Source: Eledone cirrhosa (taxonomy: Eukaryota). From it: a stretch of DNA of 64,000 nt. The position numbers and the translations under genes are program-made. Below, piece by piece: positions 1 through 64,000 of this stretch (position 1 is the first letter of the stretch; every line of letters starts with the position of its first letter). The notes beneath the pieces are model-generated. The model worked only from the letters and a program-made list of their open reading frames with translations, was not told where the DNA came from and ran no database searches. The stretch is taken from NCBI GenBank assembly GCA_964016885.1, contig OZ024742.1, positions 198,772,001-198,836,000 of the forward strand, in the 5' to 3' direction.

Positions 1-1185
1 AGCACTTAGCTATTCCAGCACCTTAGCCTTGCTATCACCTGACATTACTGAAGTATCAGGTGATACTTGCGACAGCACTTGGCTATTCCAGCACCTTAGC
101 CTTGCTATCACCTGACCTTACTGAAGTATGAGGTGATGCTTGTGACAGCACTTAGCTATTCCAGCACCTTAGCCTTGCTATTACCTGACCTTACTGAAGT
201 ATGAGGTGATGCTTGTGACAGCACTTAGCTATTCCAGCACCTTAGCCTTGCTATCACCTGACATTACTGAAGTATGAGGTGATGCTTGTGACAGCACTTA
301 GCTATTCCAGCACCTTAGCCTTGCTATCACCTGACATTACTGAAGTATCAGGTGATACTTGCGACAGCACTTGGCTATTCCAGCACCTTAGCCTTGCTAT
401 CACCTGACCTTACTGAAGTATGAGGTGATGCTTGTGACAGCACTTAGCTATTCCAGCACCTTAGCCTTGCTATCACCTGACATTACTGAAGTATCAGGTG
501 ATACTTGCGACAGCACTTGGCTATTCCAGCACCTTAGCCTTGCTATCACCTGACCTTACTGAAGTATGAGGTGATGCTTGTGACAGCACTTAGCTATTCC
601 AGCACCTTAGCCTTGCTATTACCTGACCTTACTGAAGTATGAGGTGATGCTTGTGACAGCACTTAGCTATTCCAGCACCTTAGCCTTGCTATCACCTGAC
701 ATTACTGAAGTATCAGGTGATACTTGCGACAGCACTTGGCTATTCCAGCACCTTAGCCTTGCTATCACCTGACCTTACTGAAGTATGAGGTGATGCTTGT
801 GACAGCACTTAGCTATTCCAGCACCTTAGCCTTGCTATTACCTGACCTTACTGAAGTATCAAGTGATGCTTTTGAGAGCACTTGGCTATTCCAGCACCTT
901 AGCCTTGCTATCACCTGACATTACTGAAGTATCAGGTGATACTTGCGACAGCACTTGGCTATTCCAGCACCTTAGCCTTGCTATCACCTGACATTACTGA
1001 AGTATCAGGTGATACTTGCGACAGCACTTGGCTATTCCAGCACCTTAGCCTTGCTATCACGTGATACTTGCGACAGCACTTAACTATTCCAGCAACTTAG
1101 CCTTGCTATTACCTGTCCTTACTGAAGTATGAGGTGATGCTTATGAGAGCACTTGGCTATTCCAGCACCTTAGTCTTACTATCAT
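1..1185. repeat. 73-bp tandem repeat array (~16 monomers visible; runs off the left edge)
   Basis: Unit AGCACTTAGCTATTCCAGCACCTTAGCCTTGCTATCACCTGACATTACTGAAGTATCAGGTGATACTTGCGAC recurs at 1, 74, 147 and onward, with two alternating variants. Internal inverted repeat TATCACCTGA...TCAGGTGATA. Confidence 0.97.
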
Positions 1186-1810
1186 TCATGGAAATACTGG
1201 GTGTGTCTTGACTTGGCTTAAAACTTTTTAGAAAGAAACACCTGTTGTAGTGTGTAATTCGATGGGCATGTCTTCTCCCGTTACTTTTTTTCTGAGTAAT
1301 TTCTACTAATTTTTCTTCTTTCACAAATGATAATTTTTGTATAAATCTCAATCAGTAACCTATACCATTCATATCCCAATGATACAAGCCTGGACAGTGT
1401 GGGAAAATACTCTCTGGCATGTAAAAACCTAACTTTGGGTTGATCCAAATCTTGTCAGTGAAAACTGGATAACGAGAAAATGTTTGGATGCCCGTTGAAT
1501 TGACTGTGTCTAATTCAAACAGTCAGAGTTGTCACATATTCTGTCATGCTTATTCTGCTAGAGGGTTATGATAAGAGTACAAGACAAGGATCTGTGGAAT
1601 ACTCAATCACTTACAGAATAATTTAACGAACAGGCATGTCAGTTGATCGAACAGCTGGAACACTCATCGTCGAATCTGACAGAGAATCCCTTTATTTATT
1701 CAGCAACAATAACAAAACACACATGTATATACATACATAACACAAAATGACCATATACACATATATACAAAGAATCTTATCTGAACTAGGCCTACTTAAA
1801 ATGCATGATA

Positions 1811-2937
1811 TTGGGTTGTTCAAAAATTAAGGCAGGTTTTATGTTTGTTTCAACCAAAGTGTGTAAAATTATATATCATTTTTTTGTTTTATTTTATGCT
1901 TTTTCTTTTAATATAAATTACATTTTTGTCAATTTTCAGATCTTTGAAGTTAAGGTGTCAAAACAGAATTTTCGTTCATACGGCTAGAAACACCAACAAA
2001 GTGTTAATGGTGCAACGTTAGTTTCAAAAATTCCGCCGTGGAGAATTTTCTTTTGAAGATAAAGGTTACAGACGTTCTTCTGCCATTAACAATTAATTAA
2101 AGGCTTTAGTAGAAGCAAATCCTCACACAACTGTTCAAGGGCTTGCAGGATTTCTAGATGTAAACATCAGGACTATTTCTGAACATTTGAACCGAATTGG
2201 AAAGTCAAAGAAGCTTGGTAAATGGGTGCTACACGAATTGAACGAAAACCAGATAATTTGTCGTTGTGTCTGCTCTTTACATTTCTTTTTTTTTTTTTTG
2301 CGCAACAAAAACAAGCCATTCCTTGATCGTATTGTGGCATATAATGAAAAAATAGATCGTAAATAACAACCGATGACATTCAGCAAAGTGGTTGGGCATA
2401 GATGAAGCTCTTAAACATTTCTCAAAACATAAGTTGCACTAGAAGAATGTTGTGGCGACTATTTGGTGGTCCACGGCCAGATTAATCAACTACAGCTTCC
2501 TGAATCATCTCGAAACAATTGCAGTATATTTTATTGTCCCGAAATCGATGAAATGCCTAAAAAATTGTTGCGTTGTTGTCCTGCATTGGTCGATAGAAAA
2601 AATCCGATTTTCTTGCATGACAGCGCACAATCAACGCTGCAGAAGTTGAACGAATTGGGCAACGAAACTCTGCCTCATCCAACATACACACCGGATCTTT
2701 TGACAACTTCTGGCAAAGAAAAGACTTCAACAAACAGTCGCAAAAAATCCCTTCGAAGAATTCATCGCCTCCAGAACATCAGTATTCTATGTTACAGGGA
2801 TAGATAAATGTGTGACTTGTTGGCAAAAATGTGTAAATTCTAATGGTTTTTATTTCGATTAATAAAGTTTGTTCTGGACTGAGATATGTCATTTTAAACT
2901 TAATGTTTAACAACGTGCACTAATTTCTGAACAACCT
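1811..2937 (+). mobile_element. Degenerate mariner (Tc1/mariner) DNA transposon
   Basis: Imperfect TIRs: TTGGGTTGTTCAAAAATTAAGGCA at 1811 and TGCACTAATTTCTGAACAACC at ~2916-2936. TA precedes the left TIR. Transposase remnants lie inside. Confidence 0.85.
1930..2830 (+). pseudogene. Mariner transposase pseudogene
   Basis: Fragments across frames: GKWVLHEL (WVPHEL motif), FLDRIV, TIWWS..LINYSFL, IFLHDSA (HDNA) and LPHPTYTPDL (YSPDL motif), broken by stops and frameshifts. Confidence 0.9.
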
Positions 2938-3336
2938 GGATTCTGAAAATATCATGGAATGGTCATAACTGGAACGGCTTTGATCATAGATCTGCTTGAT
3001 CAGAGAAGTGACCTGGGGCTAAACAACAACATATACTATATACAACACGAACTGTGTACAAGAACACACATCATACAAAGTGTTTATTATTTTTCAGCTA
3101 TAGTATGAGGGAAGTAGCTGTGCTGTCTCATTTACAAACGACACCTAGAAAAATTCGGTGAAATATGTGTCCGACCAAATAACTAAGAAACTGCCAACCG
3201 GTGACAGGAGACAATTGAAACAGGGTGATTTTTTTAGTAAGTGCTAGACGGAATGTAAACAATAAATTCGACCTTTTCCTATTTTCTCCATATCCGAAAG
3301 ATCGCCTATCTACCTACCTATAGATATATATATATT

Positions 3337-3480
3337 CTTTTACGGGTTTCAGTAATTAGACAGCGGCCATACTGGGACACCAGCTTGAAAGGATTTAGTC
3401 GATCATATCGATTCCAGTACTTATTTGTTTAAAGTCTGGTACTCTTTTGTCGAACCGGCCAGTTACAAGACATAAACAAA
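3337..3480. mobile_element. SINE-like interspersed repeat, family 1
   Basis: TTTTAC.GGTTTCAGT.ATTAGACAGCGGCCAT.CTGG..CACC motif shared with 23392-23540 and 30036-30105. It resembles a common Octopus SINE (from recall). Confidence 0.6.
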
Positions 3481-3526
3481 CAGTAAAAGTAAACACACAC
3501 AGACAGTCACATACATACGTCACACA

Positions 3527-3574
<48 letters not shown>

Positions 3575-4230
3575 AAACACTATTGAATACGTATATATAT
3601 ATATACACACACATATTCATGTGCTCGTAAGATACATACACGAAAGGGAGTCTCTACCCGGTCGTACGCCGGCTAGATATAGCAGTCAAACAAATCTTTC
3701 TCGAACCACACTGATTGACTTAACAAAGAACTCATTGAACTACATAGGTAGCCAAGACACAATATCTGAGAAAAAACGTTGGTCACCGTTGGGACATTCT
3801 TGATCATAAGGCGGTTCGATTATCATTTACCTGGACCTATAAACATTAAATACAACCTATATATATATATATATATATAACTATTTGATGACAAGAGGCT
3901 TAAAACCAATACTGATTAAAAATGAAACTTTCTGTACTGATCATAGATTATCAAAACTTTATCGAAAAATATACCAAAGAAAAGAATATTTTAAATATAC
4001 GTGTTTATATATGTATATTTAAATGTACATACATGTGTAATTATACAATATATATATTTATTTTTCTACACTAGAAGTTATTTTATCACGGAACCCTTGA
4101 ACGATCTTCCAAAAATCGTAGAACCTATACCTATATTTTTATTTTAAGGCAAATACACACCACCCGGAATTTAATCGGACATTAAACGAAACAAAAAGTT
4201 ATTTAAAAAGAAAACTTAAAATTTATTCAC

Positions 4231-4266
<36 letters not shown>

Positions 4267-4783
4267 TTTATAGACACCTTATTTCACAGAACCCTAAAGA
4301 TATTTGGAACCCACTTCCAGAAACACTTGGTTTATTAAACATATATATAAATATTATATATATAAATACGTGTATAGAAGACATATATACAGAGACACAC
4401 AGAAAGGGACAGTGTATGTGAATAAAGTTCTCCAACTTACCAGTGTCTGTTCATATCCAAAGTTATTACCACCACCTTCGGTCGCCATCTTAACAAGAAC
4501 ACTGACAGTCAATCTACACAATAATTAATCTACACACATTCCCTCACTATCTTTCTGTCTCTCTTTCTCTGACAACACACACGACACCTGGCCTTATACA
4601 TATACACCCACACACTCACACTCTCTCTCGCTCTCTTCACACACACATACGCACACAGAGATGTGCCTATGTACGTGTAGGATGTTTTCACTATCATAAA
4701 ATATTGGTGTATATGTGCGTGTTTGCATATGTGTGTATATTATATATATATAGTAATAATAATAAATTTGTATATATATATAT

Positions 4784-4814
<31 letters not shown>

Positions 4815-4881
4815 AATATAAATATATATAGAGAAAGTATGTATGTGTGTATATATATATATAATATAGTATATATATATA

Positions 4882-4913
<32 letters not shown>

Positions 4914-5509
4914 CGTTACTGGTGACGCAAGGAAGCAACCAAGTAAACAAATAGACGGTGTTGTTTTTGGTTTGTAAGAAGAACCGCTGATTTGCTTCTA
5001 CGACGATTTCCTCCGTTCTCTTCTACCTATAAACAACAACACGTTATTACTTTCACCACTATACTATATCATACGACAGTACGTGCTGCATCATACGACA
5101 AAATACTTTATTTTATACTACAGTGTACTCAGAACCGGGTTAAAATTGTGTAGTCTTCAACTCCACCCCATCTCTGCTCTACGGGTATTGTAGTTGTGAA
5201 CTTTTTTTAATTTTAGTGATTAGTCAGCAAAAGAAGGCAAGTGGTTGTGATCCTCTTTAGAGCCTCTAAAACTGATAGAAGGGAGCAAGGTATCTTCGAC
5301 TATGAGCCCTAGTACGAATTCTTGCCATTGAGTAGACTTTGCTAAAGGTACCCAAGTATCAGTTGTTGGTGTTAAACTGGACGACAGATTAAGTCCACCA
5401 CCTAAATAAGCTGCAATGAGATTTGAAATCAGAGCGCAAAGAGCTGGAACAAATACTGCAAGGCATCATCTTATCATAATCCCTAACAATATCACCAATC
5501 CACTGTCCC

Positions 5510-5655
5510 CGGACTGGTACTTTATTTTATTGGAACCCGAAAGGATATAAGGTAAAATACGTTGCAATGAGATTTGAACTAACAGCTTAGATAGCCGGAA
5601 CAAATATTGGAAGGTATTTTATCCTGCGCTCTAACGATTCTGCCAATTCACCGCA
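5510..5655 (-). mobile_element. SINE copy, family 2
   Basis: CTGGTACTTTATTTTAT...CCCGAAAGGAT...GATTTGAACT...TCTAACGATTCTGCCAATTCACCGC, homologous to the copies at 5982, 19772, 25200 and 25790. Confidence 0.65.
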
Positions 5656-5981
5656 TTCTAAGCCAATTTGCCGCTATATAAGTATAGTACAGTAAATATA
5701 GTTTCGTCAAACACATGGAGCTCCAGCGCCCATTGTTACGGCCTGTCATTGACTCAGCAGGTCTTCTCCCTCAACTTTTTTCTTCTTTCTTTTTTAAGTA
5801 CTGTGTATATCTGACATAGTCTTATTCAGTATATGTATAGGTTTAAGGCATTGGTGTTTGTTAGGGAGGCAGAGAGTAAGTGAAGAATTATTTCATTCGT
5901 GAATGTTGAATCAAAGTGTATATACCCAAAATTATCTATTTTGAAAAGAGTTCAATTAATATACGAGTTATATACATATAT

Positions 5982-6135
5982 ATAATTGTTTCTACTTTTG
6001 GCACAAGGCCAGCAATTACTGGTACTTTATTTTATCGACCCCGTAAGGATGAAAAGCAAAGTTAATGTCGGCGGGATTTGAACTCAGTCCGTAAAGGGAC
6101 GTAACTATGCTGCAAAGCATAGCGTCCGACCCTAT
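5982..6135 (-). mobile_element. SINE copy, family 2
   Basis: Near-identical reverse complement of 25985-26180 (ATCGACCCCGTAAGGATGAAA..CAAAGTTAA..TCGGCGGGATTTGAACTCAG). Confidence 0.75.
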
Positions 6136-6249
6136 ATAATGGTCGTAAATTGTATTCACAGTTGTATAAATAACATTACAAATTGTTCACAAGTCTTTCA
6201 GAATGAAAATATAAACATATACAACAATTAACTATTGCTAGGAACCTCA

Positions 6250-6405
6250 CAGGGCCGGATTTAGATTTGATGAGGCCCTAAGCTATTTGAGATAATGGGG
6301 CCCTTTATATATCCAGATGTCCTATGTCAGCGACAAATTGTCGCTGTTTTTTGTGTGGGGGCCCTAAGCTATAGCTTGTTTAGCTTATACGTAAATCCCA
6401 CTCTG
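6250..6405. mobile_element. hAT-type MITE remnant
   Basis: CAGGGCCGGATTTA...TAAATCCCACTCTG imperfect TIRs and GGGGCCC subterminal motifs. Same design as 24247-24551. No clean TSD. Confidence 0.55.
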
Positions 6406-7819
6406 CAAATATAACGCACCAAAACATACGATCAAAGCGAGAGAAGAAAAAAGGAAAACAAAAACGACCATCAATTCACCACCAAGTGTGACAATCGGCC
6501 GCACATAAGGGTCAACGGGAATTTTTGCTTGCAACATTACCACAGGTGATGGCGAGGCTAAGGCGCTGAAACAACCAGGCGCGCTTACGGGCGAGCCGCT
6601 AACGATGACAAGAACTTCGCTGTCAGCGGCCCACCTCTAACAAATGGTCTCTGACCCGACAGGCTGGAAAAAGAATATATATATATATATGGTCTCTTCC
6701 TATCCTCCTTGTTGAGGGTTAGGGAACATGGACAAATGCACCAATGCTCAACTATATCATACTATATGTCCAGAATTCTCACCAGGAAAAGACCCTGGAA
6801 CTAGCTGTTGAAACGGGAAGAGCTCAGGCCTGGCTATGTATATATATGTGGTGTCAGCTTACACTGGTTGTCGTGTTCTATGGCTAGACAGGTCAGGTGA
6901 CAATTTCTTGACATTCCGTTTTGGTTTGGGTTTCTACTTTTGGATGTCCTTAATGCAAACCACTGTACAGGGTGATTTTTTTGTCGTAGTATCAGCACTA
7001 ACACTTTACAGGATGGACTGGGTGTTTTTTTTTGTCATGGTACAAGCTCTAACACCTTACAGGTTGGACTGGGTTCTTTTTATCTTGAGGGCGGCGGTGT
7101 GTCCAGTGTTTAATGCTAGCATGGGTTGGACAGGGACGATATGAGTGGATATGAGTGGGAAGGGGAGCACATTATGGGAATTCATGTCTTTCCATGTTGA
7201 CACGATGGGTTGTTATGTAACTTATCGTAACTAGAGTGTTATGTAACATATAATTGGTTATTGGAAAGATTTGTTTTCCGTGTGTCTGAGTCTATTAAGT
7301 TGTGCTGCACTTTTTGATGTCTTTCATTGATTGAAAACGTACGTAAATGAGGTCCCTACATACATATATATATCTGTGTGTGTGAGTCCCGGGTTCAAGT
7401 GAAGTACTCAATACATTAGTAGAGTATATACTAAATTTATTTTAGAAGTGGCTTCTACAGGACTAGAACTATTTCATTCTAAAATTATATATATATGTGT
7501 GTGTGTGTGTGCCCCCTTAAAAACGAGATAGTCTTAGCTTGAATGCTCTTTGATTATATGTCAGTTCGATCAGTAATGATGTGGGCACATCAGTTTTATA
7601 TGGAGTTATTTCTCTTTATAAAGAGGTTTAAAATGTATTTATGGACTGACTCCTCTTGGAAAATATCTACCTAAATCATTTTAGGTATACACGTCACACA
7701 GTGGATGATGGCTGACTAACACTATCATGTTTGCTACCATTTCCTCCCTTTTATTTTTTTACTTTCCACTCTCTTTTATCTTCTTCTCACTCAATCATCT
7801 TCTCTTCTATCTTTCTCTA

Positions 7820-7856
7820 TCTTCTGATGAAGGACTAGCTTCCGAAACGTTATAAC
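7820..7856 (+). ncRNA. Minimal hammerhead-ribozyme-like core (possible Penelope-like terminal-repeat remnant), probably degenerate
   Basis: CTGATGA-A-GGA(ctagct)TCC-GAAAC-GTTA: core boxes, a short stem II and palindromic AACGTT stem III, inside a CT-rich tract. Stem I pairing is poor. Confidence 0.45.
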
Positions 7857-7944
7857 TCTTTTCCAACTATATCAATCATTAAACTAAAATACCATTATTG
7901 TATTTTAGAGTTCTCGTTCTTCTGTGTTGTTTTCCTCCTTGTTG

Positions 7945-7981
<37 letters not shown>

Positions 7982-8258
7982 GGAGGGTCATATTTGTGTA
8001 ATATTCCCAGAATTAATAACAGAACACACTCACTGTTTGGTTGGTTTTCGCTTCTGTGTCTTTTATATCGGTAATCTAATTTATTCGGTCCTCAATGTTG
8101 CCATTGACTGACCAACGGTCAAAAATATAATACAGATACAATATAGACACAAACACATATATATAGTTTATCAAAGTTCTTTCGTTGCACATCTGCAACA
8201 TCGTCAGTGGTGCTATAGATTCCTACCGTTGCATTGTATTTCTACGCCATCTCTATTT

Positions 8259-8359
<101 letters not shown>

Positions 8360-8720
8360 ATAATATTTTCGAATCAGCGAGCGAGTTTGAAATTATTATA
8401 AATGTAAGCTATCACCGTATTTTGACTAAAGAAATTAAAGAAATTATTTAGCCTGATAGTGGGGTTAAGCACCCTCGGAGAAATGGAAAAAGATGAGTAT
8501 TGAGGTACAGTCAATACTCATATATATATATATATACAAATGATGAATCAAAACATATCAAATATGTTTAGAATTTTGTGTTTCTCAATAAGTGAGCTCA
8601 ATAGATTTTACCTAGAGCCAGTGGCGTAACTAGCTTTTAAAGCGGGGGGGGGGGGATTCGATCTAAAGGGGGCCCACTAATTCCATACGCTCATTTCCAT
8701 CGGCTGCAAGGAAATATGTT

Positions 8721-9172
8721 TTTAGGAGATTAGTATCGGTGTACATATAACATAAAAAAGACAGTAAATACCGGTGTGTGTGTTATAATAATGTTTTTAC
8801 TTCATGGAAGTCAAAGGTATTAAATATTAAGGATTTGTTACCCGATGGTCATAACTCGAGGCTCAAGTTGGTAGAGAAAAGAGATCTTTTCTAGCTGGTA
8901 TTGACATCTTAGGCTCTCAGGCTGCAATTGCATTGTTCTTGGTAGCGAAGGATTATCAAGAAGGAATCATCAGAAGCTAAGGTCGCAGGTGTTACCACTT
9001 CAGAAATCAGGAAGCAAGAGCTAGATATCGTGGTAACCTGTTCCTTTTATAGGAGGTGAACGGAAGTGACCAACAGGGAGTCTGTCAATCCCAAAGGGAA
9101 GCAACTCCAGCTACTTCCTGTCTAGAGAGCGGTGATGAGATTGTCGTGACAAGGGAGGCAACTCTTGCTACA
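8721..9172 (-). repeat. 3' LTR of the Gypsy element (452 bp; TGTAG...CCTAAA)
   Basis: Direct repeat of 14130-14581. Preceded on the minus strand by the polypurine tract GGCGGGGGATAA (9173-9184). Confidence 0.96.
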
Positions 9173-9780
9173 TTATCCCCCGCCAGATTTTTAAAACATA
9201 AAAATCGAAAGAAGCATGCATGGAGTAAGATGGCGAGCATGTAAGAGGCATGAAAATTATGGTACAAAGTAATAAAAGTAAGAGAAGAGGTCAAAAGTTA
9301 AAATATCTAAAATACAGTTCACATGTGTGCAATCACATGACAGCAGTAAAGAATGTGTTCCAGAGAATGAATGCAGGTGGTTTCTGGTCTGTGGTATAAC
9401 ATGAAATTTCCAACTTCCGAAGGGAATTTCTCACAGGCAGAGTGCTGCAGAAATAAATTGTCTGGCTTGTTCTGCTGGTTTTAGTTGTTGATGAAGCTGT
9501 GTTGTTGTTGATGTTGTGAATGCGTTGACCTGGAAGGGTCAAGAGGCCAGTGACCAGAGAAATAAGCATTCTTAATAAATGCGCGGTTTTCAACGGCAAA
9601 TTTACGTGGTAAATTTATAAACCGGCAAATAGAAGAATATAGCTTAAAATGTTCGTTGTAAAGGAAACGAAAAACATATATATACATCCAGTGAAATGGT
9701 AATGAGAGGTACATTGTAATACAATAAATCAATAAATAACAAGAACAGCAAAAAAAAAATATAAGGCTCCAATGGCCAGT

Positions 9781-12700
9781 TCACATAAAAATAGTTTGGC
9801 AGAACTTTTTGGGCCAGTGGACTCTCCGACCGGAACGGGTCGTAGTCTTGTATGTAGGTGAAGGTGGGGCAGAAGGAGCAGGTGTATGCACAAGAGAGAT
9901 TGTCTCTATGAACCCCTTAACGTCTACAGTGAAATGTTTGTCAGTGCGTGCTAACATACGGTAGGGTCCAGAGTATGGTTGTGTGAGGGGTGGTCTCACA
10001 GCATCGTTCCTTACGAACACATGGGTCCACGAGGCAATGTCCCTCGGGACCGCAGGTTTTACAGTTTGCTTCCTCGTATCCATCGGCGGCAGGTCCTGAA
10101 AATAAGAACGCAGACGGGATACGTAGGAAAGCGGATCTTGGAAAGCAAGATCAACCGGGGCGAGCATTTGCCAAGGCAACGCTAGAGGAGCACTGTAAAT
10201 TAATTCGGCCGGGGAGAACCCAAGGTCCTCCTTTATTGATGACCGAATTCCTAATAACACAATAGGAAGGTACTCGCTCCAACGTTGAGAGTCTGGATAG
10301 GCGCGAAGAGCGGCCTTTAATTGGCGGTGGAATCGTTCCCCCATTCCATTTGAAGCAGGATGATAGGCTGTGGTCCGAATCCGTTGAGCTCCAATTATTT
10401 TTGTGAGCTCAGAGAATAGATGAGACTCGAATTGTCTACCACGGTCTGTGGTGAGTGTAGTTGGTACCCCAAAGCGGGTAATCCACCCTGATACCAGGGC
10501 ACGTGCTACAGTCTCAGCAGTCATGTCTTGTAAAGGGATGGCTTCAGGCCACCTTGAAAAACGATCGACACACGTCAATATGTAAGAATATCCACTGCTG
10601 AATGGCCAAGGTCCAACGATGTCAATGTGGATGTGTTGGAACCGAGCATCTGGAGTACTGAAAGTACCAAGTGGAGTCCGGATGTGTCTATGGATCTTCG
10701 ATTTCTGGCAAGTGATACAGGAACGGCACCAAGCAGCAATGTCGCGCCTCATATTTGGCCAGAAGAATCTGGCTGTTATGAGTTTAACTGTGGCAGCAGA
10801 TCCTGGATGAGAAATGTTGTGCAAAGCCAGGAACACAATTCGACGGTGAGTCTCAGGAACAAGTGGTCGCGGTGCATCAGTAGATACATCACATAGAAGC
10901 TGCCTGTCGGTGGTGGACAAGGGCAGATATTTGAAAATGCAAGTCGCAAATTCAGTAGAAAGAGTGTCCAATGATTGGAGTGCAGGTTGGTCTGCAGCTA
11001 AACGACCTAAGTCGATCTCCTGGGATGACGAGATGGAGCTAGTTGGCAAACGTGACAATGCGTCTGCAACTATGTTGTGCGAGCCGGCAATGTGCTGGAT
11101 ATCGTTTGTAAATTGTGAAACGTAGTCCAGGTGCCTTGTCTCTCTGGGCGAATATCTGTCGGCTTTGGCCCTCAAAGCGAAGGTCAACGGCTTGTGGTCG
11201 GTAAAAACCGTAAAATTTCTCCCCTCAAGAATATGAGAGAAATGTTTCACCGACAGATATATGGCTAATAATTCCCGCCCAAACGTGCTATAACGCGTTT
11301 CTGCTGGTTTCAACTTCCTCGAGAAAAATGCCAAAGGTTGTTGGTTTTCAGCGTAAGACTGCTGTAAAACTGCTCCCACAGCGGTATCAGATGCATCAAC
11401 ACAAAGCGAAAGCTTGGCCTCTGGTACCGGGTGGGCTAGCAAAGAAGAACTAGCGAGTGCTGTCTTGGCAGACTGGAAGTCCTGAAGCTGTCCTTGTGTC
11501 AAGTAAATGTCTTCATTCTTCTTACGACGATTTTTTAAAATGTCAGTAAGGGAAGATAGCCAATTAGCACAATGAGGAATGAAACGCCTATAGAAATTGA
11601 TTAGGTCTAAGAAGTGACGCAACTGGTGAAGTGTAGTAGGCGGAGGTAACTCCTGTATGGCTTGAACTCGCTGAGGGAGCGGCCTAATACCTTCGGCGTC
11701 GATGAGGTGGCCTAAAAATGTAGGGAAGTGGAACCGAAAACACACTTTGCAGGATTCACGCAAACGCGGTAATCCTGAAGTCGCCGAAGTAAGAGAAGCA
11801 TGTGGCGCATATGCTCTTCCGGAGAGGAACTAGCGACGAGAATATCGTCTATGTAAGCATAAACGAAGTCCAGACCACGCGTGACCTCGTCTATGAACCG
11901 CTGAAAAGTGCTAACGGCGTTCCTGAGTCCGAAAGGCATGGTAAAAAATTCGAATGATCCGAAAGGGGTTATAATCGCCGTTTTCGGAATATCCTCCTTC
12001 CTGACCGGAATTTGGTGGTAGGCTCGCACTAAATTTAACTTAGAAAAAGTCTTACACCCCTGCAGTGAAGATGCAAAATCGTGGAGATGGGGAATGGGAT
12101 ACCTATCCGGGACGGTCATGGCATTTAACCTCCTATAATCCCCAGTGGGTCTCCAGTCGCCGGAAGTCTTGGGCACCATGTGTAACGGTGAAGCCCAATG
12201 ACTCGTAGATGGGCGAATAATGCCCAGCTGCAGCATATGGTCGAACTCGGACCGTGCTGCCTTTAATTTTTCCGTCGGTAAGCGGCGTGGACGCGAAAAC
12301 ACTGGAGCACCGGTGGTGGAAACGAAATGTTCGGTCGAGTGTGTTGGGTCAGTGACTCGAAAATTTCCATCCGTGAGCTCCGGGAAAGAACCCAGCAACG
12401 AATGGTAGGCGTCTCCAGCGGCAGCGATGAAGAATATGGGGCTGACTATTGGAGCATTGGCTTCCTGGCCATGAATTGAAAAGCCGGTGATGTTATCCAC
12501 CAGGCGTTGGCCACGGACGTCCACAGTTAAGGAGAAGTTGTGGAGAAAATCCGCTCCTAAGATGGGGTATGGCAAATCGGCAACCGTAAAAATCCACTTA
12601 AAATCCCTTCGAAGATTTAGGAATTTAAGAGGGAGCGAGATTTGCCCGTACGTCTTTATAGACGAGTGGTTAACTGCCTGCAGCGTAACAGATGACTCTA

Positions 12701-12850
12701 TGGGGGTATCTTTCAGGCAATGGACCGGCCAAATACTACAGGAGGCTCCTGTATCCACGAGGAAACCTCTTCCGGACATTAGGTCCTTAATGAAGAAATG
12801 GCGGTTTGGTGGCTTTATGTTGAGGTCAACTGTCCCCATCAGCGGACCTC
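9781..12850 (-). pseudogene. pol: Gypsy pol (protease, RT, RNase H, integrase) split by one apparent 1-bp deletion near 11720-11735
   Basis: ORF 11712-12839 has FLVDTGA, PFGL and YIDD. ORF 9781-11763 has DAS/RELLA/TDHKPL/ADALSR, HHCC zinc finger and integrase D-D-E. The junction reads STSL/TFLGH. SKLNL replaces the usual SKLDL catalytic Asp. Confidence 0.92.
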
Positions 12851-12863
12851 TTAGGCGTTTCCC
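12822..12863 (-). promoter_or_regulatory. Putative -1 ribosomal frameshift signal between gag and pol
   Basis: In-frame heptamer G GGA AAC (12857-12863), 6-nt spacer, then hairpin GAGGUC-C-GCUG-AUGGGGA-CAGU-U-GACCUC. The -1 frame reads RLRGPL directly into pol MGTVDL. Confidence 0.8.
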
Positions 12864-13645
12864 GCCTTATGAAAGGAGCAAGGTTGCACGCAGTGATTCG
12901 CGTTCTCAGCAAATCGCTCGTGGTACCAGCATAAAGATGAAGCTGGTGACTTAGAACGCTGTCTAAAACTTTGCGATCTCCCGCGACTGCGGGGGCGCGA
13001 ACGGGCACCACACAAGGCCTTCATCTTGTGGAGCTCTATGGTGAGCTCCTGAATGGACCTTTGCATCGCTATAATGGTCGAGCTGTCTGTTGGCGCTGCC
13101 GCGTAGATCGCATGGCCGTGTGTGGCCCGAGCTGGGTGGTGAGCAGCGGCAGGGGGGTCGTTGCCTCCGGCATTCGTCACCTCGAAAACTTTGTCCGCAG
13201 AGGCGGCAAGCTGATCCACCGTGCTTGTATCCCTCATGGGGGCCAAAATTGCCTGTACGTTGGTCGGCAAACGCGAGAAGAACAACTGCTTCAGCAGGGC
13301 AGTTTCCGCTGCAGACCCCTCCGTTAGGTCCTTCATTCGCCTAAGGAGGTTCGATGGGGTGCCATCCCCTATATGCTCCAGATGGACCAGAGCCCTAAAT
13401 CTTTTTTCTGAAGACTGTTCTGTCCGGCTGAGTATTTCAGCCTTCAGAGACGTGTACGACGAGTCTGTGGTTGCCTCTAACACGAGGTCCTTAAACGCTG
13501 GGAGAATTGCCGGCGGAATTGCGCTAAAGACCACAGAATGTTGTAGTTCCTCGTCAACTCTGTTCGCCTTGAATAATGCTTCTAACTGTGAGAACCATAG
13601 CCTCACGTCGCCCGTGTCCGTTGGCAGAACAGAGTGGGAAGCCAT
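12851..13645 (-). CDS. gag: Gypsy Gag protein (264 aa)
   Basis: Open ORF: N-terminal LWF..LE..F, LF.SRLP..VQ.IL and C-terminal CWYH-x9-C-x3-C (CHCC) motif typical of CsRn1-clade Gag. Confidence 0.9.
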
Positions 13646-14110
13646 TGGTATACCGCAGGCAATCTACCGTTTGGAAAAATGTCTCTAACATAACAGAAAA
13701 GGAAAACAAAATTTTTCCGTCAAACCACTGGCCGGAAAAATAATGCATCCGGGACAATATGCAAACAAGCGATTAAGTGAATGCTGTTATACTAAGGTAA
13801 GGGCAAAGAACCTAAAAAAAAAATCCAACATGGCGGACTATTTCGCGCCAAAAACACTATTGATGGAGAAGAGAGACTCCATCTTGCCATCCTCAAAAGT
13901 TTAGCCAGAGAAGAGAAGGGCAGAAAAGGAGAGAAAAAAAAAAAAAAGGCAAAAACATTTATACAATTGCTGTTTGTCTGTGTGTCAATGATTGTAGGTG
14001 TTCGTTTTGTATTAAATTGTTATATTTTTCTCTTTTTCTTGTCTTTCTTTTTTTTAAATATTATATACACCGTATACCATTTCCCATTCTTTTTTTTTTT
14101 TTTTTTTAAA

Positions 14111-14128
14111 TCACGTCGGGGGTCACCA
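14111..14128 (-). promoter_or_regulatory. Primer-binding site complementary to the tRNA-Trp 3' end
   Basis: TGGTGACCCCCGACGTGA lies 1 nt after the 5' LTR. The tRNA-Trp 3' end ...TCACGTCGGGGTCACCA (from recall) matches except for one extra C here. Confidence 0.85.
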
Positions 14129-14129
14129 G

Positions 14130-14581
14130 TTTAGGAGATTAGTATCGGTGTACATATAACATAAAAAAGACAGTAAATACCGGTGTGTGTGTTATAATAA
14201 TGTTTTTACTTCATGGAAGTCAAAGGTATTAAATATTAAGGATTTGTTACCCGATGGTCATAACTCGAGGCTCAAGTTGGTAGAGAAAAGAGATCTTTTC
14301 TAGCTGGTATTGACATCTTAGGCTCTCAGGCTGCAATTGCATTGTTCTTGGTAGCGAAGGATTATCAAGAAGGAATCATCAGAAGCTAAGGTCGCAGGTG
14401 TTACCACTTCAGAAATCAGGAAGCAAGAGCTAGATATCGTGGTAACCTGTTCCTTTTATAGGAGGTGAACGGAAGTGACCAACAGGGAGTCTGTCAATCC
14501 CAAAGGGAAGCAACTCCAGCTACTTCCTGTCTAGAGAGCGGTGATGAGATTGTCATGACAAGGGAGGCAACTCTTGCTACA
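14130..14581 (-). repeat. 5' LTR of the Gypsy element (452 bp)
   Basis: Direct repeat of 8721-9172, followed by the PBS on the minus strand. Confidence 0.96.
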
Positions 14582-14821
14582 TGTTCATACACGCATATAG
14601 AATAGATAATAATTTATAATAGAGTAGACAGCATCATAGATTACAGAGTTAGCATGTTCCGTGAAAACTTTATTAACTGCGAAGACGGTGGTCTATCTTC
14701 AGAAAAAAAACAACATCCAATAAAACTAGTTTTGCAATCGATTATTCACCAACAAAAAATCGTATGTACAACAAATCGTCCATCTAAAACTTTACTTTCA
14801 CATTCGAGCACATCACTTGTT

Positions 14822-17538
14822 CTACAGTTCTAATTTGCGATGTTTTACTTTAGAAAATTTTTCAATCACGATGCTGAAGTCAATTTTTTCAGCCAGTTCT
14901 CGCACTATGTACATCATTGCCACAGCATTCAACCGCTCTTCACTAATGGTACTACGCAAATAATTCTTTATCAGTTTGAGCCTGCTGAAGGTTTGCTCAG
15001 TCTGCGCCGAGCTAACTGGAATAGTTATGAACATTTTGTATAAGGCAAACACGTTCGGATAGCCTCTATCTAAGTCATTAGAAATCATAAACGGAACGAT
15101 CTCAGAACTCGATATGGATTTATCTAAACACACTTCCTTGTAAAAATCTTTGAATGATAATACTCGTCGAAGATAGTGTCATTTTCGATGTCACCCTCGT
15201 AGAATTTCACAAGATTATCGATTCTCTCTCTATTGCATGTGTCGTCGTCGTCGAAGTGCGCCGGTATCAAGCACGAAAAATCCTTCACTAGATCGTGCAA
15301 GTCGGCAAAACGTTCGTTAAAGCTACTAATGATTCTATCTAAGATAGTGAAATAAACGTCCCGTTTAAAATGCTGACTCATCGTCTCATGAGGTTCGTCA
15401 CTGGCATTTTTGTCATGAAAACGCTTCTTTTTTCTTTTTCGTTTTTCTGTTGTAAACTCTGGTTCAACTTAACATTGCTCGGCGAGATTTTTAGCGTCTG
15501 ATAATGTTCGGTCAAAATATTCATTTGAGGGGATGTCTTCAATTTCTTTTACTACATTTTTAATCATGACGTCCGCTGAATATAAGTCGATAGCCTCCTT
15601 CTGCAAATATTGTGAAACAGAATGCAGCTTTTTAAGTAAATTCTGAAAAAAACTTCAACATGAAAATGAATTCAAACTTGCTCACATTTAGTAGCAAACT
15701 TCTGGCCTCGGCTAATACTTTCGGAGCAGTGTTGTGAACATCCCCATTTATTATCCTCTCTAGTGCACTTATTACTGCCGGTAAGTTGTTAATGGTAGCC
15801 TCTACAGCCTGAATGTGACTAAACCAGCGCGTATCTGAGAGTCTTTTTAATGTTAATACCGTTGAAGTCAATAGTTTTTCTTGTTCTTCTTCGAGGATGT
15901 TCAGCCTTGGCAAGCTTGATGTTAAGAAAACATACAGGCTCTCCAATATACCAAAAAATAATTTACCATCCACTGACGATTGGCTAGCATCGATTAACAC
16001 CAGGTTCAGGTTATGAGCGCAACAATGGACGTAAACAGCTTTCGAAGAGCATCTCTCTTTAACTCTAGCCTGAAGCCCAGAAATATGGCCGGACATATTC
16101 GACGCTCCGTCGTAAGCTTGTCCTCTAATATATTGAGCATCCAAGGATAGATCCTGGAAAAAAACTTTCACAAGCGTATCGTAAAATGATTCAGTGGCTG
16201 CTGATTCTAGTTCACAAAACGACAGGAAATGCTCCTGTGTGTGGCCACTTTTCAATACATATCGCAGTGACACAGAGCATTGATCCTGATGCGAAATGTC
16301 TATTGTGGAATCGACGATGACTGAATAGTATTTTGCCGCTTTCACTTCCGTGATTATTTGTTGAGTACATTCGTTTGCCAGGCATTCTATGAATTCGTTT
16401 TGTAATTTTGGACTTAAGTACATGGGCTTTTAGTGCGCCCAGGCGAGAATAAATGGCTTTCCAAGATCGTATCATATTTGGCCATCAATTTCAACAATTC
16501 AATAAAGTTTCCTTCATTTTCTGATTTGGCGCCAAGTCCAGCATATTCCCTGTGACCTCTGAAGGCCAGGCCTTGTTTTGCGAGAAATAACGTACAATCA
16601 AGCAATCGCCTCAATATCTGGCGATTTCGTTCAATTCACTTCTTCTCTTCATGGACGAGGTTATCGATCACTGTTTTATCTGCGTCCAAACGATATTTTG
16701 TCATGAAGTATTACTTTTGTGCATTGATGTGAATGGCACTTTTCTCATGCTTGGCAATTTTTTCGATTCCCTTTTTGAAGTTTGCCATCCCACACTCTGG
16801 ATTACCCCAAGTCTTCGATTAAGATTCGGCATTTTTATCAGCAAACAGCCAACAACAAAAGCAATATAGTCTGTTGGATTCAGGAGAGTATACTAACCAG
16901 TGTCGGTCAACTTTATGAATTCCAGCACACTTTCTCTTGTACCAACTGATGTTGAATTTTCTGTGGTTCGAGTAGAGAGGGAAATCAGCAAAATTATCTT
17001 TCAATCCTGGCTGACAAGGACCAACGGCCATGAGGGCGCGAATTAGAGGTGTCGTTAATGGTCTGTCCTCGAAATGTTTCGGGTCGCTTGGATACTTCTC
17101 TTGTAAATTCAACATGCATTCTACTGGCTCATACTCTGGGATTTGTTTTGCCAATGTAGTTTCCTCTGAATCATTTTCATTTTCAGATTCCGATACAGCC
17201 ATTTTTCCCTCTATTGAGTTCGGATCCCCAGTTGGAACTACATCTTCAGTGTCTACGACGGTTGTTGAGATAGTCGATGGATCTGAGGCATCTTCGACGT
17301 CAGGTTCTCGTGACTCTCCAGTGCTTTTCTGTTTCTCCAGTTCATCTGACCAGACCGACTCGTCAGAAATTCCGGCAGTTACGTTGCTTTGGGATGCGTC
17401 ACTACTTGTTGACGAAGACTGTTGACTTTTCAGAAAACTTGTGATTAGATGACATTTCTTTGCAGATTCTTCCGTGGCAGCCTGTCTAGCTTCTCTCCTC
17501 TTTGTTGCTCCAGTTTTGTAAGTTTTTTTAGGCAGCAT
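14822..17538 (-). pseudogene. hAT transposase pseudogene (TTF-type Zn finger, DUF4371-like, hATC dimerisation)
   Basis: Collinear ORF pieces: RKF..SWY/WLVYS/YCFCCWLF, AFRGHRE..NEGNF, DSTIDIS, YDGASNM, VHCCAHNLNL, TRW, and IPVSSA..E..FS.LKLIKNYLRST. Several frameshifts and stops. Confidence 0.93.
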
Positions 17539-18287
17539 TGTTAATGAGCACTATATTGACACTGTTTTCCAGTGGCTTTGTCTTAAAAAAAAATTCTTCC
17601 TTTTTCCTTTTTCTTTTTTTTTTTTCTATAAGTCTTTAAGTGCCGAAATAGCTTGTGTTACCGCATTACTCTGGTCCTGGCAAAGTCGTTGGCTGGTTTT
17701 CCTCTCTTCAGCTCGTCGATCGCAGCCTCAAATCGCACGTCTGTCTCAGTCCGATGACCGCCGTAGAAGAGAAAAGGGTCTCTCAAGCTGACGTCACATC
17801 TGCTCGCCCTTCCGGTCGAGCACGCTTCCGGTCAAGCACGCCCAGCCTCCGGCCACTACACACCACACCATACCCACAATGAGCACTATATTGACACACT
17901 TGGAATAATGCAATTTGCTTGATTTGATATTCAACACCGAAGAATGTAAAACACGTCAAATAATCGATGAAAAACAAAACATAGAGCAAAAGTCCAGGAA
18001 ATGTCGCAAATACCAAATTGTTCTAAAATGTGACTAATGATAAAAAGTAACAACATAAATAAAAATATTATATATATTATATATATACACACAACATATA
18101 GATATAAATATTTGTGTGTATATACTCATGCATAATTATACTTTTAATTAAATATTAGGTTAAAAACCTGAGTATCGAGAATAACATAAACATGTATTAC
18201 AACATTTCAAACAAATAAAATAATATAGAATTTAGATATCAAATCATTTATTTATATTTACAAATCAAAGAATATAATAATCGGTTT

Positions 18288-18458
18288 TTAATGAGATCCC
18301 TGTGATTGATACAAGGCTACGAATTTGTCAATGTTTGGTGTGAAAGCCAAATCACCTCTTCTTTCTATATCAAGGCGATTTTGACTTTTTGAAAGCAGAT
18401 GCACCACCTGACTGAAACCTGACTCAACTAAATAAGATGTGGGGAAAGCAAGTAAAAA
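18288..18458 (-). pseudogene. C-terminal fragment of a second, Buster/Charlie-type hAT transposase inside the first hAT
   Basis: Manual translation FLLAFPTSYLVESGFSQVVHLLSKSQNRLDIERRGDLAFTPNIDKFVALYQSQGSH* matches the FPTSYL.E.GFS...KRNRL...RGDL...Q.SH* end of Buster/ZBED5-like proteins. Confidence 0.8.
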
Positions 18459-18734
18459 AAATTTAACGTTTTTATTCGACGGAATATTGTCTACACTTTT
18501 TAGTTGCCATTTTATCCGAAATATTATATTTTTTAAATAAACAAGAGATTGGTCTTAACTTCTAGTCTTATTAGAGATTAAGCGTTTTCTTTACGTTGTT
18601 GTAGTTAAGGATTCGTAATTACATCTGTAATAAGTTATGTGTTTAGAATTATAGCCTAGGGGGCCCACCTAGACCGACAGGAAAGCCAAGGCCCCCCCCC
18701 CCCCCCGTTAGTTACGCCACTGCCTAGAGCCATA

Positions 18735-18954
18735 ATAACCAAATGAAAAGATATATGTTTATATATATAGAGAGAAAGAGCCATATATCGTAAAAGAAAC
18801 ACGGTATATTCTATTTATACCAAATACATATTCTTCTATAGAATATGTATTTGGTATATATAGAATATACCGTGTTTCTTTTACGATATATGGCTCTTTC
18901 TCTCTCTCTCTCTCTATATATATATATAAACATGTATTTTTTTTATTTGGTTAT
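18735..18954. repeat. ~220-bp near-perfect palindrome (foldback)
   Basis: GAAAGAGCCATATATCGTAAAAGAAACACGGTATATTCTAT... is mirrored by ...ATAGAATATACCGTGTTTCTTTTACGATATATGGCTCTTTC, centred near 18836. Confidence 0.9.
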
Positions 18955-19771
18955 ATATATGTGTGTGTGTCGTTACGTGAAACATGTCTAATCATTCAGG
19001 TGTTAGCCACATGAAATTCCGAGTCAAAATCCGTTCACCTACCTATAAAATTTACGCAATATCTATATATATCATTCTGATATAGCATAGAACATAAATA
19101 CTATTTATATGATGGATAATGAAAAACTAATAAATTATTTACAAAAGAAACAAATCAATAAAAAAAAAGAGATCGTAAAAAAAAAATAAAAAAGCAAGAG
19201 AAGGCATGCACACTCAATTGTGTAGATAATAAAACAAAGTACTGATGTTGCCCTCTAAAAATATTTGAGCCAAGCCAAGACACAGTATTGCTATGGATGA
19301 TAGTGAGTCTGATGGTGCTGGAATAGCGAAACACTCACGACTATCACCTAATACATTAATAAATCCCGGTAGTAGTGAAAGTAATGTGTTTAAATAGCCA
19401 GCACAATCACCAGGCCGATACTTTGATAAATCAAGCCGTCAACGTCGATATAAAGTTTGTTGTTAGAAGTCCAGCCAATTAAGAGCTCTTTTTTTTTACC
19501 GTTTCTGGGGCCCGAATTACTGAACTATCAGGTGACGTTCGTGAGAGCACTTGACTATTCCAACGCCTTAGCCCTGCTATCACTCGCAGCAATGTCATGG
19601 TCATGAGTGTATTAGGTCGCCTCAAATCATCTTTAGATGGAAACACTAACATTTCCTAACATAGTAACTGAGGAAGAAAGTGTCATTTCTGTTTTTTTTC
19701 TTCTTTCTGACTAATTTATTATTATTACTATTAATGCCTGTTTGTTTTGTTGCTATTTTTACATAATAATA

Positions 19772-19880
19772 ATTATTTCTACTTTTGGCACAAAGCCAAC
19801 AATTATCCCAGTGTGTTACTGATACTTTATTTTATTGACCCCGTAAGGATGAAAGGCAAAGTTAACCTCGATGGGATTTT
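19772..19880 (-). mobile_element. SINE fragment, family 2
   Basis: Same motif as 5982-6135; interrupted by the LINE 3' end. Confidence 0.7.
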
Positions 19881-19884
19881 TACA

Positions 19885-21445
19885 TAATAATAACAATAAT
19901 GATTTCTTTAATGGCCACATTAAGAAAACATTAAAGATACAGTGTGGGTTTTTTTTGTGTAGTATAACATTTATAACAGAGACTAAAAAAATAACATTAA
20001 AAAAAAAATTGCTCAAAGGTAGAAAGACTCTGAGGGTCACTCGTGGAGAAAGCCTACAAAACGCCACGGTCAACCCTGCCCGCTAGGGCAAAGTATCCTC
20101 TCCCAGTTGTTCTCCTCTAATTTACAGGCATATACTCAAAGCAGGCCATTCACACGGACCATGCTCGCCACTCTCACACACCTTTCAATAAACTGGTTGG
20201 AAGGCGGCACTTCCCTCTCCACCCTGATTTTCCTCATCAAGTGAAAGCTGAAAAGGTTAATCAGGGCTTCGCCGAAGAGGAAAGTTCTTGTTATCAACCC
20301 TTTCAAACGCGTCCCCCACACGACCTCTTTCGCCATGTCCACCAGGCATATAAAAACTGCCTGTCCTTGCCCTCTAAAGGAAGACGGTGGGTGATCTTCA
20401 TAATGGACTCAATTGATAGTCAGATCTGTCAAACACATGACAGCATGTGCTGAACATAAACCCACAGCGATACTCGGACACTCGATGAGCGCGTGCATGA
20501 CGGTTTTGTCGGCCTGTGCGAATCTCGATTTTCGCTTGACCCAGGACTGTAGCTCCGTTAAGGAGACGAGCTGGGTAAAAACGTGTCTAGCGAACGGCGA
20601 CCACACCTGTTCATCATTAAGGAAAAATAGGAGATGCGTAGCCTCAGCGCATGTTTGCCCATCATCAGCTGCGGTATACCCAATCCTCCACGCAGCAGGT
20701 TTTGACAGCAGATGGATCGCCTGACCAATGGAACCTGTCCATTCCACAAAAAGCGAAAACGTAGACGTTCCAGTGCAGTCAGGCATGGACTGGGACAAGG
20801 CACGACGGTCAGTCAGACATGGACTAGGACAAGGCACGACGGTCAGGCGGTAGTAGATGACGGGCGCAATGTACGAGTGCCACCTCTGCCCGACCTTTCA
20901 AAGATAGCTTCCTCTCGGCCCATTTCTGGGTGAGACAGACCACCTTGCTCGGAACCTCGTCCCAGTTTTTGTCCATCTGGAGGTCCGGCCCATCCGTCCA
21001 GCACCCGACGATGATGTTGGACAGCATGGACATGCTTTTCCATGTGCCGAGCTGCAGGCCCACCGACTTTTCCTGGTTAATGTTTGCTCTTGTTACCGCT
21101 TCGTACTCCCTGGAAGCGGTGCCGATCATCCCGTGTTCGACATCGGCATATCTGACACGGATCTCCCACATACTAGTTCGCACAGGATGCCCCTCAACGT
21201 CTCCAATGTTTGTAGTAATGGTTCGAGAGTCAATGCATACAAAAGGATCGAGATGAGAAAACCGTGGTGGACCGAGTGCATGGTATTAAATGGGTTTGAA
21301 GCCGGCTACTTTGAAGACTGCCTTAATTGATCAGGACCCCACCCTCTTTATGATGTATCGCATGAAGTTAGGGTCGTCGTGGATGGACAGGTTTCTAGAG
21401 GACATCATCTGCTTATTGTCAACGTGCTCTCGGTTGTCAAGAGAA
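19885..21445 (-). mobile_element. 5'-truncated, degenerate L1/Tx1-like LINE (RT C-terminal part and 3' UTR)
   Basis: Fragments LTLEPLL, YADV, KLSLKGRAEV and FRFLWNGQVPLVRRSICCQ...GGLGIP. (ATT)n-like tail near 19885-19900 on the minus strand. Many frameshifts. Confidence 0.8.
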
Positions 21446-21840
21446 ACAGTATGATTCAGTTTATGTGTGTATGTATGATTCATATATATATATATATGAG
21501 ACAAGACATATGTTTGATTTTGTATCATTAATGACATCCTTACTTTGAATGTAATATAATAATAATGATATATATATGTGTGTGTCCCAAATTTTTAACC
21601 GTTTCCTAATTTGTCAGTTTATGTATTAAATTTGTTATTATACAGAGCATATAAATAAATTTACAGCAGAATAACATAACAAATATATTTTAGATATATA
21701 CATAAATAACATTACAAATGCTTAGATAACATTATAGATTGCTCGCGATTCTTTCAGAAAGATATATTCTTTTAATGTTACAAATTAAAGAAAATGTAAA
21801 GGAAGGGGTGAACAACCGAGCCAACACCAGAGCAAAAGAC

Positions 21841-22767
21841 TGCAACGTCGCGAGGAGTACCGGGCAACCTCTCGGACTAGTTCCAACAGGGAGTTGGGTG
21901 AAGCTCTCCAGCAATGGAGTGAGTTGGGCTTGTCTCTTCCTGAGAAGGTGGAGGACAGTCGAAGTCAGAGAACTTGGGACAGCATAAGTTCGAAGGCCAC
22001 CTTCGACTCCCTCTTCGTCCAGTCGGATCAGTTTGCAAGGTGCCGCTTACTATCTGCCAGCACCAAATAGTCAGGGGACTGGGTTGATGCCCTACCCGTG
22101 GCCAACGTTGGTGGCCTACTCAGCCTGGACGAACTTCATGTCTCCATCACCCTCAGAGTGGGAACTGACGTCTACATGGATTTGAGGTGCCGATACGGCA
22201 AACTCCTCGACTCCACAGGCCTCCATGGTCTTTCTTGCCGCCTGAATGCCGGCCGCTTCGTGCGTCACACGGAACTAAACCTCATTCTCAAGAGAGCTTT
22301 AGCCCGGGCGAACATCCCCTCAATCTTAGAACCATCTGGGTTGTCCAGAAGTGACGGCAAAAGACCTGACGGCCTTACCCTGTGCCCCTGGTCGAGAGGC
22401 AGGTGCCTTGTCTGGGACGTCACTGTTAGTGACTCTTTTGCTTCTTCCCACATCCTGGATGCTGCAGTTAGGACGAGGGCCACAGCTTCCGCAGCCGAGT
22501 GGAGTAAGACCCTCAAAAACTCTGATCTGTCGGCCAGCTACATTTTTCAGTCTGTGGCTTTCGAGACGTTTGAGGGAGTCGGGCCGCTGACTGCGAGGTT
22601 CCTCTCTTCACTGGCGGCTCGCTAATAGAGGTAACTGGCGAATCTCGCGAGGGTGCTTGGTTGTTCCAGCGCATTAGCCTCGCCATCACCCGAGGCAATG
22701 CTGCGAGTGTGCTGGTTTGCCTAAAAAATCATTAGAGAGGTGTCCCGGTACTCCTCGCGACGTTGCA
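21841..22767 (+). mobile_element. 3' fragment of a CRE-like non-LTR retrotransposon (zinc knuckle plus restriction-like endonuclease) bounded by 33-bp inverted repeats
   Basis: Translation SQRTWD...SGDWVDALP, CRYG..LDSTGLHGLSC, RH..LN, DGKRPDGLTL.PW..G..L.WDVT, FET and QRISLAITRGNA. Inverted repeats at 21841-21873 and 22735-22767 (2 mismatches). Confidence 0.8.
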
Positions 22768-23391
22768 TTTGTCTGTTTGAGTCCTAAAACTAAATAGGCA
22801 TTTATTTATAATTAGATCATGTGACAACTTATTAGGGATTCGTTTAAGGGTTAGTTATCTTTATTTCGGGTTCTTGAGGTTCGTCATAATTATAAGCTTG
22901 CAACAGACAATACTCTACGTCTCTTCTGTCTTTATTTCCTTTTTCTTTTTTTCTTTTTTTCTTTTTTTCTTTTTTTCTTTTTTTCTTTTTTTCTTTCTTT
23001 CTTTCTTTCTTTCTTTCTATCTTAATCATGGCCTTCTATAAATAACTGCCAAATTTACTTCCTGAAATATACAAAGAGAATACGTTGTATAATGTAGTCA
23101 TACATACGACCAAGGGGATGAGATGGCCATAACTGGAACGTGTTTGATTATAGGCCTGCTCGATCATAGCTAACCCGTTATTTTTCACAATAATATCTAT
23201 ACTATATATTTTACCGCTCTATATTATTCTACTCTTTTTTTTTTCTTCTTTCTGTTCTTATCTCGACCTGCTAAAAGTAGCAGCTAAATTTCCCCTCAAA
23301 TCACATTCTATTGTTTTAAATAAGGAAACGATACTTGCTTTCTGTTCAAAACTTTCTCACACCCACACCATCTTTTGGATTATTATTTTAT

Positions 23392-23540
23392 TCATTTTAC
23401 TGGTTTCAGTCATTAGACAGCGACCAGGCTAAGGACACCACACCGATTTAGTCGATTTTGTCGACTCCAATACATATTTTTAAGTCTGGTACTTATTTTA
23501 TCGATATCTTTTTATTGAACTGCTGAATTACAGGACATTA
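23392..23540. mobile_element. SINE-like repeat, family 1
   Basis: Homologous to 3337-3480. Confidence 0.6.
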
Positions 23541-24246
23541 ACACACATACGCGTGCACACGCACACACACATGTATATAATCTCGGATCTCGAAGACATT
23601 TCTCACCCAGTGGATGGGAGATCTCCGCGTCGGACGTGGAGAGTTGACAGATCTGATATTGGCTTGCCTCAAAATACTCTGTTGACCCATGTGATGTGCG
23701 ACCGATTGTTACACTTGGTGGTAAATTGATGGTCGTTTTCGTTTTTTTTTTTTTTTTTCTTCCCTCCTGTTTTTTTTCTTTCTCTCGCTCTGGTCATATA
23801 ATTTGGTGCGTTATATTTGTGAGGTTCATAGCAATGGTTAATTCCATTTGTTATATGTGGTTTTATTTGTGTTTATTCTAATACCAGAAGAAATGTTTCC
23901 CCAATCTTATCTGGATCAGGGCAAGTTTTTATTTTGTTTTTGTACTTTTGTAATGGAAGACCAGCAGTTGCCTATGCATGCAAGTCTTCCCTCTTCAAGC
24001 CACTGGTGATGTCCTGATCCAACAGGGCTGGTGTTACCATAGAAGCCAACTTAGCAGCCATTTGAGGGGCAGACATGAGAGAGGCGCATTACTGAAAGGA
24101 TTACAGATTCGTATAAATTTGTATAATTAAATAAAATATATAACAATTTCCTGTAATCAATAATAAAAAAAAAAATCGCTCGCATAGCAGCGTTGTGGAA
24201 ATATTCAAAGCGGTGGAGAGTGTCGTATGGTGTAATAGCCAATCAC

Positions 24247-24551
24247 CAGGGCCTGATTTAGACCTTGTGGGGCCCGAAGCACTTCAGGTTTGTGTTTGTT
24301 TTTTTTGGAGAGGGGGGGGGGGGTGTCATACATAAAAAAAATAGCTCCCCTCCCCCATTTTTCATACCAAAATCAACTTGGCGCAAGTAATTGGAATTAT
24401 AAAGTTATACATGCAGGTATTAAATTAAAAAATTCAAACCATCCTAAAACTAAAAAGCCAGCTGAGGGCACAAATAAATTGCTGTAGCCGTCGCTGTTGG
24501 TATCCCCATGAAAGAGGCCCGGGGCAATTGCCCTCATTAAATCCTGCTCTG
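24247..24551. mobile_element. hAT-type MITE
   Basis: CAGGGCCTGATTTA...TAAATCCTGCTCTG TIRs with a degenerate 8-bp TSD CCAATCAC/CCTGTCAC. Confidence 0.65.
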
Positions 24552-24800
24552 CCTGTCACATGATTTGACGTGGGTAAGTGTGGACTGTGTAGAGAAAATG
24601 CAGGCTTAGTATTTTTTTAGAAGTGTCAAAAACCAGGCTCATTGGTTTACTAAATTGTAAGTAATTATTATTTTAGAAGGGGGCGCATGTTCTGTGTGCT
24701 CTTTTTAAAGACAGTGATAGTATAATTTGAAATAGATTTGACTGCTGTTTCTAACGGTTAAAGGGACCGCGTAGTGCACAAATCCCCAAACATCTTAGAC

Positions 24801-25080
24801 CAGTGGTATGAAACATATTCCATTGGCGGGCCACTTTTGAACATTGGAACAACTATTAGGGCCATTAATATTTATTAAGCACTATTCCGAAGATTCACCA
24901 CAACTTCTTCCCATAACATGGAACTGGGAAATTATAACACACATAACCCTATCAGTGAAGTCCTTTAGTATAGGTCAACTAACAGAAAATTGTATTACAG
25001 TTACGAAAAAAATTCTAAATAAATCTACAAGGTAAAAATTAAAAACGGTCATCGCGGACTGCGCCTGTTGCACGCTCCTG
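24801..25080. mobile_element. Buster/Charlie-type hAT MITE
   Basis: CAG...CTG ends and an 8-bp TSD TCTTAGAC/TCGTAGAC with the central TA typical of Buster/Charlie. Confidence 0.6.
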
Positions 25081-25199
25081 TCGTAGACCATCGACCCATC
25101 CCCCCACTCAAGCATGTACAAGACCTGTCGTACAATCATCCACAGAGAGATAGAGAGAGTGGAAGTGAGAAACAGATGTAGAGGAAGAATCGATCCGAA

Positions 25200-25480
25200 T
25201 ACTAGATTGGTGCATTATTTTATCGACCTTAAAATAATGCACCAATCCCGCCGAGGTTAACTTTGTCTTTCATCCTTACGCGGTCGATAAAATAAAGTAC
25301 CAGTAATGTACTGAGTAATTGCTGGCCTTGTGCCAAAAGTAGAATAGAAACAATTATTTTATCGACCTTAAATGGATGAAAAGTAAAGTTGACCTCGGCG
25401 GGATTTGAACTCAGAGAGCCGAAGCGAATACTACCAAGCATTCTATCCGACGTTCTAACGACTCTGCCAATTTGCTGCTC
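25200..25480 (-). mobile_element. Rearranged SINE copies, family 2
   Basis: A minus-strand copy with an oppositely oriented internal fragment (25245-25352). Confidence 0.65.
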
Positions 25481-25789
25481 TGATATAACTATGTATAGTA
25501 CACAATAAAAACTAATTATATCTATGTAAAACAGAAACATGTATAAGCAAGTTGTATTTTATTATTTGATTTTATGTATTTTCATTTCTCATACAAATAC
25601 CAGGTCTCTGTCCCTCAAAAGTTCAATCGACCTCCTGAAAACTCCTAACGACCATTAGGGATCGATATCAAACATTCTGGAGACCCCTGATATAGAGGCT
25701 CCCTTCGTTAGCTCAGTATTATAGATGTGGTCGGTGGTGGAGTCGTCATAGGGGAAGTACAATATATAACTAAGCCTCATTAATTACAA

Positions 25790-26180
25790 TTGGCAGTATC
25801 GGTAGAGGGTCGGACGCCATGCTTTGACGCATTGAGTTACGGTCCTTGCCATTCTGAGTTCAAATCCCGCCGAGGTTAACTTTGCCTTTCATCCTTACGG
25901 GGTCGATAAAATAAAGTACCAGTAATACACTGGTTAATTGCTGGCCTTGTGCCAAAAGTAGAAACAATTAATTCCAATTCATGGGGGCGGTGGATTGGCA
26001 GTATCGGCAGAGGGTCGGACGCCATGCTTTGAAGCATAGAGTCACCTCCCTTTATGATCTGAGTTCAAATCCCGCCGAATGTTAACTTTGCCTTTCATCC
26101 TTACGGGGTCGATAAAATAAAGTACCAGTAATACACTGGGATAATTGCTGGCCTTGTGCCAAAAGTAGAAACAATTAATT
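25790..26180 (+). mobile_element. Two tandem SINE copies, family 2
   Basis: TTGGCAGTATCGG.AGAGGGTCGGACGCCATGCTTTGA...GAGTTCAAATCCCGCCGA...GTAGAAACAATTA occurs at ~25790 and ~25996, with a B-box-like GAGTTCAAATCC. Confidence 0.75.
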
Positions 26181-26455
26181 ACAATTCTAATCTTATATCT
26201 AGTCTCGTCAATTATGACAACTACAAATAGAAGAGATAATACTTTTTATGATGATAACAGGTGATAAAAAGGAAAATATACCGGCCACAACTGTTTTATT
26301 GGAGTTATGTGTGTGTGTCTGTAAATATTAGCGCATCTTAAGTGCTTATGTGCGTATGTACTTATATCAATGTGCGCAAGTATGTAGTTTATATATACTA
26401 TATATATATGTGTGTGTGTGTACACACAGATGCACACACTCAAACACACACACAT

Positions 26456-26497
<42 letters not shown>

Positions 26498-26847
26498 GCA
26501 AAAGGGATATTTAATTTGTTGGTAATTCAATAAATATAAATGTTTATAACTGATTCGAAGCAATCGACAAGTTTTCTGGAGTATAATATTCAATGATATT
26601 AAATAAATGGAAACTATATTTATAAAACGATATTTATTCTATTATATATACTAGCAGAAAAACCACCCTTCGAGTGGTTTTCTGCTAGCATGTGTAGTGT
26701 GTATATTGATATTATACGCAGGTAGATATGATACATTAAATAAAATCGTAATTGACAATATATAATTCATAGAAATTGAACAAAGACTGCGTTACACTGT
26801 CTTATTTAATCAGTAACGTAATCCATGATACATTAAAAAAGACGATA

Positions 26848-28022
26848 TCTAATATATATTTGTGAAATGGGCGGTGGTTGAAATTCAAATGTGCACGGTT
26901 AAATGGTAGTAGAGGTGGTCGGACTGACATGAAAATTTACACACCTATGTAAAAGGTGCCAAGGAAGCAAATAGACAAGGTTTCAAATTTCTAACTTGAA
27001 AAATGTAGTCCCTGGGGCCCCAAAACTATCGCGTTTAGTGAGTTATTTCCCCCTGTTCTAATACTTTTGTCTAATTTACAATTTCATCATCCTTCTACAT
27101 TTAACGATCATACAGTACCGTTTTATGAAATCGATTCTGCAGTACGGTCACTGTTTTCCATAAAAAAAAATAAAACCCTTGACGATACTTGGTTTTAGTG
27201 TCCTAAATTATCATCACCGACATTCAATTATTAGCTCCATCCACTACACGATACGTCACGAAAGTAAATGTTTCGAAAAAATTTTAAACTGTATATCGCA
27301 ACAATATATTGTTTAAAGAATTTTTTTTTCTGTTGTTAAAAATTGTAAATCTGTTTTAAAAAAATGTATTTCGCAGCAATTTTTTTTCTGTTAAAAACTG
27401 TAAATAAATATTCATGTAAAAATGAAGCATAGTGTTTCGGTTAAAAACTTAAAAACTGTAAATAAATATTCATGTAAAAATGAAGCATAGTTTTTCTGTG
27501 AAATATTTATTTTGTTCAAAAAATAAATAAAAAATCTAATTTTCTCTGTTAATATTTTAATAAATATTTATTCTAAAAATTCAATGTTTTTTCATGTAAG
27601 AAAATGAACATGTAAAAATCAAGCCGCAGCAGCAGCTGATGACGTGTCGTGACGTATCGTGTAGTGGGTGGAGCTAATAATTGAATGTCGATGATGATAA
27701 TTTAGGACACTAAAACCAAGTATCGCCAAACCCTTAACATGCGAAGAAGGGACGCGTGTTTTTATTTTAATTCTAATACATGTTAACCATCACTAACAGT
27801 AAGTAGTATTTTTCAAATTGCATATCATCGACATTGCTATTTCGCTGGTAATAAACAACGCTTTTCACGTCGCTCCACTTCTCATTGTACGCCGTCCAGT
27901 CCCAAGTGCATATTTCTATTTTTTTCCTGAAACTGCTTCTTTATAATAAACTTTCAATAATATTTTTCAAATTATTAACTTAATAAAAAGTGGCCCCGGG
28001 TGCAACCGGGCTCAGCTGCTAG
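26848..28022 (+). mobile_element. Non-autonomous Helitron-like element (inner)
   Basis: A|TCTAATATATA 5' end and GC-rich hairpin CCCGG-GTGCAA-CCGGG about 8 nt before CTAG|T. Confidence 0.6.
27181..27727. mobile_element. MITE with ~80-bp TIRs and 8-bp TSD (Merlin-like)
   Basis: TIRs at 27181-27261 and ~27647-27727 (G[A/G]CGATACTTGGTTTTAGTGTCC...). TSD AAACCCTT at 27173-27180 and 27728-27735. The superfamily call rests only on the GG end plus 8-bp TSD. Confidence 0.75.
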
Positions 28023-30035
28023 TTATATATAAACTGCATTAGGAGAAAATTAGTGACAGAAAATTAGTATGTTTATTTAAGCGATGGCCAACCGGAAGTG
28101 TTGACATTTCAGAAATTTTAAAGAAGTGAATCTTTAAATAATCAAAATATATTTAATCAACAACCACGAAATTTAGTAGATAAATTATGTAATATTCATT
28201 CATTATTTATTCAAAGTAATCCAACTTATTTTACTAATGGGATAAAAAAATTATAAACCGTACGCAGTCCCGCGCTCCTTACTTTATTATAGTTTAGATT
28301 TCAAGGGTACCTAAACTTTGGTACGCACTCATCAGATAAAATACAAAGTTTGTTTTATAAATATTGACATATCCAGGAAGAAGTTCTTAACGGTTCAAGT
28401 TTTTTCTGGATAGTAAAAGGAAAGAAAGGAAAGAGAAGGAAAGTCAAATATTTCAAATTATTATGTTGAGTATGCAAATGAGGTTGAGGTATAGGGCTGA
28501 AAAAAAAACGTTATTTTTAGACACTAGGTAGATTTAAATAATTATTAGGATACATGTATGTATGTGTAGGAAGAAGAAAGAGAAAGAAAGAAGAGCTTGT
28601 ATTTACGTTAATTTAAAAAGAATTAACAGTTTGTAGGAATGGTGGAATATGATTCCAGAATTTTAAAAAATTATTTAGCTATATTGTGAGTTATAATATT
28701 ATATATATAATCAATTAGATTATATGAAGAATTATGGTTGTAAGTACATTTTATCTTATTACATTACAACGGGTTGTAAGTATATAAATATCTATATAGA
28801 TTAATAATTGTGCAAGTATAAGTATTATTGGTGATTTTATAGAAATAAACCACAAGTATTAATTGTTTATATTTCTCATATGAGTTACGAAGGATGTTGA
28901 TTTTACATTTTACATAGAAATGTCGTCAAAATGTCAAGATAATGAGATTTTTTATTGAAATGCCGTCGAAATGTCAACACAATGACATTTTTTATAGAAA
29001 TGCTGTCAAAATGTTAACATAATGAGATTTTTGATAGAAATGCCGTCAAAATGTCAACACAATGAGATTTTCAATAGGAATTCCGTCAAAATGTCAACGT
29101 AATGAGATTTTCGATACAAATGCGGCCAAAATCTCAACATAATGATATTTTTTTATAGAAATTCCGTCAAAATCTCAACATAATCAGATTTTTGATAGAT
29201 ATGCCGTCAAAATCTCAATTTAATGACATTTCTGATAGAAATGCAGTCAGAATGTCAACATAGTGAGATTTGGGATAGAAATGCCGTCCAAAAGTCACCA
29301 TAATGAGATTTTCGATAGGAATGCAGGCAAAATGTCAACATAATGACATTTATGATAGAAATGCCGTCAAAATATCAACATAATGATATTTTCGATAGAA
29401 ATGCAGTCAAAATGTCAACATAATGACATATTTGATAAAAATGCCGTCAAAATCGCAACATAATGAGATTTTCGAGAGATATACCGTCAAAATGTAAACA
29501 TAATGACATTTTTGATAGAAAAGCCGTCAAAATGTCAACACAATGACATTTTTTTTATAGAAATGCCGTAAAAATGTCAACATAATGAAATTTTTTTATA
29601 GAAATGCCGTAAAATTGTCAACACAATGACATTTTTTATAGAAATGCTGTCAATATGTCAACATAATGATATTTTAAGATAGAAATACCGTCAAAATGTC
29701 AAGACAATGAGATTTTGGACGGAAATGACGTCAAAATTTCAATATAATGAGATTTGCGACAGAAATACCGTTAAAAGGTCAACATAATGACATTTTTAAT
29801 AGAAATGCCGATAAAATGTCACCATAATGAGATTTCCGATAGAAATGCCGTCAAAATATCAACATAATTATATTTTTTTATAGAAATACCATCGAAATGT
29901 TAACATAATGAGAATTCCGATAGAAATGATGTCAAAATATCAAAATAATCAAATTTTCGATAAAAAATTACGTCAACATGTCAACATAATGAGATTTTCG
30001 ATAGAAATGCGGTCAAAATGTCAACATAATGGCAC

Positions 30036-30105
30036 TTCTCTTTTACTCTTTTACCTGTTTCAGCCATCCGGCTGAGGCCATGCTGGGGCACCGCCCTTGG
30101 TTCCC
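30036..30105. mobile_element. Short SINE family-1 fragment inserted in the satellite
   Basis: TTTTACTCTTTTACCTGTTTCAGCCATCCGGCTGAGGCCATGCTGGGGCACCGCC, homologous to 3337-3385. Confidence 0.7.
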
Positions 30106-31129
30106 GTATAAATGCCATCGAAATGTCAACGTAATGAGATTTTCTATCGAAATGCAGGCAAAATGTCAACATAATGACATTTTTGATAGAAATGCCATCA
30201 AAATGTCAACATAATGACATATTTGATAGAAATGCCGTCAAAGTCGCAACATAATAAGATTTTCGATTGATATGCCGTCAAATTGTCAACATAATGACAT
30301 TGTTGATAGAAATGCCGTAAAAATGTCAACACAATGACATTTTTTATAGAAATGCTGTCAATATGTCAACATAATGACATTTTAAGATAGAAATACCGTC
30401 AAAATGTCAAGACAATAAGATTTTGGACGGAAATGACGTCAAAATTTCAATATAATGAGATTTGCGATAGAAATGCCGTTAAAAGGTCAACATAATGACA
30501 TTTTTAATAGAAATGCCGATAAAATGTCACCATAATGAGATTTTCGATAGAAATGCCGTCAAAATGTCAACATAATTATATTTTTTTATAGAAATACCAT
30601 CGAAATGTTAACATAATGAGAATTCCGATAGAAATGACGTCAAAATATAAAAATAATCAAATTTTCGATAAAAAATTACGTCAACATGTCAACATAATGA
30701 CATTTTTGATAGAAATGCCATCAAAATGTCAACATAATGACATATTTGATAGAAATACCGTCAAAATCTAATCTTAATAAGAATTTCGATAGAAATGTCG
30801 TCAAATTGTCAACATAATGACATTGTTGATAGAAATGTCAACACAATGACATTTTTCATAGAAATACTATCAATATGTCAACAAAATTACATTTTCGATA
30901 GAAATGCCGTCAGAATGTCAACATATTGGCACTTTTCATAGAAATGCCGTCAAAATATCAACATAATGAGATTTTTCATAGAAATGCAATCAAAATGTCG
31001 ACATAATGACATTTTTGATAGATATGCCGTCAAAATGTCAAGATAATGAGATTTTTGATAGATATGCCGTCAAAATGTCAACACAATGATATTTTTTATA
31101 GAAATGCTGTCAATATGTCAACATAATGA

Positions 31130-34100
31130 TATTTTCGATAGAAATGCCGTCAAAATGTCAACACAATGAGATTTTGGACAGAAATGACATCAATGACAAC
31201 ATAATGAGATTTTCTATATAAATGCCGGCAAAATGTCACCATAATGAGATTTTCGATAGATATGCCATCGAAATGTAAACATAATGAGAATTTCGATAGA
31301 AAAGGCTTCAAAATGTCAATATAATCATATTTTCGATACAAATTAAGTCAACAACTGAACATAATGAGATTTTCGATAGAAATGCTGTCAAAATGTCAAC
31401 ATAATAAGATTTTCGATATAAATGCCATCAAAATATCAACATAATGAGATTTTGAATAGAAATGCAGTCAAAATGACAACATTATGAGATTTTCGATACA
31501 AATGCCGTGAAAATGTCAACACAGTGACATTTCCTATAGAAATGCCGTAAAAATGTCAACATACTGAGATTCTTTTATAGAAATGCGGTCTAAATATCAA
31601 CGCAATGACATTTTTTATAGAAATGCCAACGAAATGTCAATATAATGAGAATTTCGATAGAAATGCTGTAAAAATGTCAATATAATGAGATTTTCGATAA
31701 GAATTACTTCAAAATGTCAACATAATGAGATTTTCGATAAAAATGCCGTCAAAATATCACTATAATGAGTTTTTGATAGAGATGCCGTCAAAATGTCAAT
31801 ATAATGATATTTTTGATAGATATGCCGTCAAAATGTCAACATAATGAGATTTTATATAGAAAAGCCAACAAAACGAAAACATAATGAGATTTTAGATAGA
31901 AATCTCGTCAAAATTACAACATAATGACATTTTTTATAGAAATACCGTCAAAATCTCAACATAATCAAATATTTTATAGATATGCAGTCAAAATGTCATA
32001 ACTTTAGAGAAATGCCGTCAAAATATCAATATAATGAGATTTTAGATAGAAATGCCGTCCAAATGTCAATATAATGAGATTTTCGATAAAAATTACGACA
32101 ACATGTCAACATAATGAGATTTTCGATAGAAATGTCAACTTAATGGCACTTTTCCTAGAAATGCCGTCAAAACATCAACATAATGAGATTTTTGATAGAA
32201 ATGCTATCGAAATGTCAACATAATGAGATTTTCTATAGAATTGCAGGCAAAATGTCAACATAATGACATTTTTGATAGAAATGCCGTCAAAATCTCAACA
32301 TTATCAAATGTTTTATAGATATGCCCTCAAAATATTATCATTTTAGATAAATGCCGTCAAAATGTCAATATAATGACATTCTTGATAGAAATGGAGTCAA
32401 AATGTCAACATAATGAGATTTTGGATAGAAATGCCGTCAAAATGTCAACATAATGAGATTTTCGATAGAAGTGTAGGCAAAATATCAACATAATGAGATT
32501 ATCGATAGAAATGCCGTCAAAATGTCAACATAATGGCACTTTTCCTAGAAATGCTGTCAAAATATCAACATAATGAGATTTATGATAAAAATGCCGTCAA
32601 AATGTCAATATAATGAATTTTTGATAGAAATGCCATCAAAATGTCAACGTAATGACATTTTTGATAGATATGCCGCAAAATGTCAACATAATGAGATTTT
32701 ATATAGAAATACCGACAAAACGAAAAGATAATGAGATTTTCGATAGAAATGCCGTCAAAATGTCAACATAATGGCCCTTTTCATAGAAATGCCGTGAAAA
32801 TGTCAAGATAATGAGATTTTTTATAGAAATGCCCTCAAAGTGTCACCATAATGAGATTTTTGATAGAAATTCCCTCAAAATGTCAACTTAGTGACAATTT
32901 TGATAGATATGCAGTCAAAATGTCAACATAATGGCACTTTTCCTAGAAATGCCGTCAAAATATCACCATAATGAGATTTTTGATAGAAATGCTATCGAAA
33001 TGTCAACATGAGATTTTCTATAGAAATGCAGGCAAAATATCAACATAATGACATTTTTTATAGAAATGCCGTCAAAATGTCAACATAATGATATTTTCGA
33101 TGGAATTACCGTCAAAATCTCAACATAATAAGAATTTCGATAGAAATGCCGTCAAAATGTCAACATAATGAGATTTTGGATATAAATGCCGTCAAAATGT
33201 CACCATAATGAGATTTTAGATAGAAATGCCGTCAAAATGTCAACATAATGGCACTTTTAATAGAAATGCCATCAAAATATCAACATAATGAGATTTTTAT
33301 GGAAATGCCTCCAAAATGTCACCATAATGAGATTTTTCATAGAAATACAATCAAAATATCAAGGTAATGAGATTTTTTTTATTGAAATGCTGTCAAAATG
33401 TCAACATAAAGACATTTTTTATAGAAATGCCGTCAAAATATCTACATAATCATATTTTTGATAGATACCCCGTCAACATATAAATAAAATTACATTCTTG
33501 ATAGAAATGGAGTCAAAATGTCCACATAATGAGATTTTTGATAGAAATGCCGTCCTAATGTCAACATAATGAGATTTTCGATAGAAATGCCGTCGAAATG
33601 TCAACATATTAACATTTATAATATAAATGCCGTTAAAATGTCAACATAGTGTCATTTTTGATAGAAATGCCGTCAAAATGTCAACACAATGGGATTTTGG
33701 ACAGAAATGCTTTCAAAATGTCAACATAATGACATTTTTGAAAATAGAAATGCCATCGAAATGTTAACATAATGAGATTTTCGATAGAAATGCCGTCAAA
33801 ATGTCAATACAATCATATTTTCGATAAAAATTACGTCAACATATCAAGATAATAAGATTTTCCATAGAAATGCCGTCAAAATGTCAACATAATGGCACTT
33901 TTCCTAGAAATGCCGTCAACATATGAACATAATGAGATTTTTGATAGAAATGCTATCGAAATATCAACATAAGATTTTCTATAGAAATGCAAGCAAAATA
34001 TCAACATAATGATATTTTTGATAGAAATGCCGTCAAAATGTCAACACAATGAGATTTTGGACAGAAATGACATCAATGACAACATAATGAGATTTTCGAT

Positions 34101-35470
34101 ATAAATGCCGGCAAAATGTCACCATAATGAGATTTTCGATAGATATGCCATCGAAATGTAAACATAATGAGAATTTCGATAGAAAAGGCTTCAAAATGTC
34201 AATATAATCATATTTTCGATACAAATTAAGTCAACATCTCAACATAATGAGATTTTCGATAGAAATGCTGTCAAAATGTCAACATAATAAGATTTTCGAT
34301 ATAAATGCCATCAAAATATCAACATAATGAGATTTTGAATAGAAATGCAGTCAAAATGACAACATTATGAGATTTTCGATACAAATGCCGTGAAAATGTC
34401 AACACAGTGACATTTCCTATAGAAATGCCGTAAAAATGTCAACATACTGAGATTCTTTTATAGAAATGCGGTCTAAATATCAACGCAATGACATTTTTTA
34501 TAGAAATGCCAACGAAATGTCAATATAATGAGAATTTCGATAGAAATGCTGTAAAAATGTCAATATAATGAGATTTTCGATAAGAATTACTTCAAAATGT
34601 CAACATAATGAGATTTTCGATAAAAATGCCGTCAAAATATCACTATAATGAGTTTTTGATAGAGATGCCGTCAAAATGTCAATATAATGATATTTTTGAT
34701 AGATATGCCGTCAAAATGTCAACATAATGAGATTTTATATAGAAAAGCCAACAAAACGAAAACATAATGAGATTTTAGATAGAAATCTCGTCAAAATTAC
34801 AACATAATGACATTTTTTATAGAAATACCGTCAAAATCTCAACATAATCAAATATTTTATAGATATGCAGTCAAAATGTCATAACTTTAGAGAAATGCCG
34901 TCAAAATATCAATATAATGAGATTTTAGATAGAAATGCCGTCCAAATGTCAATATAATGAGATTTTCGATAAAAATTACGACAACATGTCAACATAATGA
35001 GATTTTCGATAGAAATGTCAACTTAATGGCACTTTTCCTAGAAATGCCGTCAAAACATCAACATAATGAGATTTTTGATAGAAATGCTATCGAAATGTCA
35101 ACATAATGAGATTTTCTATAGAATTGCAGGCAAAATGTCAACATAATGACATTTTTGATAGAAATGCCGTCAAAATCTCAACATTATCAAATGTTTTATA
35201 GATATGCTCTCAAAATATTAGCATTTTAGATAAATGCCGTCAAAATGTCAATATAATGACATTCTTGATAGAAATGGAGTCAAAATGTCAACATAATGAG
35301 ATTTTGGATAGAAATGCCGTCAAAATGTCAACATAATGAGATTTTCGATAGAAGTGTAGGCAAAATATCAACATAATGAGATTATCGATAGAAATGCCGT
35401 CAAAATGTCAACATAATGGCACTTTTCCTAGAAATGCTGTCAAAATATCAACATAATGAGATTTATGATA
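31130..35470 (+). repeat. ~1.45-kb duplicated block within the satellite (about 31130-32585 and 34013-35468; offset 2883)
   Basis: Identical variant monomers and identical spurious ORFs at 31150 and 34033. Confidence 0.85.
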
Positions 35471-38400
35471 GAAATGCCGTAAAAATGTCAACATAATGAA
35501 ATTTTCGACAAAAATGCCGTCACTATGTTAACATAATGACATTTTTTATAGAAATGCCTTCAAAATGTCAACATAATGAGATTTTCGATAGAAATGCCGT
35601 CAAAAAGTCAACATAATGAGATTTATGATAGAAATGCAGTCAAAATGTCCACATAATGTGATTTTCGAAAGAAATACCGTCAAAATGTCAACATAAGATT
35701 GTCGATAGAAATACCGTCAAAATGTCAACATATTGAGATATTCGACAAAAATGCCGTCACATTGTCAACATAATGATTTTTTTGATAGAAATGCCCTGAA
35801 AATGTGAACATAATGACATATTTTATAGAAATTCGCTAAAAATGTCAACATAATGAGATTTTCGATAGAAATGCTGTTAAAATGTCAACATAATAACATT
35901 TTTGATAGATATGCAGTCAAAATGTCAACATAATGAGATTTTCGATAGAAATGCCGTTAAAATGTCAACATAATGACATTTATGATAGAAATGCAGTAAA
36001 ATTGTCAACATAATGAGAATTTCGATGGAAATACCGTCAAAATGTCAACGTAAGTTTTTCGATAGAAATGCCGTTAAAATGTCAACATACTGAGATTTTG
36101 GATGGATAGAAATGCCGTTGAAATATCAACATAATGTAATTTTCGATAGAAATGCCGTCAAAATGTCAACATAATGATAATTTCGATAGAAATGGAATCA
36201 AAATGTCAACATAATGAGTTTTTCTTTATAGAAATGCGCTCAAAATATCACCATAATGAGAGTTTTGATAAAAATGCTGAAAAAACGGAAACAAAATGAA
36301 ATTTTCGAGAGAAATGCCCTCAAAATGTCAACATAATGACATATTTGATAGAAATGCCGTCAAAGTTGCAACATAATAAGATTTTTGATAGATATGCCGT
36401 CAAAATGTCAACATAATGATCTTTTTGATAGAAATGCCATCAAAGTGTTAACATAATGACATTTTTATAGAAATGCGGTAAAAATGTCAACATAATGAGA
36501 TTTTCGAGAGAAATGCCGCCAAAATGTCAACATAATGAGGTTTTCGACAAAAATGCCGACACTATGTTAACATAATGACATTTTTTATAGAAATGCCTTC
36601 AAAATGTCAACATAATGAGATTTTCGATAGAAATGCCGTCAAAAAGTCAACATAATGAGATTTATGATAGAAATGCAGTCAAAATGTCCACATAATGAGA
36701 TTTTCGAAAGAAATATCGTCAAAATGTCAACATAGGATTGTCGATAGAAATACCGTCAAAATGTCAACATATGGAGATATTCGACAAAAATGCCGTCACA
36801 TTGTCAACATAATGACATTTTTGGTAGAAATGCCCTCAAAATGTCAAAATAATGACATATTTCATAGAAATTCGCTAAAAATGTCAACATAATGAGATTT
36901 TCGATAGAAATGCTGTTAAAATGTCAACATAATGACATTTATGATAGAAATTCAGTAAAAATGTCAACATAATGAGAATTTCGATGGAAATACCGTCAAA
37001 ATGTCAACATAAGTTTTTCGATAGAAATGCCGTCAAAATGTCAACATACTGAGATTTTGGATGGATAGAAATGCCGTTGAAATGTCAACATAATGTAATT
37101 TTCGATAGAAATGCCCTCAAAATGTCAATATAATGATATTTTTTATAGAAATTCCGTCAAAATGTCAACATAATGATAATTTCGATAGAAATGGAATCGA
37201 AATGTCAACATAATGAGTTTTTTATTTATAGAAATGGGCTCAAAATATCACCATAATGAGAGTTTTGATAAAAATGCCGAAAAAACGGAAACAAAATGAA
37301 ATTTTCGGGAGAAATGCCGTGAAAATGTCAATATAATATGATATTCGATAGAAATGGAGTCAAAATATCAACATAATGACATTTTTTATAGAAATGCCGT
37401 CAAAATGTCAAAATAATGAGATCTATGATCGAAATGGCTTCAAAACGTCAACATAATGATATTTTTCTTAGAAATGCCGTAAAAATGTCAACATAATGAG
37501 ATTTTCGATAGAAATGCCGTCAAAATGTCAATATAATGAGATTATCGATAATAATTACATCAAAATGTTAACATAAAGAGATTTTCGATAGAAACGCCGT
37601 CAAAATGTCAACATAATGAGATTTTCGATCGAAATGCAGTCACAATGTCAACATGAGATTTTCGATAGAAATGACGTCAAAATGTCAACATAATGACTTT
37701 TTTTCATAGAAATGCCGTCAAAATCTCATCATAATGAGATTTTTGATAGAAATGCCGTCAAAATGTCAACATAATGACATTTGTTATAGAAATGCTCTCA
37801 AAATGTCAACATACTGACATTTTTGAAAGAAATGCCGTCAAAATGTCAACATAGTGAGAGTTATAATAGAAATGCCGACAAAACGTCAACATAATGAGAT
37901 TTTCGGTAGAAATGCCGTCAAAATGTCAACATAATGACATTTCGATTTCGATAGAAATGCCGTCGAAATGTCAACATAATGAGTTTATTATAGAAATGCC
38001 ATCGAAATGTTAACCTAATGAGTTTTTCTATAGAAATGCAGGCAAAATCTCAACAATGATAATTCTGATAGAAATGCCGTCAAAATGTCAAAATATTGAG
38101 ATCTATGATAGAAATGCCTTCAAAACGTCAACATGATGAAATTTTTTATAGAAATGCCCTCAAAATATCAACATAATGATATTTTTTATAGAAATACCGT
38201 CAAAAAGTCAACATAATGACATTTATGATAGAAATGCAGTCAAAATGTCAACATAATGAGATTTTAGAAAGAAATACCGTCAAAATGTTAACATAAGATT
38301 TTCGATAGAAATGCCGTCAAAATGTCAACATACTGAGATTTTGGATAGAAATGCCGTCAAAATGTCAACATAATGAGATTTTCGAAAAAAATGCCGTCGT

Positions 38401-38472
38401 AATGTCAACATAATGACATTTTTGATAGAAATGCCCTCAAAATGTCAACATAATGACATATTTGATAGAAAT

Positions 38473-40881
38473 GTGACCTACATTCCGCGGGCTCACATAC
38501 ATTCTCTGTGCGTGATTTGGTTCAGTTCAGCCAATCAGCGCCAGTAGAAGAGGATGTATCCCTACGCGCCCTGAGGAAGAAATTCACCGCGAAGATTTGA
38601 AGAATCTCGCTCTTGTACCGAAACTTCAAGCCAGCAACACGCATAATGTAATAGTGAGATATTGTACCACTAGCCTCGCCGGCTTAACGGCGCAATGGCA
38701 CATTCCATTTTGTAACCTCTTTTTATCTGTAACTTCAACCATATAAATAAACAAACATTGCATCTCTAATTACTGCGGTTGAAGTCGTTATTATGTTTAC
38801 TCGTGTCTCAATGACATCTTTAATCCATGCTGCTGGAATTGGCGACCTGACGAAAGGAATATTGTAAATAGATGGTAAATAGATCGAGGGACCTTCCCTC
38901 ACGTCTATGTCAACAAGATAATCCAACGAGGATACTATCACTTACCACACTGGCAACTAACGACCACTGATTCTACCACCCCGCTAAAGTGGCGATAACA
39001 TCTATAACCAATACTGCTAAAGTGGTGACCGACGTAAGAATATCACGCAGCCCTTCTTATTCATTCAGTTTAACTTTTATTGCCACGTCGCAACTTGCGA
39101 AAATCCAGAATATTCCTTTTAAGATTTTTGAAAAATTGGCAGTATTTCAAAAACTTTTTCGCTACGAAAAAATTTCAAGATGGCTACCGACATGTCATGG
39201 CTACGCTTGACAACAACAATGACAGCAGTAGCGACAGCGTTGTTTAACCACTGACCAATACAGGGAACAGTGAGTGGCAGCTTCATAACCTTACCAACGC
39301 CAACCACCACACATCGGAAATTTCAAAACGGCTTGTAACTTTACCGACGCAACCACCATACCTTCTGTCTCGTTACCACAGGGACGCGAGAAATTGAGAC
39401 AGTAGTTTTCTCACCATTATGCCGTCAGACGTGACTGCCATATTTGGTGACTCCTAATCTACAGAAGATTCTTTGACTTTGCTTTAACAATAAGAAACAC
39501 AACCGTGTGGCGGGACGGGAAAATGGCCACGAAATCTCACAAAAACACCATACATCTAACCCCTAACGGCATTAACAAACTTCTTTTTCAGTTTTCAGAT
39601 CGAACTAGTGTCTGTACACTGGTGATGTGTGAACTATTTGACTTTGAAAAACTTTGAACTTATTGAGCAATTTCTCTGCTCCCCTAGATTGACTTTGAAT
39701 TATCAGTTTGTTACATTCACATATTTCTTTGTAGAATGCATTTACTTGTTTTGTGCTCTTTTGCTATTTGCTTGCTCATGGTTTTTGTTCATTCACATTC
39801 TTTGCTGTTTTACATGCCTGCATATGCACACATTTTTTTTTATCACACACCAACATGTTGTTCTTGGTATATGTTCTTCAAACGTAATATTCTGCGAGTC
39901 CCTTTTCACCTGGTTGAGATGCTGGCAGCTCACAGAGCTTAATCCACTGGATTCAAACGGTCACCGCAACACGAGAATACTAATTGCCGCTGAACTCAAA
40001 CAGCTTCGCATCTCGTTGCACACTGATCGTCCATAACGGCCATCCGTATTGTTGTTTTTGCCCGACTCGCTGGGAAAGCAACAAGTTGAACTGGACTTGT
40101 CAACATTTCGGCCACTTCTGTGGATTCGCCCAAATTATGGAATTTACACTGCAACCCACCTACAAATTAAACTTGCCTTTTGTTCTTTACAAAGCAACCA
40201 GCCATTTTTTCCTGGCTCCACAGCACATTCGACAATACATCTGGGGGCCATCATTTTCTCGCCAGCACTGGTAAACTACCATAATAGCTTCGTTCACAGC
40301 TACTGGTACAACGCTTACCATTAACATTTAATGCAAGAACAGCAACTTCGCCCATGTCAGACTTTATCCGTTTTTTGTTAGACCTTTGGCGGTCACGTAT
40401 AAACAACAAAACAACTGGTCATTTGACACAGCGGCTCAACACGGCCCGTAGCGCCTCATTTTTGTTCTTGCATGCGACCTTCTGCTCAATTATTTTTTTC
40501 ACTGATGTGCTCTTTCAGCATTTGTTCTTGTTGATTTAATATGTGAGTCCTTGGTTTCTTCGTTATCGATTTTCGGCTGAAAATCTGGTTGGAGGTGATG
40601 TAGTGACCTACATTCCGCGGGCTCACATACATTCTCTGTGCGTGATTTGGCTCAGTTCAGCCAATCAGCGCCAGTAGAAGAGGATGTATCCCTACGCGCC
40701 CTGAGGAAGAAATTCACCGCGAAGATTTGAAGAATCTCGCTCTTGTACCGGAAACTTCAAGCCAGCAACACGCATAATGTAATAGTGAGATATTGCCACA
40801 CTTAACACACTGGCAACTAACGACCACTGATTCTACCACCCCGCTAAAGTGGCGATAACATCTATAACTAATACTGCTAAA
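38473..40881 (+). mobile_element. Non-autonomous LTR retroelement A (copy 1)
   Basis: 5' LTR 38473-39021 (first bases lost), PBS TGGTGACCGACGT at 39023-39035, PPT GGTTGGAGGTGA, 3' LTR 40599-40881 (TGTAG...GCTAAA, ~270-bp internal deletion). No pol. Confidence 0.9.
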
Positions 40882-43800
40882 ACATTTTTGATAGAAATGC
40901 CCTCAAAATGTCAACATAATGACATATTTGATAGAAATGCCGTCAAAGTTGCAACATAATAAGATTTTCGATAGATATGCCGTCAAAATGTCAACATAAT
41001 GATCTTTTTGATAGAAATGCCATCAAAGTGTTAACATAATGACATTTTTTATAGAAATGCGGTAAAAATGTCAACATAATGAGATTTTCGAGAGAAATGC
41101 CGTCAAAATGTCAACATAATGGCCCTTTTCATAGAAATGCCGTCAAAATGTCAACATAATGGCCCTTTTCATAGAAATGCCGTGCAAATAAATAGATAAT
41201 GAGATTTTTGATAGATATGCCGTCAAAATGACACCATAATGAGATTTTTGATAAGAAATGCTCCCAAAATGTTAACATAATGACATTTTTTATAGAAATG
41301 CCGTTAAAATGTCAACATAATGACATTTTTTAGAGAAATGCCGTCAAACTCTCAACATAATGACATGTTTTAGAGAAATGCCCTCAAACTCTCAACATAA
41401 TTAGATTTTTTATACATATGTCGTCAAAATGTCAACCTAATAAGATTTTTGATAGATATGCAGTCAAAATGTCAACAAATGAGATTTTCGATAGAAATGC
41501 CGTTAAAATGTCAACATAATGACATTTATAATAGAAATGAAGTCAAAATGTCAACATAATGAGATTTTCGATAGAAATAGCGTCAAAATGACAAATTAAG
41601 ATTTTCGATAGAAATGCCGTTAAAATGTCAACATAATGATATTTCTGATAGAAATGCCGTCAAAATATCAGCATATTAAGATTTTGATAGATATGCCGAC
41701 AAAATGTCAACATAATGACTATTTTGATAGAAATGCCGTCAAAATGTCACCATAATGAGATTTTTGATAGAAATGCTCCCAAAATGTTAACATAATGATA
41801 TTTTTGAGAGAAATGCCGTCAAAATGTCAACATAATGACATTTTTTAGAGAAATGCCGTCAAACTCTCAACATAATTAGATTTTTTATACATATGTCGTC
41901 AAAATGTCAACATAATAAGATTTTTGATAGATATACAGTCAAAATGTCAACATAATGAGATTTTCGATAGAAATGCCGTTAAAATGTCAACATAATGACA
42001 TTTATAATAGAAATGAAGTCAAAATGTCAACATAATGAGATTTTCGATAGAAAAAGCGTCAAAATGTCAAATTAAGATTTTCGATAGAAATGCCGTTAAA
42101 ATGTCAACATAATGATATTTCTGATAGAAATGCCGTCAAAATATCAGCATATTAAGATTTTGATAGATATGCCGACAAAATGTCAACATAATGACATTTT
42201 TGATAGAAATGCCGTCAAAATGTTAAAATAATGAGATCTACGATAGAAATGTTTTCAAAACGTTGACATGATGAAATTTTTTTATAGAAATGCCCTCAAA
42301 ATATCAACATAATGACATGTTTTAGAGAAATGCCCTCAAACTCTCAACATAATTAGATTTTTTATACATATGTCGTCAAAATGTCAACATAATAAGATTT
42401 TTGATAGATATGCAGTCAAAATGTCAACATAATGAGATTTTCGATAGAAATGCCGTTAAAATGTCAACATAATGATATTTCTGATAGAAATGCCGTCAAA
42501 ATATCAGCATATTAAGATTTTGATAGATATGCCGACAAAATGTCAACATAATGACTATTTTGATAGAAATGCCGTCAAAATGTCACCATAATGAGATTGT
42601 TGATAGAAATGCTCCCAAAATGTTAACATAATGATATTTTTGAGAGAAATGCCGTCAAAATGTCAACATAATGACATTTTTTAGAGAAATGCCGTCAAAC
42701 TCTCAACATAATTAGATTTTTTATACATATGTCGTCAAAATGTCAACATAATAAGATTTTTGATAGATATACAGTCAAAATGTCAACATAATGAGATTTT
42801 CGATAGAAATGCCGTTAAAATGTCAACATAATGACATTTATAATAGAAATGAAGTCAAAATGTCAACATAATGAGATTTTCGATAGAAAAAGCGTCAAAA
42901 TGTCAAATTAAGATTTTCGATAGAAATGCCGTTAAAATGTCAACATAATGATATTTCTGATAGAAATGCCGTCAAAATATCAGCATATTAAGATTTTGAT
43001 AGATATGCCGACAAAATGTCAACATAATGACATTTTTGATAGAAATGCCGTCAAAATGTTAAAATAATGAGATCTACGATAGAAATGTTTTCAAAACGTT
43101 AACATGATGAAATTTTTTTATAGAAATGCCCTCAAAATATCAACATAATGACATGTTTTAGAGAAATGCCCTCAAACTCTCAACATAATTAGATTTTTTA
43201 TACATATGTCGTCAAAATGTCAACATAATAAGATTTTTGATAGATATGCAGTCAAAATGTCAACATAATGAGATTTTCGATAGAAATGCCGTTAAAATGT
43301 CAACATAATGATATTTATAATAGAAATGAAGTCAAAATGTCAACATAATGAGATTTTTGATAGAAATAGCGTCAAAATATCAAATTAAGATTTTCGATAG
43401 AAATGCCGTTAAAATGTCAACATAATGATATTTCTGATAGAAATGCCGTCAAAATATCAGCATATTAAGATTTTGATAGATATGCCGACAAAATGTCAAC
43501 ATAATGACATTTTTGATAGAAATGCCGTCAAAATGTCAAAATAGTGAGATCTACGATAGAAATGCCTTCAAAGCGTCAACATGAAATTTTTTATAGAAAT
43601 GCCCTCAAAATGTCAACATAATGATATTTTTTATAGAAATGCCGCCAAAAAGTCAACATAATGACATTTATGATATAAATGCAGTCAAAATGCCAACATA
43701 ATGAGATTTTCGAAAGAAATACCGTCAAAATGTTAACATAAGATTTTCGATTGAAATGCCGTCAAAATGTCAACATACTGAGATTTATAATAGAAATGAA

Positions 43801-44296
43801 GTCAAAATGTCAACATAATGAGATTTTCGACAAAAATGCCGTCGCAATGTCAACATAATGACATTTTTGATAGAAATGCCCTCAAAATGTCAACATAATG
43901 ACATATTTGATAGAAATGCCGTCAAAGTCCCAACATAATAAGATTTTCGATAGGTATGCCGTCAAAATGTCAACATAATGATCTTTTTGATAGAAATGCC
44001 ATCAAAGTGTGAACATAATGACATTTTTTATAGAAATGCGGTAAAAATGTCAACATAATGACATTTTTGAGATAAATGCCGTCAAAATGTCAACATAATG
44101 ATATTTTTTATAGAAATGCCGTAAAAATGTCAACATAATGAGATTTTCGATAGAAATGCCGTCAAAATGTCAATATAATGAGATTATCGATAAAAATTAC
44201 ATCAAAATGTTAACATAAAGAGATTTTCGATAGAAATGCCGACAAAATGTCAACATACTGAGATTTTTTATAGAAATGCTGCCAAAATGTTAACAT

Positions 44297-47093
44297 TGTA
44301 GTAACTATGGCGACAGTGTGTTGACTATAGCAACACAGTGTCGCCACCTGTGGGTAACACAAAAAAATAGCGAATTACTTCCCTTATCTCGGCGTTCTCT
44401 AAAAGAAGAGACGACAATGTAAAACTCAAGAGATTTGGGTTTCAATTCCAGTCGCCTTTGTCCTGCCACGTGGACGTACTTTGTAACAACGCCTGTTTTT
44501 GACCAAGAGATTTTGATATCTCTTCTTGAATGTAAGAATTAAGCCATTGCCGTTTAGCTTGCAGGGTATGTCCTATGAATGTAATTATTATGTTGTGTTT
44601 TATTAAATGAATCATTTAATAAAAGATTAGCCTTGTTATCGTTAAAGCCCTTCTGTTTTAATTAATAATCTTAGAGAGATGAGATGTCGTTCACACACCT
44701 GGACGATATATCATTTTTGTAAACTGGTGACCGACGTAAGAATTTTACGCAGCCTTTTTATTCAGTTGAACTTCACTATTATTACCACGTTGCCAACCTT
44801 TTCGCAACTTACGAAAATACAAAATATTCCTTTTAAAATTTAAAAAAAAATTAGCAGTATTTCAAAAACTTTTCGCCACGAGGAAATTTCAAAATGGCTA
44901 CCGACAAGTCCTGTCTACAATCAACAACAGCAGCGACAACACATGGCTAACTATTAACCAACACCAGGGAATGGCTTATAACTTTACCGACGCAACCACC
45001 ATACCTTCTGTCTCGTTACCACAAGGACTCGAGAAATTAAGACATTAGTCTTCTCACCATTATGGCGTCAGACGTGGCTGCCATATTGGTGACTCTAGGT
45101 TCTTCAACGCTAGACTTCGACTCTACAGAAGATTCATTGTGACTTTGTCTTAACAGCAACAACAACTCTACTAGCTCCCTAGTAAGGGCGATCCCAAAGA
45201 AAAGAAAAGCGAACTTTTTGTTAAAAGAAAAGAAACAATTCTTTCTTTCTTCCTTTTTTTTCAGGCATTTATTTTAGACATTTTTTTTTCTTCCGATACG
45301 GCTTCCTGCAATACAAACAAGCAACACAACCTTATGTCACACAAGGTGGCAGGACGGTAAAATGGCCACGAAAACTCTCAAAAACAATATACATCTAATC
45401 CCTAGTGGCATTAACAAACTTCTTTTTCAGTTTTCAGATAGAACTAGTGTCAGAAAGTCTGTACACTGGTGATGTGTGAACTATTTGACTTTGAAAAACT
45501 TTGAACTTATCATTTAGCATTAATTTCTCTGCTCCCTTATATTGACTTTGAATTATCAGTTTGTTACATTCACATATTTCTTTGTAAAATGCATTTACTT
45601 GTTTTGTGCTCTTTTGCTATTTGCTTGCTCATGGTTTTTGTTCATTCACATTCTTTGCTGTTTTACATGCCTGCATAAGCACACATTTCTTTATCACACA
45701 CCAACATGTTGTTCTTGGTATATATTCTTCAAACGCAATATTCTGCGAGATCCCTTTTCACCTGGTTGAGGTGCCGTCACATGCTAGCGACTCATAGAGC
45801 TTAATTCACCTGGATTCAAACAGGCACCGCAACACGAGAATGCTAATTGCAGCTGAACTCAAACAGTTTCGCATCTCGTTGCACACCCATCGTCCATAAC
45901 AACCTCTATGTTGTTACCTTACCCAACTCACTGGGAAAACAACAAATAGAACTGAACTTGTCAGCATTTCCACCACTTCTGTGGATTCGCCTGAATTATG
46001 GAACTGCAACCCACCTACAGATTCAACTTGCTTTTTTTTCTTTTCAAAGCAACCATCCATTTTTTCCTGGCTCCCTAGCACATTCGGCAATACATCTGGG
46101 AGGCCAACATTTTCTCGCCTACCTATCATCTTCTTGCCAGCACTAGTAAACTACCATAATAGGTTCATCCACAGCTACTGGTACAGCACTTACCATTAAC
46201 ATTTAATGCAAGAACAGCAACTTCGCCCATGTCAGACTTTATCCGTTTTCTGTTAGACCTTTGGTGGTCACGTATAAACTACAAAACAGCTAGTCATTTG
46301 ACACAGCGGCTCAACGCGGCCCTTAGCGCCTCATTTTTTTTCTTGCATGCATCCTTCTGCTCAATTATTTTTTCACTGATGTGCTCTTTCAGCATTGTTC
46401 TTGCTGATTCAATAATCTGTATCGACTTCCGCAGGCGACATCAAGTTATGGTTTTTGCAGCTTGAATGCTATTTTGATTTAACATATTTCACCTCTATAT
46501 TGTTCGTTTTGAAACCGGTTTCAACAACTTGTAAAGAGTACCTTGTAAGGCTTTGGCTTCATTGTTATATACTACAGGAATTTTTCTTGCACCAATTTAC
46601 AACTTCTAGTTCCTCCATGCTATCGTTTGTTTTACGATTTTTATTAAAAATCTGATCGGAGGTGATTGTAGTAACTATGGCGACAGTGTGTTGACTATAG
46701 CAACGCAGTGTCGCCACCTGTGGGTAACACAAAAAAATAGCGAATTACTTCCCTTATCTCGGCGTTCTCTAAAAGAAGAGACGACAATGTAAAACTCAAG
46801 AGATTTGGTTTTCAATTCCACTCGCCTTTGTCCTGCCACGTGGACGTACTTTGTAACAACGTCTGTTTTTGACCAAGAGATTTTCATATCTCTTCTTGAA
46901 AGTAAGAATTAAGCCATTGCCGTTTAGCTTGCAGGGTATGTCCTATGAATGTAATTATTATGTTGTGTTTTATTAAATGAATCATTTAATAAAAGATTAG
47001 CCTTGTTATCGTTAAAGCCCTTCTGTTTTAATTAATAATCTTAGAGAGATGAGATGTCGTTCACACACATGGACGATATATCATTTTTGTAAA
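44297..47093 (+). mobile_element. Non-autonomous LTR retroelement B (copy 1)
   Basis: 427-bp LTRs at 44297-44723 and 46667-47093 (TGTAG...TGTAAA, about 7 substitutions). PBS TGGTGACCGACGT at 44725-44737, PPT GATCGGAGGTGAT, 4-bp TSD ACAT. Confidence 0.95.
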
Positions 47094-50000
47094 ACATAAT
47101 GACATTTTTGAGAGAAATGCCGTCAAAATGTCATCATAATGACATTTTTTAGAGAAATGCCGTCAAAATCTCAACATAATCAGATTTTTTATACATATGT
47201 CGTCAAAATGTCAACATAATGACATTTTTTTATATAAGTGCCGTCAAAATGTCAACATAATAACATTTTTGATAGAAATGCAGTCAAAATGTCAACATAA
47301 TGAGATTTTCGATAGAAATACCGTCAAAATGTCAACATAAGATTTTCGATAGAAATGCCGTCAAAATGTCAACATACTGAGATTTTGGATGGATAGAAAT
47401 GCCGTTTAAATGTCAACATAATGTAATTTTCGATCGAAATGCCGTCACAATGTCAATATAATGATATTTTTTATAGAAATTCCGTCTAAATGTCAACATA
47501 ATGATAATTTCGATAGAAATGCAATCGAAATGTCAACATAATGAGTTTCTTTTATAGAAATCCGCTCAAAATATCACCATAATAAGAGTTTTGATAAAAA
47601 TGCTGATAAAACGAAAACAAAATGAAATTTTCGAGAGAAATGTCGTGAAAATGTCAATATAATATGATATTCGATAGAAATGGAGTCAAAATATCAACAT
47701 AATAACATTTATTATAGAAATGCCGTCAAAATCTGAACATAATCAAATTTTTTATAGATATGCCGTCAAAATGTCAACATAAGGAGATTTTCGATATAAA
47801 TGCCGTCAAATAGTCAACATAATGAGATTTTCGATAGAAATGCCGTTAAAATGTCCACATAATGATATTTCTGATAGAAATGCCGTCAAAACATCAGCAT
47901 ATTAAGATTTTGATAGATATGCCAACAAAATGTCAACATAATGACATTTTTTATAGAAATGCCGTCAAAATGTCAAAATAATGAGATCTATGATAGAAAT
48001 GCCTTCAAAACGTCAACATGTTGAACTTTTTTTTATAGAATTGCCCTCAAAATGTCAACATAATGACATTTTTTATAGAAACGCCGTCAAAATGTCAACA
48101 TCATGAGATTTTCGACAGATATTCCGTCAAAATGTCAACATAATGACATTTCTGATAAAAATAACGTGTAAATATCAGCATATGAAGATTTTTGATAGAT
48201 ATGACGACAAAATGTCAACATAATGACATTTTTGATAGAAATGCCGTCAAAATGTCAAAATAATCAGATTTATGATAGAAATGCCTTCAAAACGTCAACA
48301 TAATGAAATGTTTTATAGAAATGCCCTAAAAATGTCAATATAATGATAATTTTCATAGAAATGCCGTAAAAATGTCAACATAATGAGATATTCGATAGAA
48401 ATGCCGTCAAAATGTCAATATAATGAGATTATCGATAAAAATTACATCAAAATGTTAACATAAAGAGATTTTCGATAAAAAAAGCCGTCAAAATGTTAAC
48501 ATACTGAGATTTTGGATAGAAACGCCGTCAAAATGTCAACATAATGAGATTTTTGATAGAAATGCGGTCACAATGTCAACATAATGAGATTTTGGATAGA
48601 AATGCCGTCAAAATGTCAACATAATGAGATTTTCGATAGAAGTGTAGGCAAAATATCAACATAATGAGATTATCGATAGAAATGCCGTCAAAATGTCAAC
48701 ATAATGGCACTTTTCCTAGAAATGCTGTCAAAATATCAACATAATGAGATTTATGATAGAAATGCCGTAAAAATGTCAACATAATGAAATTTTCGACAAA
48801 AATGCCGTCACTATGTTAACATAATGACATTTTTTATAGAAATGCCTTCAAAATGTCAACATAATGAGATTTTCGATAGAAATGCCGTCAAAAAGTCAAC
48901 ATAATGAGATTTATGATAGAAATGCAGTCAAAATGTCCACATAATGTGATTTTCGAAAGAAATACCGTCAAAATGTCAACATAAGATTGTCGATAGAAAT
49001 ACCGTCAAAATGTCAACATATTGAGATATTCGACAAAAATGCCGTCACATTGTCAACATAATGATTTTTTTAATAGAAATGCCCTGAAAATGTGAACATA
49101 ATGACATATTTTATAGAAATTCGCTAAAAATGTCAACATAATGAGATTTTCGATAGAAATGCTGTTAAAATGTCAACATAATAACATTTTTGATAGATAT
49201 GCAGTCAAAATGTCAACATAATGAGATTTTCGATAGAAATGCCGTTAAAATGTCAACATAATGACATTTATGATAGAAATGCAGTAAAATTGTCAACATA
49301 ATGAGAATTTCGATGGAAATACCGTCAAAATGTCAACGTAAGTTTTTCGATAGAAATGCCGTTAAAATGTCAACATACTGAGATTTTGGATGGATAGAAA
49401 TGCCGTTGAAATATCAACATAATGTAATTTTCGATAGAAATGCCGTCAAAATGTCAACATAATGATAATTTCGATAGAAATGGAATCAAAATGTCAACAT
49501 AATGAGTTTTTCTTTATAGAAATGCGCTCAAAATATCACCATAATGAGAGTTTTGATAAAAATGCCGAAAAAACGGAAACAAAATGAAATTTTCGAGAGA
49601 AATGCCATCAAAATGTCAACATAATGACATATTTGATAGAAATGCCGTCAAAGTTGCAACATAATAAGATTTTTGATAGATATGCCGTCAAAATGTCAAC
49701 ATAATGATCTTTTTGATAGAAATGCCATCAAAGTGTTAACATAATGACATTTTTATAGAAATGCGGTAAAAATGTCAACATAATGAGATTTTCGAGAGAA
49801 ATGCCGCCAAAATGTCAACATAATGAGGTTTTCGACAAAAATGCCGACACTATGTTAACATAATGACATTTTTTATAGAAATGCCTTCAAAATGTCAACA
49901 TAATGAGATTTTCGATAGAAATGCCGTCAAAAAGTCAACATAATGAGATTTATGATAGAAATGCAGTCAAAATGTCCACATAATGAGATTTTCGAAAGAA

Positions 50001-51744
50001 ATATCGTCAAAATGTCAACATAGGATTGTCGATAGAAATACCGTCAAAATGTCAACATATGGAGATATTCGACAAAAATGCCGTCACATTGTCAACATAA
50101 TGACATTTTTGGTAGAAATGCCCTCAAAATGTCAAAATAATGACATATTTCATAGAAATTCGCTAAAAATGTCAACATAATGAGATTTTCGATAGAAATG
50201 CTGTTAAAATGTCAACATAATGACATTTATGATAGAAATTCAGTAAAAATGTCAACATAATGAGAATTTCGATGGAAATACCGTCAAAATGTCAACATAA
50301 GTTTTTCGATAGAAATGCCGTCAAAATGTCAACATACTGAGATTTTGGATGGATAGAAATGCCGTTGAAATGTCAACATAATGTAATTTTCGATAGAAAT
50401 GCCCTCAAAATGTCAATATAATGATATTTTTTATAGAAATTCCGTCAAAATGTCAACATAATGATAATTTCGATAGAAATGGAATCGAAATGTCAACATA
50501 ATGAGTTTTTTATTTATAGAAATGGGCTCAAAATATCACCATAATGAGAGTTTTGATAAAAATGCCGAAAAAACGGAAACAAAATGAAATTTTCGGGAGA
50601 AATGCCGTGAAAATGTCAATATAATATGATATTCGATAGAAATGGAGTCAAAATATCAACATAATGACATTTTTTATAGAAATGCCGTCAAAATGTCAAA
50701 ATAATGAGATCTATGATCGAACTGGCTTCAAAACGTCAACATAATGATATTTTTCTTAGAAATGCCGTAAAAATGTCAACATAATGAGATTTTCGATAGA
50801 AATGCCGTCAAAATGTCAATATAATGAGATTATCGATAATAATTACATCAAAATGTTAACATAAAGAGATTTTCGATAGAAACGCCGTCAAAATGTCAAC
50901 ATAATGAGATTTTCGATCGAAATGCAGTCACAATGTCAACATGAGATTTTCGATAGAAATGACGTCAAAATGTCAACATAATGACTTTTTTTCATAGAAA
51001 TGCCGTCAAAATCTCATCATAATGAGATTTTTGATAGAAATGCCGTCAAAATGTCAACATAATGACATTTGTTATAAAAATGCTCTCAAAATGTCAACAT
51101 ACTGACATTTTTGAAAGAAATGCCGTCAAAATGTCAACATAGTGAGAGTTATAATAGAAATGCCGACAAAACGTCAACATAATGAGATTTTCGATAGAAA
51201 TGCCGTCAAAATGTCAACATAATGACATTTCGATTTCGATAGAAATGCCGTCGAAATGTCAACATAATGAGTTTATTATAGAAATGCCATCGAAATGTTA
51301 ACCTAATGAGTTTTTCTATAGAAATGCAGGCAAAATCTCAACAATGATAATTCTGATAGAAATGCCGTCAAAATGTCAAAATATTGAGATCTATGATAGA
51401 AATGCCTTCAAAATTTTTTATAGAAATGCCCTCAAAATATCAACATAATGATATTTTTTATAGAAATACCGTCAAAAAGTCAACATAATGACATTTATGA
51501 TAGAAATGCAGTCAAAATGTCAACATAATGAGATTTTAGAAAGAAATACCGTCAAAATGTTAACATAAGATTTTCGATAGAAATGCCGTCAAAATGTCAA
51601 CATACTGAGATTTTGGATAGAAATGCCGTCAAAATGTCAACATAATGAGATTTTCGAAAAAAATGCCGTCGTAATGTCAACATAATGACATTTTTGATAG
51701 AAATGCCCTCAAAATGTCAACATAATGACATATTTGATAGAAAT

Positions 51745-54153
51745 GTGACCTACATTCCGCGGGCTCACATACATTCTCTGTGCGTGATTTGGTTCAGTTC
51801 AGCCAATCAGCGCCAGTAGAAGAGGATGTATCCCTACGCGCCCTGAGGAAGAAATTCACCGCGAAGATTTGAAGAATCTCGCTCTTGTACCGAAACTTCA
51901 AGCCAGCAACACGCATAATGTAATAGTGAGATATTGTACCACTAGCCTCGCCGGCTTAACGGCGCAATGGCACATTCCATTTTGTAACCTCTTTTTATCT
52001 GTAACTTCAACCATATAAATAAACAAACATTGCATCTCTAATTACTGCGGTTGAAGTCGTTATTATGTTTACTCGTGTCTCAATGACATCTTTAATCCAT
52101 GCTGCTGGAATTGGCGACCTGACGAAAGGAATATTGTAAATAGATGGTAAATAGATCGAGGGACCTTCCCTCACGTCTATGTCAACAAGATAATCCAACG
52201 AGGATACTATCACTTACCACACTGGCAACTAACGACCACTGATTCTACCACCCCGCTAAAGTGGCGATAACATCTATAACCAATACTGCTAAAGTGGTGA
52301 CCGACGTAAGAATATCACGCAGCCCTTCTTATTCATTCAGTTTAACTTTTATTGCCACGTCGCAACTTGCGAAAATCCAGAATATTCCTTTTAAGATTTT
52401 TGAAAAATTGGCAGTATTTCAAAAACTTTTTCGCTACGAAAAAATTTCAAGATGGCTACCGACATGTCATGGCTACGCTTGACAACAACAATGACAGCAG
52501 TAGCGACAGCGTTGTTTAACCACTGACCAATACAGGGAACAGTGAGTGGCAGCTTCATAACCTTACCAACGCCAACCACCACACATCGGAAATTTCAAAA
52601 CGGCTTGTAACTTTACCGACGCAACCACCATACCTTCTGTCTCGTTACCACAGGGACGCGAGAAATTGAGACAGTAGTTTTCTCACTATTATGCCGTCAG
52701 ACGTGACTGCCATATTTGGTGACTCCTAATCTACAGAAGATTCTTTGACTTTGCTTTAACAATAAGAAACACAACCGTGTGGCGGGACGGGAAAATGGCC
52801 ACGAAATCTCACAAAAACACCATACATCTAACCCCTAACGGCATTAACAAACTTCTTTTTCAGTTTTCAGATCGAACTAGTGTCTGTACACTGGTGATGT
52901 GTGAACTATTTGACTTTGAAAAACTTTGAACTTATTGAGCAATTTCTCTGCTCCCCTAGATTGACTTTGAATTATCAGTTTGTTACATTCACATATTTCT
53001 TTGTAGAATGCATTTACTTGTTTTGTGCTCTTTTGCTATTTGCTTGCTCATGGTTTTTGTTCATTCACATTCTTTGCTGTTTTACATGCCTGCATATGCA
53101 CACATTTTTTTTTATCACACACCAACATGTTGTTCTTGGTATATGTTCTTCAAACGTAATATTCTGCGAGTCCCTTTTCACCTGGTTGAGATGCTGGCAG
53201 CTCACAGAGCTTAATCCACTGGATTCAAACGGTCACCGCAACACGAGAATACTAATTGCCGCTGAACTCAAACAGCTTCGCATCTCGTTGCACACTGATC
53301 GTCCATAACGGCCATCCGTATTGTTGTTTTTGCCCGACTCGCTGGGAAAGCAACAAGTTGAACTGGACTTGTCAACATTTCGGCCACTTCTGTGGATTCG
53401 CCCAAATTATGGAATTTACACTGCAACCCACCTACAAATTAAACTTGCCTTTTGTTCTTTACAAAGCAACCAGCCATTTTTTCCTGGCTCCACAGCACAT
53501 TCGACAATACATCTGGGGGCCATCATTTTCTCGCCAGCACTGGTAAACTACCATAATAGCTTCGTTCACAGCTACTGGTACAACGCTTACCATTAACATT
53601 TAATGCAAGAACAGCAACTTCGCCCATGTCAGACTTTATCCGTTTTTTGTTAGACCTTTGGCGGTCACGTATAAACAACAAAACAACTGGTCATTTGACA
53701 CAGCGGCTCAACACGGCCCGTAGCGCCTCATTTTTGTTCTTGCATGCGACCTTCTGCTCAATTATTTTTTTCACTGATGTGCTCTTTCAGCATTTGTTCT
53801 TGTTGATTTAATATGTGAGTCCTTGGTTTCTTCGTTATCGATTTTCGGCTGAAAATCTGGTTGGAGGTGATGTAGTGACCTACATTCCGCGGGCTCACAT
53901 ACATTCTCTGTGCGTGATTTGGCTCAGTTCAGCCAATCAGCGCCAGTAGAAGAGGATGTATCCCTACGCGCCCTGAGGAAGAAATTCACCGCGAAGATTT
54001 GAAGAATCTCGCTCTTGTACCGGAAACTTCAAGCCAGCAACACGCATAATGTAATAGTGAGATATTGCCACACTTACCACACTGGCAACTAACGACCACT
54101 GATTCTACCACCCCGCTAAAGTGGCGATAACATCTATAACTAATACTGCTAAA
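51745..54153 (+). mobile_element. Non-autonomous LTR retroelement A (copy 2, part of the segmental duplication)
   Basis: Near-identical to 38473-40881, including flanks and the 3' LTR deletion. Confidence 0.9.
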
Positions 54154-56692
54154 ACATTTTTGATAGAAATGCCCTCAAAATGTCAACATAATGACATATT
54201 TGATAGAAATGCCGTCAAAGTTGCAACATAATAAGATTTTCGATAGATATGCCGTCAAAATGTCAACATAATGATCTTTTTGATAGAAATGCCATCAAAG
54301 TGTTAACATAATGACATTTTTTATAGAAATGCGGTAAAAATGTCAACATAATGAGATTTTCGAGAGAAATGCCGTCAAAATGTCAACATAATGGCCCTTT
54401 TCATAGAAATGCCGTCAAAATGTCAACATAATGGCCCTTTTCATAGAAATGCCGTGCAAATGAATAGATAATGAGATTTTTGATAGATATGCCGTCAAAA
54501 TGACACCATAATGAGATTTTTGATAAGAAATGCTCCCAAAATGTTAACATAATGACATTTTTTATAGAAATGCCGTTAAAATGTCAACATAATGACATTT
54601 TTTAGAGAAATGCCGTCAAACTCTCAACATAATTAGATTTTTTATACATATGTCGTCAAAATGTCAACCTAATAAGATTTTTGATAGATATGCAGTCAAA
54701 ATGTCAACAAATGAGATTTTCGATAGAAATGCCGTTAAAATGTCAACATAATGACATTTATAATAGAAATGAAGTCAAAATGTCAACATAATGAGATTTT
54801 CGATAGAAATAGCGTCAAAATGACAAATTAAGATTTTCGATAGAAATGCCGTTAAAATGTCAACATAATGATATTTCTGATAGAAATGCCGTCAAAATAT
54901 CAGCATATTAAGATTTTGATAGATATGCCGACAAAATGTCAACATAATGACTATTTTGATAGAAATGCCGTCAAAATGTCACCATAATGAGATTTTTGAT
55001 AGAAATGCTCCCAAAATGTTAACATAATGATATTTTTGAGAGAAATGCCGTCAAAATGTCAACATAATGACATTTTTTAGAGAAATGCCGTCAAACTCTC
55101 AACATAATTAGATTTTTTATACATATGTCGTCAAAATGTCAACATAATAAGATTTTTGATAGATATACAGTCAAAATGTCAACATAATGAGATTTTCGAT
55201 AGAAATGCCGTTAAAATGTCAACATAATGACATTTATAATAGAAATGAAGTCAAAATGTCAACATAATGAGATTTTCGATAGAAAAAGCGTCAAAATGTC
55301 AAATTAAGATTTTCGATAGAAATGCCGTTAAAATGTCAACATAATGATATTTCTGATAGAAATGCCGTCAAAATATCAGCATATTAAGATTTTGATAGAT
55401 ATGCCGACAAAATGTCAACATAATGACATTTTTGATAGAAATGCCGTCAAAATGTTAAAATAATGAGATCTACGATAGAAATGTTTTCAAAACGTTAACA
55501 TGATGAAATTTTTTTATAGAAATGCCCTCAAAATATCAACATAATGACATGTTTTAGAGAAATGCCCTCAAACTCTCAACATAATTAGATTTTTTATACA
55601 TATGTCGTCAAAATGTCAACATAATAAGATTTTTGATAGATATGCAGTCAAAATGTCAACATAATGAGATTTTCGATAGAAATGCCGTTAAAATGTCAAC
55701 ATAATGACATTTATAATAGAAATGAAGTCAAAATGTCAACATAATGAGATTTTTGATAGAAATAGCGTCAAAATATCAAATTAAGATTTTCGATAGAAAT
55801 GCCGTTAAAATGTCAACATAATGATATTTCTGATAGAAATGCCGTCAAAATATCAGCATATTAAGATTTTGATAGATATGCCGACAAAATGTCAACATAA
55901 TGACATTTTTGATAGAAATGCCGTCAAAATGTCAAAATAGTGAGATCTACGATAGAAATGCCTTCAAAACGTCAACATGAAATTTTTTATAGAAATGCCC
56001 TCAAAATGTCAACATAATGATATTTTTTATAGAAATGCCGCCAAAAAGTCAACATAATGACATTTATGATATAAATGCAGTCAAAATGCCAACATAATGA
56101 GATTTTCGAAAGAAATACCGTCAAAATGTTAACATAAGATTTTCGATTGAAATGCCGTCAAAATGTCAACATACTGAGATTTATAATAGAAATGAAGTCA
56201 AAATGTCAACATAATGAGATTTTCGACAAAAATGCCGTCGCAATGTCAACATAATGACATTTTTGATAGAAATGCCCTCAAAATGTCAACATAATGACAT
56301 ATTTGATAGAAATGCCGTCAAAGTCCCAACATAATAAGATTTTCGATAGGTATGCCGTCAAAATGTCAACATAATGATCTTTTTGATAGAAATGCCATCA
56401 AAGTGTGAACATAATGACATTTTTTATAGAAATGCGGTAAAAATGTCAACATAATGACATTTTTGAGATAAATGCCGTCAAAATGTCAACATAATGATAT
56501 TTTTTATAGAAATGCCGTAAAAATGTCAACATAATGAGATTTTCGATAGAAATGCCGTCAAAATGTCAATATAATGAGATTATCGATAAAAATTACATCA
56601 AAATGTTAACATAAAGAGATTTTCGATAGAAATGCCGACAAAATGTCAACATACTGAGATTTTTTATAGAAATGCTGCCAAAATGTTAACAT

Positions 56693-59488
56693 TGTAGTAA
56701 CTATGGCGACAGTGTGTTGACTATAGCAACACAGTGTCGCCACCTGTGGGTAACACAAAAAAATAGCGAATTACTTCCCTTATCTCGGCGTTCTCTAAAA
56801 GAAGAGACGCCAATGTAAAACTCAAGAGATTTGGGTTTCAATTCCAGTCGCCTTTGTCCTGCCACGTGGACGTACTTTGTAACAACGCCTGTTTTTGACC
56901 AAGAGATTTTGATATCTCTTCTTGAATGTAAGAATTAAGCCATTGCCGTTTAGCTTGCAGGGTATGTCCTATGAATGTAATTATTATGTTGTGTTTTATT
57001 AAATGAATCATTTAATAAAAGATTAGCCTTGTTATCGTTAAAGCCCTTCTGTTTTAATTAATAATCTTAGAGAGATGAGATGTCGTTCACACACCTGGAC
57101 GATATATCATTTTTGTAAACTGGTGACCGACGTAAGAATTTTACGCAGCCTTTTTATTCAGTTGAACTTCACTATTATTACCACGTTGCCAACCTTTTCG
57201 CAACTTACGAAAATACAAAATATTCCTTTTAAAATTTAAAAAAAAATTAGCAGTATTTCAAAAACTTTTCGCCACGAGGAAATTTCAAAATGGCTACCGA
57301 CAAGTCCTGTCTACAATCAACAACAGCAGCGACAACACATGGCTAACTATTAACCAACACCAGGGAATGGCTTATAACTTTACCGACGCAACCACCATAC
57401 CTTCTGTCTCGTTACCACAAGGACTCGAGAAATTAAGACATTAGTCTTCTCACCATTATGGCGTCAGACGTGGCTGCCATATTGGTGACTCTAGGTTCTT
57501 CAACGCTAGACTTCGACTCTACAGAAGATTCATTGTGACTTTGTCTTAACAGCAACAACAACTCTACTAGCTCCCTAGTAAGGGCGATCCCAAAGAAAAG
57601 AAAAGCGAACTTTTTGTTAAAAGAAAAGAAACAATTCTTTCTTTCTTCCTTTTTTTTCAGGCATTTATTTTAGACATTTTTTTTCTTCCGATACGGCTTC
57701 CTGCAATACAAACAAGCAACACAACCTTATGTCACACAAGGTGGCAGGACGGTAAAATGGCCACGAAAACTCTCAAAAACAATATACATCTAATCCCTAG
57801 TGGCATTAACAAACTTCTTTTTCAGTTTTCAGATAGAACTAGTGTCAGAAAGTCTGTACACTGGTGATGTGTGAACTATTTGACTTTGAAAAACTTTGAA
57901 CTTATCATTTAGCATTAATTTCTCTGCTCCCTTATATTGACTTTGAATTATCAGTTTGTTACATTCACATATTTCTTTGTAAAATGCATTTACTTGTTTT
58001 GTGCTTTTTTGCTATTTGCTTGCTCATGGTTTTTGTTCATTCACATTCTTTGCTGTTTTACATGCCTGCATAAGCACACATTTCTTTATCACACACCAAC
58101 ATGTTGTTCTTGGTATATATTCTTCAAACGCAATATTCTGCGAGATCCCTTTTCACCTGGTTGAGGTGCCGTCACATGCTAGCGACTCATAGAGCTTAAT
58201 TCACCTGGATTCAAACAGGCACCGCAACACGAGAATGCTAATTGCAGCTGAACTCAAACAGTTTCGCATCTCGTTGCACACCCATCGTCCATAACAACCT
58301 CTATGTTGTTACCTTACCCAACTCACTGGGAAAACAACAAATAGAACTGAACTTGTCAGCATTTCCACCACTTCTGTGGATTCGCCTGAATTATGGAACT
58401 GCAACCCACCTACAGATTCAACTTGCTTTTTTTTCTTTTCAAAGCAACCATCCATTTTTTCCTGGCTCCCTAGCACATTCGGCAATACATCTGGGAGGCC
58501 AACATTTTCTCGCCTACCTATCATCTTCTTGCCAGCACTAGTAAACTACCATAATAGGTTCATCCACAGCTACTGGTACAGCACTTACCATTAACATTTA
58601 ATGCAAGAACAGCAACTTCGCCCATGTCAGACTTTATCCGTTTTCTGTTAGACCTTTGGTGGTCACGTATAAACTACAAAACAGCTAGTCATTTGACACA
58701 GCGGCTCAACGCGGCCCTTAGCGCCTCATTTTTTTTCTTGCATGCATCCTTCTGCTCAATTATTTTTTCACTGATGTGCTCTTTCAGCATTGTTCTTGCT
58801 GATTCAATAATCTGTATCGACTTCCGCAGGCGACATCAAGTTATGGTTTTTGCAGCTTGAATGCTATTTTGATTTAACATATTTCACCTCTATATTGTTC
58901 GTTTTGAAACCGGTTTCAACAACTTGTAAAGAGTACCTTGTAAGGCTTTGGCTTCATTGTTATATACTACAGGAATTTTTCTTGCACCAATTTACAACTT
59001 CTAGTTCCTCCATGCTATCGTTTGTTTTACGATTTTTATTAAAAATCTGATCGGAGGTGATTGTAGTAACTATGGCGACAGTGTGTTGACTATAGCAACG
59101 CAGTGTCGCCACCTGTGGGTAACACAAAAAAATAGCGAATTACTTCCCTTATCTCGGCGTTCTCTAAAAGAAGAGACGACAATGTAAAACTCAAGAGATT
59201 TGGTTTTCAATTCCACTCGCCTTTGTCCTGCCACGTGGACGTACTTTGTAACAACGTCTGTTTTTGACCAAGAGATTTTCATATCTCTTCTTGAAAGTAA
59301 GAATTAAGCCATTGCCGTTTAGCTTGCAGGGTATGTCCTATGAATGTAATTATTATGTTGTGTTTTATTAAATGAATCATTTAATAAAAGATTAGCCTTG
59401 TTATCGTTAAAGCCCTTCTGTTTTAATTAATAATCTTAGAGAGATGAGATGTCGTTCACACACATGGACGATATATCATTTTTGTAAA
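56693..59488 (+). mobile_element. Non-autonomous LTR retroelement B (copy 2, part of the segmental duplication)
   Basis: Near-identical to 44297-47093, with the same ACAT TSD and flanks. Confidence 0.95.
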
Positions 59489-62433
59489 ACATAATGACAT
59501 TTTTGAGAGAAATGCCGTCAAAATGTCATCATAATGACATTTTTTAGAGAAATGCCGTCAAAATCTCAACATAATCAGATTTTTTATACATATGTCGTCA
59601 AAATGTCAACATAATGACATTTTTTTATATAAGTGCCGTCAAAATGTCAACATAATAACATTTTTGATAGAAATGCAGTCAAAATGTCAACATAATGAGA
59701 TTTTCGATAGAAATACCGTCAAAATGTCAACATAAGATTTTCGATAGAAATGCCGTCAAAATGTCAACATACTGAGATTTTGGATGGATAGAAATGCCGT
59801 TTAAATGTCAACATAATGTAATTTTCGATCGAAATGCCGTCACAATGTCAATATAATGATATTTTTTATAGAAATTCCGTCTAAATGTCAACATAATGAT
59901 AATTTCGATAGAAATGCAATCGAAATGTCAACATAATGAGTTTCTTTTATAGAAATCCGCTCAAAATATCACCATAATAAGAGTTTTGATAAAAATGCTG
60001 ATAAAACGAAAACAAAATGAAATTTTCGAGAGAAATGTCGTGAAAATGTCAATATAATATGATATTCGATAGAAATGGAGTCAAAATATCAACATAATGA
60101 CATTTATTATAGAAATGCCGTCAAAATCTGAACATAATCAAATTTTTTATAGATATGCCGTCAAAATGTCAACATAAGGAGATTTTCGATATAAATGCCG
60201 TCAAATAGTCAACATAATGAGATTTTCGATAGAAATGCCGATAAAATGTCCACATAATGATATTTCTGATAGAAATGCCGTCAAAACATCAGCATATTAA
60301 GATTTTGATAGATATGCCAACAAAATGTCAACATAATGACATTTTTTATAGAAATGCCGTCAAAATGTCAAAATAATGAGATCTATGATAGAAATGCCTT
60401 CAAAACGTCAACATGTTGAACTTTTTTTTATAGAATTGCCCTCAAAATGTCAACATAATGACATTTTTTATAGAAACGCCGTCAAAATGTCAACATCATG
60501 AGATTTTCGACAGAAATTCCGTCAAAATGTCAACATAATGACATTTCTGATAAAAATAACGTGTAAATATCAGCATATGAAGATTTTTGATAGATATGAC
60601 GACAAAATGTCAACATAATGACATTTTTGATAGAAATGCCGTCAAAATGTCAAAATAATCAGATTTATGATAGAAATGCCTTCAAAACGTCAACATAATG
60701 AAATGTTTTATAGAAATGCCCTAAAAATGTCAACATAATGATAATTTTCATAGAAATGCCGTAAAAATGTCAACATAATGAGATATTCGATAGAAATGCC
60801 GTCAAAATGTCAATATAATGAGATTATCGATAAAAATTACATCAAAATGTTAACATAAAGAGATTTTCGATAAAAAAAGCCGTCAAAATGTTAACATACT
60901 GAGATTTTGGATAGAAACGCCGTCAAAATGTCAACATAATGAGATTTTTGATAGAAATGCGGTCACAATGTCAACACAATGAGATTTTCGATAGAAATGA
61001 CGTCAAAATGTCAACATAATGACTTTTTTAATGGAAATGCCGTAAAAATCTCCACATAATGAGATTTTCGATAGAAATGCCGTCAAAATTTCAACATAAT
61101 GGCCCTGTTAATAGAAGTGTCATCAAAATGTCAACAATCAGATTTTCGATAAAAATGCCGTCTAAATGTCAGCATAATGAGATTTTTTATTGAAATGCCC
61201 TCAAAATGTCAACCTAATGACATCTTTTATAGAAATGCTGTTAAAATGTTAACATCATGACATTTTTTATAGAAATGCCGTCAAAATGTCAACATGAGAT
61301 TTTCGATAGAAATGCCGTCAAAATGTCAACATAATGGCATTTTTCAGAGAAATGCCGTCAAAATCTCAACATAATCAGATTGTTTTATACATATGTCGTC
61401 AAAATGTCAACATAATGATATTTTTCATAGAAATGCAGTCAAAATGTCAACATAATGTGATTTTGGTTAGAAATGCAGTCCAAAATATCAATATAATGAG
61501 ATTTTCGATAGAAATGCAGGTAAAATGTCAATATAATGTGATTTTCGATAGAAATGCCGTCAAAATGTCACCACATTGACATTTTCGATAGAAATTCCCT
61601 CAAAATGTCAACATATTGACATTTTCTTTATATAAATGCCGTCAAAATGTCTACATAATAACATTTTTCATAGATATGCAGTCAAATTGTCAACATAATG
61701 AGATTTTTTATAGAAATGCCGTCAAAATTTGAACATAATGACATTAATGATAGAAATACCGTCAAAATGTCAACATAAGATTTTCGATAGAAATGCCGTT
61801 AAAATGTCAATATACTGAGATTTTGGATAGAAATGCCGTCACAATGTCAACATAATGAAATTTTCGATAGAAATGCCGTCACATAATGAGATTTTCGATA
61901 GAAATGTCTTCAAAATGTCAACATAATGACATTTTCTATAGAAATGCCGTCAAAATCTCAACATAATGAGATATTTGATAGAAATGCTGTCAAAATATCA
62001 ACATAATGAGAAGTTTGATAGAAATGCCCTGAAAATGTCAAGATAATGAAATTTTAGATAGAATGCCGTGAAAATGTCAACATAATGAAATTTTTGATAG
62101 AAATGTCGTCAAAATGTCAATATAATGAGATTTTCGATAGAAATGCCGTCAAAATGTCAACATAATGAGATTTTCGATAGATATGTCGTCAAAATTTCAA
62201 CATAATGCGTTTTTTATAATAGAAATGCCGCCAAAATGTCAACATAATGAGATTTTCGATAGAAATGCCTTCAAAATGTCAACATAATGACATTTTCGAT
62301 ATTAGTACTTTATACTCATGAAAGGTAGAGTATAAATATCATAAACATTTTCTGTCTTATGGTTAAACTCTTACCATTTCAATAAAAATGAAAAGCTGAT
62401 TTAGTTTTTCATTTTCTTTGAAAAGATAAAAGC

Positions 62434-62436
<3 letters not shown>

Positions 62437-62500
<64 letters not shown>
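62437..62500. repeat. (AT)n microsatellite abutting the hAT TIR
   Basis: About 32 AT units directly before CAGTGGCGTC. Confidence 0.9.
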
Positions 62501-62503
<3 letters not shown>

Positions 62504-64000
62504 TGGCGTCACTAGGGAATTTGCGTCCGGGGGCAAGCTCGACCCCCCCCCCCCATCCTGTTATTTAAATGACATGAAAAATTATGAATATATGATCTAA
62601 AATTACTTTTATAAAATTAATATGGAAAAAAGAGTAAAAAAATATTTACAAAGGGATCTTTCTAGCTTTAGCTGATGCAAATTGATCGATTTTTTCATCA
62701 AAATCGGTTGCGTTTGTTTCTTCGCTTTCTATGCTGAGGATGGAAAGATCGCGCAGACGGCTTTGAGACATTGATGTCCGCAAATATGATAAGATGAGGT
62801 TGAGCTTGCTGAAGGATCTCTCACAGCTTGCGACGGAAACGGCCATTGTTAGCAGTATCCGATTCGGATATAGACTGTTGTCTCCGTATTGAACAATAAA
62901 ATTCAGGAGGTGTTCTGGTCTTGAGACTGAAACATTAGCGCGGGTTGACAACAACGCCCGACAGTCAACGGTTTCTTCAAAAAGCTCCTTGCCGTCAATG
63001 TCAGCATTGTAGTGATCAGCTAATGAAGAGCACTTTGATCGAAGCGCGAGGTCGTCTGGAAAAGGTGGATAGCACAGAGAGCGGATATCGAGGAGGAAGC
63101 CAAATCTCGCGTCAATATCGTTGAGACGGGCGAATCGTAGCTGCATTTCTGATTGAATTCGAAGGACAACAGTTTGTATGACTGTTTTTACTTCACTGGC
63201 TGGTGATAGTATTCATCTTCAGAATTATCTGAAAGCTGCCGTCTTGGCCTTCCGCTACGTTTGCTGATGTCAATGTTCCAGCGTTGACTTAACTCAATGC
63301 CTTTATTAAGTGATTGCTGGGCAAGAGTACTTCCATTATCCGCGAAATACTGCTGGAGGGCTTTGATGTCATCAGCGGCATCACGGAAGTTCATTGTTGG
63401 ATCTTGAAGGCGTTTCTGAACCCGATCGATTCGAGCCAGAATCCTATTCCAAAATCTAAGCAACAGGGAGAAGTGGAAGACAAGCATTTGGCTTAAAAGA
63501 TGTTCTGCATCACTTCGTGTGTCGGATCTCTCCTCATTATCCTCTACCAACTTTTGCAGAAGCTCGAGGATTTCATTCAGTAAGTTTGCAAGATGCTTTA
63601 CAGCATCTGCTCTTGCGCTCCACCTGGTGTCCGATGGAAATTTCAGAACAAAAGGGATTGCTTGCTTTAACTTTTCCCAACGCCGTGTTGATTGCGAAAA
63701 GAACGCAAACAATGACTCGATGACGTTGAAAAATGACATAACTTTGAAGCTACTCTTCGCTGCGATCAAACCAATGAGGTTAAGTGAATGGTTGTCACAG
63801 TTAACAAATATCGCCTTTTCGTTCAAATTCGTTATGCGTTGTTGAACCCCACTGGTGTGTCTGGCCATAACCGCAGCGTTGTCGTAACATTGTGCCTTGC
63901 AATAACCCAGCGCAAGGCCATCATCTTTCAATTCTTTTAAAATAAGTTCTACAATACTGGTTGCATCTTTCTCTACCAGTAGGGTGATCTCCAGAAAGGA
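62501..64000 (-). mobile_element. Second hAT transposon (3' part; continues beyond the window)
   Basis: TIR CAGTGGCGTCACTA (13/14 identical to the TIR at 8619), followed by GGGGGC/poly-C subterminal motifs and transposase sequence. Confidence 0.9.
62646..64000 (-). pseudogene. ZMYM1-like hAT transposase, C-terminal half, disrupted near 63150-63190
   Basis: YDNAAVM, FVNCDNHSLNL, SDTRWSAR and SVASCERSFSKL.LI..YLRTSM.Q.RL..L.ILSIE, split over two ORFs. Confidence 0.9.

What the first reader, a model, noticed from the sequence alone, without database searches (positions are those of the whole stretch)
8721..59488. Three LTR families with non-canonical TGTAG...TAAA ends and tRNA-Trp primer sites: candidate helper/parasite retroelement system
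Seen: the Gypsy element (TGTAGC...CCTAAA-c-TGG), element A (TGTAGT...GCTAAA-g-TGG) and element B (TGTAGT...TGTAAA-c-TGG) have unrelated LTR bodies. Yet every LTR ends in AA rather than CA and is followed after 1 nt by TGGTGACC(n)GACGT. Where junctions are intact the TSD is 4 bp, which fixes the boundary (TGTT; ACAT). Established: integrases normally join CA-3' ends, and CsRn1-clade elements use tRNA-Trp and a CHCC Gag. Inference: a lineage whose integrase accepts an asymmetric CA/AA pair of ends and mobilises pol-less A and B in trans. LTR finders that require TG..CA would miss it. Whether this has been described cannot be checked here.
Basis: partly seen in the sequence, partly recalled or inferred. 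Interest (0 to 1): 0.72.

Follow-up and report, generated by a model that had tools for sequence, protein, structure and literature searches.

The report
Known retrotransposon clade with end-swapping parasites
The odd ends are real but already described for this group of jumping genes; what is left of interest is that its gene-less hitch-hiker copies carry end pieces of several full-length relatives, likely picked up while being copied with those relatives' enzymes.

Summary
The sequence features are confirmed: TGTAG...TAAA LTRs, tRNA-Trp primer sites and 4-bp target duplications. They are not new. The genome also contradicts a dedicated CA/AA integrase: related families end in AAA, TTA, ATA or canonical ACA, and two families with 91-94% identical integrases differ in CA versus AA. 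Only the last A is fixed. The 'three families' shrink too. A1/B1 and A2/B2 are one local duplication, and B is a single chimera: LTRs of an autonomous family (H) around an A-type inside. Element A is a real pol-less family (at least about 200 copies), but it shares DNA with two other autonomous families (K, J), not with the Gypsy copy in the window. Its LTR stacks several old ends, each followed by a dead primer site, which suggests repeated end capture from helpers. Verdict: new members of a known clade, with one modest extra observation.

The parts
8721..14581 (-). Element G: full-length CsRn1-type Ty3/Gypsy copy, TSD TGTT at 8717-8720 and 14582-14585
14130..14581 (-). G 5' LTR, TGTAGC...CCTAAA, 452 bp
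14111..14128 (-). G primer-binding site, complementary to tRNA-Trp (one extra C in this copy)
12851..13663 (-). G gag frame: DUF7041 domain, CHCC motif CX2HX9CX3C, GGGAAAC at the overlap with pol
9781..12866 (-). G pol (protease, RT, RNase H, integrase with GPY motif), read in two frames in this copy (11712-12866 and 9781-11829), so broken within RT/RNase H
8721..9172 (-). G 3' LTR, preceded by a polypurine tract
38474..40881 (+). Element A1: pol-less element of the N lineage; first bases and left TSD lost; ACAT follows the right end
38474..38860 (+). Basal N-type LTR body ending in a decayed end plus dead primer site (about 38826-38860), inside the A LTR
   Evidence: 80-84% to short-LTR N copies L184/L185/L187/L188/L189 including their PBS
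38872..38962 (+). U5 end of autonomous family K (CA end) plus second dead primer site, inside the A LTR
   Evidence: 88% over 83 nt to K copies L171/L176
38976..39021 (+). Third end-like module and the final J-type end (...ATACTGCTAAA)
   Evidence: 29/29 nt identity of the A 3' LTR end to J copy L257
39023..39330 (+). A primer site (8 nt perfect, then 2 nt missing) and leader, 75-78% like family J
40599..40881 (+). A1 3' LTR with an internal deletion of about 270 bp
44297..47093 (+). Element B1: chimera, TSD ACAT at 44293-44296 and 47094-47097
44297..44723 (+). B 5' LTR = LTR of autonomous family H (97-98%)
44725..46431 (+). N-lineage inside of B: PBS, K-like leader (first 100 nt), remnant of an integrase C-terminal tail (45339-45422), non-coding body 96.6% to L184 over 1160 bp
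46430..46666 (+). 54 nt of H gag joined to the H 3' UTR and polypurine tract
46667..47093 (+). B1 3' LTR (H type), 420 of 427 identical to the 5' LTR
51746..54153 (+). A2: duplicate of A1 (2 substitutions, same junctions)
56693..59488 (+). B2: duplicate of B1 (2 substitutions, 1 gap, same junctions)
28907..62301 (.). 40-bp satellite array (about 23 kb in five blocks) that hosts A and B

Best explanation
The window holds one full-length CsRn1-type Ty3/Gypsy copy and two pol-less elements, and across this genome the clade's LTRs end in AAA, TTA, ATA or ACA with a 4-bp target duplication, so its integrases likely require only TG at one end and a final A at the other. A is a multi-copy pol-less family of an older non-coding lineage (N) that likely arose by internal deletion and is likely copied by the K/J families, whose ends, primer site and leader it shares. 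Template switching between co-packaged RNAs would explain both the stack of old ends in the A LTR and element B (H LTRs around an N inside). Shown: anatomy, ends, TSDs, shared DNA, integrase similarity. Inferred: integrase tolerance, helper identity, co-packaging.
For: Ends: G AAA in 29 of 30 LTR loci, A AAA in 30 of 30; H TTA 19, AAA 6, unclear 1 of 26 outside the window; K ACA with a 4-bp TSD in 8 of 11 elements; 8 of 20 further tRNA-Trp elements had TSD-fixed ends: ATA 5, AAA 1, TTA 1, ACA 1. 4-bp TSD in 23 of 32 G/H/A elements read, 7 rows unread; a 5-bp TSD at the same boundary in 0 of 32. The 23 sites have a symmetric R-NNNN-Y context (21 of 23 and 19 of 23), which centres the cut on the 4-mer. 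K (ACA) and J (AAA) are 91-93% identical in DNA over 4.8 kb and 91-94% in integrase, with 6 conservative fixed differences. Published clade features: PMC2582038, PMC3630058. A end+PBS pattern: 212 exact hits, 0 in the control; of 12 read, 9 are pol-less A type and 3 are gag-bearing J. Other N copies carry the K U5 piece with different final ends (L190, L227, L239). Recombination during reverse transcription between families is reviewed in PMC6894440.
Against: 15 of the 32 elements also fit a 5-bp TSD with the end one base shorter; that reading still gives no CA. 9 of 32 had no matching TSD. Each DNA search scored only the 40 best candidates and pattern loci were the first in contig order, so the samples are small and biased. 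The A polypurine tract looks more like H than K/J, so more than one helper is possible. The B chimera was found only in this window, so DNA-level nesting and deletion explain it as well. J-A leader identity is only 75-78%. No tree with named CsRn1 references was built, and no activity or co-packaging data exist here.
Confidence: 0.75

Rival explanations
1. One reading: one lineage has an integrase specialised for an asymmetric CA/AA pair, and the Gypsy family in the window mobilises A and B.
For: G and A end in AAA almost without exception; all three use tRNA-Trp and 4-bp TSDs.
Against: G shares no DNA with A or B and has other pol-less partners (L224, L228, L232, L237). Sister families end in ACA, TTA, ATA. 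No integrase column tracks end type. The segment around the third catalytic residue reads the same in most G, H, K and J copies.
Confidence: 0.08
2. The mosaics (stacked ends in A, chimera B) arose at DNA level: elements inserted into or beside each other, then deletions and ectopic recombination at the shared PBS trimmed them. No co-packaging is needed.
For: B exists at one site only; its junctions lie at short shared sequence (PBS homology, 2-5 nt overlaps); nesting occurs (an A LTR inside an H-like pol, L255).
Against: The stacked ends sit in both LTRs of L190 and L239 and are fixed in the multi-copy A family, so they passed through reverse transcription at least afterwards; several different stacks share the same K piece.
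Confidence: 0.3
3. The true boundary is one base further in, with a 5-bp TSD (ends TG...AA or TG...TT, 2-nt spacer).
For: 15 of 32 elements fit it, including B in the window.
Against: The last A is kept whatever the target; 8 of the 23 4-bp sites, including G in the window, do not fit 5 bp; the R-NNNN-Y symmetry explains the excess; published TSD for the clade is 4 bp.
Confidence: 0.05

Closest known systems
CsRn1 clade of Ty3/Gypsy (CsRn1, PwRn1, AgCR-1 to -14; PMC2582038, passages and section 6 read)
   Same: TGT...AAA or ATA ends, 4-bp TSD, tRNA-Trp PBS, CHCC Gag, GPY motif, overlapping gag/pol frames, no env.
   Different: That section reports no TTA ends, no target preference and no pol-less partners; here TTA and ACA ends occur, with an R-NNNN-Y target context and several pol-less lineages.
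Soybean SNRE/SARE autonomous-nonautonomous partnership with LTR swapping (PMC2828711; not held, only the title and mentions seen; details recalled)
   Same: A pol-less family exchanges LTR parts with autonomous partners.
   Different: Plant system; here the exchange is with at least three families (K, J, H), and old ends are stacked in U5, not simply replaced.
LARD/TRIM-type non-autonomous LTR elements in animals (PMC3286476, PMC10886601; passages read)
   Same: LTRs, PBS and PPT kept, no coding capacity, helper inferred from shared PBS or internal DNA.
   Different: A is about 2.7 kb, has no small-RNA promoter recognised here, and keeps a remnant of an integrase tail.
Non-TGCA LTR elements of plants (Tos17 TG..GA, TARE1 TA..CA; bioRxiv 10.1101/137141, passages read)
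   Same: Non-palindromic ends are an established class, and tools exist to look for them.
   Different: Mostly Copia with 5-bp TSD; 'TGAA' does not occur in the main text, and the supplement listing the seven motifs was not seen.

Membership tests
CsRn1 clade (Ty3/Gypsy) | PBS complementary to tRNA-Trp | tested here: met
   Matches the genome's own tRNA-Trp(CCA) genes; A, B, K and J carry a variant lacking 2 nt after the first 8
CsRn1 clade (Ty3/Gypsy) | Gag CHCC motif CX2HX9CX3C | tested here: met
   G 7 of 7 copies, H 5 of 8, K 9 of 11, J 3 of 3
CsRn1 clade (Ty3/Gypsy) | 4-bp target-site duplication | tested here: met
   23 of 32 G/H/A elements read; 9 of 11 K elements
CsRn1 clade (Ty3/Gypsy) | LTR ends TGT...AAA or TGT...ATA | tested here: met
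   G, A, J AAA; other families ATA; also TTA and ACA against PMC2582038
CsRn1 clade (Ty3/Gypsy) | PR-RT-RH-IN order with GPY/F motif, no env | tested here: met
   Pfam RVT_1, RT_RNaseH, Integrase_H2C2, rve in that order and nothing after; GPY read in the 682-aa frame; no further long ORF before the 3' LTR
CsRn1 clade (Ty3/Gypsy) | RT/IN phylogeny groups with CsRn1, Kabuki, Boudicca | not tested
   No named reference sequences were fetched; trees hold only this genome's families
Non-autonomous LTR retrotransposon (LARD-like), element A | LTRs, PBS, PPT, no gag or pol, dispersed copies with different TSDs | tested here: met
   pol hits beside 2 of 44 A/N loci belong to neighbouring elements
Non-autonomous LTR family, element B | Dispersed copies of the same structure | tested here: not met
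   3' junction spanned by 2 of 40 hits and 5' junction by 2 exact hits genome-wide, all in this window
Helper/parasite pair | Mobilisation in trans shown by co-packaging or induced transposition | not testable with these tools
   Inferred from shared ends, PBS and leader only

The most novel reading that the evidence does not exclude
A pol-less CsRn1 parasite lengthens its LTR by serially capturing the integrase-attachment ends of different helper families, leaving a readable stack of dead end-plus-primer modules (AA, then CA, then AA again), while helpers K and J trade the same ends back. This would be a natural record of helper switching made possible by an integrase that ignores the second-last base.
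Probability: 0.35. Interest if true: 0.5.

Novelty: new member of a known kind. Interest (0 to 1): 0.25.

Why it matters
The headline (TG...AA ends in a tRNA-Trp, CHCC-Gag clade) is published, so it changes little. Two smaller points are of use. First, annotation: G, H, J and A/N copies do not end in CA, so a strict TG..CA filter would drop them (inference; no LTR finder was run). Second, K and J are near-identical integrases paired with CA and AA ends, and the A LTR stores a series of captured ends; this is a convenient natural set for asking how strictly LTR integrases read their ends and how pol-less elements change helpers.

Tried and rejected
Satellite targeting: rejected; 10 of 267 stored loci match the 40-bp satellite and all 10 are this window. 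G as helper of A/B: no shared DNA. B as a family: not found elsewhere. Autonomous element with the A/N LTR start: none among 44 A/N loci or 12 pattern loci, not exhaustive. End-specific integrase residues: none in 345 columns, 14 rows; 4 further copies had been left out or were too short in the earlier core tree. First PBS survey assuming a 1-nt spacer gave AA 21, TA 6, CA 2, AT 1 of 30; this overcounts AA, since TSD-fixed boundaries showed 2-nt spacers. Solved structures: nearest are PFV and Ty3 integrases; the Ty3 preprint passage gave no detail on end contacts, so the role of the compared segment is recalled, not sourced. Literature for stacked ends or pol-less CsRn1 partners: 'duplicated primer binding' + 'long terminal repeat' + 'non-autonomous' gave 0 papers; 'non-autonomous' + 'LTR retrotransposon' + 'CsRn1' gave 8, of which 2 were read in passages and did not describe it. 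Repbase, Dfam and subscription papers could not be searched. No earlier scan notes were found.
Full report
OBSERVATION. The window holds a Ty3/Gypsy copy (G) at 8721-14581 on the minus strand, with 452-bp LTRs TGTAGC...CCTAAA that differ at one base, and a TGTT duplication on both sides. Gag carries DUF7041 and a CHCC motif; pol carries RT, RNase H and integrase and is read in two frames in this copy. Elements A and B lie in a 40-bp satellite. The PBS pattern occurs 5 times, against 0 in 100 shuffles, and matches this genome's tRNA-Trp(CCA) genes. The three LTRs are unrelated to each other. But A1/A2 and B1/B2 have the same junctions, are over 99.8% identical, and the satellite between them is duplicated too, so the window has one A and one B insertion.

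BOUNDARY. In the own genome (3.0 Gb) I read 30 LTR loci per family, from the 40 best-scored candidates of each search. G ends in AAA in 29 of 30 and A in 30 of 30. Of 32 G/H/A elements whose two flanks could be read (7 rows could not), 23 have a 4-bp TSD, 0 have a 5-bp TSD at that boundary, and 9 have none. Fifteen also fit a 5-bp TSD with the end one base shorter. That excess follows from a symmetric target context: a purine before the TSD in 21 of 23 and a pyrimidine after it in 19 of 23.

ALREADY PUBLISHED. PMC2582038 (passages and section 6 read; its image supplement not seen) states that in CsRn1-like elements TGT...ACA is modified to TGT...AAA or TGT...ATA, with a 4-bp TSD, a tRNA-Trp PBS and a CHCC Gag. 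PMC3601003 (passages) lists the CsRN1 3' motif as MSYYAMA, although its text counts the clade among the TG...CA models. PMC3630058 (passages) names the same clade features. Non-TGCA ends are also a known class in plants (bioRxiv 10.1101/137141, passages).

NOT AN AA-SPECIFIC LINEAGE. The B LTR belongs to a gag-pol family, H (7 of 9 paired loci fetched have gag and most of pol, the other two have parts). Outside the window 19 of 26 H LTRs end in TTA, 6 in AAA. The B-type PBS-plus-leader has 71 exact hits; 21 of the 30 read belong to another gag-pol family, K, whose LTR ends in canonical ACA, with a 4-bp TSD at that end in 8 of 11 elements. The A end-plus-PBS has 212 exact hits; 3 of 12 read belong to family J, which is K's gag-pol body (91-93% DNA identity over 4.8 kb) with an AAA end (TSD readable in 1 of 3). 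K and J integrases are 91-94% identical with 6 conservative fixed differences, and none of 345 columns separates 4 CA-ended from 10 other copies. Among 20 further elements with a perfect tRNA-Trp PBS (410 hits genome-wide), 8 had TSD-fixed ends: ATA 5, AAA 1, TTA 1, ACA 1. Only TG at the left and the final A at the right are constant. That the integrase ignores the second-last base is an inference from these counts.

THE POL-LESS ELEMENTS. A is a dispersed family of about 2.7 kb without gag or pol, with LTR pairs 98.6-100% identical in four copies. It belongs to a wider non-coding lineage (N) whose LTRs start TGTAGTGACC and which keeps a remnant of an integrase tail, so it likely began as an internal deletion of a CsRn1 element. 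A and B share no DNA with G; G has other pol-less partners that share its 3' UTR at 76-94% in pieces. A shares its final end, PBS variant and leader with J and an 83-nt U5 piece with K. B is H LTR, K/N-type PBS and N inside (96.6% to L184 over 1160 bp), 54 nt of H gag, H 3' UTR and H LTR. Both B junctions were found only in this window.

STACKED ENDS. The A LTR is a short N LTR with its own decayed end and PBS, then the K U5 end (CA) with a second dead PBS, then a third end-like module, then the J-type AAA end and the live PBS. Other N copies carry the same K piece with different last modules, ending in CA (L190, L239) or AAA (L227); in L229 the K piece lies in the leader. The simplest mechanism is template switching between co-packaged helper and parasite RNA during first-strand synthesis, which also yields B in one round; such recombination between families is reviewed in PMC6894440 (passages and section 9), and LTR swapping is reported for soybean (title only seen). 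DNA-level nesting and deletion cannot be excluded, above all for B. Two literature searches did not find stacked ends or pol-less CsRn1 partners described, but Repbase, Dfam and most subscription papers were out of reach.

VERDICT. Real features, known clade, known ends. The helper/parasite idea is right in kind but names the wrong helper and counts a chimera as a family. Interest 0.25; the stacked-end reading would deserve about 0.5 if confirmed. The family letters G, H, J, K and N are my working labels.

Noticed in passing
window 39023-39035, 44725-44737; L243-L254: The PBS variant lacking 2 nt is kept in 12 of 12 loci picked without regard to it, although copying of the tRNA primer would be expected to restore a full match in part of the progeny; only 8 nt of pairing may be used.
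   Followed up: partly
L224, L228, L232, L237: A second pol-less lineage shares G's 3' UTR and polypurine tract but has its own LTRs ending in ATA: likely G's real parasite.
   Followed up: partly
L179: A K element whose 3' LTR stops 5 nt short, at TTTTA, yet has a perfect AAGT duplication: a shortened end ending in A may have been integrated.
   Followed up: no
L255 (G000:C3:220719500-220729400): An A LTR stretch sits inside the pol of an H-like element: nesting of parasite in helper.
   Followed up: partly
L236: A pol-less K-related element with two further PBS-like copies inside its LTR and an ATA end: end stacking may not be limited to the N lineage.
   Followed up: no
window 28907-62301: 40-bp satellite with a local duplication of about 12-13 kb that includes A and B; could be array expansion or an assembly duplicate.
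   Followed up: partly
window 15632-17550 and 62646-63212 (-): hAT-type transposase fragments (DUF4371, Dimer_Tnp_hAT).
   Followed up: no
window 22071-22625 (+): 184-aa frame without a Pfam hit that resembles, from recall, the endonuclease end of a non-LTR retrotransposon.
   Followed up: no
window 1-1184: 73-bp tandem repeat, about 15 copies at 94%.
   Followed up: no
G000:C4:353394904-353486315: 39 of the 51 hits to a tRNA-Trp 3' end pattern lie in one tandem cluster; the six loci checked with ARAGORN were from another cluster on C4.
   Followed up: no
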